Assembly (NCBI RefSeq): GCF_902652985.1
Contig: NC_047016.1
Location: forward strand, 32,302,001 to 32,366,000
DNA length: 64,000 nt
Direction of reading: 5' to 3'
Origin: Pecten maximus
Lineage: Eukaryota
The notes below the pieces were generated by a model that had not been told where the DNA came from, made no database searches, and worked only from the letters and a program-made list of their open reading frames with translations. How positions within the stretch are numbered: position 1 is the first letter of the stretch; the number at the start of each line of letters is the position of its first letter. The translations under genes were made by a program, and so were the position numbers. This document shows, one piece after another, positions 1 through 64,000 of this stretch.

Positions 1-1
1 G

Positions 2-1642
2 TTCATAATCTTCATAATCAAAAGCAGAGAAGACTACCAACTTTTTTTTGTGATAAACCAACTGCGTACCACGTTCTTTAGATCTCTCTTTTTTCAGTAC
101 TGACTTGATGATCAGTCCCCCATCTCTTGGCGTCCATTGGATTATCTCCCCTGCCCCTGATGCAAGGTACACTGTCTTGTCCACAGTGATAGCACCACTT
201 AAAGCAACAGGCACAGGTAGATCACCAAATACTGTTGTTTGTCTAGATACTGTGTCAAAACACTGGATTTTTAATGAAGCACTATCTTCTCTCGTCTTTC
301 CTCCAAAAATATAGACTTTTCTATCGATGGCTGTCGCACTGAAGGTATGTACTGCACAGGGGAGAGCTCCTTTAGTAACTGGAGACCAAGACTCACTGGT
401 GATGTTAAACTCCATAATCCCAGTCATCACCCTGTTGTGTTCCACCTCGCAGCCACCAATGGCATACAAACTCTCTCTCACACAGACCAGAGCATGGTTA
501 TACATGCGTTTTCCTGAAGATGGACACTTCACCCAACTGTTCGTAAGCGAAATGAATTTCTGTAGTTGTCCACGAGAGTTTGCTACCCCTCCATGGACAT
601 ACAAATCATTATCATGGATACATGAAGCGGTTCCTAGGCCATATGCTGTCGGACTTGAGAAGCGCTGGAACCCCCAATTTTCTTCCTGGAAACTGTATGC
701 ATATAGGGATGGTGTATTGTCACACTTAACGCTGAACATGACATTTGTGAGCTTTGATTTTTTCCTGTAATGTGTCCGATGTGAGGAAATCTCATGACGT
801 CTAAATCCAACACAGTGATAAAGTTTGGCCTCATCTAATAAACTTCTCACACGACAGTTTTCGCAGAGAATTGGAAAACGCTCAGTTAACTCAAACAGAT
901 ACTCAGCTGGCATCAGTGGGAATTTCACATATTCTAGTACACTGTACAGAACAGCATCAACCTGGCGCTCCTCTTTCTTGTGAGTCACCCAGTTCATGAT
1001 AGCTTCGGCAGTGTTCTCTTCTGCAGCTGTGATTAGACTCTCCATTTTCATCATTTCTATAACATCATCCTTGTCTAGGTTCAAAAAGTCCTCAGTTATA
1101 CTGAATTTATCAAACTTCTCACCCAGTTTTTCTAGACATGAGTCAGTCAGTTTCTTGCATGAATGTGATTTTGCAAACTTCAATGTTGAAGCACTGTCCT
1201 CGAATGTCAGTTTGTCAATAATGAAATTCTCACAATCATACTGAAGAGATCCTATCCCAAGCATGCAAGCTGATTTAAGCAAGTCTTGTACATTTTCATT
1301 TCCGATGACTTCATCAAAGGCATATATGTAGTCTAGTATGCACTTGAAAGTTGCTGCACTGACACATTTTAATTCAACTTCCGCCTGGGACTTTTCTTTA
1401 AATTCACTTGTGAACATGCTACGGAAAAATGGCGAAAGTGCAGCTAGCACTAGTCGATGACAAGGGAATTTTTCTGACTCTATCACAATAGTAACATCAG
1501 TCAGTTTTTTTTCATGGTACAAAGCTTGAATTCCTTCATGTAGATCACGACCAAGATATGGTCCCTCATCTTCTTGCTCATTATCATCCTCATCATCATT
1601 TTTGTCCTGGGAATGGTTAGAGGATGCATCCACATCTGCCAT
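2..1642 (-). CDS. BTB-BACK-Kelch (kelch-like) protein, 3'-truncated by the window edge (at least 547 aa in one exon)
   Basis: Manual translation from ATG at 1642: MADVDASSNHSQDKNDDEDDNEQEDEG..., BTB (LTDVTIVIESEKFPCHRLVLAALSPFFRSMFTSEFKE), BACK (FLNLDKDDV...EENTAEAIMNWV...YVKFPLM), Kelch repeats (LYVHGG, LYAIGG, VYIFGG). No stop before position 1, so absent from the ORF track. Acceptor ttcttattctgcattacag lies directly before the ATG. Confidence 0.93.
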   Translation of the reverse strand, partial: MADVDASSNHSQDKNDDEDDNEQEDEGPYLGRDLHEGIQALYHEKKLTDVTIVIESEKFPCHRLVLAALSPFFRSMFTSEFKEKSQAEVELKCVSAATFKCILDYIYAFDEVIGNENVQDLLKSACMLGIGSLQYDCENFIIDKLTFEDSASTLKFAKSHSCKKLTDSCLEKLGEKFDKFSITEDFLNLDKDDVIEMMKMESLITAAEENTAEAIMNWVTHKKEERQVDAVLYSVLEYVKFPLMPAEYLFELTERFPILCENCRVRSLLDEAKLYHCVGFRRHEISSHRTHYRKKSKLTNVMFSVKCDNTPSLYAYSFQEENWGFQRFSSPTAYGLGTASCIHDNDLYVHGGVANSRGQLQKFISLTNSWVKCPSSGKRMYNHALVCVRESLYAIGGCEVEHNRVMTGIMEFNITSESWSPVTKGALPCAVHTFSATAIDRKVYIFGGKTREDSASLKIQCFDTVSRQTTVFGDLPVPVALSGAITVDKTVYLASGAGEIIQWTPRDGGLIIKSVLKKERSKERGTQLVYHKKKLVVFSAFDYEDYE

Positions 1643-2897
1643 CTGTAATGCAGAATAAGAATTGTAAATCAATTCAATGTCATGCATCATGTTTGAGCTG
1701 ACACATGATAAGCTGTAAAAATGAGTATGTGGTAGCTATATCTATATAGGGCCATGCAAGAAATGTTGTAAGCCGTTAGCACTGAAATGGCATTATGCTC
1801 CCAAGGGAGTTGAGAAAGGCATTGGCTGGTTATTAAAGGCCCAATAACCATAGATAATAATATGTGAACTGCTTTGAGACAGCTGTATGTATCTGTTAAA
1901 GTGGTATATTAAAGTCCAAATTATTATTACAGAAACAAAAATTCTCCAGGGCAAGAACAACCAATGAATGTACCTCTGTGATGTGCTGATTTTTCTCCTG
2001 TTTATGCAACCCTGTCCAGTGTGTGTGTAATGTGCTTGTTGTCTGGAATGATATGGTCAAGCCAGTCTGGTCTGACCAATTCAGCAAGCAGATATATATA
2101 TATGCATGATTTTAATGTGGCAGTGTACTAATGAGTAATGTGTACATTTGCAACTTAAAAGTTTGTTACTGGGAATTAATTGGTCTAGACCAGTAATTAT
2201 GACATGATGTACATGTAATTTGTTTGGCAGTGTATTAGTTGTGTTTTTTCGAAGAATTTTCTTCCTGTGTCCAAAAAATGTGATGAAATGTTCAGTATAC
2301 ATGTATATGTAATCTATTTAGTAAACTCGAAAGAAAGATATATTTTGCCACTACATGAATTGGACGTTCTATCATTATCTATCATGTAAATTGTAATTCA
2401 TGTAGTATATATATATTACTAAAAAAAACTTATGGATGAATATTTCTATTATAGCCATATATTCGTATAAACAAGGACAAATTGTCCGATTCAGGTGGCT
2501 TTAGCAGGATAGTAAAATTAGTAGAGAATGTTTTATATCTTTATTCCTCTTTTCAATTTGTTTTATTTTTTTAACCGGCCAGACGACTAAAAACTGTTTC
2601 AACATTTTTTGCTTTTATGTATTAAAATATACAAAAAGTAACGTGGAATGGAAACTCAATTAAGCAGCAGATGGGCCTAACACATTACACAAAATTAACA
2701 TTATTGAATAACTCATGGCCTGTGGATATGACATTCCAGTTATCTCCCCTGTGGCAAAGGACGTACAGTGCTAACGATATTATGACAACACCGTAACGCA
2801 CAACACATCCTATAACAACGAACAGAATATTCATGTCTTGGGGTCCAGTTGCCTTATTATTCAATATATATACTAACAACACCGTGACTATCCTTAC

Positions 2898-2950
2898 CAT
2901 AAACCCCTTTCGTTGTTTCCAGCCGAGGTATAATATCAACTTCCGGTTTG
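2898..2950 (-). promoter_or_regulatory. Probable first exon/promoter of the kelch gene
   Basis: Minus strand reads aaaccggaagt (ETS-like motif)...ggggtttatg|gtaagg, a donor at 2897 that could pair with the acceptor at 1643. Confidence 0.45.
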
Positions 2951-4740
2951 ACGGAATATTCTAAATAAAGAGTCAAAAAGTAACTTTATTTTTTTATGTT
3001 TAGGCCTATGTTTTTTTTATCAAGTGGTTGGTCTATTTCTTTAAAAAAAAAAGACGCAGTATCCGATTTAATAAAGAGACAGTAATTGGAATTATAAATG
3101 ATTGGATTCGATCTGAATTATTTAGTGATGTACATCAGAGCCATGTCTGTTCTTGTTTTATAAAATTAGTCAGAAATACCTATATAAAGATCATATATAT
3201 TTATCACTGTCTAATTTTATAATAAAAGACTAGAAACGTACCTGTGTGAACAGTACAGTAGTTTTCCTTGACATATATACTTTGGGCAACAACTTGTACC
3301 AAATATCTTCGATGTATTGAATATTTGCTCTGGTGAAAAATTCTAAATTTTCTGACAACTAACATTTTGAATGTTAAGTACATGTATATGATTTTACGTG
3401 AATTCTGCTGTTTTGACCATACTTACAACAAATCAAGGCAATACCTTAAAAAATGTCTTATCAGATATGTATGAATATTCTTGGAATTGACAAAACTATC
3501 ACATTCTATTTAATCTAGAAGTTGAAATTATTGATCTAGTAAATAATATGTTTACCAGAAAAACAATTTTTGTAACCCCTACCCCTAAATTTTGAAGTAC
3601 CCAATTTTCACCATTTTTGCTAGATTTTTAACGCTTCATATAGGAGGTTCTGCTGACAAAACGTTTTAAAGATATTTCGCTGATAAAATGTTTTTCTAAT
3701 ACCAGTGATGCAAAAATGTTGGGTCAGTGTGCTTACTTTTTTGTCCTGAACTAATATTTGTTATTTTTCAGTTTTTTTTAGGAAAAAAATATTTTAAGTG
3801 ATCCAGTAACACTTAAATGTGAAAATAAAATGCAAAACCTGTGTAATTCCACACTTTGTTGTTTACTATTTTCATCGCATTGAACGTTGCAATTTTTTAC
3901 AGCAAAAATGAATTAGAAACATTCAAAATTGCCAACGCAAAATTGGTTTTAGTGAAAACAGTTACTATGTAAGTCAAAAAATGTGAAATTTGAGCCTTGC
4001 ATTTTCTTTTTAATGCAAGAAACAGCAATTTTTAAATCATTTTTGTAATTCTTCTAAAAACAAATCCACATAAGAAGTCTAAAATTTTGACACATTTTTC
4101 AGACACAATCTTGCTAAACAAAATTGCCATGTTCTTGTTTTACATTACAAAAACTTTTGATGCAAGATCGAAACGAGACTTCAACGTGACTGAAACCTCA
4201 AAAAAGCAGATCCTTAAAATCCCCTGCATATACATAGACCGAACGGTGGTCTTAGTTTGCCGTGCGTTTATAGCTCACAACCAGTCCGGCCGCACGATCG
4301 CCTGATGGTTACATAATTACCATGCATGCAATGATGTAACCGCCTTTCTGGCGTCGTGTGGCTTCAACAAAAAAAAAAAAACAAGACTGTACGGCGACCG
4401 GGTAAGGGGTCAACGATTCAAAAATCGTGCAGCAGAGATTTTCCGGTAAAAAAAATCAAAATAAGCCGTGCGGGGACCGTAACATGTGAAGTATATGCGA
4501 CAGCGGGAATGTTGTGGCGGCCGTTTATGTATATTGAACCGCACGTCCGCTTGAATTTGACAGATTTACATGACATATATCGTCGATGTAGTCTTGAAGA
4601 CGCCTAACCTTCCTGAGCATCTGGGCTTATTCTCTCGGTACTTTTTCTAGAGTATCCGCGTAAATCTATTGGTTAATACTTTACCCTCGTTTTATCGATT
4701 TACTTGATGTTTACATGTCGCTAGTTTTCGTTGTTTGAGT

Positions 4741-4861
4741 CACAGGCGTCTGCTTCTGGTTAGTATTAATAGGAAAACATATTAACTCCCAACTCCTATT
4801 TTAGTAAGAGTAGGGGATACTACTGTTTTTTATAGATACTTACCAGAAGCAGACGCCCGTG
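4741..4861. mobile_element. 121-bp fold-back MITE-like element
   Basis: cacaggcgtctgcttctggt (4741-4760) vs accagaagcagacgcccgtg (4842-4861): 19/20 inverted match; interior is an imperfect palindrome; no clear TSD. Confidence 0.65.
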
Positions 4862-7260
4862 TCAACATATGTATTCAGACGAGATTACAGGGAACCTTCG
4901 TTGTTATTGTATAACGCCTATATTTTCTATTGACAGACCAGGACAGTTGATATTCGTGCATGTCATTATCGATTTAAGTAAAACATTAAACGGGATAAAT
5001 TAATTTAATTAATGCCTTTGAACAATTCCCACCAGATAAAGTTGTGTTTTTATTAATCAGTCGTTAGCTGGCGAATATAATGTAGATTGAAGATTGGAAG
5101 TTGATATCGGGCACATGGACCTGAGAATTGTCAGTACAGTCTACGTGTTTGGACTTCTGTATATCACTAACACCAGGGATGTTATTTTTACCGAATTTTA
5201 ATCTAAAATGTGCTATACACATTAGGGAAGGAGACTGTTACCAATTCCCAGGTTCCTGTGGCAAAGGAAAGCTACTGTATGTATGTACATTTTGTACACT
5301 GACATGTACAACTCAAGTGAACACCAGGAACTTCACAAATAACGTAAACACTAATTAATTTCTTGATAAAAAGCAAACTGATTTTGCATATCACCTCGAA
5401 TTTTAGCATGTTCATATGCACTATAAGTTATATAGTCAAACACGTGTTGCAGTTCAACGTTACGTATACATTACACCAATATAGAAATATGACCGATTCC
5501 AAATGTTTACCTGATGGTAAATAATAATATACATATCAATTACACGTTTTTTCTGACAAGGTTTAGAACATACAAACACACTAAAACGTTAGCTTGAAAT
5601 CGAATATTGAAAATCATCAAATTTATCTTTTTGTTTGTTCTTCCTCTTCAGATTTTTTTTTACCTATTTTGATTTTTTTCGTTGTCTCATATGATCTGAA
5701 GGGGATATATTCATTTTTATTGCGGATATGTTGATTGATTCAATCGTATTTTATTGTCAAAACGTAAAAAGGGATTTGGCACAAGTTTTTGCAACTTATC
5801 AACGCCATTTCCCAAAACAAATACAAAATTACAATATTTGACAAAATAAAGACTAAAGGTCACCAATTCAGTATTTTTGTAATATTTTTGTAACATTTCT
5901 CTCCGATTTGTCAAAAGGCAGGAAGTACAGAACAAACAAATATCATGCTTTTTAAAATCTATTGTCTGTTCTTATAAACTTGTGCACATTTCTGAATATG
6001 ATTAAATTAGTGTCTACTGGCAGATGAACATTTCTACCTAGGAGTAACTGTAAGTTCATAGCTGCATCGATATCTACGTTTCGAAGACTAATTAAGAAAA
6101 AGTAATTGCCTCTATTTTTAAAACCACAATTCTTCCATAAAAATCGTCTAGCCTAAATCGTAAAAACGGAGAATTAATCTACAGAAAAACTTAAATATTG
6201 AAAGTACTGAAAATCAAAGTATGCTATAGAGCTTATGCACGAAAGTCTTTTTTTTTTAATTTATATTTTGCAAATGTATATAAAAACTAAGCTATCGATA
6301 CAATAAAACCAAATTGCTGGTACACTTATTAAACCGGAGAACCACTGTACTAGTACTATGTATCGGTTTTAAAACCTTGACCGTCTTTGGCACAAGAAAT
6401 AGCCACATGGTGTCAATAGTCATTAACATGTCCTTGTCTGTTGAGGACATATTGGTTTTATCTTCCCAGTAGACTTTATCGATGTCTAAGATGTCAGGAA
6501 CTGTTAATACAAATTTTGCCATTTTCTGGTAGACGACGATATTTTCTAATTGGCGTCAGTGACGTCGGTCAAAACGACGTCATATAGTGATGACGTCACG
6601 ATCATTGTTCTTCATACCACTACGCCTATGATCTGATAACTTATTATGTTGGTTGCTTAGATTATATAGTGACAATGCAGAGCAAATGGAAATTAAAAAA
6701 AAATAGCCTTTTCATCGGAAGCTCCTCTCCGATATCGATGTCTAGGGAGGTGTCCGAATAACCTTATCAAACCCAGATAACGGTTCCCATGGGGATAAAT
6801 GTATAAGATTACACGTCACTGGAAATTACTGAAACCTTTTAGCAAGAAACATCCCATTTTGGCAGCACACAGGGAGTTGACATGAATTTGCAATAAATAG
6901 TCCACACATATATTTATTATCGATACTATGGACCGTGATTGGAAGTTCGTGCCGAGTCCCAGTGTAACAACAATGACTTACTAATGCCTATAAAATACAT
7001 ATAATGACTTAGATCTAGATCTGCCATTTTATCCAGTTCATACATGATATGGCGTCCTAAGAGAAATGACATAATTGATCTGTAAATAGAATCAATACAT
7101 TAATACAATCGCGATCCTACAAAACAGTACGTGTTGAACAGAAAACATTTAATTGTTTAATGGGTTTGATATCGGCTGATGGAATTAAATCAACAAACGC
7201 TGTCATTGCTGAGATTTTTTTATCTCAAAGCCTACACCGGTTCTGTCTATCTCTCCGAGT

Positions 7261-7686
7261 GTATTGCGGTCCCTTCTATAAAGAACCTTTGCATTGCGGT
7301 CCTTTCCATAAGGAACCTTTGCATTGCGGTCCTTTCAATAAGGAACCTTTGCATTGCTGTCCCTTTCATAAGGAACGTATGGAATGCGGTCCCTTCCATA
7401 AGGAACTTTTGGATTGCGGTCCCTTTCATAAGGAACCTTTGGATTGCGGCCCCTTCCATGAGGAACCTTTGGAATACGGTCACTTCTATAAGTAACCTTT
7501 GGATTGCGGTCCCTTCCAGAAGAAACCTTTATATTGCGGTCTCTTCCAGAAGGAACATTTAGAATACGGCCCCTTCAATAAGTAACCTTTGGATTGCGGT
7601 CCCTTCCAGAAGGAACTTTTAGATTGCGGTCTCTTCCAAAAGGAACCTTTAGATTGCGGTCCCTTCCAGAAGGAACATATGGATTA
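7261..7686. repeat. 30-bp minisatellite (GGATTGCGGTCCCTTCCATAAGGAACCTTT), about 14 copies
   Basis: Directly visible tandem units; explains the repetitive ORFs at 7160-7870. Confidence 0.95.
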
Positions 7687-7956
7687 CGAACACAGCACAA
7701 AATATTACCGCAGGTTTGTATATCCTTTATGCTTTCCATCACAAGGACTTGACACGTGTTCTCAACTATTTATTTGTATCGTAATAATTAAAATCTATAT
7801 ATTTGGACCGTGGACTTGGAATTTGTGCAAAGTCCCTGTGCTCTCCATTTCGATATATTTGCGATATTAATTTGTGATTTACCGTAGAAGTATGTTACCT
7901 TTATACATAAGGCTAACCTTATGACGTTTTCAAGGTCACATACCTATACACATATG

Positions 7957-8095
7957 CTGGCCGGGTGACACAGTGATAACACAATAATTGCCTTTCATCT
8001 AGGCGGTCGAGGTTCGATTCCTTGTTCGGACGTGAAATGGCTTGGGGTCAGCTGCCCGATCATGTGTTTTTTTTCTTGTACTCTGATTTCTTCCT
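7957..8095 (+). mobile_element. Degenerate tRNA-derived SINE
   Basis: A-box-like gtgacacagtgata, B-box ggttcgattcc, then a decayed tttt...gtactctgatttcttcc core resembling the SINE at 15828-16039. Confidence 0.6.
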
Positions 8096-9461
8096 CCTCA
8101 TATAGGTTTTTATTTGTTTTTTTGTTTTGCAAGGAGTCTTTGCTTTTAATACCTTTCATCACATAACTTACATTTATTTACATTTGATAGGTTTTATAGT
8201 CAAACTATGTGGACAAAGTCAAACGGAGGCAGTCATTTTGTTGCACCATTCACAATTCATGACGTCACCATCAATTTTTGATCGGCACAGCCAATTAAAA
8301 CACTCCATATGGTATATTACCAGTGATCTATGCATAAATATTACAAGGGCGAATTCAATTGATGATATGCCGATCATGTGATGATTTTCGATATAATATA
8401 TCCCTTCTTAAATCATTAATAAAATGGTACTAGAAATACTCACGTGACGGGATGCTAACGATTTATTAACATACGTATCTTGTTCTGATATTAGCATATT
8501 TCCTGACTCATTTTGTAGATCGATTGACAACCGAGGGGTAACCCTTCATGCCTCTTTTACATACATTGTATTCGTTTTGCAACCACTAATGAAATGTGCA
8601 CCTTTTTTTAGGGGTCGTTCAACGCCTGAAACGAACGCCCGTGATACTGATAGTTATAAATATAAAAGGAGGGTAATGTGAAGTTTACTTTCCGTGTAAC
8701 CATAGGGACCATTAACCATTGTATGACAATGCCCAGCAGGCTCTACATTTCACATAATGAGAAAAACGTATTCGGCATTCATAGTATATGAAATATTGGC
8801 AGAGATGATTTTCCGCCGGATCCTTATAGCAGATATCACCTGTTGCTTCATGTAGATACATGATTCCTCCACTGATTATAGACGATAGTTCCCACGTACA
8901 TCTAATCAGTTTCCAGTTAAACAGACCTACCGACATACACTTAGTAATACTTACCTAGAGTAGTCCCCTACTGCCGAACTATCTCTGCCTATTTAACAGC
9001 TGATATTTTAGTTTGTTGTTAATACTGTAACACAATTAGAATTGTTTACAGAATCTTTAATATGCAGTTCCTGTATCTGTATCTGGGGGTTTCTTCCGGA
9101 AGCCATGAAGGGACTTTATTATTTACCACTTCAGATCTATAATTACTGATCTATCAGTCCATATTTGTTATTATTTAGTTCTTATAACTTAATAAGAAAT
9201 AACAAATCAGTCATTATACATAATAAATAATAATAAATAAAAAGTATCACTCTGGAGCTTCAGTATTGTCTGAATGTTCACAAACAATAATTTTAGTTTT
9301 TGTATGCAAACACAAGACTATGTCATTGTGGACATGCATATACAGCTCTTGTCGGTGTTTTCTTTACAGAAAAATATTCTTACAGGCACATTACCTTCAC
9401 TTCACTTGACAAGACAATAACGTTCAGGAACAGGTAGTTAAGGAAGAAAAGAATATCAGAA

Positions 9462-9830
9462 AATGACACCAGAAAAAAAAATCAAATGATATCAGAAAAA
9501 GATAGATATCCAATGACATCAGAAAAAGATATATATCCAATGACATCAGAAAATGATAGATATCAAATGACATCAGGAAAAGATAGATATCAAATGACAT
9601 CAGGAAAAGATAGATATCCAATAACATCAGAAAAAGATAGATATCAAATAACAGCAGACAAAATATAGATATCAAATGACAGCAGACAAAAGATATATAT
9701 CAAATGCCCTCAGACAAAAGATATATATCAAATGACATCAGAAAAAGATAGATATCAAATGACATCAGAAAAAAGATAGATATCAAATGACATCAGAAAA
9801 AGAGAGATATCAAATGACATCAGAAAAATA
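9462..9830. repeat. 30-bp satellite (ATATCAAATGACATCAGAAAAAGATAG-type), left part
   Basis: Tandem units; the same array resumes at about 11166. Confidence 0.93.
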
Positions 9831-11170
9831 GAGGTTCCCCAACGAGTGGAGATTGTTTATCATTTTTATCTAACTCGAGTTAGTTAATTTTCTAATTTTG
9901 AAAAGACACGAGCTTTAGCGAGTGTCTTTTCAAAATTAGAAAATTAACTAACGAGAGTTGGATAAAAATGATAAACAATCGTCACGAGTAGGGGAACTTG
10001 TTTATCCCATAACTTCTTTACTTACAAATGTAAGCATGTCAAGTTCAAATTCTCCCAACGTAGCAACTAAATTCCGTGAACCAAATCACCACGGGACAAA
10101 ATATAGGTCGTTATGAACGAAAGCTTATCATCTATTTTAGATGCACGACTCATATCTTCTGTACTATATTTTTAAATGATATTATTTCACAAAACGAAAT
10201 ATAAGTTTGGAAGTCCTTGTATCTGTGTAATGTATTAATAGGTAACTTGTTTAAATAGCTCCGCTCGAAATATTAGAAGACGACACCGTCATCGCGAAGT
10301 TGAACGTCACCGCTGAATATTAGACTAATCATTGTCAGATTCAATTATCTGTCCTTTCCTGGATTTCGTAGGTATGCTATTACTGGTTATTATGATGTTA
10401 AATGTTCATTCTGAGACATGAGACAAATTTTCCAAGATGATTTTTAAAGTTTTGTGTTTGGGATAAATATATTCGTAATAAAGGTAAGTGGAATGATAAG
10501 AAAACTTGTGTTTATTCGGGTTTTTTTCCTGGTCCGTACGAATGACACCCAACTAAAAGGGAAGCTGCCTAACAGTTACGTTAGATGGTGCGACCGTTTC
10601 ATTCAAATGACTACGATTTAGAGACAGCGATTTAACCATTTTGTATTAGGCTACATTTGTTCATTGTTTTGATAATTCATTCATTGCTATCGGGATCCAC
10701 TGCATATCTAGAATTAAAGGGGGGGGGGGGGGGGGGTCAGTTTTAATTCGCTACTTGTAGGCCTATAATCTATGCAATATCTCGCTTCCGTCGTCTATTT
10801 TACCATCAAATTTTATTTCGTACGACTCAAACCCCAGATTAATCGACATTTCCATGAGGACACCCGGGGACCCCTCTCACCCAGTTTAATATGCTAATGT
10901 TGAGCACCAAAAAATCATCAAAACGTGTCCATGCTGATCTTTTGAAGACAGACGGCAAAAAAAAGAGAAGATAAATGAGAGTAGTAAAAATAGTCCGTGG
11001 TCAAAGGCCAGAGGTTAGCCAATCAGATTCGTTGGAGGTCACAAATGACCAATCGGAGGCTTAGAAAGTGGTTACACACCGCGGTGTGTAAACAAAAACA
11101 ATAACACACTGCTACGAATTTTATCACGTGCCATATCAGTTGTGAAACAAGCGTGGTTATGGGATAAATA
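9831..11170 (+). mobile_element. Non-autonomous hairpin-ended element (Crypton/tyrosine-recombinase-type architecture suspected) inserted in the satellite
   Basis: Interrupts a satellite unit with aaata on both sides; 5' end is a hairpin of about 165 nt (9832-9999); tttatcccataac (10001-10013) is complementary to the 3' end gttatgggataaa (11156-11168); no coding capacity. Confidence 0.75.
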
Positions 11171-11460
11171 TAGATATCAAATGACATCAGAAAAATATAG
11201 ATATCAAATGACATCAGAAAAAGAGAGATATCAAATGACATCAGACAAAAGATAGATATCAAATGACAGCAGACAAAAGATAGATATCAAATGACATCAG
11301 AAAAAGAGAGATATCAAATGACATGAGAAAAAGATATATATCAAATGACATCAGAAAAAGATAGATATCAAATGACATCAGAAAAAGAGAGATATCAAAT
11401 GACATCAGAAAAAGATATGCAATGTATATCAAATGACATCAGAAAAAGATAGATATACAA
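11166..11460. repeat. 30-bp satellite, right part
   Basis: Same unit as 9462-9830. Confidence 0.93.
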
Positions 11461-12974
11461 TGAGATAAATATGACACTGTAAGGTCTCGGACAAGATGGC
11501 AGGAGGAAAAAACAACAACAAAATACACAATACTATTTTTTTCGAGAATTAAAGTTTTATTTTCAAGAGGAAGAGTAGATACTGTAATAAGTACATTGTA
11601 ATAATTAATAACAGGACGCACATTCAACAGAATTTGTGCGAAAAACAACTGAGTCTCGGTGTTTGGAATTGATACCAAGCATATAAGAGGTCTAACAATA
11701 TTAATACAGGCAACTGTTCATAAAGAATCTCATTTATCATTACATTGATACTGGGCCTCAAAAAGAAAGCTATTAGTAACACAAAGACATCGTTATATAT
11801 ATTTACTAGGATCATGAACGCAGACAGGTTTTTAAAACATTATAACAATATCAAATATTGTATGTAAAATTGGTTCAAGGAATATAACTGGCACATGTAT
11901 GATGCAGGTTTTCTTCCATCGCTGGGAAATATTGGCGACGATTCTGAAAAAGTTCACATTGTGGTGAATGGAGAAAATGTCATAAGGACCACTTATATAA
12001 AATGTTAACATGAAAGTTTATATGATGAAGATAGTAAGAAAAAAAACATTGTTATATATAGTTGTTTTTTTAAAACTCTTAAAAATCAAATGGACATACA
12101 GCCCAATATAGATGACACTGACAATGAACAGCTACCAGTTGTAGTATAAGACAATATGTATACAATGATGACAGGTACATGGAATGTCGCCGTTAGCATC
12201 AGGTAACAGTTCAATTCTTATATTTATATCACTGTACATCAATATATATATTTTTTGTGACTGAAGTGAAAATGCGTTTAGATTTAATACCGACATATAG
12301 GCAAATGCAACATAGAATGTAGATATATAAATTCAATTTATATACAAATAAGCATAAGACATTTGAATGTATATTCTTATACTAAATATATCGATTTCAT
12401 AGAAGTCATGCTGTAATGTGTACGATTATCGGTGTGGAAATCACGTGTCTATGGCAAAGATAATTATATACATGTACATATATTTTGCTTTGATCTCTAA
12501 CCGTGCTTATTATTGTTTACTAAACAAACGAATACATGTTATCATGTATTTTTTGTTGCTTATTTTTGACAATGTCATCAAGCACTTATTCGGTATACAT
12601 GCCCTTTTCTAGTTCCCTATGCACACTGACACAGATAAGTCGAACCATACGAGTTTTACTATATATACAAATAGGCACGCGCCATTTGAATTTCGAAACT
12701 ATTCATGACCTTTGAAGTCCATTTATATGTTCCATCCGTCAGTAATGGTGAACTATAATGTCGCTTTACTTTGACCTTACTTGTGTTATTCCACCTACCT
12801 GATTATAAATCAAACCTCACATCCACTATCATATTTTGGATGAGGAATTGTATTTTGCACTCTTGAAAACATATACCATTAATATAATTAAAAGTATAAA
12901 ACCGACGCACAGCCCCTTTTGGAGATCAACCATGCAATACATAAAATAAATAACAAATCTCTTCATCAACAGAT

Positions 12975-13256
12975 GTATATGAATCATTTATGTCATGCTG
13001 AATTTCTTAAATTATTCATGCTATGCTGATTAGCATGAATTATATATGTTATGCTGATTCATATGAATCATTCATGCTATCCTGATTAACATGAACTAAT
13101 CATGCTATGCTGATTTACATGAATTATTCATGTTATGCTGATTCATATGAATTATTCATGCTATTCTGATTAACATGAATTATTCATGCTATGCTGATTT
13201 ACACGAGTTATCTATGTTATGCTGCTCAACATGAAATATTTATGTTATGCTGATTT
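12975..13256. repeat. About 27-bp minisatellite (ATGAATTATTCATGCTATGCTGATTAAC-like)
   Basis: About 10 diverged tandem units, each containing the palindrome-like atgaat(t)attcat. Confidence 0.85.
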
Positions 13257-13646
13257 CTTTATTGTTTCGTCGATTATGAATAATTCCATTTTGTGTGTGT
13301 GTTGATAACTGCAGCCACAATAAATGCAACATTACCATATATAATTTTGACATCAATATCAGATATAGACATTCCACGTCACACAACACCCTGTTTACTT
13401 ATAGTAGATTACTTGTACACGCAAAATTAGACGGAAAAAATGAATGACTGCTTGATAGTGAAGTGAAGAGGAGTTTCTATAGAAAATAACTACAACTCTC
13501 AATTTAGTAATGAAAAGATATCAATAAACAGATAAATAAATGAAAAATTAAAAAAAAAATTAAAAAAAGAGGATTGCTAACTAACAAGATACACAGAAGA
13601 GTTGTAATGCTACTCTTTCTTGCATCGGTACATGTCAGTTCAATTA

Positions 13647-13853
13647 CCGTAAACTTGAAATTTTGCTGTACTCAAATTTTAGCGTATAACCATATTTACA
13701 CAGATTAGCGTCCTGATGAATTAGCTGATTAAAAATACTTTTCGTAGAAAATATAAAAAGAAAGTAAAATTAGCACAATTATGAAATGGCAGAATGTTTT
13801 TAGAGCGAAAAGCGCTAAAAAACAATTACTGCTTAAATATCTATTTTTTATAG
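13647..13853. mobile_element. Degenerate TA-flanked MITE just 3' of the first receptor gene
   Basis: ta|ccgtaaacttgaaatttt ... atatctattttttatag|ta; weak inverted termini. Confidence 0.4.
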
Positions 13854-13862
13854 TATCAAAAA

Positions 13863-15062
13863 TCAAACATTCACAAACAGGAAAAATCCAATTGTAAATG
13901 TTAAGTTACAACACAGCATTAACCAACCACACACACAATCCAGTTTCAAAGCGACTTTCCGGCAAATCTCTTCGGCAAAACCTTTCGACGTTTTTGTTTC
14001 CACAATGTCTTCTTCGTTCTTAGTGGTAATTGGTCCTAGTGATAATCCTAGTAACGGAGCGACAAAGATGGCGAATCTACTAAAACACGAGTCATGCCAG
14101 CAAGGGTTGTTATAAAGTCTCAGAATAAACACCTCGGACGAGATTGTTAGGATGCCAAGGATAGTCTGGAAAACCAAGTAAATACAATAGGCAGGCATAT
14201 GGATCGACGACTGCGGAAGTGAGTTTCCAACCAACGAGAGAAAGACAGCAAATGTGAGGAAGATAGCCATGCACATTCCTATCTTTTCACCGCTTTCTGG
14301 AGGCAACACGAAACATAATTGGTTCAGAAAGGACATAAGTAGGACCGGGAGAATGATATTCGCGATGAAAAATGTTGATCTGCGTTCAATTTTGACAATG
14401 AACAAATTCTTACTAAATTTCAATTCCGACTCCAGGCGCGTGGAGTACTTAACATCAGTATCTACAAGCTTCCACTCTTCGCTTTCCTCATAAAAACTGA
14501 TATCAACTTTCGAAGTATCTGAAGAAATGTTAATCTTGGAATCGTCAGAATACCATTTACCGACTTCCAGTGTACACTCCTGTTCATCAAAAGGGTATTT
14601 AGTAGTATCGATTTCACATTTTGTTTTTACTTCCTTACCAGGCCACCAAAACACTTCTCCAGTCGATCTTACTGTTGGATCTATAAAATTAGTATGTTGC
14701 ATTCCCTTTTTGTTCCCGATTTCATTGCGCAGCAGTATATCCGGTGTCCATATACGATTGAAAGGAACACGACTACTATCTATGCCGCCATACTTACTAG
14801 TATTCCAGGCTAGTTGTTCATCAAACCAGCGAAGCTCAATCCAAATTAATGATGACATGGAACGTTCACGTTCATTTAGCTCAATGACGGAAATCAGGAA
14901 AAGCTCCACACTGACGTTAACTGGCTTTGTAACATCTGACACAGGCCGTACGTATGGGTCAATACCGTAGAGTATGTCATCATGTAGCCGAGCTTCAGGA
15001 AGCTTTGCGCTTGAGCTCTGTAAACAGACACATACACATATCATCCAAGTACTCAATTTCAT
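13863..15062 (-). CDS. Intronless Cys-loop ligand-gated ion channel subunit, nAChR-like, non-alpha (399 aa), copy 1
   Basis: First ATG at 15062 (the ORF-track start at 15110 is GTG); signal peptide, WTPDI, Cys-loop CEIDTTKYPFDEQEC, four TM helices, PPESGEK before M2; no vicinal Cys in loop C. Confidence 0.95.
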   Translation of the reverse strand: MKLSTWMICVCVCLQSSSAKLPEARLHDDILYGIDPYVRPVSDVTKPVNVSVELFLISVIELNERERSMSSLIWIELRWFDEQLAWNTSKYGGIDSSRVPFNRIWTPDILLRNEIGNKKGMQHTNFIDPTVRSTGEVFWWPGKEVKTKCEIDTTKYPFDEQECTLEVGKWYSDDSKINISSDTSKVDISFYEESEEWKLVDTDVKYSTRLESELKFSKNLFIVKIERRSTFFIANIILPVLLMSFLNQLCFVLPPESGEKIGMCMAIFLTFAVFLSLVGNSLPQSSIHMPAYCIYLVFQTILGILTISSEVFILRLYNNPCWHDSCFSRFAIFVAPLLGLSLGPITTKNEEDIVETKTSKGFAEEICRKVALKLDCVCGWLMLCCNLTFTIGFFLFVNV

Positions 15063-15827
15063 GATTATAAGTTCTGTATGTATCTGTTCTGTACCATTTT
15101 GGAATATCACTTTTCATCCTTATGGAGATTCGGTATTTTCCGACAGTACGCAACTCATTGTCGTGTTGTTTTGTTCTGGATATTTGGTCAAATGTATGAA
15201 TCTATAGCACAAACTGTTGAATGGTCCATACAACAAATAGTAGCCACGCTAGCTAAGTAATTCTACTCCTTAGTTAACAAGTCACATCAGATGATGCAGA
15301 GACAGTTTGTGTTGATAAAGGACTCGTTCTCATATGTGTCATGGGAAACGCCACACAACGGCACGGAACCATATACAGAACATTACCGCCGCAGCATTAT
15401 CACGCGAACACGACAGCATTACACTCCGGGGATGTAAACTATATAGTGATGTTTTTATTTCTCGTATATAAAGCTTTTGATATAAATTATGTACATAATC
15501 AATGACTAGGTCGTCATGCGAAATCTAAACTACAAATATAGCAGCTTCCTCCATTCACATAAACCTATCTCAAATAGGGTACACACTGGTGTAGAAAATA
15601 TGTTGTGCTTATAAGATATCAAAGTCAAGAAGCATGGTAAATGGTAAACGTAGACCTTTTTTTTTTACCTCATACATGCTACCAGGTTGAATTTATACAT
15701 AGTAGGGTGTAAACACATTGGAATGTATATAGCGTATAGCACTAGCATGCGTTGAGTGTGTTTGTTTTGAGCAGTAAATTGTTTCTATTAGCATGTAGTA
15801 TGTGTTTGCTGTCTTTTGGTGAGAACT

Positions 15828-16039
15828 TTGGTTTATTTTAACTTCCTGTTAACAGTCAGGGTCATTTAAGGACGTGCTTAGTTTTGGAGGTGGAGGAAAG
15901 CTGGAGTACCTGGAGAAAACCACCGACCTACGGTCAGTACCTGGCAACTGCCCCAAGTGTGTTTAGAACTCGCCACCCAGAAGTGGAGGGCTAGTGTTAA
16001 AGTCCTGAGACACCTTAACCACTCGGCCACAGCGGCCCC
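15828..16039 (-). mobile_element. tRNA-derived SINE, near full length
   Basis: Minus strand ggggccgctgtggccgagtggttaagg (A box), gagttctaaac (B-box-like), core ggttttctccaggtactccagctttcctcc, tail atgaccctgactgttaacaggaagttaaaataaaccaaa. Confidence 0.85.
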
Positions 16040-16785
16040 GTGGGCGAGAGCAAGAACAATGTTTCTCAAACAATTAAGAATATTTTCGTGGTTGTTCTTG
16101 TTGATACAAGCCCTAACAGCAATATTTAAACCGAGGACAAACACACATGGGAAAAAGATTGCAACGTATCGGACAGTACTAGATGATGGAATCCCAGTGC
16201 TTTTGGCTACCAGACAAGAGAGGGAAAGAAATTGTTAATGAAGCCAAAATCGTCCGAGGGCTAATTTCAGTGTCATTCGAGGATTAGTTTCGAGGACAGT
16301 TTAGATCAAGATATTGGATGATACGCGTGTACCACTGACCAAGGTTTATCGCGGTGGATCAATAGTTGCTCGTATTCATAGTGTATCTGTATCTTTAATA
16401 CTTGGTGTAAGTGAAAGCGTAGTCCTAGCTGTGCTTAGTAAAGCCAGAAACAAATTTGTTGCATGGCCTTCTGAAGATAGACAGTAGGGAGCAGCATAAC
16501 GCATTGAGTCATCGCATCATCTGGCAGCCTCGTTGTTTGTACCATACTAAAGAACACCATTCCGGGCACATGCTACCAAACTCATCAGACACGTTCAGAC
16601 ATTGCAGAAATCATATTAAGAATCGAAATACATTAGACTAACAGAGACCCCTGGCACAACTAACTCACCTAGACTGTAGGCACACTATGAAAAAGTTATC
16701 TCTACACCTTTTATATATCTACACTATTATAGGGTACATGAAGACGGGAACACAGCTAAAACAACGTGGTTTCATCCCGGATATA

Positions 16786-17042
16786 CTGTCAATCACTTAG
16801 ATTTTGCGAATACTTTATTTCACGAACTTACCTTTTCAGAAATATCAGCGAATACATGATTACGAGTAGAATTTACTTTTAAGTTAGATATAAGGCCATT
16901 AGAGTTTTGGAGTCTGCAAGACTGCTTTATCAGTTATCGATATCTTGGCCGTCATCCAAGGTGTTATTGTTGTAGAAATAATTGCGAAGGATTTGAATTC
17001 GTGATTGGCTCTCTTTGCGTATTAATGACAAGTGATTTACAG
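16786..17042. mobile_element. TA-flanked MITE (Tc1/mariner-like)
   Basis: ta|ctgtcaatcactt ... aagtgatttacag|ta, 12/13 TIR match with TA on both sides. Confidence 0.65.
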
Positions 17043-17400
17043 TAGTCGCAATACTTAACAAATATCACCTAAGATCATATCTCAATACATACCAGCGAGT
17101 TCAAGTGTGAAGCCTTCATCAGGGAAGTTATGCGCATCTAATTTAGCGTTACTGATCGGGCGTTGTTACTCGTCCATTTGTCAAATCACCACTGAGCTTT
17201 CCTTGCCAATAATATATATGGAGTATTAGAACATATTGAAATCTGATGTGTGCTAAACGTATATCGCGGATTAGAATTCTATGGGACAAAATCAAAATCG
17301 ATAAAGCGGGACAATATATGAACAAAAATAAAGACTTATATTGGAACCATTGAAAATACTGAAGAGCCTTTCAAGTTTATTCTCTAAAGCATTTTATATG

Positions 17401-17910
17401 GATGCTGATGGTTTTCATGGATAGTACATCATCATCCCATAGCCCCCTCCCTCTGTTTATGTAATGTGGAGACTGTTGGTGTTTATGGATAGTACATCAC
17501 AACCCCATAGCCGCCTCCCTCTGCCTATGTGATGTGGAAACTGACGGTGTACATAGATAGTACATGTACATCATAAACCCATAGCCGCCTCCCTTTGCCT
17601 ATGTAATATAGAGACTGACGGTGTCCATGGATGGTACATCATAATAGTATATCCTCCCCCCTCTATGTAACGTGGTGACTGATTCTGTTTATGGATGGTA
17701 CATCATAATCCTATATCCTCCTCCCTCTGCCTGTGTAGTGTGGAGACTGACGGTGTCCATGGATGGTACATCATAAACCCATAGCCGCCTCCCTCTGTCT
17801 ATGAACTGTGGAGACTGATGGTATTCATTGATGGATCATCATAATCCCGTAGCCCCTCTCCGTGTCCAGGTAACTTATGGCGTCCATTGATGATATATCA
17901 TAATCCCATA
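17401..17910. repeat. About 65-70-bp minisatellite (GACTGACGGTGTCCATGGATGGTACATCATAAACCCATAGCCGCCTCCCTCTG...)
   Basis: About 7-8 diverged tandem units. Confidence 0.88.
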
Positions 17911-20900
17911 GTCAATTATATGATAAAGTCTATATCTATAACGGAGTTACAGGTTACACGTCATAATGAACTCTAATTGAGAGATAGTATATGATAAAAG
18001 TAATGCATTTCAATCGTAGGAACATTCAATTTAAACTATTAGAGCTAATGTTTGATGTATGCTACGTCGTACACTCTATCCACCTGGGATTACGTTACGT
18101 TCACTCTCTGCACCCCTTGGATATGACATGGCAAAAAGACTGACAATTTTCGAATTGTGACAGATATTAAAACCTTGACCAAAAGTTAAGCTGAGTTTCT
18201 TTTTGAAGATTGCATATGAACAACGACCAAGTTCAAAGCCAGTCAGGTTATTATCATGTCGACAAAAAAGATTCGTTTGGTGCAAATCAATGGATAAATC
18301 AGCTTTTATGTATTGTAACAGGAATGCCGACAACTTGAAGCCACTTCTCAATAATGACATGACAAAATTCTCCAATTGTGTCGATTTATTAAGAGGAATA
18401 TATTCAAAACTTTCTCGGAAAGTTGCTTGTGTAGTGGGAGATAGCTCGCATAGCTCTACAGCATTATAGATATAAACATTTGTCGCGCTGACTGGTCAAA
18501 TGTACCACCTTAGTATATATTACTAGTAAAGGGGAGATAACTTATTTTAGGTTTATACAAAACAGGCTGTTATTCTTAGAAAAAACATTTTCTACTAGTA
18601 TTCTCTTGATTACTCATTGTTTGTATGGTTAATTAATACTTAGAAATAACAAGAACATTTCAAGCCATCTTAGCTGGACTATGTAACTTGAAGTATTAAT
18701 AGAGCTGTCGCTGACTGAGCAAATCTGACACAGCCACTTGAATTCAACGACTTTATAAACATTAGAGACCACGTGATCGAATCTGACCAATCGGCGCTTG
18801 TCCGATTTAATTGACATAAAACATATGACAATATATATGTGTCCTCTCCAGCATAACAACACAGTGGTACAAAGTCATTTCATACAAAAGAAATGTAGCG
18901 TAGTGTAAGAAACACAACCACATCAAGTAAGTTGCATTTTACCGAAATCATGTATATTTTAGGGTTTTCAACACAAGCTTCATGACCACTTGGAAAGCTG
19001 AGTAGAGTTAATGATAATATGTACTATAAGACGGTTGTTTTGATATAACGTGACACGGATACATGTTGTGTAATGCTGTTTCAAGTCCAAAGCCACTTGT
19101 GAATAAGCACACACAGATTGGTCTTCCCAATCGAGGGCATAGTTTAAATTACAATATATAGTTTCTTTGTTGGCATAATATAGTGTTTATATCTAGTCTA
19201 CCTCTAAACGACAAAATCATACTAAGTTTTTGATGAATAGTATAGCAGATCTGAAGCGATACTGTTGAATTTATCAAACATTGATATGACGAAACTATTA
19301 AAGGAAGTTGGGGGGGAGGGGGGGGGGGGTATTCCAACAGTACGGAGCGGTTAACTATCCATAGTCTGATTGTGATTTTGATTCATTTCTTTCAAATAAC
19401 GTCAAACGTCAGAACGAAAAATTACCTAGATTTTGTAATGCGGGTGTCGTCGTGACCTAGATTTTTATGGCGGGTGTCGTCGATGAAGTGGAAGACACTT
19501 CCCCTTCCGGACCATATGGTCTTTTTCCCCCTAGTTTTCCTAGAGTCTCCACATAAATCTATATTTTTGCTTTTATTTACCCTTGTTATATTGATTTCGA
19601 GATTGAAATCAGTTTGTTTACAAGTAGGTATTCAGTCTTTGTTAAACTGTAACAAATGTTGACAGACGATGTTACTGGCGGGGGTGGGGGGGGGGGGGGG
19701 GGGACGAAGGGGGATTTTGATGATATTCGTGCATCGCACACGAGAAATCAAAATATCTTATCGTCTAATGGCTTTAACTCCCATCAGATGCAGTTGTGTT
19801 TTTTATTCATCTGTCGATAATTGGGGAGATTTAATGTAGCTTGAAAATGACAGCTATATATGCAACCGCGAGTTGATATGAGCTAAGAATTATACTGATG
19901 CCCGAGATAATACAGAATAGCTACACATATACTGCGCGCTCAACGATAAACCAATATTCATTAAATGCTGTTAACAATATTAACAATAGCAATAATATAA
20001 TACAGCTTGTACACACGAAATGGGAACCCTTTCCTATATGTAGACATTAGATAAACGAAATGGTATTCAGGAGTAAATGTGCAGAGTGAGCATCAGGAAC
20101 CACACAGATACTGTAAACATACTTTTTAATTAATAAACATCAGACAGGCTTCACACTTTTCTAGTTTCTTACCACTGTATGACCCCTCGATCGATACCAT
20201 GCCAACAAGAGTATTTTAGAAAGATAAGGTGACGTTACTTGTTTCGCACTTGTGTAAAATGAATGAAGTTAACACGCATCTAATCATAATCCAAAATATT
20301 TTGTCTCAAAGTATTGATCTACTTAAGATGGATACTAAAGAAATACGAAAGTGACAGAATGTTAACAAATCACGAGGGTTTTTATCATGAAACGTATCTT
20401 GTACTTATATAAGCACGACTACTAATTCACATTGTAAAGATCGATTGACAAACAATGATCAATCCCATGCCTCTTACATAGTTGACGTTTTATTCTTATT
20501 GTAAAAGGAGCGTTATAGAAAGTGCACTTTCTGTGATGACCATAGGGACTGGTTACCATTGTAGCAGTACCTGGCAGTCTTTACTTTAACGTAATAAGAA
20601 AATGTGTTCGGCGTCTATGAGGTATTGAGTGAGTAGATTTTCACCAATTCCCTAGCAGATATCGCATGTTGCTTCCTATATAGTCACGATTCCTTCTCTG
20701 ATTATAGATGATAGTTTCTATAAACAACTTTTGAGTTTCAAATTAAACAGACGAACACCTACTGGCAGACATTTAGCTTTAATCTCTGAGGCTCTTACTG
20801 ACGTTGTTTCTATGGAAATATCTCTGCCTGTTACAACAGCTGATACCTTAGTGGTTTCTTGTTAATGTAAAACTCATAATTCATACATAAACAACACTTG

Positions 20901-22172
20901 GAGAGAGGAAATCCATTTTTTATCTTTTCTACCTATCAGTATACACATATCTCATTTCGGATTATATTTTTCGTCTCTACATTATATCTTCAGAGTATCA
21001 AACGCAAATACATATAAATCCAAGGTTATGTCATTGCGAACAGACCAGTTGTTGTTAGCGCAAATCACAAATGTTGTTTTCTGTTCAGAAAAAATAAGTG
21101 GTACTTTTGCAAAACAGAATAATCTGACAGACAAATAGAGTTCATTTTGATCAATGGGATTGAAATGTTATTGCCATTTTTTCCGCAACAACTGTTTCGT
21201 GTTCTCTACCGTCAATTAACTTAATTATGTCTCTTTTATTGACCTCGTTTTTGATCAGTAAGGTCTCGAGTAAATTTCAGGTCTGATCTGTAGTCCTACA
21301 ATTGCAATGCCATTTCTAAATGTTGACATTTATGATTTTTTGTTTTAGAATTGTACTCTTTACAATATGACCGTATAACAGAACTGACTTCTTTGAAAAA
21401 ATATACCAACCTCACATGGAAACACTTTTATTTGATGATCAGTTTAGAATTGTAATCGAAATCATGAGTAAACAAAAGAATATAAACAGATTAAAAAAAA
21501 AAAAAAAAAACAGAAAAGAAAGAAAGATGATTCAAAAGTAGATAGCTTTGAGCCCAAAGGTTCAGAATGAATACTAGAAACATTCAATATTGTAAGTTAT
21601 CTGCTGGTTGCATTAACATCGGACATAAAGTGTACGTTTTCAGTAACACGAAGGCAGCGTAGTTTTACTTTCATCCTATATATTATAAATGTTATGTTGA
21701 ATTCTATTACAGATTATGAAGATGTAGCCAAGATAAAAGCAGCATATTTCAACACATGATTATTGGACTTTTAGAGCAGATATACACTTTCAAAGTCAAA
21801 CAACTGCCCGTTTACTTAAATGATATTATAACAATTACAGTTGACAAAAATAAAGTTAATGATAATTTGATTATGAAATGAAAGGAGCAATTTTTTTCAA
21901 GAGCAATTTTCACAGTCATTAATATTATCTGTAAAGCAAGAAGATTAAATCGATGACTTACGATGAAGAGATAATGTAAACATGGGAATTTACGCGAGGG
22001 GGATTTATACTAAATACAGAGGGCCATTCGGCCTCAAGAAATCTTCCCACGCGTAGTTTTAACGTATATACGGAATAGATGAAAAGAGGAGAGAAAAACC
22101 CCCAAAAAACAATGCGTATATTTTACCTATCGAACCGGAAATAACCATAAAGTTCGGTTCAATTATAAAAAA

Positions 22173-23360
22173 TTACACGTTCACAAACAGGAAAAACCCG
22201 ATTGTAAATGTTAAGTTACAACAGAGCATTAACCAACCACATACACAATCCAGTTTCAAAGCGACTTTCCGGCAAATCTCTTCGGTAAAACCTTTCAACT
22301 TATTTGTTTCCACAATGTCTTCTTCGTCACTTCCTAGAGATAATCCTAGTAAAGGAGCGACAAAGATGGCGAATCTACTAAAGAACGAGTCATGCCAGCA
22401 GGGGTTGTTATAAAGTCTCAGAATAAACACCTCGGACGAGATTGTTAGGATGCCAAGGATAGTCTGGAAAACCAAGTAGATACAATAGGCAGGCATATGG
22501 ATCGACGACTGCGGAAGTGAGTTTCCCACTAACGAGAGAAAGACAGCAAATGTAAGGAAGATAGCCATGCACATTCCTATCTTTTCACCACTTTCTAAAG
22601 GCAACATGAAACATAATTGGTTCAGAAAGGACATAAGCAGGACCGGCATTATTATATTCACGATGAAAAATGTTGATCTACGTTCGATTTTCACAATGAA
22701 CAAGTTCCTACTAAATATCCATTCCGACTCGAAGCGTGTGTCACGCTTTACATAAGCATCTATAAGTTTCCACTCTTCGCTTTCCTCAAAAAAAGTTGTA
22801 TCAACTTTCGAGGAACCTGAAGAAATATTAACCTTGGAATCGTCAGAATACCATTTACCGACTTCCAGTGTACACTCCTGTTCATCAAAAGGGTATTTAG
22901 TAGTATCGATTTCACATTTTGTTTTTACTTCCTTACCAGGCCACCAAATTACTTCGCCAGTAAATAATACTGTAGGATCTATAAAGTTAGTATGTTGCAT
23001 TCCCTTTTTGTTCCCGATTTCATTGCGCAGCAATATATCCGGTGTCCATATACGATTGAAAGGAACACGACTACTATTTATGCCGCCATACTTACTAGTA
23101 TTCCAGGCTAATTGTTCATCAAACCAGCGAAGCTCCATCCAAATTAATGATGACATGGCACGTTCACGCTCATTTAGCTCAATGATAGAAAGCAGGTAAA
23201 GTACCACACTGACGTTAACTGGCTTTGTAACATCTGACACGGGTCGCACGTATGGGTTAATATCGTGGAGTATATCATCATGTAGCCGAGCTTCAGGAAG
23301 CTTAGCGTTAGAACTCTGTAAACAGACACATACACACATCATCCAGGTATTCAATTTCAT
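22173..23360 (-). CDS. Intronless Cys-loop ligand-gated ion channel subunit, nAChR-like, non-alpha (395 aa), copy 2
   Basis: First ATG at 23360; close paralog of 13863-15062 with the same motifs, PLESGEK before M2. Confidence 0.95.
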   Translation of the reverse strand: MKLNTWMMCVCVCLQSSNAKLPEARLHDDILHDINPYVRPVSDVTKPVNVSVVLYLLSIIELNERERAMSSLIWMELRWFDEQLAWNTSKYGGINSSRVPFNRIWTPDILLRNEIGNKKGMQHTNFIDPTVLFTGEVIWWPGKEVKTKCEIDTTKYPFDEQECTLEVGKWYSDDSKVNISSGSSKVDTTFFEESEEWKLIDAYVKRDTRFESEWIFSRNLFIVKIERRSTFFIVNIIMPVLLMSFLNQLCFMLPLESGEKIGMCMAIFLTFAVFLSLVGNSLPQSSIHMPAYCIYLVFQTILGILTISSEVFILRLYNNPCWHDSFFSRFAIFVAPLLGLSLGSDEEDIVETNKLKGFTEEICRKVALKLDCVCGWLMLCCNLTFTIGFFLFVNV

Positions 23361-26300
23361 GGTTATAACCAAGTTGCGTATCTGTCCTATAAGTTTCCGT
23401 AATATCACACTATTTCAACTCCCCGAAGATTCGGTTTTTTCATTGTTGAATAATAACTGATGATATATAGCCATTGGCTCATTGTGTTTGAACTGAATAA
23501 TTCCACAAAATGTGTCTGCAGCTCTTGAATGTCAAACGAACTAAGATATTAGATAAAAAAAAAAAGGAGAACTAGCCGCGTTTGCTCAAGGAATTCTAAA
23601 ACTTGGAACAAAGTTAATAAAATATATAAAAAAAACTACGCTGATATAGTCGTGTGTTGATGAATGATGTGTTCCTACAAAAAGCCAAGCCACGGTAGGA
23701 TACGATATGCATAACATTACCGCTACAGCGTTGGTAGGCAAACACGGCTGCATAACACTTAGGGGTAGTACATGTGTATATACTGTTGATTCTGTTTCTC
23801 GTAAAATATCTACACAATCAATGACTAGGTCGTCATGTGGAATCTAAACTGACAGCTTCCCCTCCCTTCACATTAACTTTTCAATGCGATCAACGGGAAA
23901 CATAACGATGAATAAAAATGTGTTTTTCTTATAAGATATCATCAAAACAAATAAACATGTGATCAGCTTGGTATAATAACCATTATTGATCCTGTTTGTT
24001 AAAATGTTTATAAATTTTATTAAATAATTCGATCTAATTGTCCTCCTTACACAGTATGCATTAATAAGAATACCCTTGTGAAGTACATGTACATACAATC
24101 CGAAGGCTGAGGTACGTAGCAATGCTTTATTTTAGAATGATCCAACAGCAATTTCGTTAACATGTACAATGATAAGGAATCAAGTATAATGGTAGTAGAT
24201 TGAATATGAGATGTACAGGGAAGACGATATCTAAAACATATATAAATAATCAAAAATACAATACTATAGTAGCATATCCTATTTATTTGGTCTTAGATAT
24301 GACCAATTAACAGCTAATAATACATCTAAGTAAAAAAAAACTATTATATATATTGTATATGTGGCATTGTGATATTTTGCGTAACATAGCAACTGTTCTA
24401 ATTGTTAAGTTTTATATGTGTTATTGCATTTTTATTTCATTGATTTAATCGGTAATAGAAATGCATGATATATGTCTATAACATAATACGGCAGTACGTT
24501 ACAACTCATACTGGCCCTGTGAGCGCTACACATGTAGATAACGTTTCTTATACAGTGAAATTCTGATGAGAGTTCAGCAGCAACGTGTATCGTAATTCGA
24601 TGACTATTTTACAACGGAGCTTTATTTATATTTGGTAACGGCTTCTGTTTTATCGATAGTAGGCAACGCGTGAGGTTTTCGAAGATATTTTCAGATAGAT
24701 AATACGCATTTTCTTTCATTCTTTGGAACATATATCGCTGTTTGTAACTTCTATGGGAGGTCAATAATATACAAATAGAAAGTTGGACATACAACGGTGA
24801 CTATCGACATAATAACGAAAGCAATAAAACAAGGGGAAATGTGAATAAAAGGTAATAATTTGTATGGAGATCCTTGTACAACTGTTGGTAACAATTAAAT
24901 GTGTTTTACCTACGTTTGTCACGCTGTTTTTGCTGTGTTACGGATGGTTATAATTTGATAATACAGTATATGTTAAGTTATCAGTAAAACCTTTATAAGC
25001 GTTCTATAAATCAGAGGTTAAGGAGAGAGAGTGACATTAGATTAGCGGTTATCACAGAGAAGATTTTTTATTCATGAATATCTTCTCCCTTTTCTCTTCT
25101 TGTTCATTTGTCTGAACTGATTTGTTTCATGTTTTGTTTTGAATGGGAGGTACTTATTATATTGGATGAAATCGGCATTTGTCGTTGAAGAGTTGTCTCT
25201 CTTCGCATTTCACCATTAGCAAAGAGAAGCGATTTGTACTTTTCTGAGATGGATCACAGGACGTGCTCTTTTTGTGATTTCCCTTCAATCTTTGTACATT
25301 TTTGTATGTTGAAGATCAGATAAAGCCAATTTTTTTCCTGATATACTTACATATGTGTTAGTCTTTTAAGTAAACAGAATTATAACATGCATATAGGGCT
25401 TCTGACCCTCGGTTGTGAAAATATGATTTTCTATCGATACACAGTGTGCATATGCGCTAACAGACAAACACTAGTAGCTGTGGTATCGTCATTTGGCAAA
25501 GTAAGGGTCACTCTTGTAATACAGAATTCGTGACTATCTAAAATTAACTCAACAAAATGGAATGTAAATTTTTAAGAACGGAATTAACGTCTTTTCATAC
25601 CAAAATAGTTTTTTTCAACTTTTTCTGGAACATTTTTGTTCTTTACACTACCATATCGGGTAGATTAGGAACATTTCGTCCTTTTTATGGAAACATTCTT
25701 TTGTAAGGTGATTCTTTTACCCATGTTTCCCCTATCTATGGAGTATACCCTTTCAGATGAGTCTATATAACAGCTGCTGTCGGCAGGTGTCAGGTTGATC
25801 AACACTATGTGCTGGTTTTAGTAGTGACACCATAACCACAATGAGAATAATATAATTTCGGTTTGCGACATAGATATCGACGATTTTAACCAGCATACCA
25901 AAGTGTCTTTTTGTTTTTCTTGTTACAAAACTGATTTTTGTAATCATTTTTATTAACTGACAGACAATCTTACATGACACGGTGTCGAGATTTGTAGTTT
26001 GACGGAGTCACGGGAAAGAGTGTATGGTCGACATTATATCTCATAGTGTGGTTCAGCATGTTAACGTTCGTTGGTATGGCTGGTGCTTTAATTGTCATTA
26101 CCTCAGGTTTCATTTGAGAACATGACATCAACTAGATTTGACCTGGATATATGCTTACTTTTCCGAAACACCTGGTCTTATTTTCCGGATAAGGATATTT
26201 TATAATAACATATATTCCTTATTTGGAACATATGGATGTTAATCATTTCCTCCCATGTGGTTATATTTTCTCTGATGTTTATCGATTTAGAGTTGGACTT

Positions 26301-26850
26301 CTTGTTTGTAAACAAATACACTGTCTATTATTGTTTGAATATTATAAATGTAAACACGTTCTTAACCTAACTCCCATACGTCGCTGTAAGGCCTTTAACT
26401 CGTCTATAATTCCGTTCTGACATGGAACTCATTTCTGGTTATTATTTGACATTTGTTAATTCATATTCATTTCTTACACAAACTTTTTTTCTCTCATTTA
26501 CCTAAATAACGTTTTTGTTATATTTTTTATTTAAAACCAAACCAACATCATGTACACCTACTAAACGAATGATTATACTGTAATCGTACACATTTTAAGA
26601 GTATACTTACCTCGGTGCTGATTACATTTTCTATACACAATTCCTTGAACATGTATGTTATTGGCGTGCTAATTCATCATCGCGCTGATCTGTTCAAAAT
26701 TTGCTAGGTCGCCAAAATGAGTACGTTCAGAGTAAACACGGTAAAACAAAACCGCCTTTCACAGAATGTAACATTTCGTTTTTCATCGTATCAGTTTTTG
26801 TATAACTCCCCTTTTGTGTATGTCTTTACTTTTTTATAACAGTAAACAAC

Positions 26851-27096
26851 ATGGTCCGTTTTGTTCTTCAATCACTTCTAGTTGTCCTGTGTGTCTGTGT
26901 GACGTTTGTCTTTGCTGACTACTCAGGATACGGCCACAATGGATATGAGAAAGGAGGCGGACAACACAATATTTTATTTAAGTTCTGTACGGCCAGGGCC
27001 GTTATTACCAATATTTAAACCCATCTTCCTATCATGAGTTTAATTAACATTGTAGTACTTTTGATTTGAACAGCGGCAACGGCTCCACTGTTCTCT
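26851..27096 (+). pseudogene. Gly/Tyr-rich family member A, frameshifted
   Basis: Acceptor ataacag|taaacaacATG; MVRFVLQSLLVVLCVCVTFVFA-DYSGYGHNGYEKGGG, stop at 27018 after 55 aa; a shifted frame gives LYGQGRYYQYLNPSSY and later DLNSGNGSTVL|gtaaat, like the exon ends of the paralogs. Confidence 0.6.
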
Positions 27097-28589
27097 GTAA
27101 ATATATGAGGTGGTTAGTAACTTAACACATACTTAAACGTGCTTGATTAATGTAAAAAAAAAAAAAATTATATTTTAATATCTGCTTCCGAAATGGTCTC
27201 TCATTTTGTTTAATTTTTATATTCACAAATAATTGTTTTACTTTGCCGAGTACTTATAGCAATGTATATCTATAACACTAATATTTATGTGTGTAACCAG
27301 GCTAAGGTTTGTGCTCTTATAATCAACATTTGGGCCACGATCGCTCAGCAAGTCGACATTCGACATTCGACCAATGGGCGCCGTTATAATTGTGTCTCTT
27401 GGTAAGAAGATTTTTTATTTATTTTTTATATATGCATGCGACACATGTTGTTCAGAGAAGAAGGCAATATCATTTTCGCTAACCAGTAGTGTTGAATACA
27501 ATTTGTTTTTTGAATGTGTTCAATACAATGCTCTCCTTTACCAATGAAGATACAATGTACTAAAACTAGACCCAATCTTAACATGCCCCTGGCTGTTCAC
27601 AGGGCGATTAATACTGCAGTCAATATTTCACAGTCATAAGTTTAAATACATCAGTATTTCTCTAAAAAATATCAATGCTATTTGTTAGGAAGAATGAGAA
27701 ACATAATATTAGTTGAAAGGAAATTATGCTTAAGAGTTTATCAATAAAAACAAAGCGACATATTAAAGAATATGTTTGTTCATACTTTAATTTTGAGTTA
27801 GAAGTATGTTTTTTGTATTCTCTTCTGTAATTCTAGCTAAAAATCGATAGAAGAGGGCAAATATACATAGACGTTAAATATATTTGCTCGGAGACCCTTG
27901 AAAAAGGGAGAGCGCCTTCTGCTACATGCACGACAACCGTCGCACAAATCTAAGTTTAAACTGGGTTAAGTCACATTCTCAAAACAAAAAAACAAGGTGA
28001 TGACAATGGAACCACTAGGGCATTCCACAAGCATGAATGGGCAAATTTAAAAGTATATAATAATCCTGATGGAATATACCCATTTCAATTTGTATAAGCC
28101 TTTCTATTAGTTGTCCTCCCAGTGGGCATGTTATCATTAAAATCAACATATTTACGTCTGAAGGCCACCACGTTTGTACCAGGAAGTTGTCGTTCCCGCT
28201 GGCAATCACGTTCGTCAATGTAGGTCTTCTGTCACCTATAGAAAATGAGGCTAAATTGCCAGCAATCTAGACAAACGTGTGGTCTTTGAAACTTCGCCGC
28301 TGTGTGTTAGTTTAACTAAGATCTTCATACTGATATAGATCATTTTAAAAAGACTGTAAATTGTAACTTTGTTAATTAAAAGATTCGGTGAAAATAATGT
28401 GTACCCTATTTATAATATCCCAGTGTACGAACGTACAAGAAAGGTTTGTATTAACCATGTATGCATATACCAGACTAAAAAATATTAAATTGGATTGTAC
28501 TGTATTCCCTACACACAACAGTGTGTTAGTTATACCATTTACAAAATAATGTCATTTACTTCATTGATAATGTAAAATAAGGTATATCA

Positions 28590-29200
28590 TATACCATAGA
28601 AAATAAATTGTAATTTATGCTTTCCAGAATTTTTTTTTAATAGATACCATACAGAAAATAAATTGAAATTAATACCATACAGAAATAAATCGTAATCAAT
28701 ACCATACAGAAAATAAGTCATAATTGTTACCAAACAGAAATAAATTCTATTTAATATCATACAATAAATAAATTGAAATTAATATCACGAAGAAAATAAA
28801 TTGTAATTGATATCATAAGGAAAATAAATTTCAATTGACACCATACAGAAAGAAATTGTAATTTACACCATACAGAAAATAAATTTGAAATTATACCATA
28901 CAGATAATAGATTATCAGTGATACCATACTGAAAATAAATAGTGATTAATTGTATTCACTAACAAATTGCAATAATAAAATCACACTGAAAAATTGTAAT
29001 TGATATCATACAAAAACTATATTGTATTTGATACCATACAGAAAATATATTGTACATGTAATTGATATCATACAGAAAATATTTTAAATTAATATCACAC
29101 TGAAAAATTGTAATATATATCATACAGAAAATATATCATATTTGATACCATATAAAAGAAAATATATTGTATTTGTTACCATACAGAAAATATATTGTAA
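28590..29200. repeat. About 28-bp AT-rich satellite (ATACCATACAGAAAATAAATTGTAATTG)
   Basis: About 20 diverged tandem units ending in a 14-bp stem-loop. Confidence 0.88.
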
Positions 29201-30744
29201 TCGATATGTCAAGAGTCTTTACGTCTTTGACATATCGATTGATTTTAGATTAATTTCACTTTTTTTTCATTTACATGACGGTAATTTGTATAATCACGTA
29301 ACCATATTCACGAAGAAATAAACAAAAACCCACAAATCGTTTTCCCTCTAGTTCAGACACAACAGAGACACGTCTCATATGAATAAGGTCATTTTACGAT
29401 AATGTTGCTGCACAATCGTTAAAAATGTGATATTGTAGAAAGGCGTGTTGTTTGTTGAAATAAATTTATGATTTTACATTCTTATTTTCAAACAAAAAGC
29501 TAGATATCAGATCCTTAAATTAATTGTTTTGGACTACAACGGGGAGGAAATTATGTCGGTGCGCTCAAAAGTGTTTTATAGGTATCGTTTTTAAAGCAGC
29601 GTCCCGCAGACTAACTTATATGTTTCTGTCAATAAACACTGTTCAGTGGCCTGTTCGTTGATGCGGACAAACCGGTTTGTCAAATTTTTATTGCAACATT
29701 TCTTGCATAAATTTTGATAGACCTGCAAGTATTAATACAGGCCTTTTTGTGTTTGAAATTGTCGAGTATGACTCTAGGATATAAGATAAATTGTAATATA
29801 ACCAATTTGGTGACCATTTTTATGTTTTGAGAATTGATGCCTGATCATAGCTGTCTGACTTACCTAATTTACGAAACAACCGGAATCCACATTTCTCTCT
29901 CTTTCTCTTTCTTTCTTTCTTTCTTTATTTCAAACATTGTTAAATTATATATTCATATAGAGTTTCTTGTTTAAATGATTGAAGGTATATGAAATCCATC
30001 CACCATCTCGATACATTTGTATCAATTTTCCTAATACATTTGTATCTTTTCTGATTACTTAGGACTCCGTTAGGTTTAAAAGTTGAGTCCAAACACATCT
30101 GAATTAAGAGTGTTACATCGTTGACTACGAGCAAAGATCGATTGAAAACAGCCTATAATGTTGGAGTTGATTAGATAAACTCTAATGAAAGACAAATTAT
30201 TTCTGTTAATACAGACAATTTTAGGCCCTTGGTACCACTGACGAGCCCCCGAAGGATGAAAACGTTGTTTAATGCTAGAGAGGTTATCTTTCGAATATAA
30301 GATTTTACACTGAAAATATAGTTGATACCTTTCTAGGAATGACGAGCTCTAGCTCATGTTTGGTCAGAAGCATAGTATGGCGAAGGTGAACCAATTTTGT
30401 ATAAATGATAAGTCTGGCCCCCTGAGGCCTTAGGGGCGGGGCCCCAATAACAAAGTATTTCAAATTCTTTGAAAATCTTCTGTTTGATTGACAGTATTCG
30501 GTCTTAATGTATTCTAAATCATCCATAAGTAAAGGGAATTCAATTATATATAATAACCTCTATGTAAGTATTGGTCTGTAACTGTCTGTCTGCGGACCTT
30601 GGGGGTAGGGGCGCAATTCAGGAAGTTTTACATATTCTTTTATAAAAAAAAAAACTCTGAATGACTGACAGGATTTTTTTTTCGCGGGAGCCCCAAAGGG
30701 ATGATAAATATGTACCAGTGCCTACTTAACACATTTACAGCGAC

Positions 30745-31450
30745 TTATAAAGTTTTGAATATTTTCATTATACTGTTCGGCATATCAGGGTTACCATAAA
30801 GTAAAACATTAGCATGGTAGACTGGAGGTAGGTTTCTAAAACATTCCATTCTTATATACTGGTAGTTAGAACACTGCAGAAGGAAGTGTTCTATAGCCTC
30901 ATCAGATTGGTTACGTGAACACAGAGGAATGTTTACAATATTACGAGGGTATAAATAATTGTTTAGAGAGCTGTAATGTGTCCTAAGTCGTACGTAGTGC
31001 AATCTGACAGTGTCAAGTTTTACAATGATAATAGTATAGGTGGAAATTGGGGTATCACCGTTAAGGATTTTTTTAAAGACTAGTAATAGACGGATTACAT
31101 TTTATGACATTGGGGAGTGCGTTCCATATATATGTCAACAGAAGGGGGTAGGGAAGAGTCTTTATGGAGATTAGCTTGGCATGGAAGTTAATAGCTTTAA
31201 AGGTTCGGCTCTTATTGTGTTATAGGAGTGAATGTTAGTTAGGCTTCAAGCTGAATGCATTTTAATAACTGACATTGGCCTAATGTTATATTATCCCAGA
31301 CAATATCTTCATATTCTAGTAAAGGTCTTGAGGTTTGAAGAGATTTTCTATCAATGCTAAAGAGATTTCTTAGAAAACAAAGTTCTTTTTAGATTTACTA
31401 ATAAGATGCTGTAAATGATCAGTCCAATTTCCGTTGGCTGATAGAGTGAT
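30745..31450 (-). mobile_element. Decayed 3' fragment of a non-LTR retrotransposon ORF2 (CR1/L2 group)
   Basis: Minus-strand remnants WTDHLQHLISKSKK, RPLLEYEDIVWDN, and C-terminal HYVRLRTHYSSLNNYLY...PLCS...EAIEHFLLQCSNY; frameshifts and stops. Confidence 0.8.
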
Positions 31451-32863
31451 ACGTAGGTGTTTATTACACGTGACTTCCGTTAATGCGATATTGTTCGTAA
31501 ACAAGGAGCGATGAATCGGTGTTTTTTTTTCGCTTACAGTCATTGTTGCGGGTTTTAAATGGTTTAAGTGAACAAGCCATGTGTTTGACCATTTGTTAGT
31601 TTTGTAAGTTTGTCATTTAAAAGATCAGCGCTCAGATCCGGGATTCCGCTATGGCATACGGGGATGTGTCATTCGTAAATTATCTAATGATGCAAATGAT
31701 ATTACTAACAATGCCGTTGATGATCCTTGAGGAACAGCTGCAGTTACATAGGCTAAATGGAATTGTCTACCATTAACTACAACACGTTGACAACAATTAT
31801 TAATTTAATTTGAGAACCAACTAAAGATATTTCCGGTTATACCGAAAGATTTGAATTTGGACAGAAGACCTCGACGCCGAATCCGGTCAAGCGCTTTACT
31901 TATGTCATAGAATACCAATTTCGCTACCTTTATCAATGTAAGAAAATTGGTACCTTTGATAGAGTATACATGTATATATTAGTACGATATACAAAGTAGA
32001 CCAAAACTGTACCATAAAGCTGTTTCGTCCTTCTAGGAAGTAAAAACTATATATAGGAATCAGGAAGAGAAGACGAAAACAGCGATGGCCTTAGCAGATG
32101 TTAAAATACACTAGAGGAGGTACTTTGTAAGTTTCAATTTTTGTTTCATTCGACAGTTGTTTCAGAAAACATGAAACGTGTGTGTATTTAAACTAGTGCC
32201 ACTATTTATAAGGATATGATATAATCCGCACTTGTCATTTGAAAAATAGACCACAACCTTTATATTTGTTTATTATATATCACGGACGCCCTATTACAAA
32301 TATGTAGAGTTCCGTACGGTTTTTAAAAATGAAAGACACATATTTTTATAATAACTCAAATAATTTATTTCAAAAATACATAACATCACAAAATATAAAA
32401 CGGGGCATTTGGTGACACATATGACGGTTTGGTCCTCTTGCGTTAAAAGCTGAAATGATAAATAATTATATTACAATAATAAAAAAAATGAATATATAGA
32501 TCGGTGAAATTGATAGATAGGTAAATAAATGAATATAATTGATTGTTATCGATAAACCTTCAACCTTTTCATTAGAATATCTCATAAGGAGTATAATCAT
32601 TATTTTACAACAGAAATAGGTAAAATATGGTGTAGAACATATGCTTATGCAAATACTTACAAATATATTTATTGCAACAACATGAATCTTGATTATAAAA
32701 AAGTGAAAAAGTAGTTCATATCATTTATCTTCGGATCAGTGTTTATATGTATGAAAAAATTATATTCTAGGTACATGCATATGGCATTTAAGACATACAC
32801 TTACAAGTGGAGTTTGATACTTACATATATATACAAAGATAGTGTTGTTCTATTCCATCTTGT

Positions 32864-33583
32864 TTAACCGATTCTGCTACTGGCGCCGGTGGCAAGCAGC
32901 CACAGGAGGAATCCAAAGCCAACTGCAAGGACAAGAATAACACTATGTAGCATCGTCGCATTAAGAGAAAGTACCTTTCACAGTGGAGTATTTGTACATT
33001 AGAAATCAAATGCATGTATAACTTACCATGCGTCGTGTTTTTATTGCTTTAAATGTAACTTGATATTTTTCATAATTTATTTTGATATTTTCCTTAATAA
33101 TGACACATTTTACAGAAAACAGTGTCATTAAAGACTTTCAAAATTTGCTTTGGATTATAAAATTTCTTATCAATACTTACTGACGGCCCAGAGGGAGTCT
33201 CTGTTGGTACCGCCATACAGTCCATTTTGGTCTAGGCCAAGGGGTGGAGCGATTGGCGGAACGCTTATGCCATACGGTACGTTCATGGCATAAGCGCTCC
33301 CACCGTATCCTCCTCCGCTCCCACCGTATCCTCCTCCACTCCCACCGTATCCACTATATCCGCCTTTCCCTCCGTACCCTTGCATCCCGGTATATCCCTG
33401 GCCGTATCCCTGCATCCCGCCATAGCCCTGGTCGTAGTAACCCTGTCCACCATATCCACCACTGTACATTCCACCGTAGCCGCCATAGCTACTATACCCG
33501 CTGTATCCACCATCACACGTGACCATCGAGAACAATCCACAGAGGATCGCCCCGGAGGCGATTGCTATAAGTAGCAAACGCAT
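32864..33583 (-). CDS. Gly/Tyr-rich protein B with signal peptide and C-terminal hydrophobic anchor; join(33583..33181,32922..32864), 153 aa
   Basis: MRLLLIAIASGAILCGLFSMVTC-DGGYSGY...VPPIAPP...RDSLWAV|IGFGFLLWLLATGASSRIG*; donor gtaagt at 33180, acceptor ccttgcag at 32923; 3'UTR intron 32824-32450; AATAAA near 32368. Confidence 0.88.
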
Positions 33584-33945
33584 CTCGTGACCTGCGATGT
33601 AATTTATAAGACATTATAAAAAAAAGAAAATATTTGTTTGAATAATGAAAGTAAATATTTTGCATTAGTTTTGTTGTTATTTTGACAATAAAATATATTG
33701 TTACGAATATGCTATGATCATGTAATAACATGTTCACGCGTGTTAAGTTTACACTCTTGAGCTATAATGATAAAATCTCAGTAACTTGGAACTAAGTGTC
33801 GTTTCAATATTAACCACGATAAGATCGTTTCAATAAAAAATATCTCAAGAGATGAAATAGACATTTGAATAATAATTAGCATTATTTACACACCAATAAT
33901 AAACTATTGTATGACTGGGTTTATAAGAGGTATATAAACTATTGT

Positions 33946-34529
33946 ATGACTGGGTTTATAAGAGGTATACACCGTTACTTACCCCTACGATACAGGACCC
34001 TGACTGCTAGATGAGGATATGACTGGGTTTATAAGAGGTAAACACCGTTACTTACCCCTACGATACAGGACCGTGACTGCTAGATGAGGATATGACTGGG
34101 TTTATAAGAGGTCTACACCGTTACTTACCCCTACGATACAGGACCCTGACTGCTAGATGAGGATATGACTGGGTTTATAAGAGGTATACACCGTTACTTA
34201 CCCCTACGATACAGGACCCTGACTGCTAGATGAGGATATGACTGGGTTTATAAGAGGTATACACCGTTACTTACCCCTACGATACAGGACCCTGACTGCT
34301 AGATGAGGATATGACTGGGTTTATAAGAGGTAAACACCGTTACTTACCCCTACGATACAGGACCCTGACTGCTAGATGAGGATATGACTGGGTTTATAAG
34401 AGGTATACACCGTTACTTACCCCTACGATACAGGACCGTGACTGCTAGGTGAGGATATGACTGGGTTTATAAGAGGTATACACCGTTACTTACCCCTACG
34501 ATACAGGACCCTGACTGCTAGATGAGGAT
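33946..34529. repeat. 8 x 73-bp near-perfect tandem repeat containing the exon-1 splice donor of gene B
   Basis: Unit starts at 33946, 34019 ... 34457; minus strand atcctcatctagcagtcagggtcctgtatcgtaggg|GTAAGTaacggtgtatacctcttataaacccagtcat. Confidence 0.95.
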
Positions 34530-34583
34530 CCCGTCCTGTTGAGGGATTCTGATTTACTTGATGTGGAGGTCGTACGTTTTATA
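34494..34583 (-). promoter_or_regulatory. TATA box and non-coding exon 1 of gene B
   Basis: TATAAAA at 34583-34577, Inr-like atcaga about 30 nt downstream, donor gtaagt at 34493; acceptor cgcag at 33592 precedes the ATG. Confidence 0.7.
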
Positions 34584-36420
34584 CTCTGACCTTAAACCAT
34601 TTCATGCAGGATGAAACTGAACAACTTCCTCCTGGTGTATCATCTACCCCCAAGGGCTCATCTTGTCCATCCGTCATCTCTGGGACCATCCGAACTCCTC
34701 ATATAGTTACTTCAACTCTTGACCTAAATTATTTCCTTGGTAACAGCTAAGCGTGCGTGTTAAGGAGGCGGGACTTAGCTACACTGGAAGATTGATTGTA
34801 TAGTTAATAGACAGAAAGACAGAGTGTGTGGTGGAATACACAAGGGCATAGCTTTATTCTATTGATATGATATAGGTAATCATATTTTGATAATCAATGA
34901 ATTACTGTCCAATGAAAGCATATAATGTTAATAATTACCGCAAATTTACAACTATTCTGTTGCATATATTATCGGGTTGAATGTGACAAAGTATTAACCG
35001 TTGCTGGTTGGTAACTTCCTACGTCATGTTCTTAAGCTTCAAGTATCTTTGATAACGCAGTGATTTAATTCAACATATTCAAATGATATTCAATACTAGT
35101 ATATCAAAGGGTTACGTACAAGTTCGTACAACTTACAAAGCCTTTCCCAAACTTTACAATACACAAAAAACAAAAGATAGCACTTGGTGATACAATTGTA
35201 AACAAATACAAGTACTCACTATAAATATTAATATTCTTCCTACTGTAGAAAAGAAAAGAAGGCGCTGGAACTGGAGAATAATAAGAACGGGTTGCTCTGG
35301 TTGCCTAGGTTGTCCTCTAATTAGTTTCGAAACTTTCTGCTGATTTAAAGAACCTACAGTCAGTATGATCAATTTGACAATAAGCTAAATCATCAATACT
35401 TCGTTTATGACTATTCAGTTTTTTGTTATGTTAAATTTTGTTTTTGTTTTGTTTTTGTTTTTTTTCATGCCCCGCATCCTCCCATTGAAGTCCGTCGATT
35501 TACAGTTCAGACGCAACGGCAGTGACAGTTTTGTTTTTACTATATAAATTCAGCACACGCCGAAGGTTTTAATCAAAAACATATTTAACACTTTAACACA
35601 ACAGCTGAAATTGCTGATAAAGTTGCGTTTGATTTCTTTTTGTCAGTCACAGAGTCATTAGAATACGACATCAAGGACTTTATCACATATTCCCATACTG
35701 TATTAACGCACAAGCTTTTTTTTCATCTCTTGAAAATATAATTAAATTAAAATTCTTTGAGTTCCCCTTGATTATCACATTTGTTTTTACTCGTATTGCC
35801 GAATATACCAATGTTTCACCCTTTACACTCGTAGAAAACATAATTATCTTTTCATATTTCAAGAGATATATAACAAACTGTTTAATAAGATATCGTTAGG
35901 TAACTAGTCGGAAAACATAATTTTTTTTTTCTGACATATATATTATGCACGGGAATTACCTCCACATGGATCTTAATCTTGATCTTTAATGACAAGATAA
36001 CTACACAATTGTTGTATAAAGGACATTTAAGTGGCTGTGAGGGACTATAATGATAATATTTATACTGATTATGTTTGCTTTTTGTTCTGCCTTAACGTAA
36101 TTCAAATATTGTTGTTTACATATTTTATCAATACAACAATCTTAATGTCACATATCACATCTAGTCATCTATCACGTGGATTATACCACAAAAACAAAAA
36201 CTGATTTAATGTCAACCATTGGTTGTTTTACACCTTTGATAATGGACCACTATACGTATATACATAATAGCATCGTATTTGGTCTCACGGCCTGATAATC
36301 GAACTTGTCACGAACGACTGATTGGTCAGTAAAATGATGGATTATCGGACACAGGAAGGGCTACGCATGGAAATAACAGGAAACTGGTTGACCTAGTTGT
36401 CCGCATCCTCAGGGCCGCCA

Positions 36421-36488
36421 TATAAAAGGTCGGTTCTGGCATAGAACAGGGTATCCTTTACAGGCCGGTCTCCACCAAAGGATCACAG
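36421..36488 (+). promoter_or_regulatory. TATA box and non-coding exon 1 of gene C
   Basis: TATAAAAGG at 36421, then about 60 nt to cacag|gtacat at 36489. Confidence 0.7.
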
Positions 36489-36749
36489 GTACATGTACAT
36501 TATACTATCTATAGCGGTTGAATTGTCTTTTCTTTACAGAGTACTAATAACTATAAAATGATAAAAAGTAATGCAATTAATAATTGAAAGAGGTATACGT
36601 GTAATTATTTTTACCTTATGGCGAAATATCCTTTTCGGAACTATAACACAGAACTGTTATGCGTTATGACCAAAACTCCGAAATACAATACAAACTTGTA
36701 TAATGTTTAACTTTTCTATCTCATAATTCTTTTGATAACAGTTTTCAAC

Positions 36750-37908
36750 ATGAGGTTCGCTTGTGCGGTTCTCGCCTCACTGGCCTGCCTCTCGGTAGCG
36801 ATGGGTGACGGTTACGGAGGTTCCTATTATACGGGCCAGAACATGTAAGTAAACAAAAGTAGGATCTCTTGTAAAGTTTAGAAATACTGAAATATCATGA
36901 TTTCCTATTACTGTTATAACAATATCGTCTTATTTTATATGTTAATGGTTTATTATATATATGACCGTCTATAATACAGAAACATTATCCCCATCATTTG
37001 AAGTATATATTCAACAATTTACTAAAAGTGGTGTTGTTTTTTTATATTTGTATCATCGAATGATGTATATTTTGTTGCTCATTCGTAACATTTGGCTGAT
37101 CTTTGAAAAGAAAATCAGAGTGAGGGGAAACAGATGAATAGCACTTATTAAAAATAGACAGGAACAAGGCTTCGTGTGTTGTTTTTGATTACAGTTAAAT
37201 GTGATTATAACGAATTCAACGGGCTCAGAAAAAATAAGTTTGAAATCAATCCGGGATTTTAATTTACTGCTAATAAGAAGAATTCGTATCAAGCCTGTTT
37301 GTTTATGGGAAGTGTTGCTGTATTTTATCAATAGGTACAATGGTTACGGAAAGGGAGGTATGGCTCCGGTCTATAATTACGGCGGATACGGTGGATATGG
37401 AAAAGGAGGAGGCTACAGCGGATACGGTGGAAGTGGTGGCGGATATGGGGGCGGATATGGTGGTTATCCAACACTACTTTACCCTGTTGCCTCCCCAGAA
37501 CCAGCTGATATCCCGTTGGGAGCCCTTGGAGGACTGTACGGCGGCGGCGGTGGCGGCGGCTACGGAGGAGGAGGAGGATTATTTAGCGGCGATGGGAGCC
37601 TACTTCTTCTTTTGGGAGGTAAGTACTGGTACAAGGCATATACTCGTCCGCAATGCTATCCCATATTTCATGCATTCAATGCTAATTTATAACAATAAAA
37701 CCACAATGTAAGAAAATTATTTTCCTTTCTCGCCACCGTAGTATTCTACCATAGTGCTGGATATGTAATCAAGAAAATGTTGTATTGCTTCAGTAATTAT
37801 ATTTACTTGTATGTGTTTAAACGTTAACATAATATGTAATATGTCGTTTTGGCTTGATTTTCAGGAGCTATACTGCTAATGGCTCTCTTGTCCAACAACA
37901 CTGGATAG
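36750..37908 (+). CDS. Gly/Tyr-rich protein C; join(36750..36844,37335..37618,37865..37908), 140 aa
   Basis: MRFACAVLASLACLSVAMG-DGYGGSYYTGQNM|YNGYGKGG...YPVASPEPADIP...DGSLLLLLG|GAILLMALLSNNTG*; all junctions GT-AG and in phase; 3'UTR intron 37941-38382. Confidence 0.88.
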
Positions 37909-39136
37909 ACAAACACAACGGGAGACATATTTGTATATAGGTAAGTTATTTTTCTGATACCATGTCAGACATATACGTTAATACTTGAGTTGACCTCTCT
38001 TGTCGTCATTATGCAATGTGGCATACTCTAGATTTGACATAGATTTACATGGGATGTCGTTGATTAAATCTTTCCGAAACACCAGCTTTTGTTCTAATTA
38101 GTTTTTTTCCAATTACCTCATTGCTAAGTATGTATTTTTTTATCGACTTTGAGTTATATTTCCGATTTCAAGTCTATATCATTTATTCACAGTTGGTTTC
38201 GTTTTAATCATTTCATTTTATGTCGAATATATGAATTGCTTCTTTTATCGATACCACTTTATATATTATGATCAGCTTTACAGATACTTGCAGCTTATGT
38301 ATTTCTTAATGCGCAATGTATCAATTTGCATTTATAATCAAATCTTGCCTATCTAATATATATATATTTTACTTATTTATAGGTTTTCGCGCAAGAGGTC
38401 AAACACGTCATTTACAGTTAATACCAAAAACCCCTGTGTATTTTTGTCATTAAATTATTCTTCGTTGATACCATCAAATTTGTGTTTTGTTGTTGCTGTA
38501 GTCACAGAAGTCTTTCACCAAACATATTTTCAAGCTTCAAACACAGGACAAAAAAGAACTTCACGAAGTATTTGTCTTTCTTAAGTCCTTTCTCAAAATC
38601 GGAAAACAGTTTAAATAACAGACTCGAATGAATGCATTACCGTCATTCAGGAAAAAACTTTGTATTCATTTTGCAATGCAAAATATAGATCAATATGTAA
38701 TACAATGTATAGCAGGTTTGTACATCTGTTATCTGTGGACCACTTGTACCGAAATATAACCAGTTTGTAAATTATGGTATAAAATAGCTGTTACAGAGAG
38801 CAAAATACCAGCGTGTATTCTTAAATGGTAACACAATCTAAACGAATTTAGATGTGGTATTTTACAAGATAACGTTAGTTCTCGGAGGATCGCCAAGGGA
38901 GTGTATAAAAACACAGAGTTCAGTATAACACCACAACGTGATAAGATTGACGCATTATTTAAAGTACAACATTATAACATATTATATACACTAATGATTA
39001 ATATATAACTACATCATACGGCTGTTTGTCCTTAATAAGTCTTAGCAATGGAAAAAAACAGAAATAAACAAAATCAAAAACAAAACAAAAAACCAAAACA
39101 AAACCTACGACATGTTTTTGTAAGTATCCACGTATA

Positions 39137-39438
39137 TTATTATAAAAATCATTATATGACTACACTATTTACCAAACGCTGATTGGTATAAACAGTCCGC
39201 ACAGGTTTATGTTAGATGCGATATTAAACAGCAATGACGACAATTTGCACTAGAGGGTAATATTGAAATCCAAAAACCCCGCCGTGAGCCTCGCAGGTTA
39301 ATAACTGAATCCAAAACACCCGCTGTAAAACGGTTATCAACTTCTTTCATGTGGAAACGAGGATTTATCAACCTGAGAAAGTCCGGTCTCGGGAAATATC
39401 ACTTTCTCAGGTTGATAAATCCTCGTATTCACCTGAAC
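39137..39438 (-). mobile_element. Short hairpin-ended non-autonomous element (architecture like 9831-11170, opposite orientation)
   Basis: 26-bp perfect inverted repeat 39357-39382/39401-39426 with imperfect extension; ctgattgg near the other end mirrors ccaatcag near 11020. Confidence 0.55.
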
Positions 39439-51360: not shown

Positions 51361-54300
51361 ACGATAACATTCACCACTAAGGTTCAAACATACAGTAATA
51401 CTAAACACTTACAGTTAGTAACATCATACATTCTCACAGCAACAGTATATGGTCAGTTGGAAAGGCGTGTATCGGGTAGACTGTTATTACTCTAACGTCA
51501 CATGGATATCATGAGCCACTTAAATACGTATTACTATATTTCCTTTCGCTCTGCATTACTGCTGTTTAAATGCTTGATAGGTGAATTTACCCTGTTTTAA
51601 GACTACGTATTTTTATATTGTTTGTTTAGTCAATTTTTTTCTTGTATATTTTTTTTCAGATTCCTTATCAACAAGAACCTTTGAAGATATTGATCTGATA
51701 TGTTCTACCGATTGGTAAATTGTTGAATAAATTTTATAGAAGGGTTTTGGTTGTTGTTGATTTTTTTTATGAACTATTTTGTAAAAAAGTAAACACATCA
51801 TGTATCTTCTACAGTTTCATGTCTCTGATAAATGTTAAATTTATCTAAGCTCTGAGGAAATGCATCTCCTTCCTCCTTCCATAAAATCATAATAATTTTT
51901 TTATTCTATAAGAAAGCTCCGCCGACTGGATAATGATTGGAAGAGTCAATTGTCAAGCGCCACCTAGCGGAACTACTTCTTTTTTATGAATGGAATTCCT
52001 GTGTACTATTGTTTATGTAAACGTAGTGTGTACGGCTCACTGTCCTTCAATGTTGTAAAAAAGGGAACTGCAGCAACGTTAAATATCTGAATATATTTTA
52101 AAAAGGTGGAGAAAAAACAATGGGATTGTCATGATAAAAACATATATTTTAGCAGATGTTGAACTGCAGACTTAACTGGGCCTAACATCATCAAAACAAA
52201 ACGTCGACTGCTTAAATGTTTGAGTTATGCATCCGACGTTTTAGAATACAGAATGTAAACAATATACGTGGAACGTACGCAATATGCTATCCGGCAGTAC
52301 CCTTACTTCCACTGACACACACATGTGCACGGCATCCCCGTTATATTCCAATACTGGTCATGACATACGATGTTTACAAAAGACTTGACCAATTCCTGCT
52401 CTACGTGAGGGACTCCGGTTAATTCATCACTGGCTACTTATTAATCGGAGTCAAACAATACGAATTTACATCCTCTAGTTTGTTGTGTCTTCCTCGTTTT
52501 GAAACTGAAAACTTTTGTTTTGAAAGTGAAGACACCCAGAGTCGCGAGTCAGCTTTCCGTGACGCCACGTACGTCCCACAAGAGGCCATGGAAGGGACAT
52601 TTGAACGTAGTGACTTGTCCAAAAATAATCCGCAGTTCGATTATTGACTTCGTGGATTTATGCATCGGTTTTTGTTTTTCCGTTTCAATTAAGAAGTTAA
52701 TTACAAGCATTGACGTCAATATTTTTAAAAGTTTTATAAAGGTATGCACAAAAAATTGTCTGCAAACTTTCGTAAGAATCCGCTACGCTACTGCTGAAGA
52801 GTCATAGAGGATCTGATAGAGGCATGGCACAGACTTACTTATATTTCGTCATGATGCTTTATGTAATCCTTTCACTTAGACATTGTCTGAATGTGTCATT
52901 TTCGTAGTTACCCTTTGTACAGCCCTTTAAGAAAACGTATCGCATTTTGTTACTCCATCCATATCCATTGTTAAATTTTAATGCTGAAATGCATAGGTAC
53001 AATAATTCAAAATCAATATGCATGTAAACATATAAAAATATGGTAAAAATCAAAAGAGGAGTCATCGCTGGAATCCTATAATAAATCTATGGTGAAAACA
53101 CTAATTTATTCTTGTAGATCAGGTCCACCCTTTTCTACCCTATCTCCCGTTCTAATCAACATGTTTATTGGTATAACAATACACATGTTAATTTGTATAT
53201 CACTAATGCATTTTACAATTTCAAATGAGAGAGGTTAATATAGAATTTCGCCAATGGTCCAATTCAATTGATGTAGGTAAGCGTAAACCTACATGCAACA
53301 GAGTATCCGTTTTTGCTGAAAATTCAATTATTCTACTCTTGGAATTAAGGATGCGTTTTTCTTCATTGAAATGGATATTTACTGCCTCTTGATAGTTTTA
53401 AAGGCTGCACATCAATCCTAGCCAACAAGATTCACGAATATGACATGGCTTCAATTCTCTTTCTTTTTCACGTTTATTTATTTTTCCCCCTTTTATTTCT
53501 TTACCTGAAAGTTGTGGTCTCTGTGTCTCATTGGTTTGCTTCTGTTTCATTTTCGGAAAAAATGACTACATCAGATATGAAGAATAGTCACATAAAAGAA
53601 AATCATACAAAGTCATTACAACATAACAACATCTGATACTTGACCATCATCAATATACGATGAAAGAATAATTTAATCAAACCCCTGTTTCCATTGATTG
53701 TGTATATATTGAGATAATGATATTCCCGGAAGCACGTCTCACATCATCGATCACCTTGCTAATTCGTGAGTACATGTAGGCGGATGTCTGTTATTAATAT
53801 CTGTCACACTGTTAGGTCCGTACCTACCTACTGTTTGATTGTTATAACTTTTTTTGTATACAATACTGTATTATTGATGATATTCGAGGGGATACAACTT
53901 TGTTATGTAATCGATCAGTAACGAAAGCATTAAACTAAATACAAAGTGAATATTTATACCATGGATTATGAGTATAAATGATCAGCCTTGATACACACAA
54001 ATGGTACACTAAGTGTATTGGCTTGTTTACTTGTTAATTAAAGTAAGTAATTGAGGCATGCTCCGCGAGTTTACGACCAGGGTAGCAACGTAATATTAGT
54101 GTCAGGAAATCAAAAATAAATCTAGAGCGGTTATCTGATGGACTTTCTTCAAGAACCGTAATTTCTTTATAACATTACAGACTATCCTTAATCCTGACAT
54201 ATTCTAATTTCAAACTTTAAGAAAGAGATATCTAACTGTAGATGAGAGTATGCCTAAGGCGATCGGTCAGTAATACATACACACTGTATTAATGATGGTC

Positions 54301-55059
54301 ATATGGCACATTACGGGTATAAAGTGATGTGATCGATTGTCAGATGAGGTAAGCTATGACACGACCGGATCATCTATCTGTGTTTGGTTTCCTGTATTAT
54401 TCAATTGAAACTACCAATATTTGCAAACAAACATATCCGAATTCAAAATCAACAAAATGAAATCGATGGTTTTATATCTATATCTAATAATCAATTACGT
54501 ATTTACAATGCACATATGTACATAATATATCGCACAAAAATATGTATACATAACAGGAGTATTTTATACCCTGTATCCCTTGTCAAACGGAATCTTAAAA
54601 CGAATTACTGCCTTGGATACAAGAATAAATCAAATCCTTGCTGATATTACTAAGTGAAGTGGTAAAACGTAGGGAATCAACATTTTTGCTCATGGCAAGA
54701 AAAATCTTACACCACTCCTTTTTTATATAATGTACAAATACCTTAAATGCTGCAAGTTTTGTTTGCTTTATATACAGATGACAATGACACAGAATCATGG
54801 CAAAATATTTTGGCTCATCTCTGTGTGTAGCCGGCATTATCATTTTATTAAAATGAACATAAAAACACATAAATACACATATAAAAAAGTGAGCGGCAAA
54901 ATAACGCCAAAATGACCGGTATATTGTTCAAACAAGGGGAATCAACATTTAAGGAATCAAGCTGATATCCTAACTATCAATACTACTCTGGTGGAGTTCC
55001 AATGTATATCCGTAACAAAGGCGTTGTTCAAGAAATTAGCTAATTTTCCTCATTGTTGT

Positions 55060-55635
55060 CATGTCAAATTAGTGAATGATTGATAAAAAATAAAATTTTA
55101 CAAGTAAAATGTTGATAAAACATTGAATATTACAAATAAATAGTTAATGAAAAAAAACTCAAATTATTGCAAATAAAAGGTTGATATAAATAAGATACTA
55201 TAAGTAAATGATAATCAAAACATTAAATTACTGGTAAATGATTGATTAAACATTAAATTATTACATGTAAAAGGTGAAAACATATTGAAATATTACAAGT
55301 AAATGGTTGATAAAAATAAAATATTACAAGTAAATGGTTAAAAAAACCATTAAATCATAATTAAAAAGAAAAAAATTGATAAAACATTAAAATGTTACAA
55401 GTAAAAGGTTGATAAAACATTGAATAATACAAATACATTGTAAATAGTTTATAAAATAAACATCAAATTATTTCAAGTAAATGATTGATAAAACATTAAA
55501 TAATATATTACAAGTAAATGGTTGACAAAACATTAAATATTACAAATAAATAGTTTAAAACCCCATCAAATTATTACAAGTGAATGATTAATAAAACATT
55601 GAATTATTACAAGTTAAAGGTTGATAAAATATTGA
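55060..55635. repeat. About 33-35-bp AT-rich satellite (AAACATTAAATTATTACAAGTAAATGGTTGATA)
   Basis: Diverged tandem units. Confidence 0.85.
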
Positions 55636-57196
55636 TTTTTTTAGTAAGCTGGAATCAGGTTTGGTCGTCCGATTCAAACTTTCGCGTTGTATATATGGTT
55701 ACTGATAAACGACCATGTTACTGTAAAACAAAACATATAAAGCAAAGTAGTTAATACGAACAATCAATGCATGTCTCTCACGTGATAACATTTTGTCGCC
55801 ACGTCAGACAAGACAAAATCATGTAAAAGCATATTAGATTTACACTTAGCTTTAGTTCAATGTTGATATAATCTTTATCTAAACTTTATAATGTTTCGAC
55901 TGAATCTTTCACAAAGCATTTTTTTTAATATATATTTCAGTTCCTATGTAAAAAACGGACATTTCGCCCCTTAGTAATCAAACTAAAGATCTACTGTCAA
56001 TGTTTTGGTGATTTTGATATTAGCGTGTATTAATACGCTTCTTTAACACTTATGCTATAATAGGCTAAGCATGAGTAAAATAAAATCGGTTGTTTTTTAC
56101 GTAATCAATACAGGCATATATATCCAAGAAAACCACTATTTCGTTTTCGCTCTTGTAAGAATCTTGATTGTTGTAGTTTGCTTCGAATTTTTACTCATCG
56201 AGGTAGCAACACATGTCAATACCTTATAACAGGTTCTAGTGATATAGGTTGATAGATTATTTTACGCACACACCGCTAAGATGGTATTAACTATTGTTGA
56301 CCTATGACTTCAGAGGTCAATATGAGATACACACGGCTTCCTTATAGAGTGGGATGTAGGTGGACACATCACCAGCGGTGTATGTACATAAAGGGTGCTG
56401 GTGGTACAGCCATTTTGGAAGGTAGGGTCAAAACTTATCTATAGCGTCATGATATTGAAATTATACTTGTATAATTATGCTTGTCTTGGCAATTGATATA
56501 ATTTAGCAGGAGTTTTGGGTTTCACAGGATAGGTCCATCAGGTAAGGTATTTTATATTCCAATTATACATTACAATCAGCCTGGTCATGAAGTGTGTATA
56601 GATATCGTTTATTAGCATATGGAAATGATATGCATTCTTTTCAATTGTGAAAATTCAACCATCGCGATCGCTTGCTATGTATATAAGTCATGCTAACATA
56701 ATAGCATGCTTTTTGCTACCGAAATCGAAATAATTTTGAAGCCGATTATTTTCTATTCAAATTAAGTATCGTTAAGCTACTGGCAAATCTTAACTTCGGA
56801 GATTTGTTTGGAATCTTAAATCGTTGTAACAGTAAGTTAAAAGCTTAATGCACATCTGGCTGATGTTATTCGAGACCTTTTTTATTCATTCATAAAATAA
56901 TTATCATTACGTCAATACTAAAATGTTTAAAATATAATATATAATGTCTGATTATGTCTTTTTTGTATTAAATAAAATACCCATTTGCTGCCATAATGTA
57001 GTTTTATTCTATTATGTTCAAAATATTATGTAGATATTCCCCAAGGTAAAAGGGCGTTGTGTATAATCATCAAGATATTCCAATATATTATCTTCTTGTG
57101 TTTCTGTGATGATTGTTTTCATCTATTCTGTATAAAAATATAAAGATGATTATTTAGATATATTTGAAACATCTAACTCTTCTGTTTAGAAGTACC

Positions 57197-57737
57197 ATGA
57201 AGCCGGTCACAGTTGTAGCCTTTGTTCTGGTGTTCTATGTGGTGGGTGGATATTGCCGTGGGTATAAAAACCAATATGGCAGATACGGAAACAGCATGTA
57301 CGGTTCAGGCTATAATGGCGGTCGTGGTTACGGAAATGGCCAAGTTTACGGTTTCCAACAGACGGGTATAGACATGCCTCCAGTCCCTCCACCATCTACA
57401 GCTTACAGAGACCTGATCCTCATAGGTGGGTACACGTTGACCTACTTTTGTAGTTAGTCACAAAGTTAGACTTCCATACTAAAACTACAGTCGTAGATTT
57501 CAGATAGAAATCACTTTATAAAACAACTCTTAATCTTTGACAGAAAAACTCTAAAAATGAAATCAACAATTAAAAAAAAGTAATAAAAAAGGCTATAAAT
57601 AGATGAATAAATAATGAACACTAATGTTTTTGATTGATATATGAACGATGTTCCATTTGGATTTACGTGTTTCCTTTTTCATTGCAGTCATGGCCATAGG
57701 TCTTCTACCTTTACTGGCGACAAATGCTTTCGGCTAG
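57197..57737 (+). CDS. Gly/Tyr-rich protein E; join(57197..57425,57688..57737), 92 aa
   Basis: tttag|aagtaccATG; MKPVTVVAFVLVFYVVGGYC-RGYKNQYGRYG...MPPVPPPSTAYRDLILI|VMAIGLLPLLATNAFG*; 3'UTR intron 57783-57916; AATAAA at 57992. Confidence 0.85.
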
Positions 57738-59329
57738 ACATTGAAAACAACCAAATAAACTAAAGTACAACACTTGGTCTTTGTAAGTATGGTGAGGTCA
57801 CTTTGATAAATTTTACGTCAAACAATAATAATTAGGAAATGAGATTTACGAATTAAGTCGTCGCCATGCAGTCGTTTCAATTTGACCTACATAATCTGTT
57901 TTCTCTACATTTCCAGAATATTCCTATGCAAGCAAGAACGACACGGAGAGGGGATCCAAACCTTATTGTAATTTAATTGATAATGGCAAGACAATAAAAT
58001 CGTTTGAAGATTAACTCATGTTTTTTATTAAAAAGCCAAGCACACACTTTCTTATAACATGCATACTTAACTGTACTTTTACACGTTGATATTCCTGATG
58101 ATTACTCAAGCTTCGTTACTGAGAACGCACCATTACCTTACTTTTACCTATGGATATTCCGGATGATCACCCAGGCTTCCATACTAAGGTGCAAAGTTAT
58201 CAGTACTTTTAGTTTAGTATAGTCATTAGTTTGAATAGTTAACAGTATTAGTAGAGAGTTAAAGTATAACAGCAATGTTATTGTATTGCTCTCTGTATCA
58301 TTTGTTTGTATAGTTGTTGGTGTTATTAGAAATTAACAGTTTCGTTAGAGGTTTATAAGAAAGGGTATTATTATTGTTACCTGTGTTATTAGTGAATTTT
58401 AGTTTGCATTTATCTTAGTGAATTCTTAGAGGGCTGTAGTTAACAATATTTACTACATTTGCTGAAATCGCAGATTTTTCATATAGCAGTGTCACTGTAT
58501 CTTGCTTTATTGATGTGAACGTGAGAAGTGTTCATTTCTTTTGAATCAATATTATTCATATAACACAATGAGAAAAAAATTAGTATGTATAGAATAAAGA
58601 GTTTCAATATATATGTAGACAGCTTGAAGAAATATGAGGACAAAATATGATTTTTTTTTGGGGGGGGGGGGGAGGGTATCTTTACTCTCTTCTGGTTAGT
58701 CAGAAGTACATCACGTGTCGGTTGATAAAAACATATATTGACTTAAAGATAATGCAAAAAAAAACTAATATTCACTTTGGTTGCGTGCAAGTACAGAATT
58801 GATTAGTTTGAGGACAATAATTTATATACATTTATTGGTTTGAGGACGATACATGAAATTATTTATAAAGGACAATATATGAACTTATTGGTTTGAGGAC
58901 AAAATATGAATCTGTTGATTTGAGGACAATAAAAGCATTTACTAGCTTGCAAACAATAAATAAATTTATTTGTTTTGATAAGCAGTTTATTTTCTAAGCA
59001 AAAGCAATTCAAATTCGATGTAATATTGAAGTTGTATTTGCCTTTTGTTCATTATTGTATATTCATGCATTCATGAGAAAGGGGAGTTTTACTTAAATCA
59101 TAATTACTTTATATTCAATGTTACCTTTACTTACAATGTTACTTATTTGGCTTCCGAAACCAAATGTGTAATCAGTTGAACACGACCAACTTATCACAAA
59201 TTACTAGATAGCTGCCGGGATGACGTATCCAACACCTCCTGAGTTAGGGTCGTCAAAGCAGCTGTACAAGACTGACTTAATCAAACTTTTTAGGAATAAA
59301 TATTACTCATTACGCCTTCTTTGGTTAAA

Positions 59330-59910
59330 TCATTCAACTTTAACATATTACAACGCCTTCATCGGGTTAAGTTACTCAACTGTAACCTATTACAACGCCT
59401 TTATCAGGTTAAATTGTTCAACTGTAACCTATCACAATGCCTTCATCATCACGTTAATTTATTCAACGATACCTTATTACAACGCCTTTAGCCTACCATA
59501 CCGCATTCATCAAGATACTTTATTTAACTTTAGCCTATAACATAGTCTACATCAGATTGAAATATTCAACTGTGACTTATTACAACGCTTACAGCAGGTT
59601 TATCATTTCATTCGTAACTTAGAGTTGTATTACAACGCCTTTATCAAGTTTCAACTTACTCGGGTTAACCTTTTTAACTATAACCCTTCGCAAGGACTTA
59701 ATAGGCTTAACTTTTTTTCAACATAACTTACCACAAGTTCAAATGATCTAACTCTTACACATTACAAAGTTTTATACGAAAAAACGTATTTAACTTTAAC
59801 CTATTACGAAGTCTTTATTTTGTTATCTTATTCAACTATAACCTCTTACAATGGCTTTATTAGATTATTTTTAAACTATAACTTATTACACCGTCTTTAT
59901 CAGGTTAATT
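59330..59910. repeat. About 43-bp diverged minisatellite (TATTACAACGCCTTTATCAGGTTAAATTATTCAACTGTAACC-like)
   Basis: Recurrent tattacaacgcct and ttcaactgtaacc. Confidence 0.75.
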
Positions 59911-60887
59911 TTTCGAACTTAAAACACTCAAAAATTCAAAGAGCATAATTAATGGTAAATTAACGTCACTTCACCAGATAAAGATAATCATCAAAATCAA
60001 CTTATGACACATAGTTAATTTATTCTTTATTGGATACTTTGAATGGTGATGTTTTTTATAAATATATACGTGTTAATCGTCTTAACCCCTTATGTAGGTG
60101 AGAGACGTCGTCTTGCAACGTTTGCTACCATTCGCCGAATATGCTTAACACAAGCAAATACAACAAGAATCATGACACCATGCTTTATTCGACAAAAGCT
60201 ACATCTATAAACAACCAATGCTGAAAAACACACTCAGGGGTCTTTGGTAACAGCCAAGATGTCTTGCGCTCGCGTTAATTATCTAAAAGAAAAGACAGAT
60301 AACTATAAGTATTATATACACCATGTGCAAAAATTGTACAATTTCTATAGATTTAAAGTCATACGTTACCACCATTCAAAAGTCACATGTAAAAAGCTTG
60401 TATGAAATATTGAGATATAAAGCTCTTCAGTATGCGCAACGCCAGCTGTTTAATGTCATTTCAGGGATTCAAGAAAAGAAAGCTAATTTACAAGTAATTT
60501 TCCATAAGTTAGTATATAATGAATCGATTTTATATTACATCTAAAAACGGAGTATTGTATTTGTTTAACATTATTGTCCTATCCTTGACCATCCTTGATG
60601 CTCTTAAGGAGGCGTAATATATCTTTAGATAAATTGCAATGATCACTTAAAAAAGATTTGGCAAAAGCTTTACTTATGTTAATTATCCTATCGGCTTATC
60701 AAAAACCAGCAAAACAAAATAATCCGTAAAGGATCATTTTGAGTCTGGTTTTATATTGCCAATTATAAATTGATATGATGTCCTACTGCTTTGTCTGGTA
60801 GATATTGGACCCCGCAAATCAATCTGATTTGTGCGATAATTAAGTTATCATACTCACCCGTGGTCAAAATGGATTGATGCATTATTC

Positions 60888-62145
60888 CTATCCTGTGTTG
60901 TTATTGTTTAACAACAGGAGAAGCAGGAGGAAACCCCCAACTGCAAAAATCAAATATTGGTTTTATAACCCATTCAAGTTAATTTTAACAGGGGCAATGG
61001 TACAACAGAAATAGTTCCTGTTGTAAATAAGCCCAAATTACGTGGGGAAAAATGCACCATAAACCTACCGAAATCTACCAACGGAAGTCATCAAATTTTA
61101 TGGATTTTCATTCATCATACTTGGTGATCAACACATGTCACTTACAGGGCTCCGTACTTATGGCTACCCGTACTTCCGGTGTTGATATTCATGTTGAAGC
61201 ATAACAATATGTTACACTTAATCAAATAACTTTTTGAATATATTTAAATTTGGAATACCTATTTGATGTAAATAATAAGGAAATGTAATGTTTCATGGAT
61301 AAACAAGTATTTAGAATGTGTCATTTCTTTAATACGAATTAACCATTCGATCTCGGGTAGAGTCACCTGTGGAAATCGTGACATTGGCTCTCAGCAGAGT
61401 GGACTTTATGAAAAAGGCATGCATTCTTTAAAATAGCAAATGATGAAAACTTGAGTTTTATTACAGCAATATAATTCATATTCAATAAGCTGAATAAGAA
61501 ATATTCATATTTTTTCTGAGAGCATTACTCGGTTTTGTGGAGCAGCGCGTGACCCTTCCAGGTGCAATAAGTTGGCAGGATAAAGGCTAATTCTTTGTCT
61601 AAAGATTGATTTGTGTTTGGCATATAAATCCATGTTGATATCATTTATAATATTCCAAAGTGATCTTTCTTAATATGTTACGAATATTTTCTAGTGACTG
61701 AAGTATAGTTCGGGGTGGTCTAGAAGCATATTGCCAACTAATCGATCGGAGATAAGGTACATCATGGATGACTTTACTGCCTTACGTTATTTATAATTTA
61801 ATATTTGAATATCATATGTTAGTTATACTCACGGTAAAGCAATGTATTGTCATTGTTGTTTTCGGCATAAGCAGCACCAGCGATGGCACCTGGTGGTGGG
61901 CCCGCGGGGTAGGGTATGTAAACCGCCCTATTGGTCATTTCATACCCCTTTCCGTGGTAGCCTTTTCCGTATCCCCCATATCCACTTCCGTAGCCTCCAT
62001 ATCCTTTTCCGTATCCCCCATATCCACTTCCGTATCCCCCATAGCCACCGTAGCCCCCATAGTCCCCATATCCTCCATCCCCGAGACAGCTGCCCAGGAA
62101 TGCCAGAAAGGTCAAGAACGGCAGAGCTATGATGGCAAACTTCAT
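60888..62145 (-). CDS. Gly/Tyr-rich protein F; join(62145..61833,60940..60888), 121 aa
   Basis: MKFAIIALPFLTFLAFLGSCLG-DGGYGDYGGY...IPYPAGPPPGA...NNNDNTLLY|LGGFLLLLLLLNNNNTG*; donor gtgagt at 61832, acceptor tttgcag at 60941; 3'UTR intron 60857-60283; AATAAA near 60186. Confidence 0.88.
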
Positions 62146-62812
62146 GCTGATCCTAATATTTTTTTAATTAAAAAAAGTGCATGTGAGCGTATGTTCGTTG
62201 TTTCGTCATAATCAGATGGATACACATGTACATACCAACCACAACTTTTTTATGGAACAATAATCCTGTATCCCCGATGTATTTCTGATTTATATTCGAC
62301 GCCCAAAATATATCATATAGGTAAAAGGCCATGTCCAGCCACAAATTGCTTCAATATTTGGGAATTAAAATCAGCAATTTCTTTGAACTTAAACATAAAG
62401 ATTGTAATACTGGCATATGTGTATAAGACAATTCTTATCAACGTTTTGTGATGGTCGTGATAAATTCGTCACATAAAACCGTAAATAAAGTATGATAAGT
62501 TTGGGTTCTATGAAAATCATAACAAAACGGTTCAGTAATGTACCTCTGATGTCAAATATACCTTAAAACTAAATATTTACGACCACAGTTTACCGTATTA
62601 TCTAGATAGAGTGGTAAACAATAATTTAACGAACCAAATTAAAAACCTTCAGACGTTATAAAAGACAAAATAATATATGTTCAAAAACACGTCTTAAAGT
62701 TTACAGTATGTTTGTATGGTGATCAAAATCCGGATCAGATACCTTGATGAAAATTAGAATGTACATGGAGATCACTTAACAAACACTGATCCCAGTAAAT
62801 ATAATACCTTAC

Positions 62813-62873
62813 CTTGCCACTGACCGCACTGCAGTGTGGATGAAAAGTCTGTGTAGCAACGGGTTTATATATA
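62813..62873 (-). promoter_or_regulatory. TATA box and non-coding exon 1 of gene F
   Basis: TATATAAA near 62871-62864, then ...gtggcaag|gtaagg at 62812; acceptor attag at 62153 precedes the ATG. Confidence 0.7.
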
Positions 62874-64000
62874 CCTTATTTTAACTTGAACTCTGAGTAT
62901 TATTGAAGATATTTCCGCTAAATACCCGGTATTACATAATTAGATTTGGTACATAACCCCACATATATGTAACAGTTAAGGTTCATTCGCGTAATGTATA
63001 CACACGGATCCCCTCGGTACGATTATATGTGCACAAGTAACCTCTTCGGTACGATCATACACACGGAACCCCTCGGTATGATCCATTTCTACTGTAGAAT
63101 GTGTACTAAATATCTTATGCAATACCAGTAAATATCTCTTATACTGTTGATATTGATGCAATGTTAGTATGGTTATATAAAACAAAAATGAGACACTTTG
63201 ATATAAATACAATTTACCTGAAAATCATAGAATTATTTTCTATGACAAACAAACTTCAAATCTAGATTTATTTATGTCATGAGATATCAGAGAGTTTCCA
63301 TCATTACCTTGCATCTCAAATCTAAAAATGTCATTCATGAGGTATTCTATGAAAAAGAATAAATTTAATATATCTTGAAAGCATTTCATTAACAGGTTCA
63401 AAAATTTCGCTAAAAAAATAACCGTCTTTATTAATATACATTTATATACATTTGAATGTCTTCAATTTATTTAGCTATATATCTAACTGATGTCAAATAC
63501 TATCAACTCATTTTATTATTTAGGTTCCCTTAGATATATCTTATATACTGCATTGAATAATTCGCCGCATTTCGACTTATTATACATATTTCTAATGATA
63601 TTCAACTATCTAAATATGACAGAATATTGAAAATAGTTTATATTGATGTTATTGGGTAAACATTATGAAACTAGTTACGCACGATTTAACAAATATATTG
63701 CTGAAACTATTGTTGTGGTATATTCATTATTATATTCATAACTATTATGAATATAATATTTACTGTATGCTGATATCTCGTCCAATTGTTTTCACGAAAT
63801 AAGATAAACAACGTGTATTTATTTTTATTATCATTAGTTATATAAAATGTGTATACTTTAAAATGAACATTATAGAAGCTATACTAATTTTGTCCTGAGT
63901 TCTTGAAATGCAATCCTCTTATTCGTGCCCATTAGACATGTAATGGGACAATAGCACTTGTTTTGTTGTTTGTGGCTTTAGAGATTTCATCCACAAATGA

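Follow-up and report, generated by a model that had tools for sequence, protein, structure and literature searches.

A strand-specific hairpin with tandem G·A mismatches at one end of a non-autonomous CryptonA element in Pecten maximus

Within the window analysed here, a stretch of 64,000 nucleotides of Pecten maximus DNA (NC_047016.1, positions 32,302,001 to 32,366,000 of the forward strand), a long hairpin carries tandem G·A mismatches at regular distances. This raises the question of what kind of element the hairpin belongs to and whether the mismatches mark one of its strands for folding. A preliminary description, made from the letters alone, had proposed that the plus strand is selected to fold as single-stranded DNA or RNA, with recognition marks for a protein placed about three helical turns apart. 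We show here that the hairpin belongs to the class of tyrosine-recombinase Cryptons, an identification absent from that first reading, and that its G·A blocks stay with the strand on which the hairpin comes first. For the window hairpin we infer a single-stranded intermediate, and below we weigh this reading against its alternatives.

Structure of the hairpin and of the element around it

Every pair of the hairpin lies on one axis (i + j = 19831), with arms at 9832-9913 and 9918-9999 around a 4-nt loop, and no longer inverted repeat occurs in the window. Folded as DNA, the plus strand reaches a predicted -65.1 kcal/mol (z -19.2; none of 200 shuffles equalled it). Six of the 11 non-Watson-Crick positions in 9832-9999, the loop left aside, belong to three tandem G·A/A·G mismatches (9844-45/9986-87, 9877-78/9953-54, and 9910-11/9920-21), each of which lies within CGAG opposite CGAG. 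The CGAG motifs start at 9843, 9876, and 9909 in the 5' arm and at 9919, 9952, and 9985 in the 3' arm, that is, in 33-nt steps per arm. Axis pairing and DNA fold together confirm the hairpin and its three tandems as first described. The remaining mispairs are A·A at 9841/9990, G·T at 9849/9982, A·G at 9850/9981, T·G at 9871/9960, and G·T at 9833/9998. The T at 9871 is private to the window copy; contigs of three of four sequencing runs have C at this position, and the fourth run gave no cover. In DNA, CGAG opposite CGAG gives sheared G:A pairs by NMR (PMC10085684).

The opposite strand, carrying the complementary mismatches, had been expected to be unstable. This could not be upheld when both strands were folded, since the opposite strand reaches a predicted -62.1 kcal/mol, which is also strong and leaves a gap of only 3 kcal/mol. 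Across families, the gap in predicted folding energy between the two strands is mostly 0-6 kcal/mol.

The non-random placement of the tandem mismatches proved to be a property of the family consensus and not a product of decay, with each tandem intact in 58-59 of 63 copies. Exact matches to the lattice of six motifs numbered 61 in the genome (G000) and none in the reversed control; by their displayed letters, 57 of these were copies of the same family, family A, in which the whole lattice is kept, and the other four lay inside one tandem repeat. While the tandems stay, the arms change in compensating pairs, as a check for covariation revealed. Two-sided changes were found at 25 of 76 predicted pairs among eight sequences of families A, B, and C, which are related, so that these changes are not independent events.

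The element that begins with the hairpin is delimited in Table 1. Family A copies usually measure ~1,450-1,500 bp, and the window copy is without ~140 bp near 10416. A search of G000 with the element gave 768 candidates, of which 40 were scored and found to be 98-100% identical, and its exact left and right ends matched 130 and 138 times, respectively. Joined to each other, the two flanks restore the unit of the host minisatellite, so nothing was duplicated or lost on insertion. Contigs of sequencing runs that match the element, which attest its presence only, came from source runs labelled as the same organism in 19 of 20 cases.

Table 1. Positions, in the window, of the element, its hairpin, and its insertion site
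Feature	Position	Strand	Basis or remark
Host 27-bp minisatellite, left half of insertion site	9461..9828	.	joins right flank into unaltered unit
Whole non-autonomous CryptonA element, family A, 1,340 bp	9829..11168	+	both boundaries common to dispersed copies with unrelated flanks
6-nt spacer of putative recombination core	9829..9834	+	candidate crossover at or just before 9829
5' arm of hairpin	9835..9913	+	pairing and fold
Outer CGAG block	9843..9846 vs 9985-9988	+	clean 2x2 loop restricted to A, D, and part of the C copies
Middle CGAG block	9876..9879 vs 9952-9955	+	46 nt from inverted repeat; 41-49 across families
Inner CGAG block	9909..9912 vs 9919-9922	+	adjoins loop
4-nt loop	9914..9917	+	tip also in families B and C; G000 contains it 1,014 times (exact)
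3' arm of hairpin	9918..9996	+	pairing and fold
4-nt stretch opposite 6-nt spacer in folded junction (putative role)	9997..10000	+	~2 extra bases on G·A strand; fold of natural tandem junction
Subterminal 13-nt inverted repeat	10001..10013	+	exact complement of far end; co-changes with far end in every family
Putative promoter-like stretch	11019..11130	-	recombinase ORF of coding version begins just beyond and reads toward hairpin (L084)
Terminal 13-nt partner of inverted repeat, right end	11156..11168	+	sequence, copy alignment
Host 27-bp minisatellite, right half of insertion site	11169..11463	.	joins left flank into unaltered unit

Two further families share parts of this architecture. Family B, of 461 bp, has the left end and the tip of family A, together with different arms and a different inverted repeat that matches its own far end. 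The ends of B recur in family C (L299, L303), which is likely the autonomous partner of B. Other loop sequences at the same tip spacing gave a single match in G000, itself a B copy. Searched for in viral contigs, the lattice pattern gave 40 matches, none of which was a hairpin, the best of them having 36 of 70 positions paired, and the tip pattern gave two matches in metagenome contigs, neither like the element. The window contains other imperfect hairpins, at 39334-39449 and 4741-4861, with 49-nt arms, no G·A tandems, and no match in the Crypton hairpin library.

Recombinase-coding relatives and recurrence of the hairpin

Our first idea was that of a Helentron derivative, that is, a non-autonomous Helentron or Helitron2 moved by a rolling-circle Rep-helicase. 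Subterminal inverted repeats, a terminal palindrome, and the lack of a target duplication resemble HINE and DINE-1 elements (PMC4067079), and many long RepHel-type frames are present in the genome. The subterminal repeats of Helentrons, of 12-15 bp, fit those found here, whereas their palindrome of 5-10 bp and their Rep-helicase (PMC4067079) stand against a palindrome of ~80 bp per arm in scallop. None of 20 long RepHel loci, taken from 92 matches, shared ends or sequence with family A, and the versions that do share its ends encode a tyrosine recombinase; the chance that a Rep-helicase moved the element is, in our judgement, close to negligible. As a separate observation, at least 20 Helitron-type loci (within L171-L210) have uninterrupted frames of 2,466-3,229 codons, and Helentrons have probably been active in the scallop genome recently.

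A search for an autonomous partner with the same ends, proposed in the preliminary description, was successful at two loci. In a 2.65-kb version (L084), a DUF3504 ORF, which matches PF12012 (E 4e-27) and reads toward the hairpin, is surrounded by the family A hairpin, its repeat, and the right-end region; identity is 91.5% over the first 236 nt. At the second locus (L275), hairpin, repeat, and far end were found on both sides of the recombinase ORF. L084 came from 40 stretches fetched at unpaired ends, and its ORF was the only one scanned with Pfam, the other long frames being multi-frame-repeat-like. We take the motifs in the promoter-like stretch to be CCAAT boxes at 11019 and 11049 and an E-box at 11125. 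The family A gene is apparently split by an intron in L084, and the catalytic residues visible in this family are R, K, and HxxR only, in a rearranged locus. L084 itself (G000:C12:30701570-30711520) is an inverted duplication of two back-to-back copies, 98.9% identical over 2.3 kb, the longer of which is cut exactly at the start of its terminal inverted repeat.

Single intact ORFs of 480-561 aa were found in five sister families, and these retain R, K, (H/T/Q)xxR, H, and Y. None of the five lacks either arginine or the tyrosine, the first H being H, T, or Q; domesticated DUF3504 genes differ. The L084 fragment and the five intact ORFs matched PF12012 with PF00589 or PF25561 and no other domain at E<=0.01. 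No reverse transcriptase was found in the coding elements of 2.2-2.7 kb, and neither a Rep protein nor a helicase is encoded by the elements. A model of one of these recombinases (pLDDT 90.3) had Cre as its best structural match (Z 21.6, rmsd 3.4, 303 aligned), followed by IntI (Z 16.8) and then by XerA and QRICH1 (16.4). Homologues of the recombinase carry PF12012, and the named ones are from molluscs and cnidarians; in viral contigs, none of 39 candidates was confirmed.

DUF3504 is the recombinase of CryptonA (PMC3212892), and since the longer versions with the same ends encode it, the element is a CryptonA and not a Helitron. Like described CryptonA elements (PMC3212892; Glomhopper, PMC13465315), the scallop elements have one DUF3504 tyrosine recombinase, a length of 2-3 kb, and many non-autonomous derivatives, as well as no usual terminal inverted repeats, no target duplication, and a target-like microhomology at one end. 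Unlike these, they possess a terminal hairpin of 150-180 nt with strand-specific G·A blocks, an asymmetric inverted repeat of 11-20 nt, and a defined target of the form arm-6 nt-arm. They belong to CryptonA by every tested feature but the reported absence of terminal repeats. For animal Cryptons, the available text of PMC3212892 states that no terminal repeats were found, and its supplement gives 'n.d.' for all eight CryptonA rows. The accessible portion of PMC13465315 describes fungal CryptonA as having no detectable terminal repeats, and that of PMC8969392 mentions only a short direct repeat for Cryptons. The reported absence is not a diagnostic trait of CryptonA, and the hairpin with its repeat is a new feature of these elements. 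A literature search, with Repbase Reports, Dfam notes, and subscription papers beyond its reach, returned no report of hairpins or tandem G·A mismatches in Cryptons. Annotations describe some Eulor repeats as forming hairpins, and the palindrome itself may therefore already be noted in Repbase or Dfam.

The recombinase search gave 121 matches, and the 70 loci examined represent 57 distinct places, of which those on small contigs may include alleles. At 28 of the 57 places, the gene is flanked by a hairpin together with an exact inverted repeat, with the G·A tandems on the hairpin-first strand in 25 cases, flipped in two, and lacking in one. Two further places pass with a one-mismatch repeat, both having G·A on the hairpin-first strand, and three (L260, L297, and L305) were too rearranged to be scored. 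The remaining 24 were without a hairpin-plus-repeat pair, some of them truncated or at contig ends and some with long open frames. The positive loci comprise 13 lineages, with recombinases 33-70% identical, which are related by ancestry and do not count as 13 independent trials. Two places with long DUF3504-type frames (L284, 560 codons; L289, 467 codons) have no hairpin within ~3.5 kb and represent either hairpin-less Cryptons or domesticated genes.

The same layout, with a tandem at ~43 nt, surrounds a 51% identical recombinase on a contig of another organism in a bacterial bin (L330). At L331, left out of the count, a truncated recombinase has a related hairpin tip next to it, which lies on the sense strand and has no matching far end. 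These contigs in bacterial bins probably carry animal-type recombinases as host contamination. The recombinase frame of L330 is broken by a near-perfect palindrome of 118 nt.

Spacing turned out to be less uniform than strand. The 33-nt period noted at first holds in families A, B, and C (33-34 nt), but distances of 23-30 nt between tandems in the other families refute it as a universal period and as a general rule of three helical turns. Despite this variation (23-34 nt), the motifs face each other in register. The outer third tandem is optional among families; what is conserved, in almost all families, is a tandem at a distance of 41-49 nt from the inverted repeat, with L257 having a 2x3 loop at this place.

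Strand polarity, target site, and recombination junction

The claim of a strand-specific design was borne out by 887 unflipped against 16 flipped G·A tips, alongside the 25 of 28 clean loci mentioned above. Flipped copies are more diverged (5-8% vs <2%) and older, and the flips are uneven in extent. Flips occur, but no lineage is fixed for them. Their frequency of <2% and their uneven extent rule out a parvovirus-like flip/flop replication. On the hairpin-first strand of 16 representatives, we counted 76 G·A against 4 C·T mispairs and 23 G·T against 5 A·C, the latter count depending on the folding program, in which G·T is favoured as a pair; one satellite row was dropped from this count.

It might be supposed that the mismatches merely protect a long palindrome from deletion, G·A being the cheapest interruption and read by no protein. 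Hairpins with internal deletions (L253, L259, L263, and L303) exist, as do copies in which a tandem was converted to perfect pairs. However, such protection does not call for one particular strand, one four-base context, or a fixed distance of 41-49 nt, and the flips arise repeatedly without having become fixed. We regard mere protection as very improbable.

The conversions deserve attention in their own right. Two-base arm-to-arm conversion has turned the middle tandem into perfect pairs in 3 of 63 A and 5 of 32 B copies, a frequency far above the point-mutation expectation of ~1 in 10,000 per copy (estimated from the 1.7-1.9% rate). These conversions point to fold-back in vivo. The B copies concerned, ~15% of those sampled, are as young as intact copies, which means that young copies can be without the middle tandem.

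At 23 of 25 clean loci, the G·A hairpin-first strand is antisense to the recombinase gene, and at the other two the hairpin is located upstream of the gene; a hairpin in the mRNA is therefore unlikely. In family E (L256, L298), the gene is inverted and points away from the hairpin, with G·A still on the hairpin-first strand. Thus, the mark follows the geometry of the element and not its transcription. Family E also has the longest inverted repeat (at least 20 nt), as if the interior had once flipped between the repeats. Of the initial suggestion that the plus strand is selected to fold as single-stranded DNA or RNA, strand specificity stands, and the part that would concern a hairpin in the mRNA is unlikely to hold.

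RNA might act in other ways, with a transcript of the hairpin strand, for example across the circle junction, serving as a guide or scaffold, or with a DIRS-like RNA copy as the mobile form. Tandem G·A pairs form in RNA as well as in DNA, and the promoter-like stretch at the far end could fire across the junction. Contigs of two RNA runs cover parts of the element, which documents presence and not transcription. In DIRS elements, too, an internal stretch of a tyrosine-recombinase element is complementary to its ends and joins them, but these, being retrotransposons, possess long terminal repeats and a reverse transcriptase (PMC13465315). The coding elements have no reverse transcriptase, the apparent intron of the family A gene would be lost from an RNA copy, and the G·A blocks keep to their strand whichever way the gene points. 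Moreover, an Rfam search returned no family at gathering score, 11 of its 12 sub-threshold matches being generic long-hairpin miRNA models. Given these points, we consider an RNA as the working molecule improbable.

The target of the elements is of the form expected from the arm-spacer-arm rule of tyrosine recombinases (PMC3212892). Its logo has A at -1 in 66/66 A and 46/47 B sites, A at -3, T at -4, T at +7 in 45/52 A and 32/36 B sites, and a weak bias from +1 to +6. This form, arm-6 nt-arm, mirrors the element's own end-to-end junction, and the left flanks are similar to the element's final 6 nt, which gives a short microhomology. The data fit a rule in which the 6-nt spacer of the target need not match that of the element.

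The fate of the spacer indicates which exchange product is inherited. At loci that were partly picked by left-end searches, the left-end spacer was kept within one mismatch in 68 of 69 A and all 45 B copies (113/114). Right flanks started with the spacer in 6 of 88 cases, five of which belonged to a following tandem element, so that 1 of 83 non-tandem flanks remained. The genome-wide count of 887 exact left ends beside ~1,000 tips has the same direction as this spacer bias. Had both strands been exchanged, heteroduplex spacers would result, and after replication as many as half of the copies would carry the mirror product; at 1/83, only the hairpin-first product was found.

When folded, natural end-to-end junctions bring hairpin, inverted repeat, and far end together in a single ~97-bp stem, with 6 bases opposite 4 at the crossover. 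In the other families and in L330, this 6-against-4 geometry was read by eye. At two rearranged loci of family H (L305 and L297), the 4-nt stretch opposite the spacer is extended to the full 6-nt complement. Head-to-tail dimers of the types A-A, B-B, B-A, A-B, and H-K were also observed (L006, L069, L100, L297, L052, and L219). They are no proof of circles or rolling replication, because insertion at a target-like end explains the mixed-family dimers; the right end of a Crypton is a preferred target for another Crypton.

One folded strand or a double-stranded circle

Anatomy, partner, polarity, target rule, and one-strand inheritance are established by the data above, and the steps of a folding reaction are proposed on their basis. 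From the sequences, we lean, if only slightly, towards the reading that the hairpin lets one DNA strand fold into the recombinase site, followed by a single strand exchange as in attC or CTXphi. The hairpin-first strand would become single during replication or cruciform extrusion, and its far end would pair with the subterminal repeat and stack on the hairpin. Both recombinase arms would then be duplex around the 6-against-4 spacer. One strand exchange would free a single-stranded circle, with the donor being repaired (copy-out). This circle would be inserted by another single exchange, now with a duplex target, and replication would resolve the product, as for attC x attI and CTXphi. The sheared G·A blocks may mark the right strand and provide a protein contact ~45 nt from the core, and they would also interrupt an otherwise perfect palindrome of 80 bp.

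For attC and CTXphi, it is established that the site is a folded single strand and that replication resolves the product (PMC4792948; PMC5027507). Integron attC with IntI is similar in being an imperfect palindrome with strand-specific unpaired features and in its use of a tyrosine recombinase, and the predicted single exchange with replicative resolution would be a further likeness (PMC4792948; PMC5027507). Two attC-like traits are present in the scallop elements, namely, strand-specific unpaired features of a palindrome and inheritance of one strand's exchange product. Unlike attC, the scallop case is a eukaryotic transposon with its own enzyme and a site that would be built from both element ends. 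Moreover, attC is marked by flipped-out bases, whereas the candidate marks in scallop are sheared G·A blocks far from the core, and the scallop enzyme model is nearer Cre. The likeness to attC is a working analogy and not membership. In CTXphi, the single strand of attP folds to mimic a duplex site for XerC/D (PMC4792948); this phage, in contrast, relies on host enzymes, one chromosomal site, and a single strand from rolling-circle replication, and the scallop element is without a Rep protein. IS200/IS605 elements likewise have strand-specific end hairpins, no duplication, and a target motif adjoining one end (PMC13565253). Their enzyme is of the HUH type and their small hairpins are located at both ends, as opposed to a tyrosine recombinase and one long hairpin here.

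More tentatively, as a possibility to be taken seriously rather than one that we expect to hold, animal CryptonA elements at large could be eukaryotic single-strand tyrosine-recombinase transposons. Their folded ends would rebuild an attC-like site, equipped with a G·A strand mark and a ruler of ~45 nt, and a single Cre-sized enzyme would place the cargo in a short degenerate target, no double-strand break being made.

Several findings count against the reading of one folded strand. The two strands differ little in predicted folding, inheritance of one strand would equally be expected if a single exchange took place on a duplex circle, and no encoded Rep or helicase would supply single strands. 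In addition, the middle tandem is missing by conversion in young B copies, 24/57 recombinase places are without the hairpin-repeat pair, and the enzyme fold is nearer Cre than integron integrase.

The main alternative is a double-stranded circle, in which a Cre- or Tn916-like core would be recombined on the duplex junction. The hairpin would be an accessory here, as a cruciform exposing the ends, as a primer or origin for copying of the circle, or as a binding place for extra subunits. Such a circle is the published working model (PMC13565253; PMC3212892), assumed for Cryptons while their mechanism is described as undemonstrated in the available text of PMC13565253. It is consistent with the target logo, which fits an ordinary arm-6 nt-arm site, with Cre as the best structural match, and with the ability of both strands to fold; combined with a single exchange, it also accounts for the strand bias. 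However, a double-stranded circle needs no repeat placed where folding rebuilds both arms, and this position recurs across families together with the 6-against-4 spacer. Neither the motifs staying in register although their spacing varies from 23 to 34 nt nor the near absence of second-strand products (1/83) would be called for by this model. On balance, a reaction confined to the double-stranded circle appears rather unlikely to us.

The analysis provides Crypton ends, a target rule, matched intact enzymes, and a sharp prediction, namely, that one folded strand reacts, which makes the question of mechanism one for a bench test. If one folded strand does react, folded-single-strand recombination, described so far for integrons and CTXphi, would extend to animals, and a natural function, as a recognition mark, would be found for sheared G·A pairs in DNA. 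The hairpin design furthermore allows recognition of non-coding Crypton derivatives, which number >1,000 copies in one superfamily here. It also offers a lead for the ancient vertebrate Eulor5/6 repeats, which are classed as Cryptons and have been linked to salmon Cryptons (PMC5753468).

Apart from the Crypton, the window contains two uninterrupted frames of 416 and 413 aa (13866-15113 and 22176-23414, minus strand) for neurotransmitter-gated ion-channel subunits, both with PF02931 and PF02932. Lying ~8.3 kb apart, they are a tandem duplication. Short repeats rich in glycine and tyrosine codons form a cluster, with members on both strands, at ~33300-33510, 37189-37692, 49403-49855, and 61756-62211. 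The scanned frames of these repeats had no Pfam match, and we presume that they could code for structural proteins of shell or cuticle type.

Follow-up and report, generated by a model that had tools for sequence, protein, structure and literature searches.

A tandem pair of intronless nicotinic-like channel genes in the scallop Pecten maximus combines a nearly fixed, charged binding core with fast-changing rim positions

The expanded nicotinic acetylcholine receptor (nAChR) genes of bivalves are described, in the results and discussion of Jiao et al. 2019 (PMC6896357), as intronless, tandem, non-alpha and divergent in the ligand-binding domain, as are the genes reported here; a broader ligand range is already suggested for them there, and their expression is reported to peak in gill. 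The cephalopod chemotactile receptors (CRs; CRT1, CRB1) are likewise intronless nAChR derivatives with a short M3-M4 loop that have lost the acetylcholine residues, and in the passages of PMC11526382 considered here their pocket is fast-evolving, as is that of the present genes. A 2024 tentacle study (PMC11682238) treats CRs as cephalopod-only, and the terms 'nAChR' and 'acetylcholine' are absent from its text. The main text of the MolluscaGenes preprint (PMC13174522) distinguishes 15 clades, among them 'CR-like' and other divergent ones; it records relatives of the CRs from bivalves, gastropods and chitons, as well as pocket substitutions suggesting other ligands, and in that text the word 'selection' occurs once, in a sampling context. 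A further lophotrochozoan orphan, the nAChR-like channel Alpo4 of Alvinella pompejana, has neither the loop C cysteines nor a response to acetylcholine, and was unresponsive in all ligand screens (PMC10338036).

The window analysed here, the whole 64-kb stretch of P. maximus contig NC_047016.1, contains a tandem pair of intact single-ORF Cys-loop genes on the minus strand, to which all gene features below also belong. Copy 1 (13863..15062) encodes 399 aa and copy 2 (22173..23360) 395 aa, with 89% identity and 7.1 kb between them. Both lie where the first-pass annotation placed them and consist of one exon, free of stops and, as it had also noted, of introns, "intronless" meaning the coding region and leaving an intron in the 5' untranslated part possible. 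Copy 1 comprises a signal peptide, ligand-binding domain, M1-M4 and a short M3-M4 loop; Pfam Neur_chan_LBD and Neur_chan_memb are found in both copies. The AlphaFold model of copy 1 has a mean pLDDT of 87.4, Foldseek matches it best to subunits of nAChRs (TM about 0.8), and the Alpo4 structure (PDB 8bx5) matches it at E=3e-45; the exact protein of copy 2 was absent from the protein collection searched. Matches to copy 1 (98-100%) were also seen in five short, low-depth contig pieces from sequencing runs (four of the 24 listed, none of them on record as RNA; RNA status guessed, no tissue label), none of the pieces in its upstream non-coding part and none on copy 2; since, moreover, X1 and X11 seem to represent a single data set, these pieces are not counted as evidence of expression.

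The copies differ by 42 substitutions, one 4-residue indel and 41 codons with synonymous changes only. With 83 differences over 1029 aligned bases and no homology beyond the stop codons, the pair is not an assembly duplicate. Self-BLAST located a non-coding patch upstream of copy 1 (15346..15621, no strand assigned) with 66% identity to a matching patch upstream of copy 2 (23680..23941, likewise unassigned); from their sequence we take these patches to be the remnant of a DNA-level tandem duplication, and they possibly act as promoter. No third copy, larger array or pseudogene turned up in the window or in six flanking 10-kb pieces (60 kb in all). Gene conversion over the Cys-loop was considered on account of a 116-base identical run (p=0.002 for all sites) and set aside; synonymous codons alone were not significant (p=0.27), so constraint explains the run.

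Both hallmarks of Cys-loop pentameric ligand-gated channels are present, namely a 13-residue Cys-loop in the ligand-binding domain (C149-C163 of copy 1, 14574..14618) and four helices. A Glu at -1' (GEK) and a Leu at 9' of M2 form a cation-type signature. The M2 pore helix (14220..14288 in copy 1) carries both residues, and the pair is predicted from this signature to belong to the cation branch of Cys-loop channels. As first described, pairwise comparison shows no difference between the copies in the Cys-loop, M2, M3 or M4, but there are four in M1 and the M1-M2 linker. Purifying selection acts on the channel body: the pair's dN/dS values, 0.13 for M1-M3 and 0.20 for the extracellular domain outside the loops, each fall below 1 (p about 3e-6).

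Phylogenetic analysis placed the copies as sisters (100/93), with Ylistrum next, in a 14-row clade of oyster and scallop sequences (100/98), as expected of the bivalve intronless tandem expansion to which they had been assigned. The proposed kinship with cephalopod CRs holds at the level of one larger molluscan clade (100/98) but not more closely; the pair lies outside the CR clade (100/99), and its union with the CRs, represented in the tree by CRT1 (P0070) and relatives, with no sequence named CRB1, was rejected by the AU test (p=0.0085). FastTree put the CRs beside the larger clade at 85-87 only, a sisterhood that the careful tree does not settle. A search of 50% clusters returned no relative closer than those already in the comparison.

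The binding site retains part of the nicotinic apparatus. Every motif pair quoted in the first-pass annotation matched exactly. Loop C reads RLESELKF in copy 1 and RFESEWIF in copy 2, lacking the vicinal cysteines and first Tyr of YxCC, and by alignment to alpha4 the loop A Tyr is replaced by Arg112 (14727..14729 in copy 1; 23025..23027 in copy 2, by pairwise comparison). Trp170 of loop B and Trp74 of loop D (14841..14843 in copy 1) are kept, as had been noted. The distal loop C Tyr has changed as claimed, but Phe216 stands in its place and the ring stays, so that two of the nAChR alpha hallmarks, the loop B Trp and the second loop C ring, are present. Across 12 rows of the subfamily, Trp140, Lys169, Trp170 (14553..14558 for Lys169-Trp170 of copy 1), Glu211 and an aromatic residue at 216 (Phe or Tyr) are fixed in all 12, Trp74 in all 11 rows covering that position, and Arg112 is found in 10. 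In Alpo4 the loop A residue (F103) and the first one of loop C (Y199) remain aromatic, whereas the pair has Arg and Glu there. CRT1, with 24.5% extracellular identity to the pair, has lost the loop B and D tryptophans that the pair keeps, and whereas the CR pocket is hydrophobic, that of the pair is polar: mean hydropathy over 20 pocket positions, judged by alignment columns, is -1.06 in copy 1, -0.82 in copy 2 and -0.09 in CRT1. A CR-type hydrophobic pocket without the canonical aromatic cage is therefore not borne out on these columns, and the greater hydrophobicity ascribed to copy 2 is real but slight, and far from that of CRT1. Judged by its residues, the pocket is charged rather than greasy.

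Non-alpha subunits are defined by loss of the loop C cysteines. The pair could accordingly be accessory non-alpha subunits that lend a complementary face beside a canonical alpha in acetylcholine receptors while their own unused principal face drifts. The absent cysteines and retained Trp74 are as expected of such subunits, and loop C, the most variable loop, would be free to vary if unused. It is unexpected, however, that R112, K169 and E211, all on the principal face, are nearly fixed in 12 divergent rows, and that loops G, E and F, on the complementary face, are as variable as loop C. The genome holds at least 98 intronless copies, none of the 98 with loop-C cysteines, which far exceeds the need for accessory roles, and the parts of PMC6896357 cited above report some oyster members expressed earlier than the acetylcholine synthesis genes. 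We consider an accessory role unlikely.

To locate the differences between the copies, binding loops were delimited ahead of counting. The loops hold 18 of the 28 extracellular differences (18/71 loop versus 10/136 other extracellular codons; Fisher p=0.0005), and the clustering also exceeds that in random segments of equal lengths (p=0.007), in agreement with the pocket clustering first described. With coordinates of copy 1 unless stated, differences fall in loop G/beta1 (residues 51-57, 14892..14912; E53V, F55Y and I57L, 3/7), loop D (1/7), loop E (residues 127-140, 14643..14684; R132L, S133F and F138I, 3/14, with Trp140 fixed), loop F (residues 180-191, 14490..14525; 5/12) and loop C (residues 204-218, 14409..14453 in copy 1 and 22707..22751 in copy 2; Y206R, S207D, L210F, L214W, K215I and K218R, 6/15), the last a tight hairpin in the copy 1 model, with Glu211 and Phe216 fixed. 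Loops A (0/9) and B (0/7) carry none, which corrects the broader picture drawn before.

The loops of the pair evolve faster than the rest of the domain (dN/dS 0.96 versus 0.20; contrast p=3e-5), but the anticipated excess of non-synonymous change does not reach a dN/dS above 1: the loop value equals 1 within error (p=0.9), and the site test of M8 against M8a gives p=0.066. These values come from custom codon models, without a PAML or simulation benchmark, that leave gene conversion and multi-base mutations outside the model. Masking the 10 multi-hit codons, eight of them in loops, reduces the contrast to 0.61 versus 0.26 (p=0.066), although masking strips real signal too. Relaxed constraint after duplication thus fits the pair, the channel being kept while loop changes are neutral and the copies share a job or gate without an orthosteric ligand; neither the loop dN/dS nor the site test separates the pair from neutrality, and the multi-hit codons in loops could be single mutational events.

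The remainder of the family argues against neutrality. Among the 98 intronless copies, 19 of the 20 paralog groups have a higher dN/dS in the loops than elsewhere, with p<0.05 in 14, so the faster pocket change proposed for the pair is seen across the genome's paralog groups as well. M8 is preferred over M8a at p<0.05 in five of the 20 (summed LRT 41.6, p=1.5e-5); only one group of the 20 survives Bonferroni correction. Positions that differ in the pair coincide with those variable in the other 19 groups (p=5e-5), another paralog pair reaches a loop dN/dS of 1.67, and the variation has an alternate-residue periodicity on the pocket side of the strands, where the mean is 1.97, against 1.02 for the side facing away and 1.06 for exposed segments elsewhere, these sets having been drawn post hoc from the profile. 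The same positions varying in independent groups, the periodicity and the value of 1.67 count against neutral loop change, and we regard relaxed constraint as quite improbable.

Comparison with Mizuhopecten gives a contrast between lineages. The sister paralog has changed at one of 71 loop positions and retains 96.5% extracellular identity between the genera, versus 23-26 of 71 positions and 71% identity for the pair's lineage; loops are therefore not drifting freely by default. No loop enrichment was seen in the pair's lineage against Mizuhopecten (23/71 loop versus 36/136 other, p=0.42), which indicates that the entire protein is fast there. An apparent independent duplicate in Mizuhopecten proved uninformative, as its two entries differ at two residues, both outside the pocket. 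The same comparison bears on whether these are receptors for an internal messenger or osmolyte other than acetylcholine (a haemolymph amino acid, taurine, betaine, or an immune or gonadal signal), with the same chemistry and no environmental sensing. The conservation of the sister paralog is typical of an endogenous ligand, a core of charged residues that stays fixed would be in keeping with a single defined small ligand, and the portions of PMC6896357 considered here report expansion members from gonad, embryos and immune responses. Set against this, 71% identity between the same genera and a fast rim after duplication would be unusual for a fixed internal ligand, and we assign such a function a low probability.

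Arg112 offers a lead to the ligand. By the alpha4 alignment and published alignments, it falls in the same column as the Arg that binds carboxylate in glutamate-gated channels of lophotrochozoans, two residues past Phe91 of GluCl (PMC4006026), that is, GluCl position 93. In channels of Aplysia and Schistosoma, an Arg at position 93 has been modelled as the contact for glutamate's alpha-carboxyl, a role backed by mutants (PMC4178172, PMC4338433, PMC4266781), and GluClAc2 of Aplysia and SmGluCl-2 carry it in the same loop A column as the pair. Those channels, however, belong to the anion-selective branch and have a different motif set that includes a loop D Arg, and any likeness would be convergent; the pair lacks a loop D Arg corresponding to GluCl's second site for the acid group. 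Because cation and anion channels have different loop A geometries (PMC4006026), sharing a column is no proof of spatial equivalence. Two anion-type loop A exons were recovered by pattern search; in this column they have Ala and Pro, and neither has Arg. Since R112 occurs in just three of 98 genomic paralogs, the lead is specific to the subfamily.

With the main acetylcholine residues lost and the differences mostly around the pocket, another chemical is likely the ligand. The reading that we prefer, at a probability of roughly 45%, is that the pair encodes tandem nicotinic-like cation channels for which a small, water-soluble amine bearing an acidic group is the likely agonist, and that these would serve as chemical sensors with a pocket rim retuned after duplication. 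The residues in the pocket make an amino-acid- or betaine-like zwitterion the likely class. The fixed core (W74, W140, K169, W170, E211, F216 and, in most rows, R112) is ringed by fast-changing rim positions, and the fold, pore and gate residues are retained under purifying selection. Because each subunit carries both faces of the site, subunits may assemble alone or with paralogs. The amine of the ligand would lie between W170 and F216 with E211 close by, R112 would hold the acid group, and the rim residues of loops G, E, F and C would decide which variant fits; binding would then open the cation pore and depolarise the cell. Most speculatively, the host cell might be a surface sensory or epithelial cell of the gill, mantle edge or tentacle. 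The pair may plausibly take part in tasting the environment, and it is in this sense that we infer the label 'chemoreceptor' for the pair.

The bivalve gene expansion and the idea of other ligands are already published. In the results and discussion of PMC6896357, which contain no residue-level pocket analysis, selection test or R112/W140/K169/E211 core of this subfamily, and in the main text of PMC13174522 we found neither the evidence on pocket rates nor the lead to the ligand. A wider proposal, which we hold to be doubtful, is that the roughly 100 intronless nicotinic-like genes of scallops would form an unrecognised family of ionotropic chemoreceptors, the bivalve counterpart and close kin of the octopus CRs that diversifies at the rim; the pair's subfamily would then be an excitatory amino-acid- or betaine-gated cation channel, its carboxylate recognition by the loop A Arg convergent with lophotrochozoan glutamate-gated chloride channels.

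The sections of PMC6896357 cited here leave open the reason for the 99-217 nicotinic-like genes of bivalves, and the main text of the 2026 preprint calls a sensor role of CR-related sequences outside cephalopods unresolved (PMC13174522). The present pair, identical in the pore, different at a few rim residues and provided with a named ligand class and key residue, allows a direct test of the question in oocytes. Should the pair prove sensory, the change of a neurotransmitter receptor into a chemical sensor would, across molluscs, be older than the octopus case or run parallel to it.

Both copies lie on the minus strand and encode a complete Cys-loop subunit in one frame, copy 1 (13863-15062) of 399 aa and copy 2 (22173-23360) of 395 aa, each with a signal peptide, a ligand-binding domain and four helices. 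AlphaFold gives a confident model (pLDDT 87.4), all 34 Foldseek matches listed are nAChR chains, and every motif cited in the first-pass annotation matches the sequence exactly. Between the copies there are 42 substitutions and a single 4-residue indel, and another 41 codons differ only synonymously. Their DNA homology extends over the ORF, ~80 upstream bases and, farther upstream, a patch at 66%, so they represent a DNA-level tandem duplication rather than an assembly echo; no third copy was found in the window plus 60 kb of flank.

Elsewhere in the window, two plus-strand ORFs of 250 aa (43961-44728 and 45919-46674) carry Cys/His motifs but match no Pfam family, and they resemble fragments of a decayed DNA transposon. 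Short Gly/Tyr-rich ORFs cluster at 33170-33583 (-), 37360-37692 (+), 49487-49855 (+) and 61819-62145 (-), with a further one in locus L107; the latter and two of those in the window start signal-peptide-like, the two ORFs examined gave no Pfam match, and the cluster resembles shell or periostracum matrix proteins. Directly behind one of them a 73-base unit is repeated in tandem, with 97-100% identity (33945-34529), and older arrays occur at about 7260-7690, 9440-9830, 11160-11470, 17400-17910, 28590-29200, 50320-51410 and 55070-55640. Locus L102, 10 kb before the window, carries a leucine-rich-repeat-like open frame of 275 aa (+ strand, near 340).

Pocket columns were assigned by alignment with alpha4, using assumed loop boundaries and alpha7 contact positions. 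Arg112 occupies the TyrA column and Glu211 the first loop C Tyr column; Phe216 occupies the second, and the loop B and loop D tryptophans (TrpB and TrpD) are kept, as had been claimed, as Trp170 and Trp74. According to the available text of PMC4006026, acetylcholine depends on the hydroxyl that TyrA and TyrC1 each carry and on the TyrC2 ring. By alignment both hydroxyls are absent from the pair and the ring is retained, so the claim that acetylcholine-site residues are lacking stands for these two tyrosines and for the adjacent loop C cysteines, but not for the ring. Across the 12 subfamily rows, W140, K169, W170, E211 and F/Y216 are invariant, W74 does not vary in the rows that cover it, and 10 rows carry R112; columns 53, 78, 130, 132, 138, 209 and 214 each hold many residues. 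As a rival reading, we consider it unlikely that the pair serves as accessory subunits. The proposed greater hydrophobicity of the copy 2 pocket amounts to a slight difference in mean hydropathy (-0.82 vs -1.06 for copy 1), but both pockets are polar beside that of the octopus chemotactile receptor CRT1 (-0.09).

The closest named relatives are scallop proteins from Ylistrum (74%) and Mizuhopecten (70%); the closest genomic paralog, L003, has the same residues in the tree columns as a protein named Pecten maximus. A genome search returned at least 104 matches (104 of 274 candidates scored), from which 101 were taken, omitting three on small contigs, and 98 were retained with an open frame of ≥330 residues. 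The two Cys-loop cysteines and the 9' Leu occur in all 98, the -1' Glu in 96 and the loop B Trp in 85; adjacent loop C cysteines occur in none, and Tyr fills the loop A column in five. Loss of acetylcholine residues is therefore a family rule rather than a trait special to the pair. The sections available of Jiao et al. 2019 (PMC6896357) already report the bivalve nAChR expansion, propose broader ligand specificity and give top expression in gill. A few of the 98 are near-identical copies from small contigs. Receptor copies that are identical, or nearly so, and sit on small contigs as well as chromosomes (L016/L017/L018 and L022/L025/L030) are likely to be haplotypes left uncollapsed, which inflate the counts for the family. 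Many predicted proteins of 700-1800 aa with 2-4 receptor repeats (P0143, P0144, P0147, P0149-P0157, P0159, P0162 and others) probably arose when gene prediction fused tandem intronless copies, and such fusions may account for published multi-domain nAChR architectures.

CRT1 (P0070, by its UniRef name) and its relatives were gathered via an octopus protein matching PDB CRT1 (E=5e-145). In a mixture-model tree of 45 rows, hand-picked from 68 with canonical molluscan subunits sparsely represented, the chemotactile receptors form a separate clade (support 100/99) and the pair groups with oyster and scallop sequences in a clade of 14 rows (100/98). The two clades fall within a larger one of 36 rows (100/98), made up of divergent receptors from bivalves, gastropods, chitons and cephalopods. 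Long branches could contribute to this larger clade, whose inner order is not settled. Constraining nine target rows with five chemotactile receptor rows was rejected (AU p=0.0085). The phylogeny suggested in the first-pass annotation thus yields a common larger molluscan clade but not membership, making the pair cousins of the chemotactile receptors. Chemotactile-receptor-like sequences in bivalves were already reported in the MolluscaGenes preprint (PMC13174522), whose accessible portion leaves function open; chemotactile receptor biology follows the available part of a review (PMC11526382).

With loops set before counting, 18 of 71 loop codons differ within the pair, against 10 of 136 other extracellular codons (random-segment control, p=0.007); the annotated clustering of differences in pocket strands is real. 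Loop dN/dS is 0.96, exceeding 0.20 for the rest (p=3e-5; M1-M3, 0.13), but is not above 1 (p=0.9), and M8 vs M8a gives p=0.066; masking 10 multi-hit codons leaves 0.61 vs 0.26 (p=0.066). These rates, like those for the family below, come from in-house GY94 code without PAML cross-validation or a canonical-receptor control, in which gene conversion and multi-base mutation are not modelled. Neutral drift of the loops is a rival reading that we consider improbable. Of 20 paralog groups selected visually on the tree, which hold 68 of the 98 sequences, 19 have a higher dN/dS in the loops than in the rest (p<0.05 in 14), and in one the loop value is significantly >1 (1.67, p=0.035); site tests give p<0.05 in five of the 20, one surviving Bonferroni, with a summed statistic of 41.6 (p=1.5e-5). 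The fastest columns include 207, 132, 215, 136, 205, 189, 138, 76, 218 and 187, and the pair's differences coincide with columns that change quickly across the remaining 19 groups (p=5e-5). The strongest selection signal among paralog pairs is in L030 and L040 (G000:C11, about 17.28 Mb; loops 1.67, transmembrane 0.02, M8 vs M8a p=0.0018), which suit testing better than the window's pair.

Between genera, extracellular identity is 96.5% for the sister paralog and 71% for the pair lineage; the loop excess shows in comparisons with Ylistrum (p=0.010 and 0.002) but not in those with Mizuhopecten (p=0.42 and 0.11). L003 (G000:C5:623560-624489) is single-copy within 30 kb, has Gln at the Arg112 column and is 95-97.5% identical in its extracellular domain across three scallop genera, and so reads by sequence as a conserved orphan receptor.

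The TyrA column lies two residues past GluCl Phe91 (PMC4006026, available text), corresponding to GluCl position 93. In Aplysia and Schistosoma channels, Arg at position 93 is modelled binding the glutamate alpha-carboxyl, with concordant mutants (PMC4338433; likewise the accessible parts of PMC4178172 and PMC4266781). Because Arg112 aligns with this carboxyl-binding column, an amine-plus-acid ligand is predicted for the pair, by an analogy that spans the cation/anion divide: those glutamate channels lie on the anion side and the pair on the cation side, with the loop A-column Arg in common. Only three of the 98 paralogs carry it. L111 and L112 (G000:C6), anion-type Cys-loop loop A exons, have Ala and Pro there.

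The pair most likely encodes functional cation-channel subunits that are not acetylcholine-gated and combine a charged, conserved core with a rim that can be tuned. A putative role in surface sensing is favoured by the rates and the kinship with chemotactile receptors; a receptor for an internal messenger is unlikely. A search of sequencing runs listed none recorded as RNA, and the fragments recovered give no tissue of origin. To the whole reading, putative sensing role included, we tentatively give a probability of about 0.45. Such orphan receptors can resist deorphanisation, as exemplified by Alpo4 (PMC10338036, available sections). The family, its architecture and the notion of other ligands are already in print; in the literature searched, largely outside subscription journals and supplements, we found neither a pocket-selection test in bivalve nAChR-like genes nor a paper naming the ortholog accessions. 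Within this known family, the pair offers a testable ligand lead.

What the first reader, a model, noticed from the sequence alone, without database searches (positions are those of the whole stretch)
26851..62873. Cluster of six small Gly/Tyr-rich protein genes with a hidden, separately encoded C-terminal membrane anchor
Seen: genes B, C, E and F splice through a phase-1 intron to a tiny exon that completes a hydrophobic tail ending in Gly-stop: SLWAV|IGFGFLLWLLATGASSRIG*, SLLLLLG|GAILLMALLSNNTG*, DLILI|VMAIGLLPLLATNAFG*, TLLY|LGGFLLLLLLLNNNNTG*. D starts the same tail (GLIAAFG|) and A is a relic. All have a signal peptide and GGY/GYG(K) repeats; B-F also have a Pro-rich linker. Established: molluscan Gly/Tyr-rich matrix proteins such as shematrins are secreted and end in basic RKKKY-type tails; Tyr/Lys-rich proteins are substrates for tyrosinase or peroxidase cross-linking; a hydrophobic C-terminus without a charged cytoplasmic tail is the pattern of GPI-attachment signals. 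Inference: a family of cell-surface-tethered (GPI or type-I TM) cross-linkable proteins that could anchor epithelium to shell, periostracum or byssus, or be shed by cleavage. ORF-level annotation would miss the anchor.
Basis: partly seen in the sequence, partly recalled or inferred. Interest (0 to 1): 0.85.

Follow-up and report, generated by a model that had tools for sequence, protein, structure and literature searches.

The report
Scallop Gly/Tyr-rich proteins with spliced-on anchor
The king scallop carries a family of at least 17 small secreted glycine/tyrosine-rich proteins. Their hydrophobic C-terminal tail, probably a membrane anchor, is finished by a separate mini-exon that is spliced in real transcripts and conserved across scallops, but what the proteins do is untested.

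Summary
The window is Pecten maximus chromosome DNA. Genes B, C, E and F each end their main exon inside a hydrophobic run at a phase-1 GT donor, and a 74-98 nt mini-exon completes it. RNA-derived contigs from four studies show exactly the predicted B and C junctions.

- The mini-exon is the penultimate exon; a non-coding exon follows it.
- D has a candidate tail exon of its own.
- A is only a 55-aa ORF.
- The cluster continues beyond the window, and the family has at least 17 genes in three clusters.
- RefSeq models of B and of one paralogue outside the window already include the tail.

Tail exons are conserved islands in three other scallop genera, and the B tail has dN/dS of about 0.11-0.17.

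I put a membrane tether of some kind at about 0.7. The type is unresolved. I lean towards a retained single-pass anchor with a 3-9 residue stub, because an Arg flank and a terminal Gly are conserved. A GPI signal is the close rival. Tissue and function are untested, and I found no paper describing the family.

The parts
26851..27018 (+). Gene A: 55-aa ORF with a signal-peptide-like start and a short Gly/Tyr beginning. It may be a relic or an orphan first exon.
   Evidence: ORF; sequence. No Gly/Tyr exon or tblastn match nearby. No RNA evidence.
32340..32449 (-). Gene B terminal non-coding exon (3'UTR), with AATAAA at 32369. Its first ~60 nt are highly conserved.
   Evidence: A loose end of an X5 contig at 32825 matches 32420-32449. 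86-89% identity to Argopecten and Mizuhopecten. Poly(A) signal. The lower end is approximate.
32825..32922 (-). Gene B tail mini-exon (98 nt). The coding part is 32864-32922 and ends Gly-stop. It is followed by a GTAAGT donor.
   Evidence: Joint 32922|33181 in X1, X5 and X8. Sequence. Conserved island. dN/dS about 0.11-0.17.
33181..33591 (-). Gene B main exon. ATG at 33583, then signal peptide, Gly/Tyr region, Pro-rich linker and the start of the hydrophobic run.
   Evidence: 100% identical to RefSeq protein P0001.
34494..34555 (-). Gene B 5' non-coding exon. Its 3' end and donor are copied eight times in a 73-bp tandem array at 33945-34529.
   Evidence: Joint 33589|34492 (cut +2) in all four runs. 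Tandem array. The upper end is approximate.
36449..36484 (+). Gene C upstream 5' non-coding exon. Seen in one run only, and its 5' end is not defined.
   Evidence: Joint 36484|36738 in X8. Conserved block 36284-36491.
36738..36844 (+). Gene C exon with ATG (36750), the signal peptide and the first Gly/Tyr residues.
   Evidence: Joint 36844|37335 in four runs. Translation.
37335..37618 (+). Gene C main exon: Gly/Tyr region, Pro-rich linker and the start of the hydrophobic run. Phase-1 donor.
37865..37942 (+). Gene C tail mini-exon (78 nt), with the stop at 37906-37908. It is followed by a GTAAGT donor.
   Evidence: Joint 37616|37863 (cut +2) in four runs. Sequence. Orthologous tail exons in L001 and L002.
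38385..38494 (+). Gene C terminal non-coding exon, with ATTAAA at 38449.
   Evidence: The loose end after 37942 in all four runs matches 38385-38407. About 85% identity across genera. The upper end is approximate.
49441..49820 (+). Gene D main exon. It has TTG where the paralogues have ATG, so either the start lies in an unseen upstream exon or the gene is decaying.
   Evidence: No RNA evidence.
50196..50269 (+). Gene D candidate tail mini-exon (74 nt), with the stop at 50228-50230. The tail ends Arg-Asn, not Gly.
   Evidence: Best-scoring acceptor and hydrophobic reading downstream of the D donor. It has a donor-like site after the stop, like the other genes. Inferred only.
57197..57425 (+). 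Gene E main-exon coding part: signal peptide, short Gly/Tyr region, Pro-rich linker and the start of the hydrophobic run.
57688..57782 (+). Gene E tail mini-exon (95 nt), with the stop at 57735-57737 and a GTAAGT donor after it.
   Evidence: Splice signals only; no reads could be laid.
60858..60940 (-). Gene F tail mini-exon (83 nt), with the stop at 60888-60890 and a GTGAGT donor after it.
   Evidence: The orthologue P0005 and the paralogue P0006 are annotated with equivalent tails.
61833..62145 (-). Gene F main-exon coding part.

Best explanation
These genes belong to a multigene family found in all four scallop (Pectinidae) genera sampled. The proteins are small (about 90-155 aa) and low in sequence complexity. 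Each has a signal peptide, a region of 25-44% Gly and 14-23% Tyr with a few Lys, a Pro-rich linker, a short polar stretch rich in Asn, Asp, Ser and Gly, and a hydrophobic C-terminus.

Shown: a conserved phase-1 intron splits the hydrophobic run. An internal mini-exon of about 74-98 nt supplies the rest of the run plus the stop codon, and a non-coding exon follows. The tail is spliced on in transcripts of B and C and is kept by purifying selection.

Inferred mechanism: the signal peptide sends the chain into the ER. The C-terminal apolar run then holds it in the membrane as a type I anchor, leaving only 3-9 residues (often Arg-first, always Gly-last) on the cytosolic side. The Gly/Tyr-rich, tyrosine-cross-linkable ectodomain would then sit on the outer face of the secreting epithelium. 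There it could seed or tie down an extracellular matrix, or be shed by cleavage in the linker.

I put a membrane tether of either kind at about 0.7. The retained-transmembrane version is favoured only slightly over a GPI signal.
For: - Splicing: the exact joints appear in contigs of four studies, one of them an oligo-dT RNA library.
- Architecture: the same structure is seen in the 16 family members examined (12 P. maximus paralogues, with D only a candidate, and 4 orthologues), with a phase-1 donor inside the apolar run.
- Conservation: tail exons are islands in otherwise unalignable introns between P. maximus, Argopecten and Mizuhopecten.
- Selection: the B tail has dS 0.9-1.15 against dN 0.10-0.19.
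- Hydrophobicity: rough apparent insertion energy is -2.5 to +0.7 kcal/mol, with cores of 12-16 residues and apolar-plus-small runs of 15-21.
- For a retained anchor: Arg follows the apolar run directly in the C3 and C2:41 Mb copies rebuilt here, and within the last three to five residues in all four B orthologues and the D candidate. R151 and G153 are invariant in B. The last residue is Gly in every tail but D's, encoded by different Gly codons. A cleaved signal would not need either feature.
Against: - No predictor of signal peptides, TM helices or GPI sites could be run. The energy scale and length term were taken from memory and lack positional terms.
- C, E, F and the paralogue P0006 have no basic flank. 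Their cores of only 14-15 residues contain Gly or Pro, which suits a GPI signal better than a plasma-membrane helix.
- 7 of the 16 members have a small-residue triplet at omega-like distance from the core.
- There are no data on tissue, protein or localisation.
- E, F and D junctions were not seen in RNA.
- Sequence searches found relatives only in scallops, so there is no characterised homologue to lean on.
Confidence: 0.4

Rival explanations
1. The tail is a GPI-attachment signal. It would be cut off in the ER at a small residue in the polar stretch before the apolar run, and the Gly/Tyr-rich protein would be lipid-anchored on the outer leaflet, from which a phospholipase could release it.
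For: - Signal peptide plus a C-terminal apolar run of 12-16 residues, often containing Pro or Gly, preceded by a stretch rich in Asn, Asp, Ser, Gly and Ala.
- Marginal to moderate hydrophobicity.
- No charged residue after the run in C, E, F and P0006.
- 7 of 16 members have a small-residue triplet 7-14 residues before the core.
Against: - 9 of 16 members fail the simple omega rule.
- Most paralogues have Arg at or near the end of the run.
- The invariant terminal Gly and the conserved R151 in B orthologues are unexpected in a peptide that is discarded.
Confidence: 0.3
2. The hydrophobic C-terminus is not a lasting anchor. The proteins would be fully secreted matrix or defence components, like shematrins or Gly/Tyr-rich antimicrobial peptides. 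The tail would then serve self-association or sorting, or be trimmed off as a propeptide.
For: - Composition and size resemble secreted Gly/Tyr-rich structural proteins and peptides. NCBI names for members are all of that type.
- The apolar cores are short.
- X1 holds an unspliced contig across the B tail intron (32893-33210). If translated, it would stop three codons after the donor and give a tail-less form.
Against: - An apolar run of 15-21 residues at the end of a translocated chain normally partitions into the bilayer.
- The unspliced contig has about a quarter of the depth of the spliced joint (25.6 against 109), and X1 also covers other introns and intergenic DNA, so it looks like pre-mRNA or DNA background.
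- The tail is conserved at the protein level.
Confidence: 0.2
3. The tails of E and F, and the D candidate, are chance open readings after chance splice-like sites, and only B and C are real.
For: D's candidate tail lacks the terminal Gly, and D lacks an ATG in its main exon.
Against: - The phase, the position inside the apolar run, the mini-exon size and the post-stop donor match those of B and C.
- An F orthologue in Ylistrum and a P. maximus paralogue are annotated with equivalent tails.
- Seven further paralogues outside the window show the same pattern.
Confidence: 0.05

Closest known systems
Shematrins (and KRMPs) of pearl oysters, Pinctada
   Same: Small secreted mantle proteins with a signal peptide and long Gly/Tyr-rich low-complexity regions thought to be cross-linked through tyrosine (general knowledge; KRMP role as quoted in PMC3120837). 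NCBI names one orthologue 'shematrin-like protein 1'.
   Different: Shematrins end in a short basic motif and are soluble matrix components. Here the C-terminus is an apolar run ending in Gly, encoded by its own mini-exon. Homology beyond composition was not demonstrable: there is no Pfam model and the profile search found nothing outside the B orthologues.
Classical arabinogalactan proteins of plants and fungal GPI cell-wall proteins (analogy only)
   Same: Small low-complexity extracellular-matrix proteins built as signal peptide, biased-composition region and C-terminal hydrophobic signal. They are tethered at the surface and then released or cross-linked into the wall (general knowledge).
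   Different: They come from a different kingdom, have a different composition (Pro/Ala/Ser/Thr, glycosylated) and are proven to be GPI-anchored. There is no sequence relationship, and the anchor type here is unproven.
MSP130 family (sea urchin, with mollusc relatives)
   Same: A membrane-linked (GPI) surface protein of biomineralising cells with Gly-rich stretches. It is a precedent for tethered proteins in calcifying tissues (PMC11878542, listed; otherwise general knowledge).
   Different: It is a large folded protein and unrelated in sequence. No link of the scallop family to mineralisation has been shown.
High-Gly/Tyr keratin-associated proteins (Pfam PF11759), and the Gly/Tyr-rich NLP/CNC peptides of C. 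elegans
   Same: Composition, small size and tandem gene clusters. NCBI names two members 'keratin-associated protein-like'.
   Different: The PF11759 match is below threshold (E 0.042, 14.8 bits against 21.1). Those proteins have no hydrophobic C-terminus, and KRTAPs are intracellular.

Membership tests
Shematrin family | N-terminal signal peptide | tested here: met
   Seen by inspection of the translations: Met, a basic residue, an apolar run, then small residues before Asp-Gly or Gly-Tyr. No SignalP run was possible.
Shematrin family | Gly/Tyr-rich repetitive domains | tested here: met
   The mature part is 25-44% Gly and 14-23% Tyr in 16 members.
Shematrin family | Short basic C-terminal motif | tested here: not met
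   Every member ends in an apolar run plus 3-9 polar residues, with Gly last.
Shematrin family | Sequence homology beyond composition; presence in the shell prismatic layer | not testable with these tools
   No reference shematrin sequence or scallop shell proteome was on hand. The supplements of PMC5854119 are not held.
GPI-anchored proteins | Signal peptide plus a C-terminal apolar run of about 12-20 residues at or near the end | tested here: met
   Cores of 12-16 residues with 3-9 residues after them.
GPI-anchored proteins | Omega site: small residues at omega and omega+2, followed by a polar spacer of about 5-10 residues | tested here: inconclusive
   A rule-of-thumb scan found such triplets in 7 of 16 members. 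No trained predictor was available.
GPI-anchored proteins | Release by PI-PLC and loss of the C-terminal peptide | not testable with these tools
   This needs an experiment.
Type I single-pass membrane proteins | An apolar segment long and hydrophobic enough to span the bilayer | tested here: inconclusive
   Rough apparent free energy is -2.5 to +0.7 kcal/mol. Runs are 15-21 residues when Gly, Ser, Thr and Ala are counted, but the strict cores are only 12-16.
Type I single-pass membrane proteins | Positive charge on the cytosolic flank | tested here: inconclusive
   Present in the B orthologues, the D candidate and the rebuilt C3 and C2:41 Mb copies. Absent in C, E, F and P0006.
KRTAP high-Gly/Tyr (PF11759) | Pfam match above the gathering score | tested here: not met
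   Gene F exon: 14.8 bits against a cut-off of 21.1. The other exons gave no relevant match.

The most novel reading that the evidence does not exclude
Scallops keep a dedicated family of membrane-anchored, tyrosine-cross-linkable low-complexity proteins. These would form the physical link between the secreting epithelium (mantle or larval shell field) and the nascent periostracum or shell matrix. They would act as a cell-surface seed for matrix assembly, with a conserved Gly-ended cytosolic stub and a conserved 3'UTR motif controlling turnover or mRNA handling.
Probability: 0.15. Interest if true: 0.7.

Novelty: new variant of a known kind. Interest (0 to 1): 0.5.

Why it matters
Gly/Tyr-rich mollusc matrix proteins are treated as freely secreted building blocks. 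A conserved, expanded family of the same composition that stays tethered to the cell would offer a candidate for a poorly understood step: how matrix assembly is positioned at the epithelial surface.

It also exposes a blind spot. Secretome and shell-protein pipelines commonly discard signal-peptide proteins with a predicted TM segment (for example PMC9168380), and plain ORF calling stops a few codons after the donor. The practical value is limited until tissue, localisation and anchor type are measured. The gene models for some members are already public, but they are unnamed and, as far as the open-access search showed, undescribed.

Tried and rejected
- Pfam gave no real family for the five main exons. 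One of the five was sent in the wrong frame, gene C at 37340.
- A search restricted to the linker plus tail of P0001 returned only itself and the Argopecten orthologue.
- A profile of the four B orthologues against 1.84 billion representatives returned only their own cluster and one marginal hit.
- The ESM Atlas gave scores of 0.82 or less and an unstructured model, so nothing usable.
- The look-up of encoding contigs cannot show the window's own genome. It did give the Argopecten, Mizuhopecten and Ylistrum loci.
- P0007 comes from a 1,990-nt Logan contig of an unnamed sample. It shows the same linker and donor position, but the contig ends before any tail exon.
- Ten full-text literature searches found no description of this family or its anchor.
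- Rfam found nothing in 26-64 kb. RNAalifold found no conserved fold in the conserved 3'UTR block.
- I considered whether skipping the mini-exon gives a conserved alternative reading frame in the last exon. The substitutions between genera there are mostly non-synonymous in that frame, and no skipping joint was reported, so I dropped the idea.
- Home-made insertion-energy and omega-site rules could not separate TM from GPI.
I redid the computation from references.
- Spliced (joined) protein models were built only inside local scripts, for translation, hydropathy and dN/dS. That is also why SignalP, NetGPI or DeepTMHMM-type steps on the joined E, F, C and D models were left out.

Full report
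**What is there.** The window is Pecten maximus DNA, G000 contig C2 32,302,001-32,366,000. Five Gly/Tyr-rich open reading frames lie at 33.2 kb (-), 37.2 kb (+), 49.4 kb (+), 57.2 kb (+) and 61.8 kb (-). Each main exon ends inside an apolar run at a phase-1 donor (GTAAGT, GTGGGT or GTGAGT). Each tail begins after a pyrimidine tract and CAG.

- They carry the joints 32922|33181 and 37616|37863 (which reads 37618|37865 with GT..AG). These are exactly the predicted tail introns.
- They also carry 36844|37335, which shows that C has its signal peptide on a separate exon, and 33589|34492, a 5' non-coding exon of B.
- All four runs continue beyond 37942 with letters that match 38385 onwards. An X5 contig continues beyond 32825 with letters that match 32449 downwards. 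Both break points sit at GTAAGT donors 35-40 nt after the stop codon.
- So the tail exon is an internal mini-exon (98 nt in B, 78 nt in C), followed by a non-coding last exon.
- D, E and F have donor-like sites at the same distance after their stops, giving mini-exons of 74, 95 and 83 nt.

**Genes D and A.**
- For D, the best acceptor downstream of its donor opens a short apolar reading at 50196 that ends Arg-Asn-stop.
- D also has TTG where its paralogues have ATG, right after an acceptor. D therefore either starts in an unseen upstream exon or is decaying.
- A is only a 55-aa ORF with a signal-peptide-like start. Nothing else near it resembles the family.

**Family and conservation.**
- The RefSeq protein of B (P0001, 153 aa) is identical to the exon and already carries the tail. 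Orthologues exist in Argopecten irradians, Mizuhopecten yessoensis and Ylistrum balloti, with 65-78% identity and a well-kept tail.
- In Argopecten and Mizuhopecten a C orthologue lies head-to-head with B, as in the window, and ends in an equivalent tail exon.
- blastn between the genera aligns only the exons. The mini-exons and, most strongly, the start of the last non-coding exon stand out as islands.
- In the last 24 codons of B, dS is 0.9-1.15 and dN is 0.10-0.19. The tail is therefore translated and constrained.
- Within P. maximus the cluster continues past the window, with copies at window-equivalent 74 kb and 85 kb (the latter is P0006). Six tandem copies lie on C3 at 28.63-28.68 Mb and four on C2 at 41.05-41.08 Mb. 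That makes at least 17 genes.
- Wherever a tail exon could be found, the donor is phase 1 inside the apolar run. The tail ends in Gly in every gene except the D candidate.

**What the tail is likely to do.**
- The proteins have no Pfam domain and a confidently unstructured model.
- After the signal peptide comes a region of 25-44% Gly and 14-23% Tyr. A Pro-rich linker follows, then a polar stretch, then an apolar core of 12-16 residues (15-21 counting Gly, Ser, Thr and Ala), and finally 3-9 polar residues.
- A rough insertion-energy estimate gives -2.5 to +0.7 kcal/mol. The scale was recalled from memory and has no positional terms. The value is enough for membrane partitioning but does not tell a helix from a GPI signal.
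- A simple omega-site rule is met by 7 of 16 members.
- Two features argue that the C-end stays on the mature protein. Arg stands directly after the apolar run in the C3 and C2:41 Mb copies rebuilt here, and within the last three to five residues in all four B orthologues and the D candidate. The terminal Gly is invariant across paralogues and genera, with varying codons.
- C, E, F and P0006 lack the Arg and have short cores containing Gly or Pro, which suits a GPI signal.
- I therefore put a membrane tether at about 0.7 and lean slightly towards a retained type I anchor over GPI.

**Function.** No tissue data could be obtained. The only hint is that a seawater poly(A) library holds spliced B and C transcripts at 99% identity or more. 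That would fit expression in planktonic larvae, but other sources are possible. The link to shell, periostracum or byssus is inference from composition alone.

**Comparison with known systems.** The nearest known kind is the shematrin/KRMP type of secreted Gly/Tyr-rich mantle protein. The defining basic C-terminus is replaced here by an anchor-like tail, and homology beyond composition could not be shown. In working principle the closest analogues are small low-complexity matrix proteins that carry a C-terminal anchor signal, such as plant arabinogalactan proteins and fungal GPI wall proteins, but there is no sequence relation. Ten full-text searches found no paper on this family. One scallop secretome study explicitly removes signal-peptide proteins that have a predicted TM segment, which would hide the family.

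**Limits.** Joined exon models were used only in local scripts and never sent to a search tool. Trained predictors for signal peptides, TM helices and GPI sites were not available. E, F and D lack read support.

**Verdict.** This is a real, transcribed, conserved and expanded gene family with a separately encoded hydrophobic C-terminus. It is a new variant of a known kind. The anchor type and the biological role remain open.

Noticed in passing
window 32327-32462 (-) and 38373-38494 (+); L001 11191-11327 and 1680-1801; L002 10922-11064 and 3901-4025: The start of the last, non-coding exon of B and C is 85-89% identical across three scallop genera. That is better kept than the coding exons, and it shares a motif between the two paralogues. 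No conserved fold and no Rfam family were found. It may be a regulatory or localisation element in the 3'UTR.
   Followed up: partly
window 33945-34529: A 73-bp unit is repeated 8 times at 97% identity. It copies the 3' end of B's first exon together with its GTAAGT donor, so intron 1 holds a row of spare donors. Argopecten and Mizuhopecten have a single copy.
   Followed up: partly
G000:C3:28632695-28683263, G000:C2:41049568-41078939, and G000:C2:32375958-32387810: Further clusters of the same family: six tandem copies, four copies and two copies respectively. Wherever the tail exon was found, the phase-1 donor and the Gly-ended mini-exon are the same.
   Followed up: partly
window 33222-33589, 36748-37424, 37863-37942: An oligo-dT RNA library labelled seawater metagenome (run X11) contains spliced transcripts of B and C at 99% identity or more. 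This hints at expression in planktonic stages or shed material.
   Followed up: no
window 50556-51362: A 30-bp minisatellite of about 27 copies lies just downstream of D's candidate tail exon. It produces long spurious ORFs on both strands.
   Followed up: no
window 43961-44728 and 45919-46674 (+): Two intronless ORFs of 255 and 251 aa lie between C and D and have no Pfam match. They may be pieces of a mobile element or of an unannotated gene.
   Followed up: partly
window 30745-31002 (-): An 85-aa ORF whose Cys/His-spaced end looks, from memory, like the C-terminal part of a non-LTR retrotransposon reverse-transcriptase ORF. Not tested.
   Followed up: no
window 32893-33210: Run X1 holds an unspliced contig across B's tail intron at about a quarter of the spliced depth (25.6 against 109). 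If translated, it would end three codons after the donor and give a tail-less form. X1 also covers other introns, so pre-mRNA or DNA is the simpler reading.
   Followed up: no
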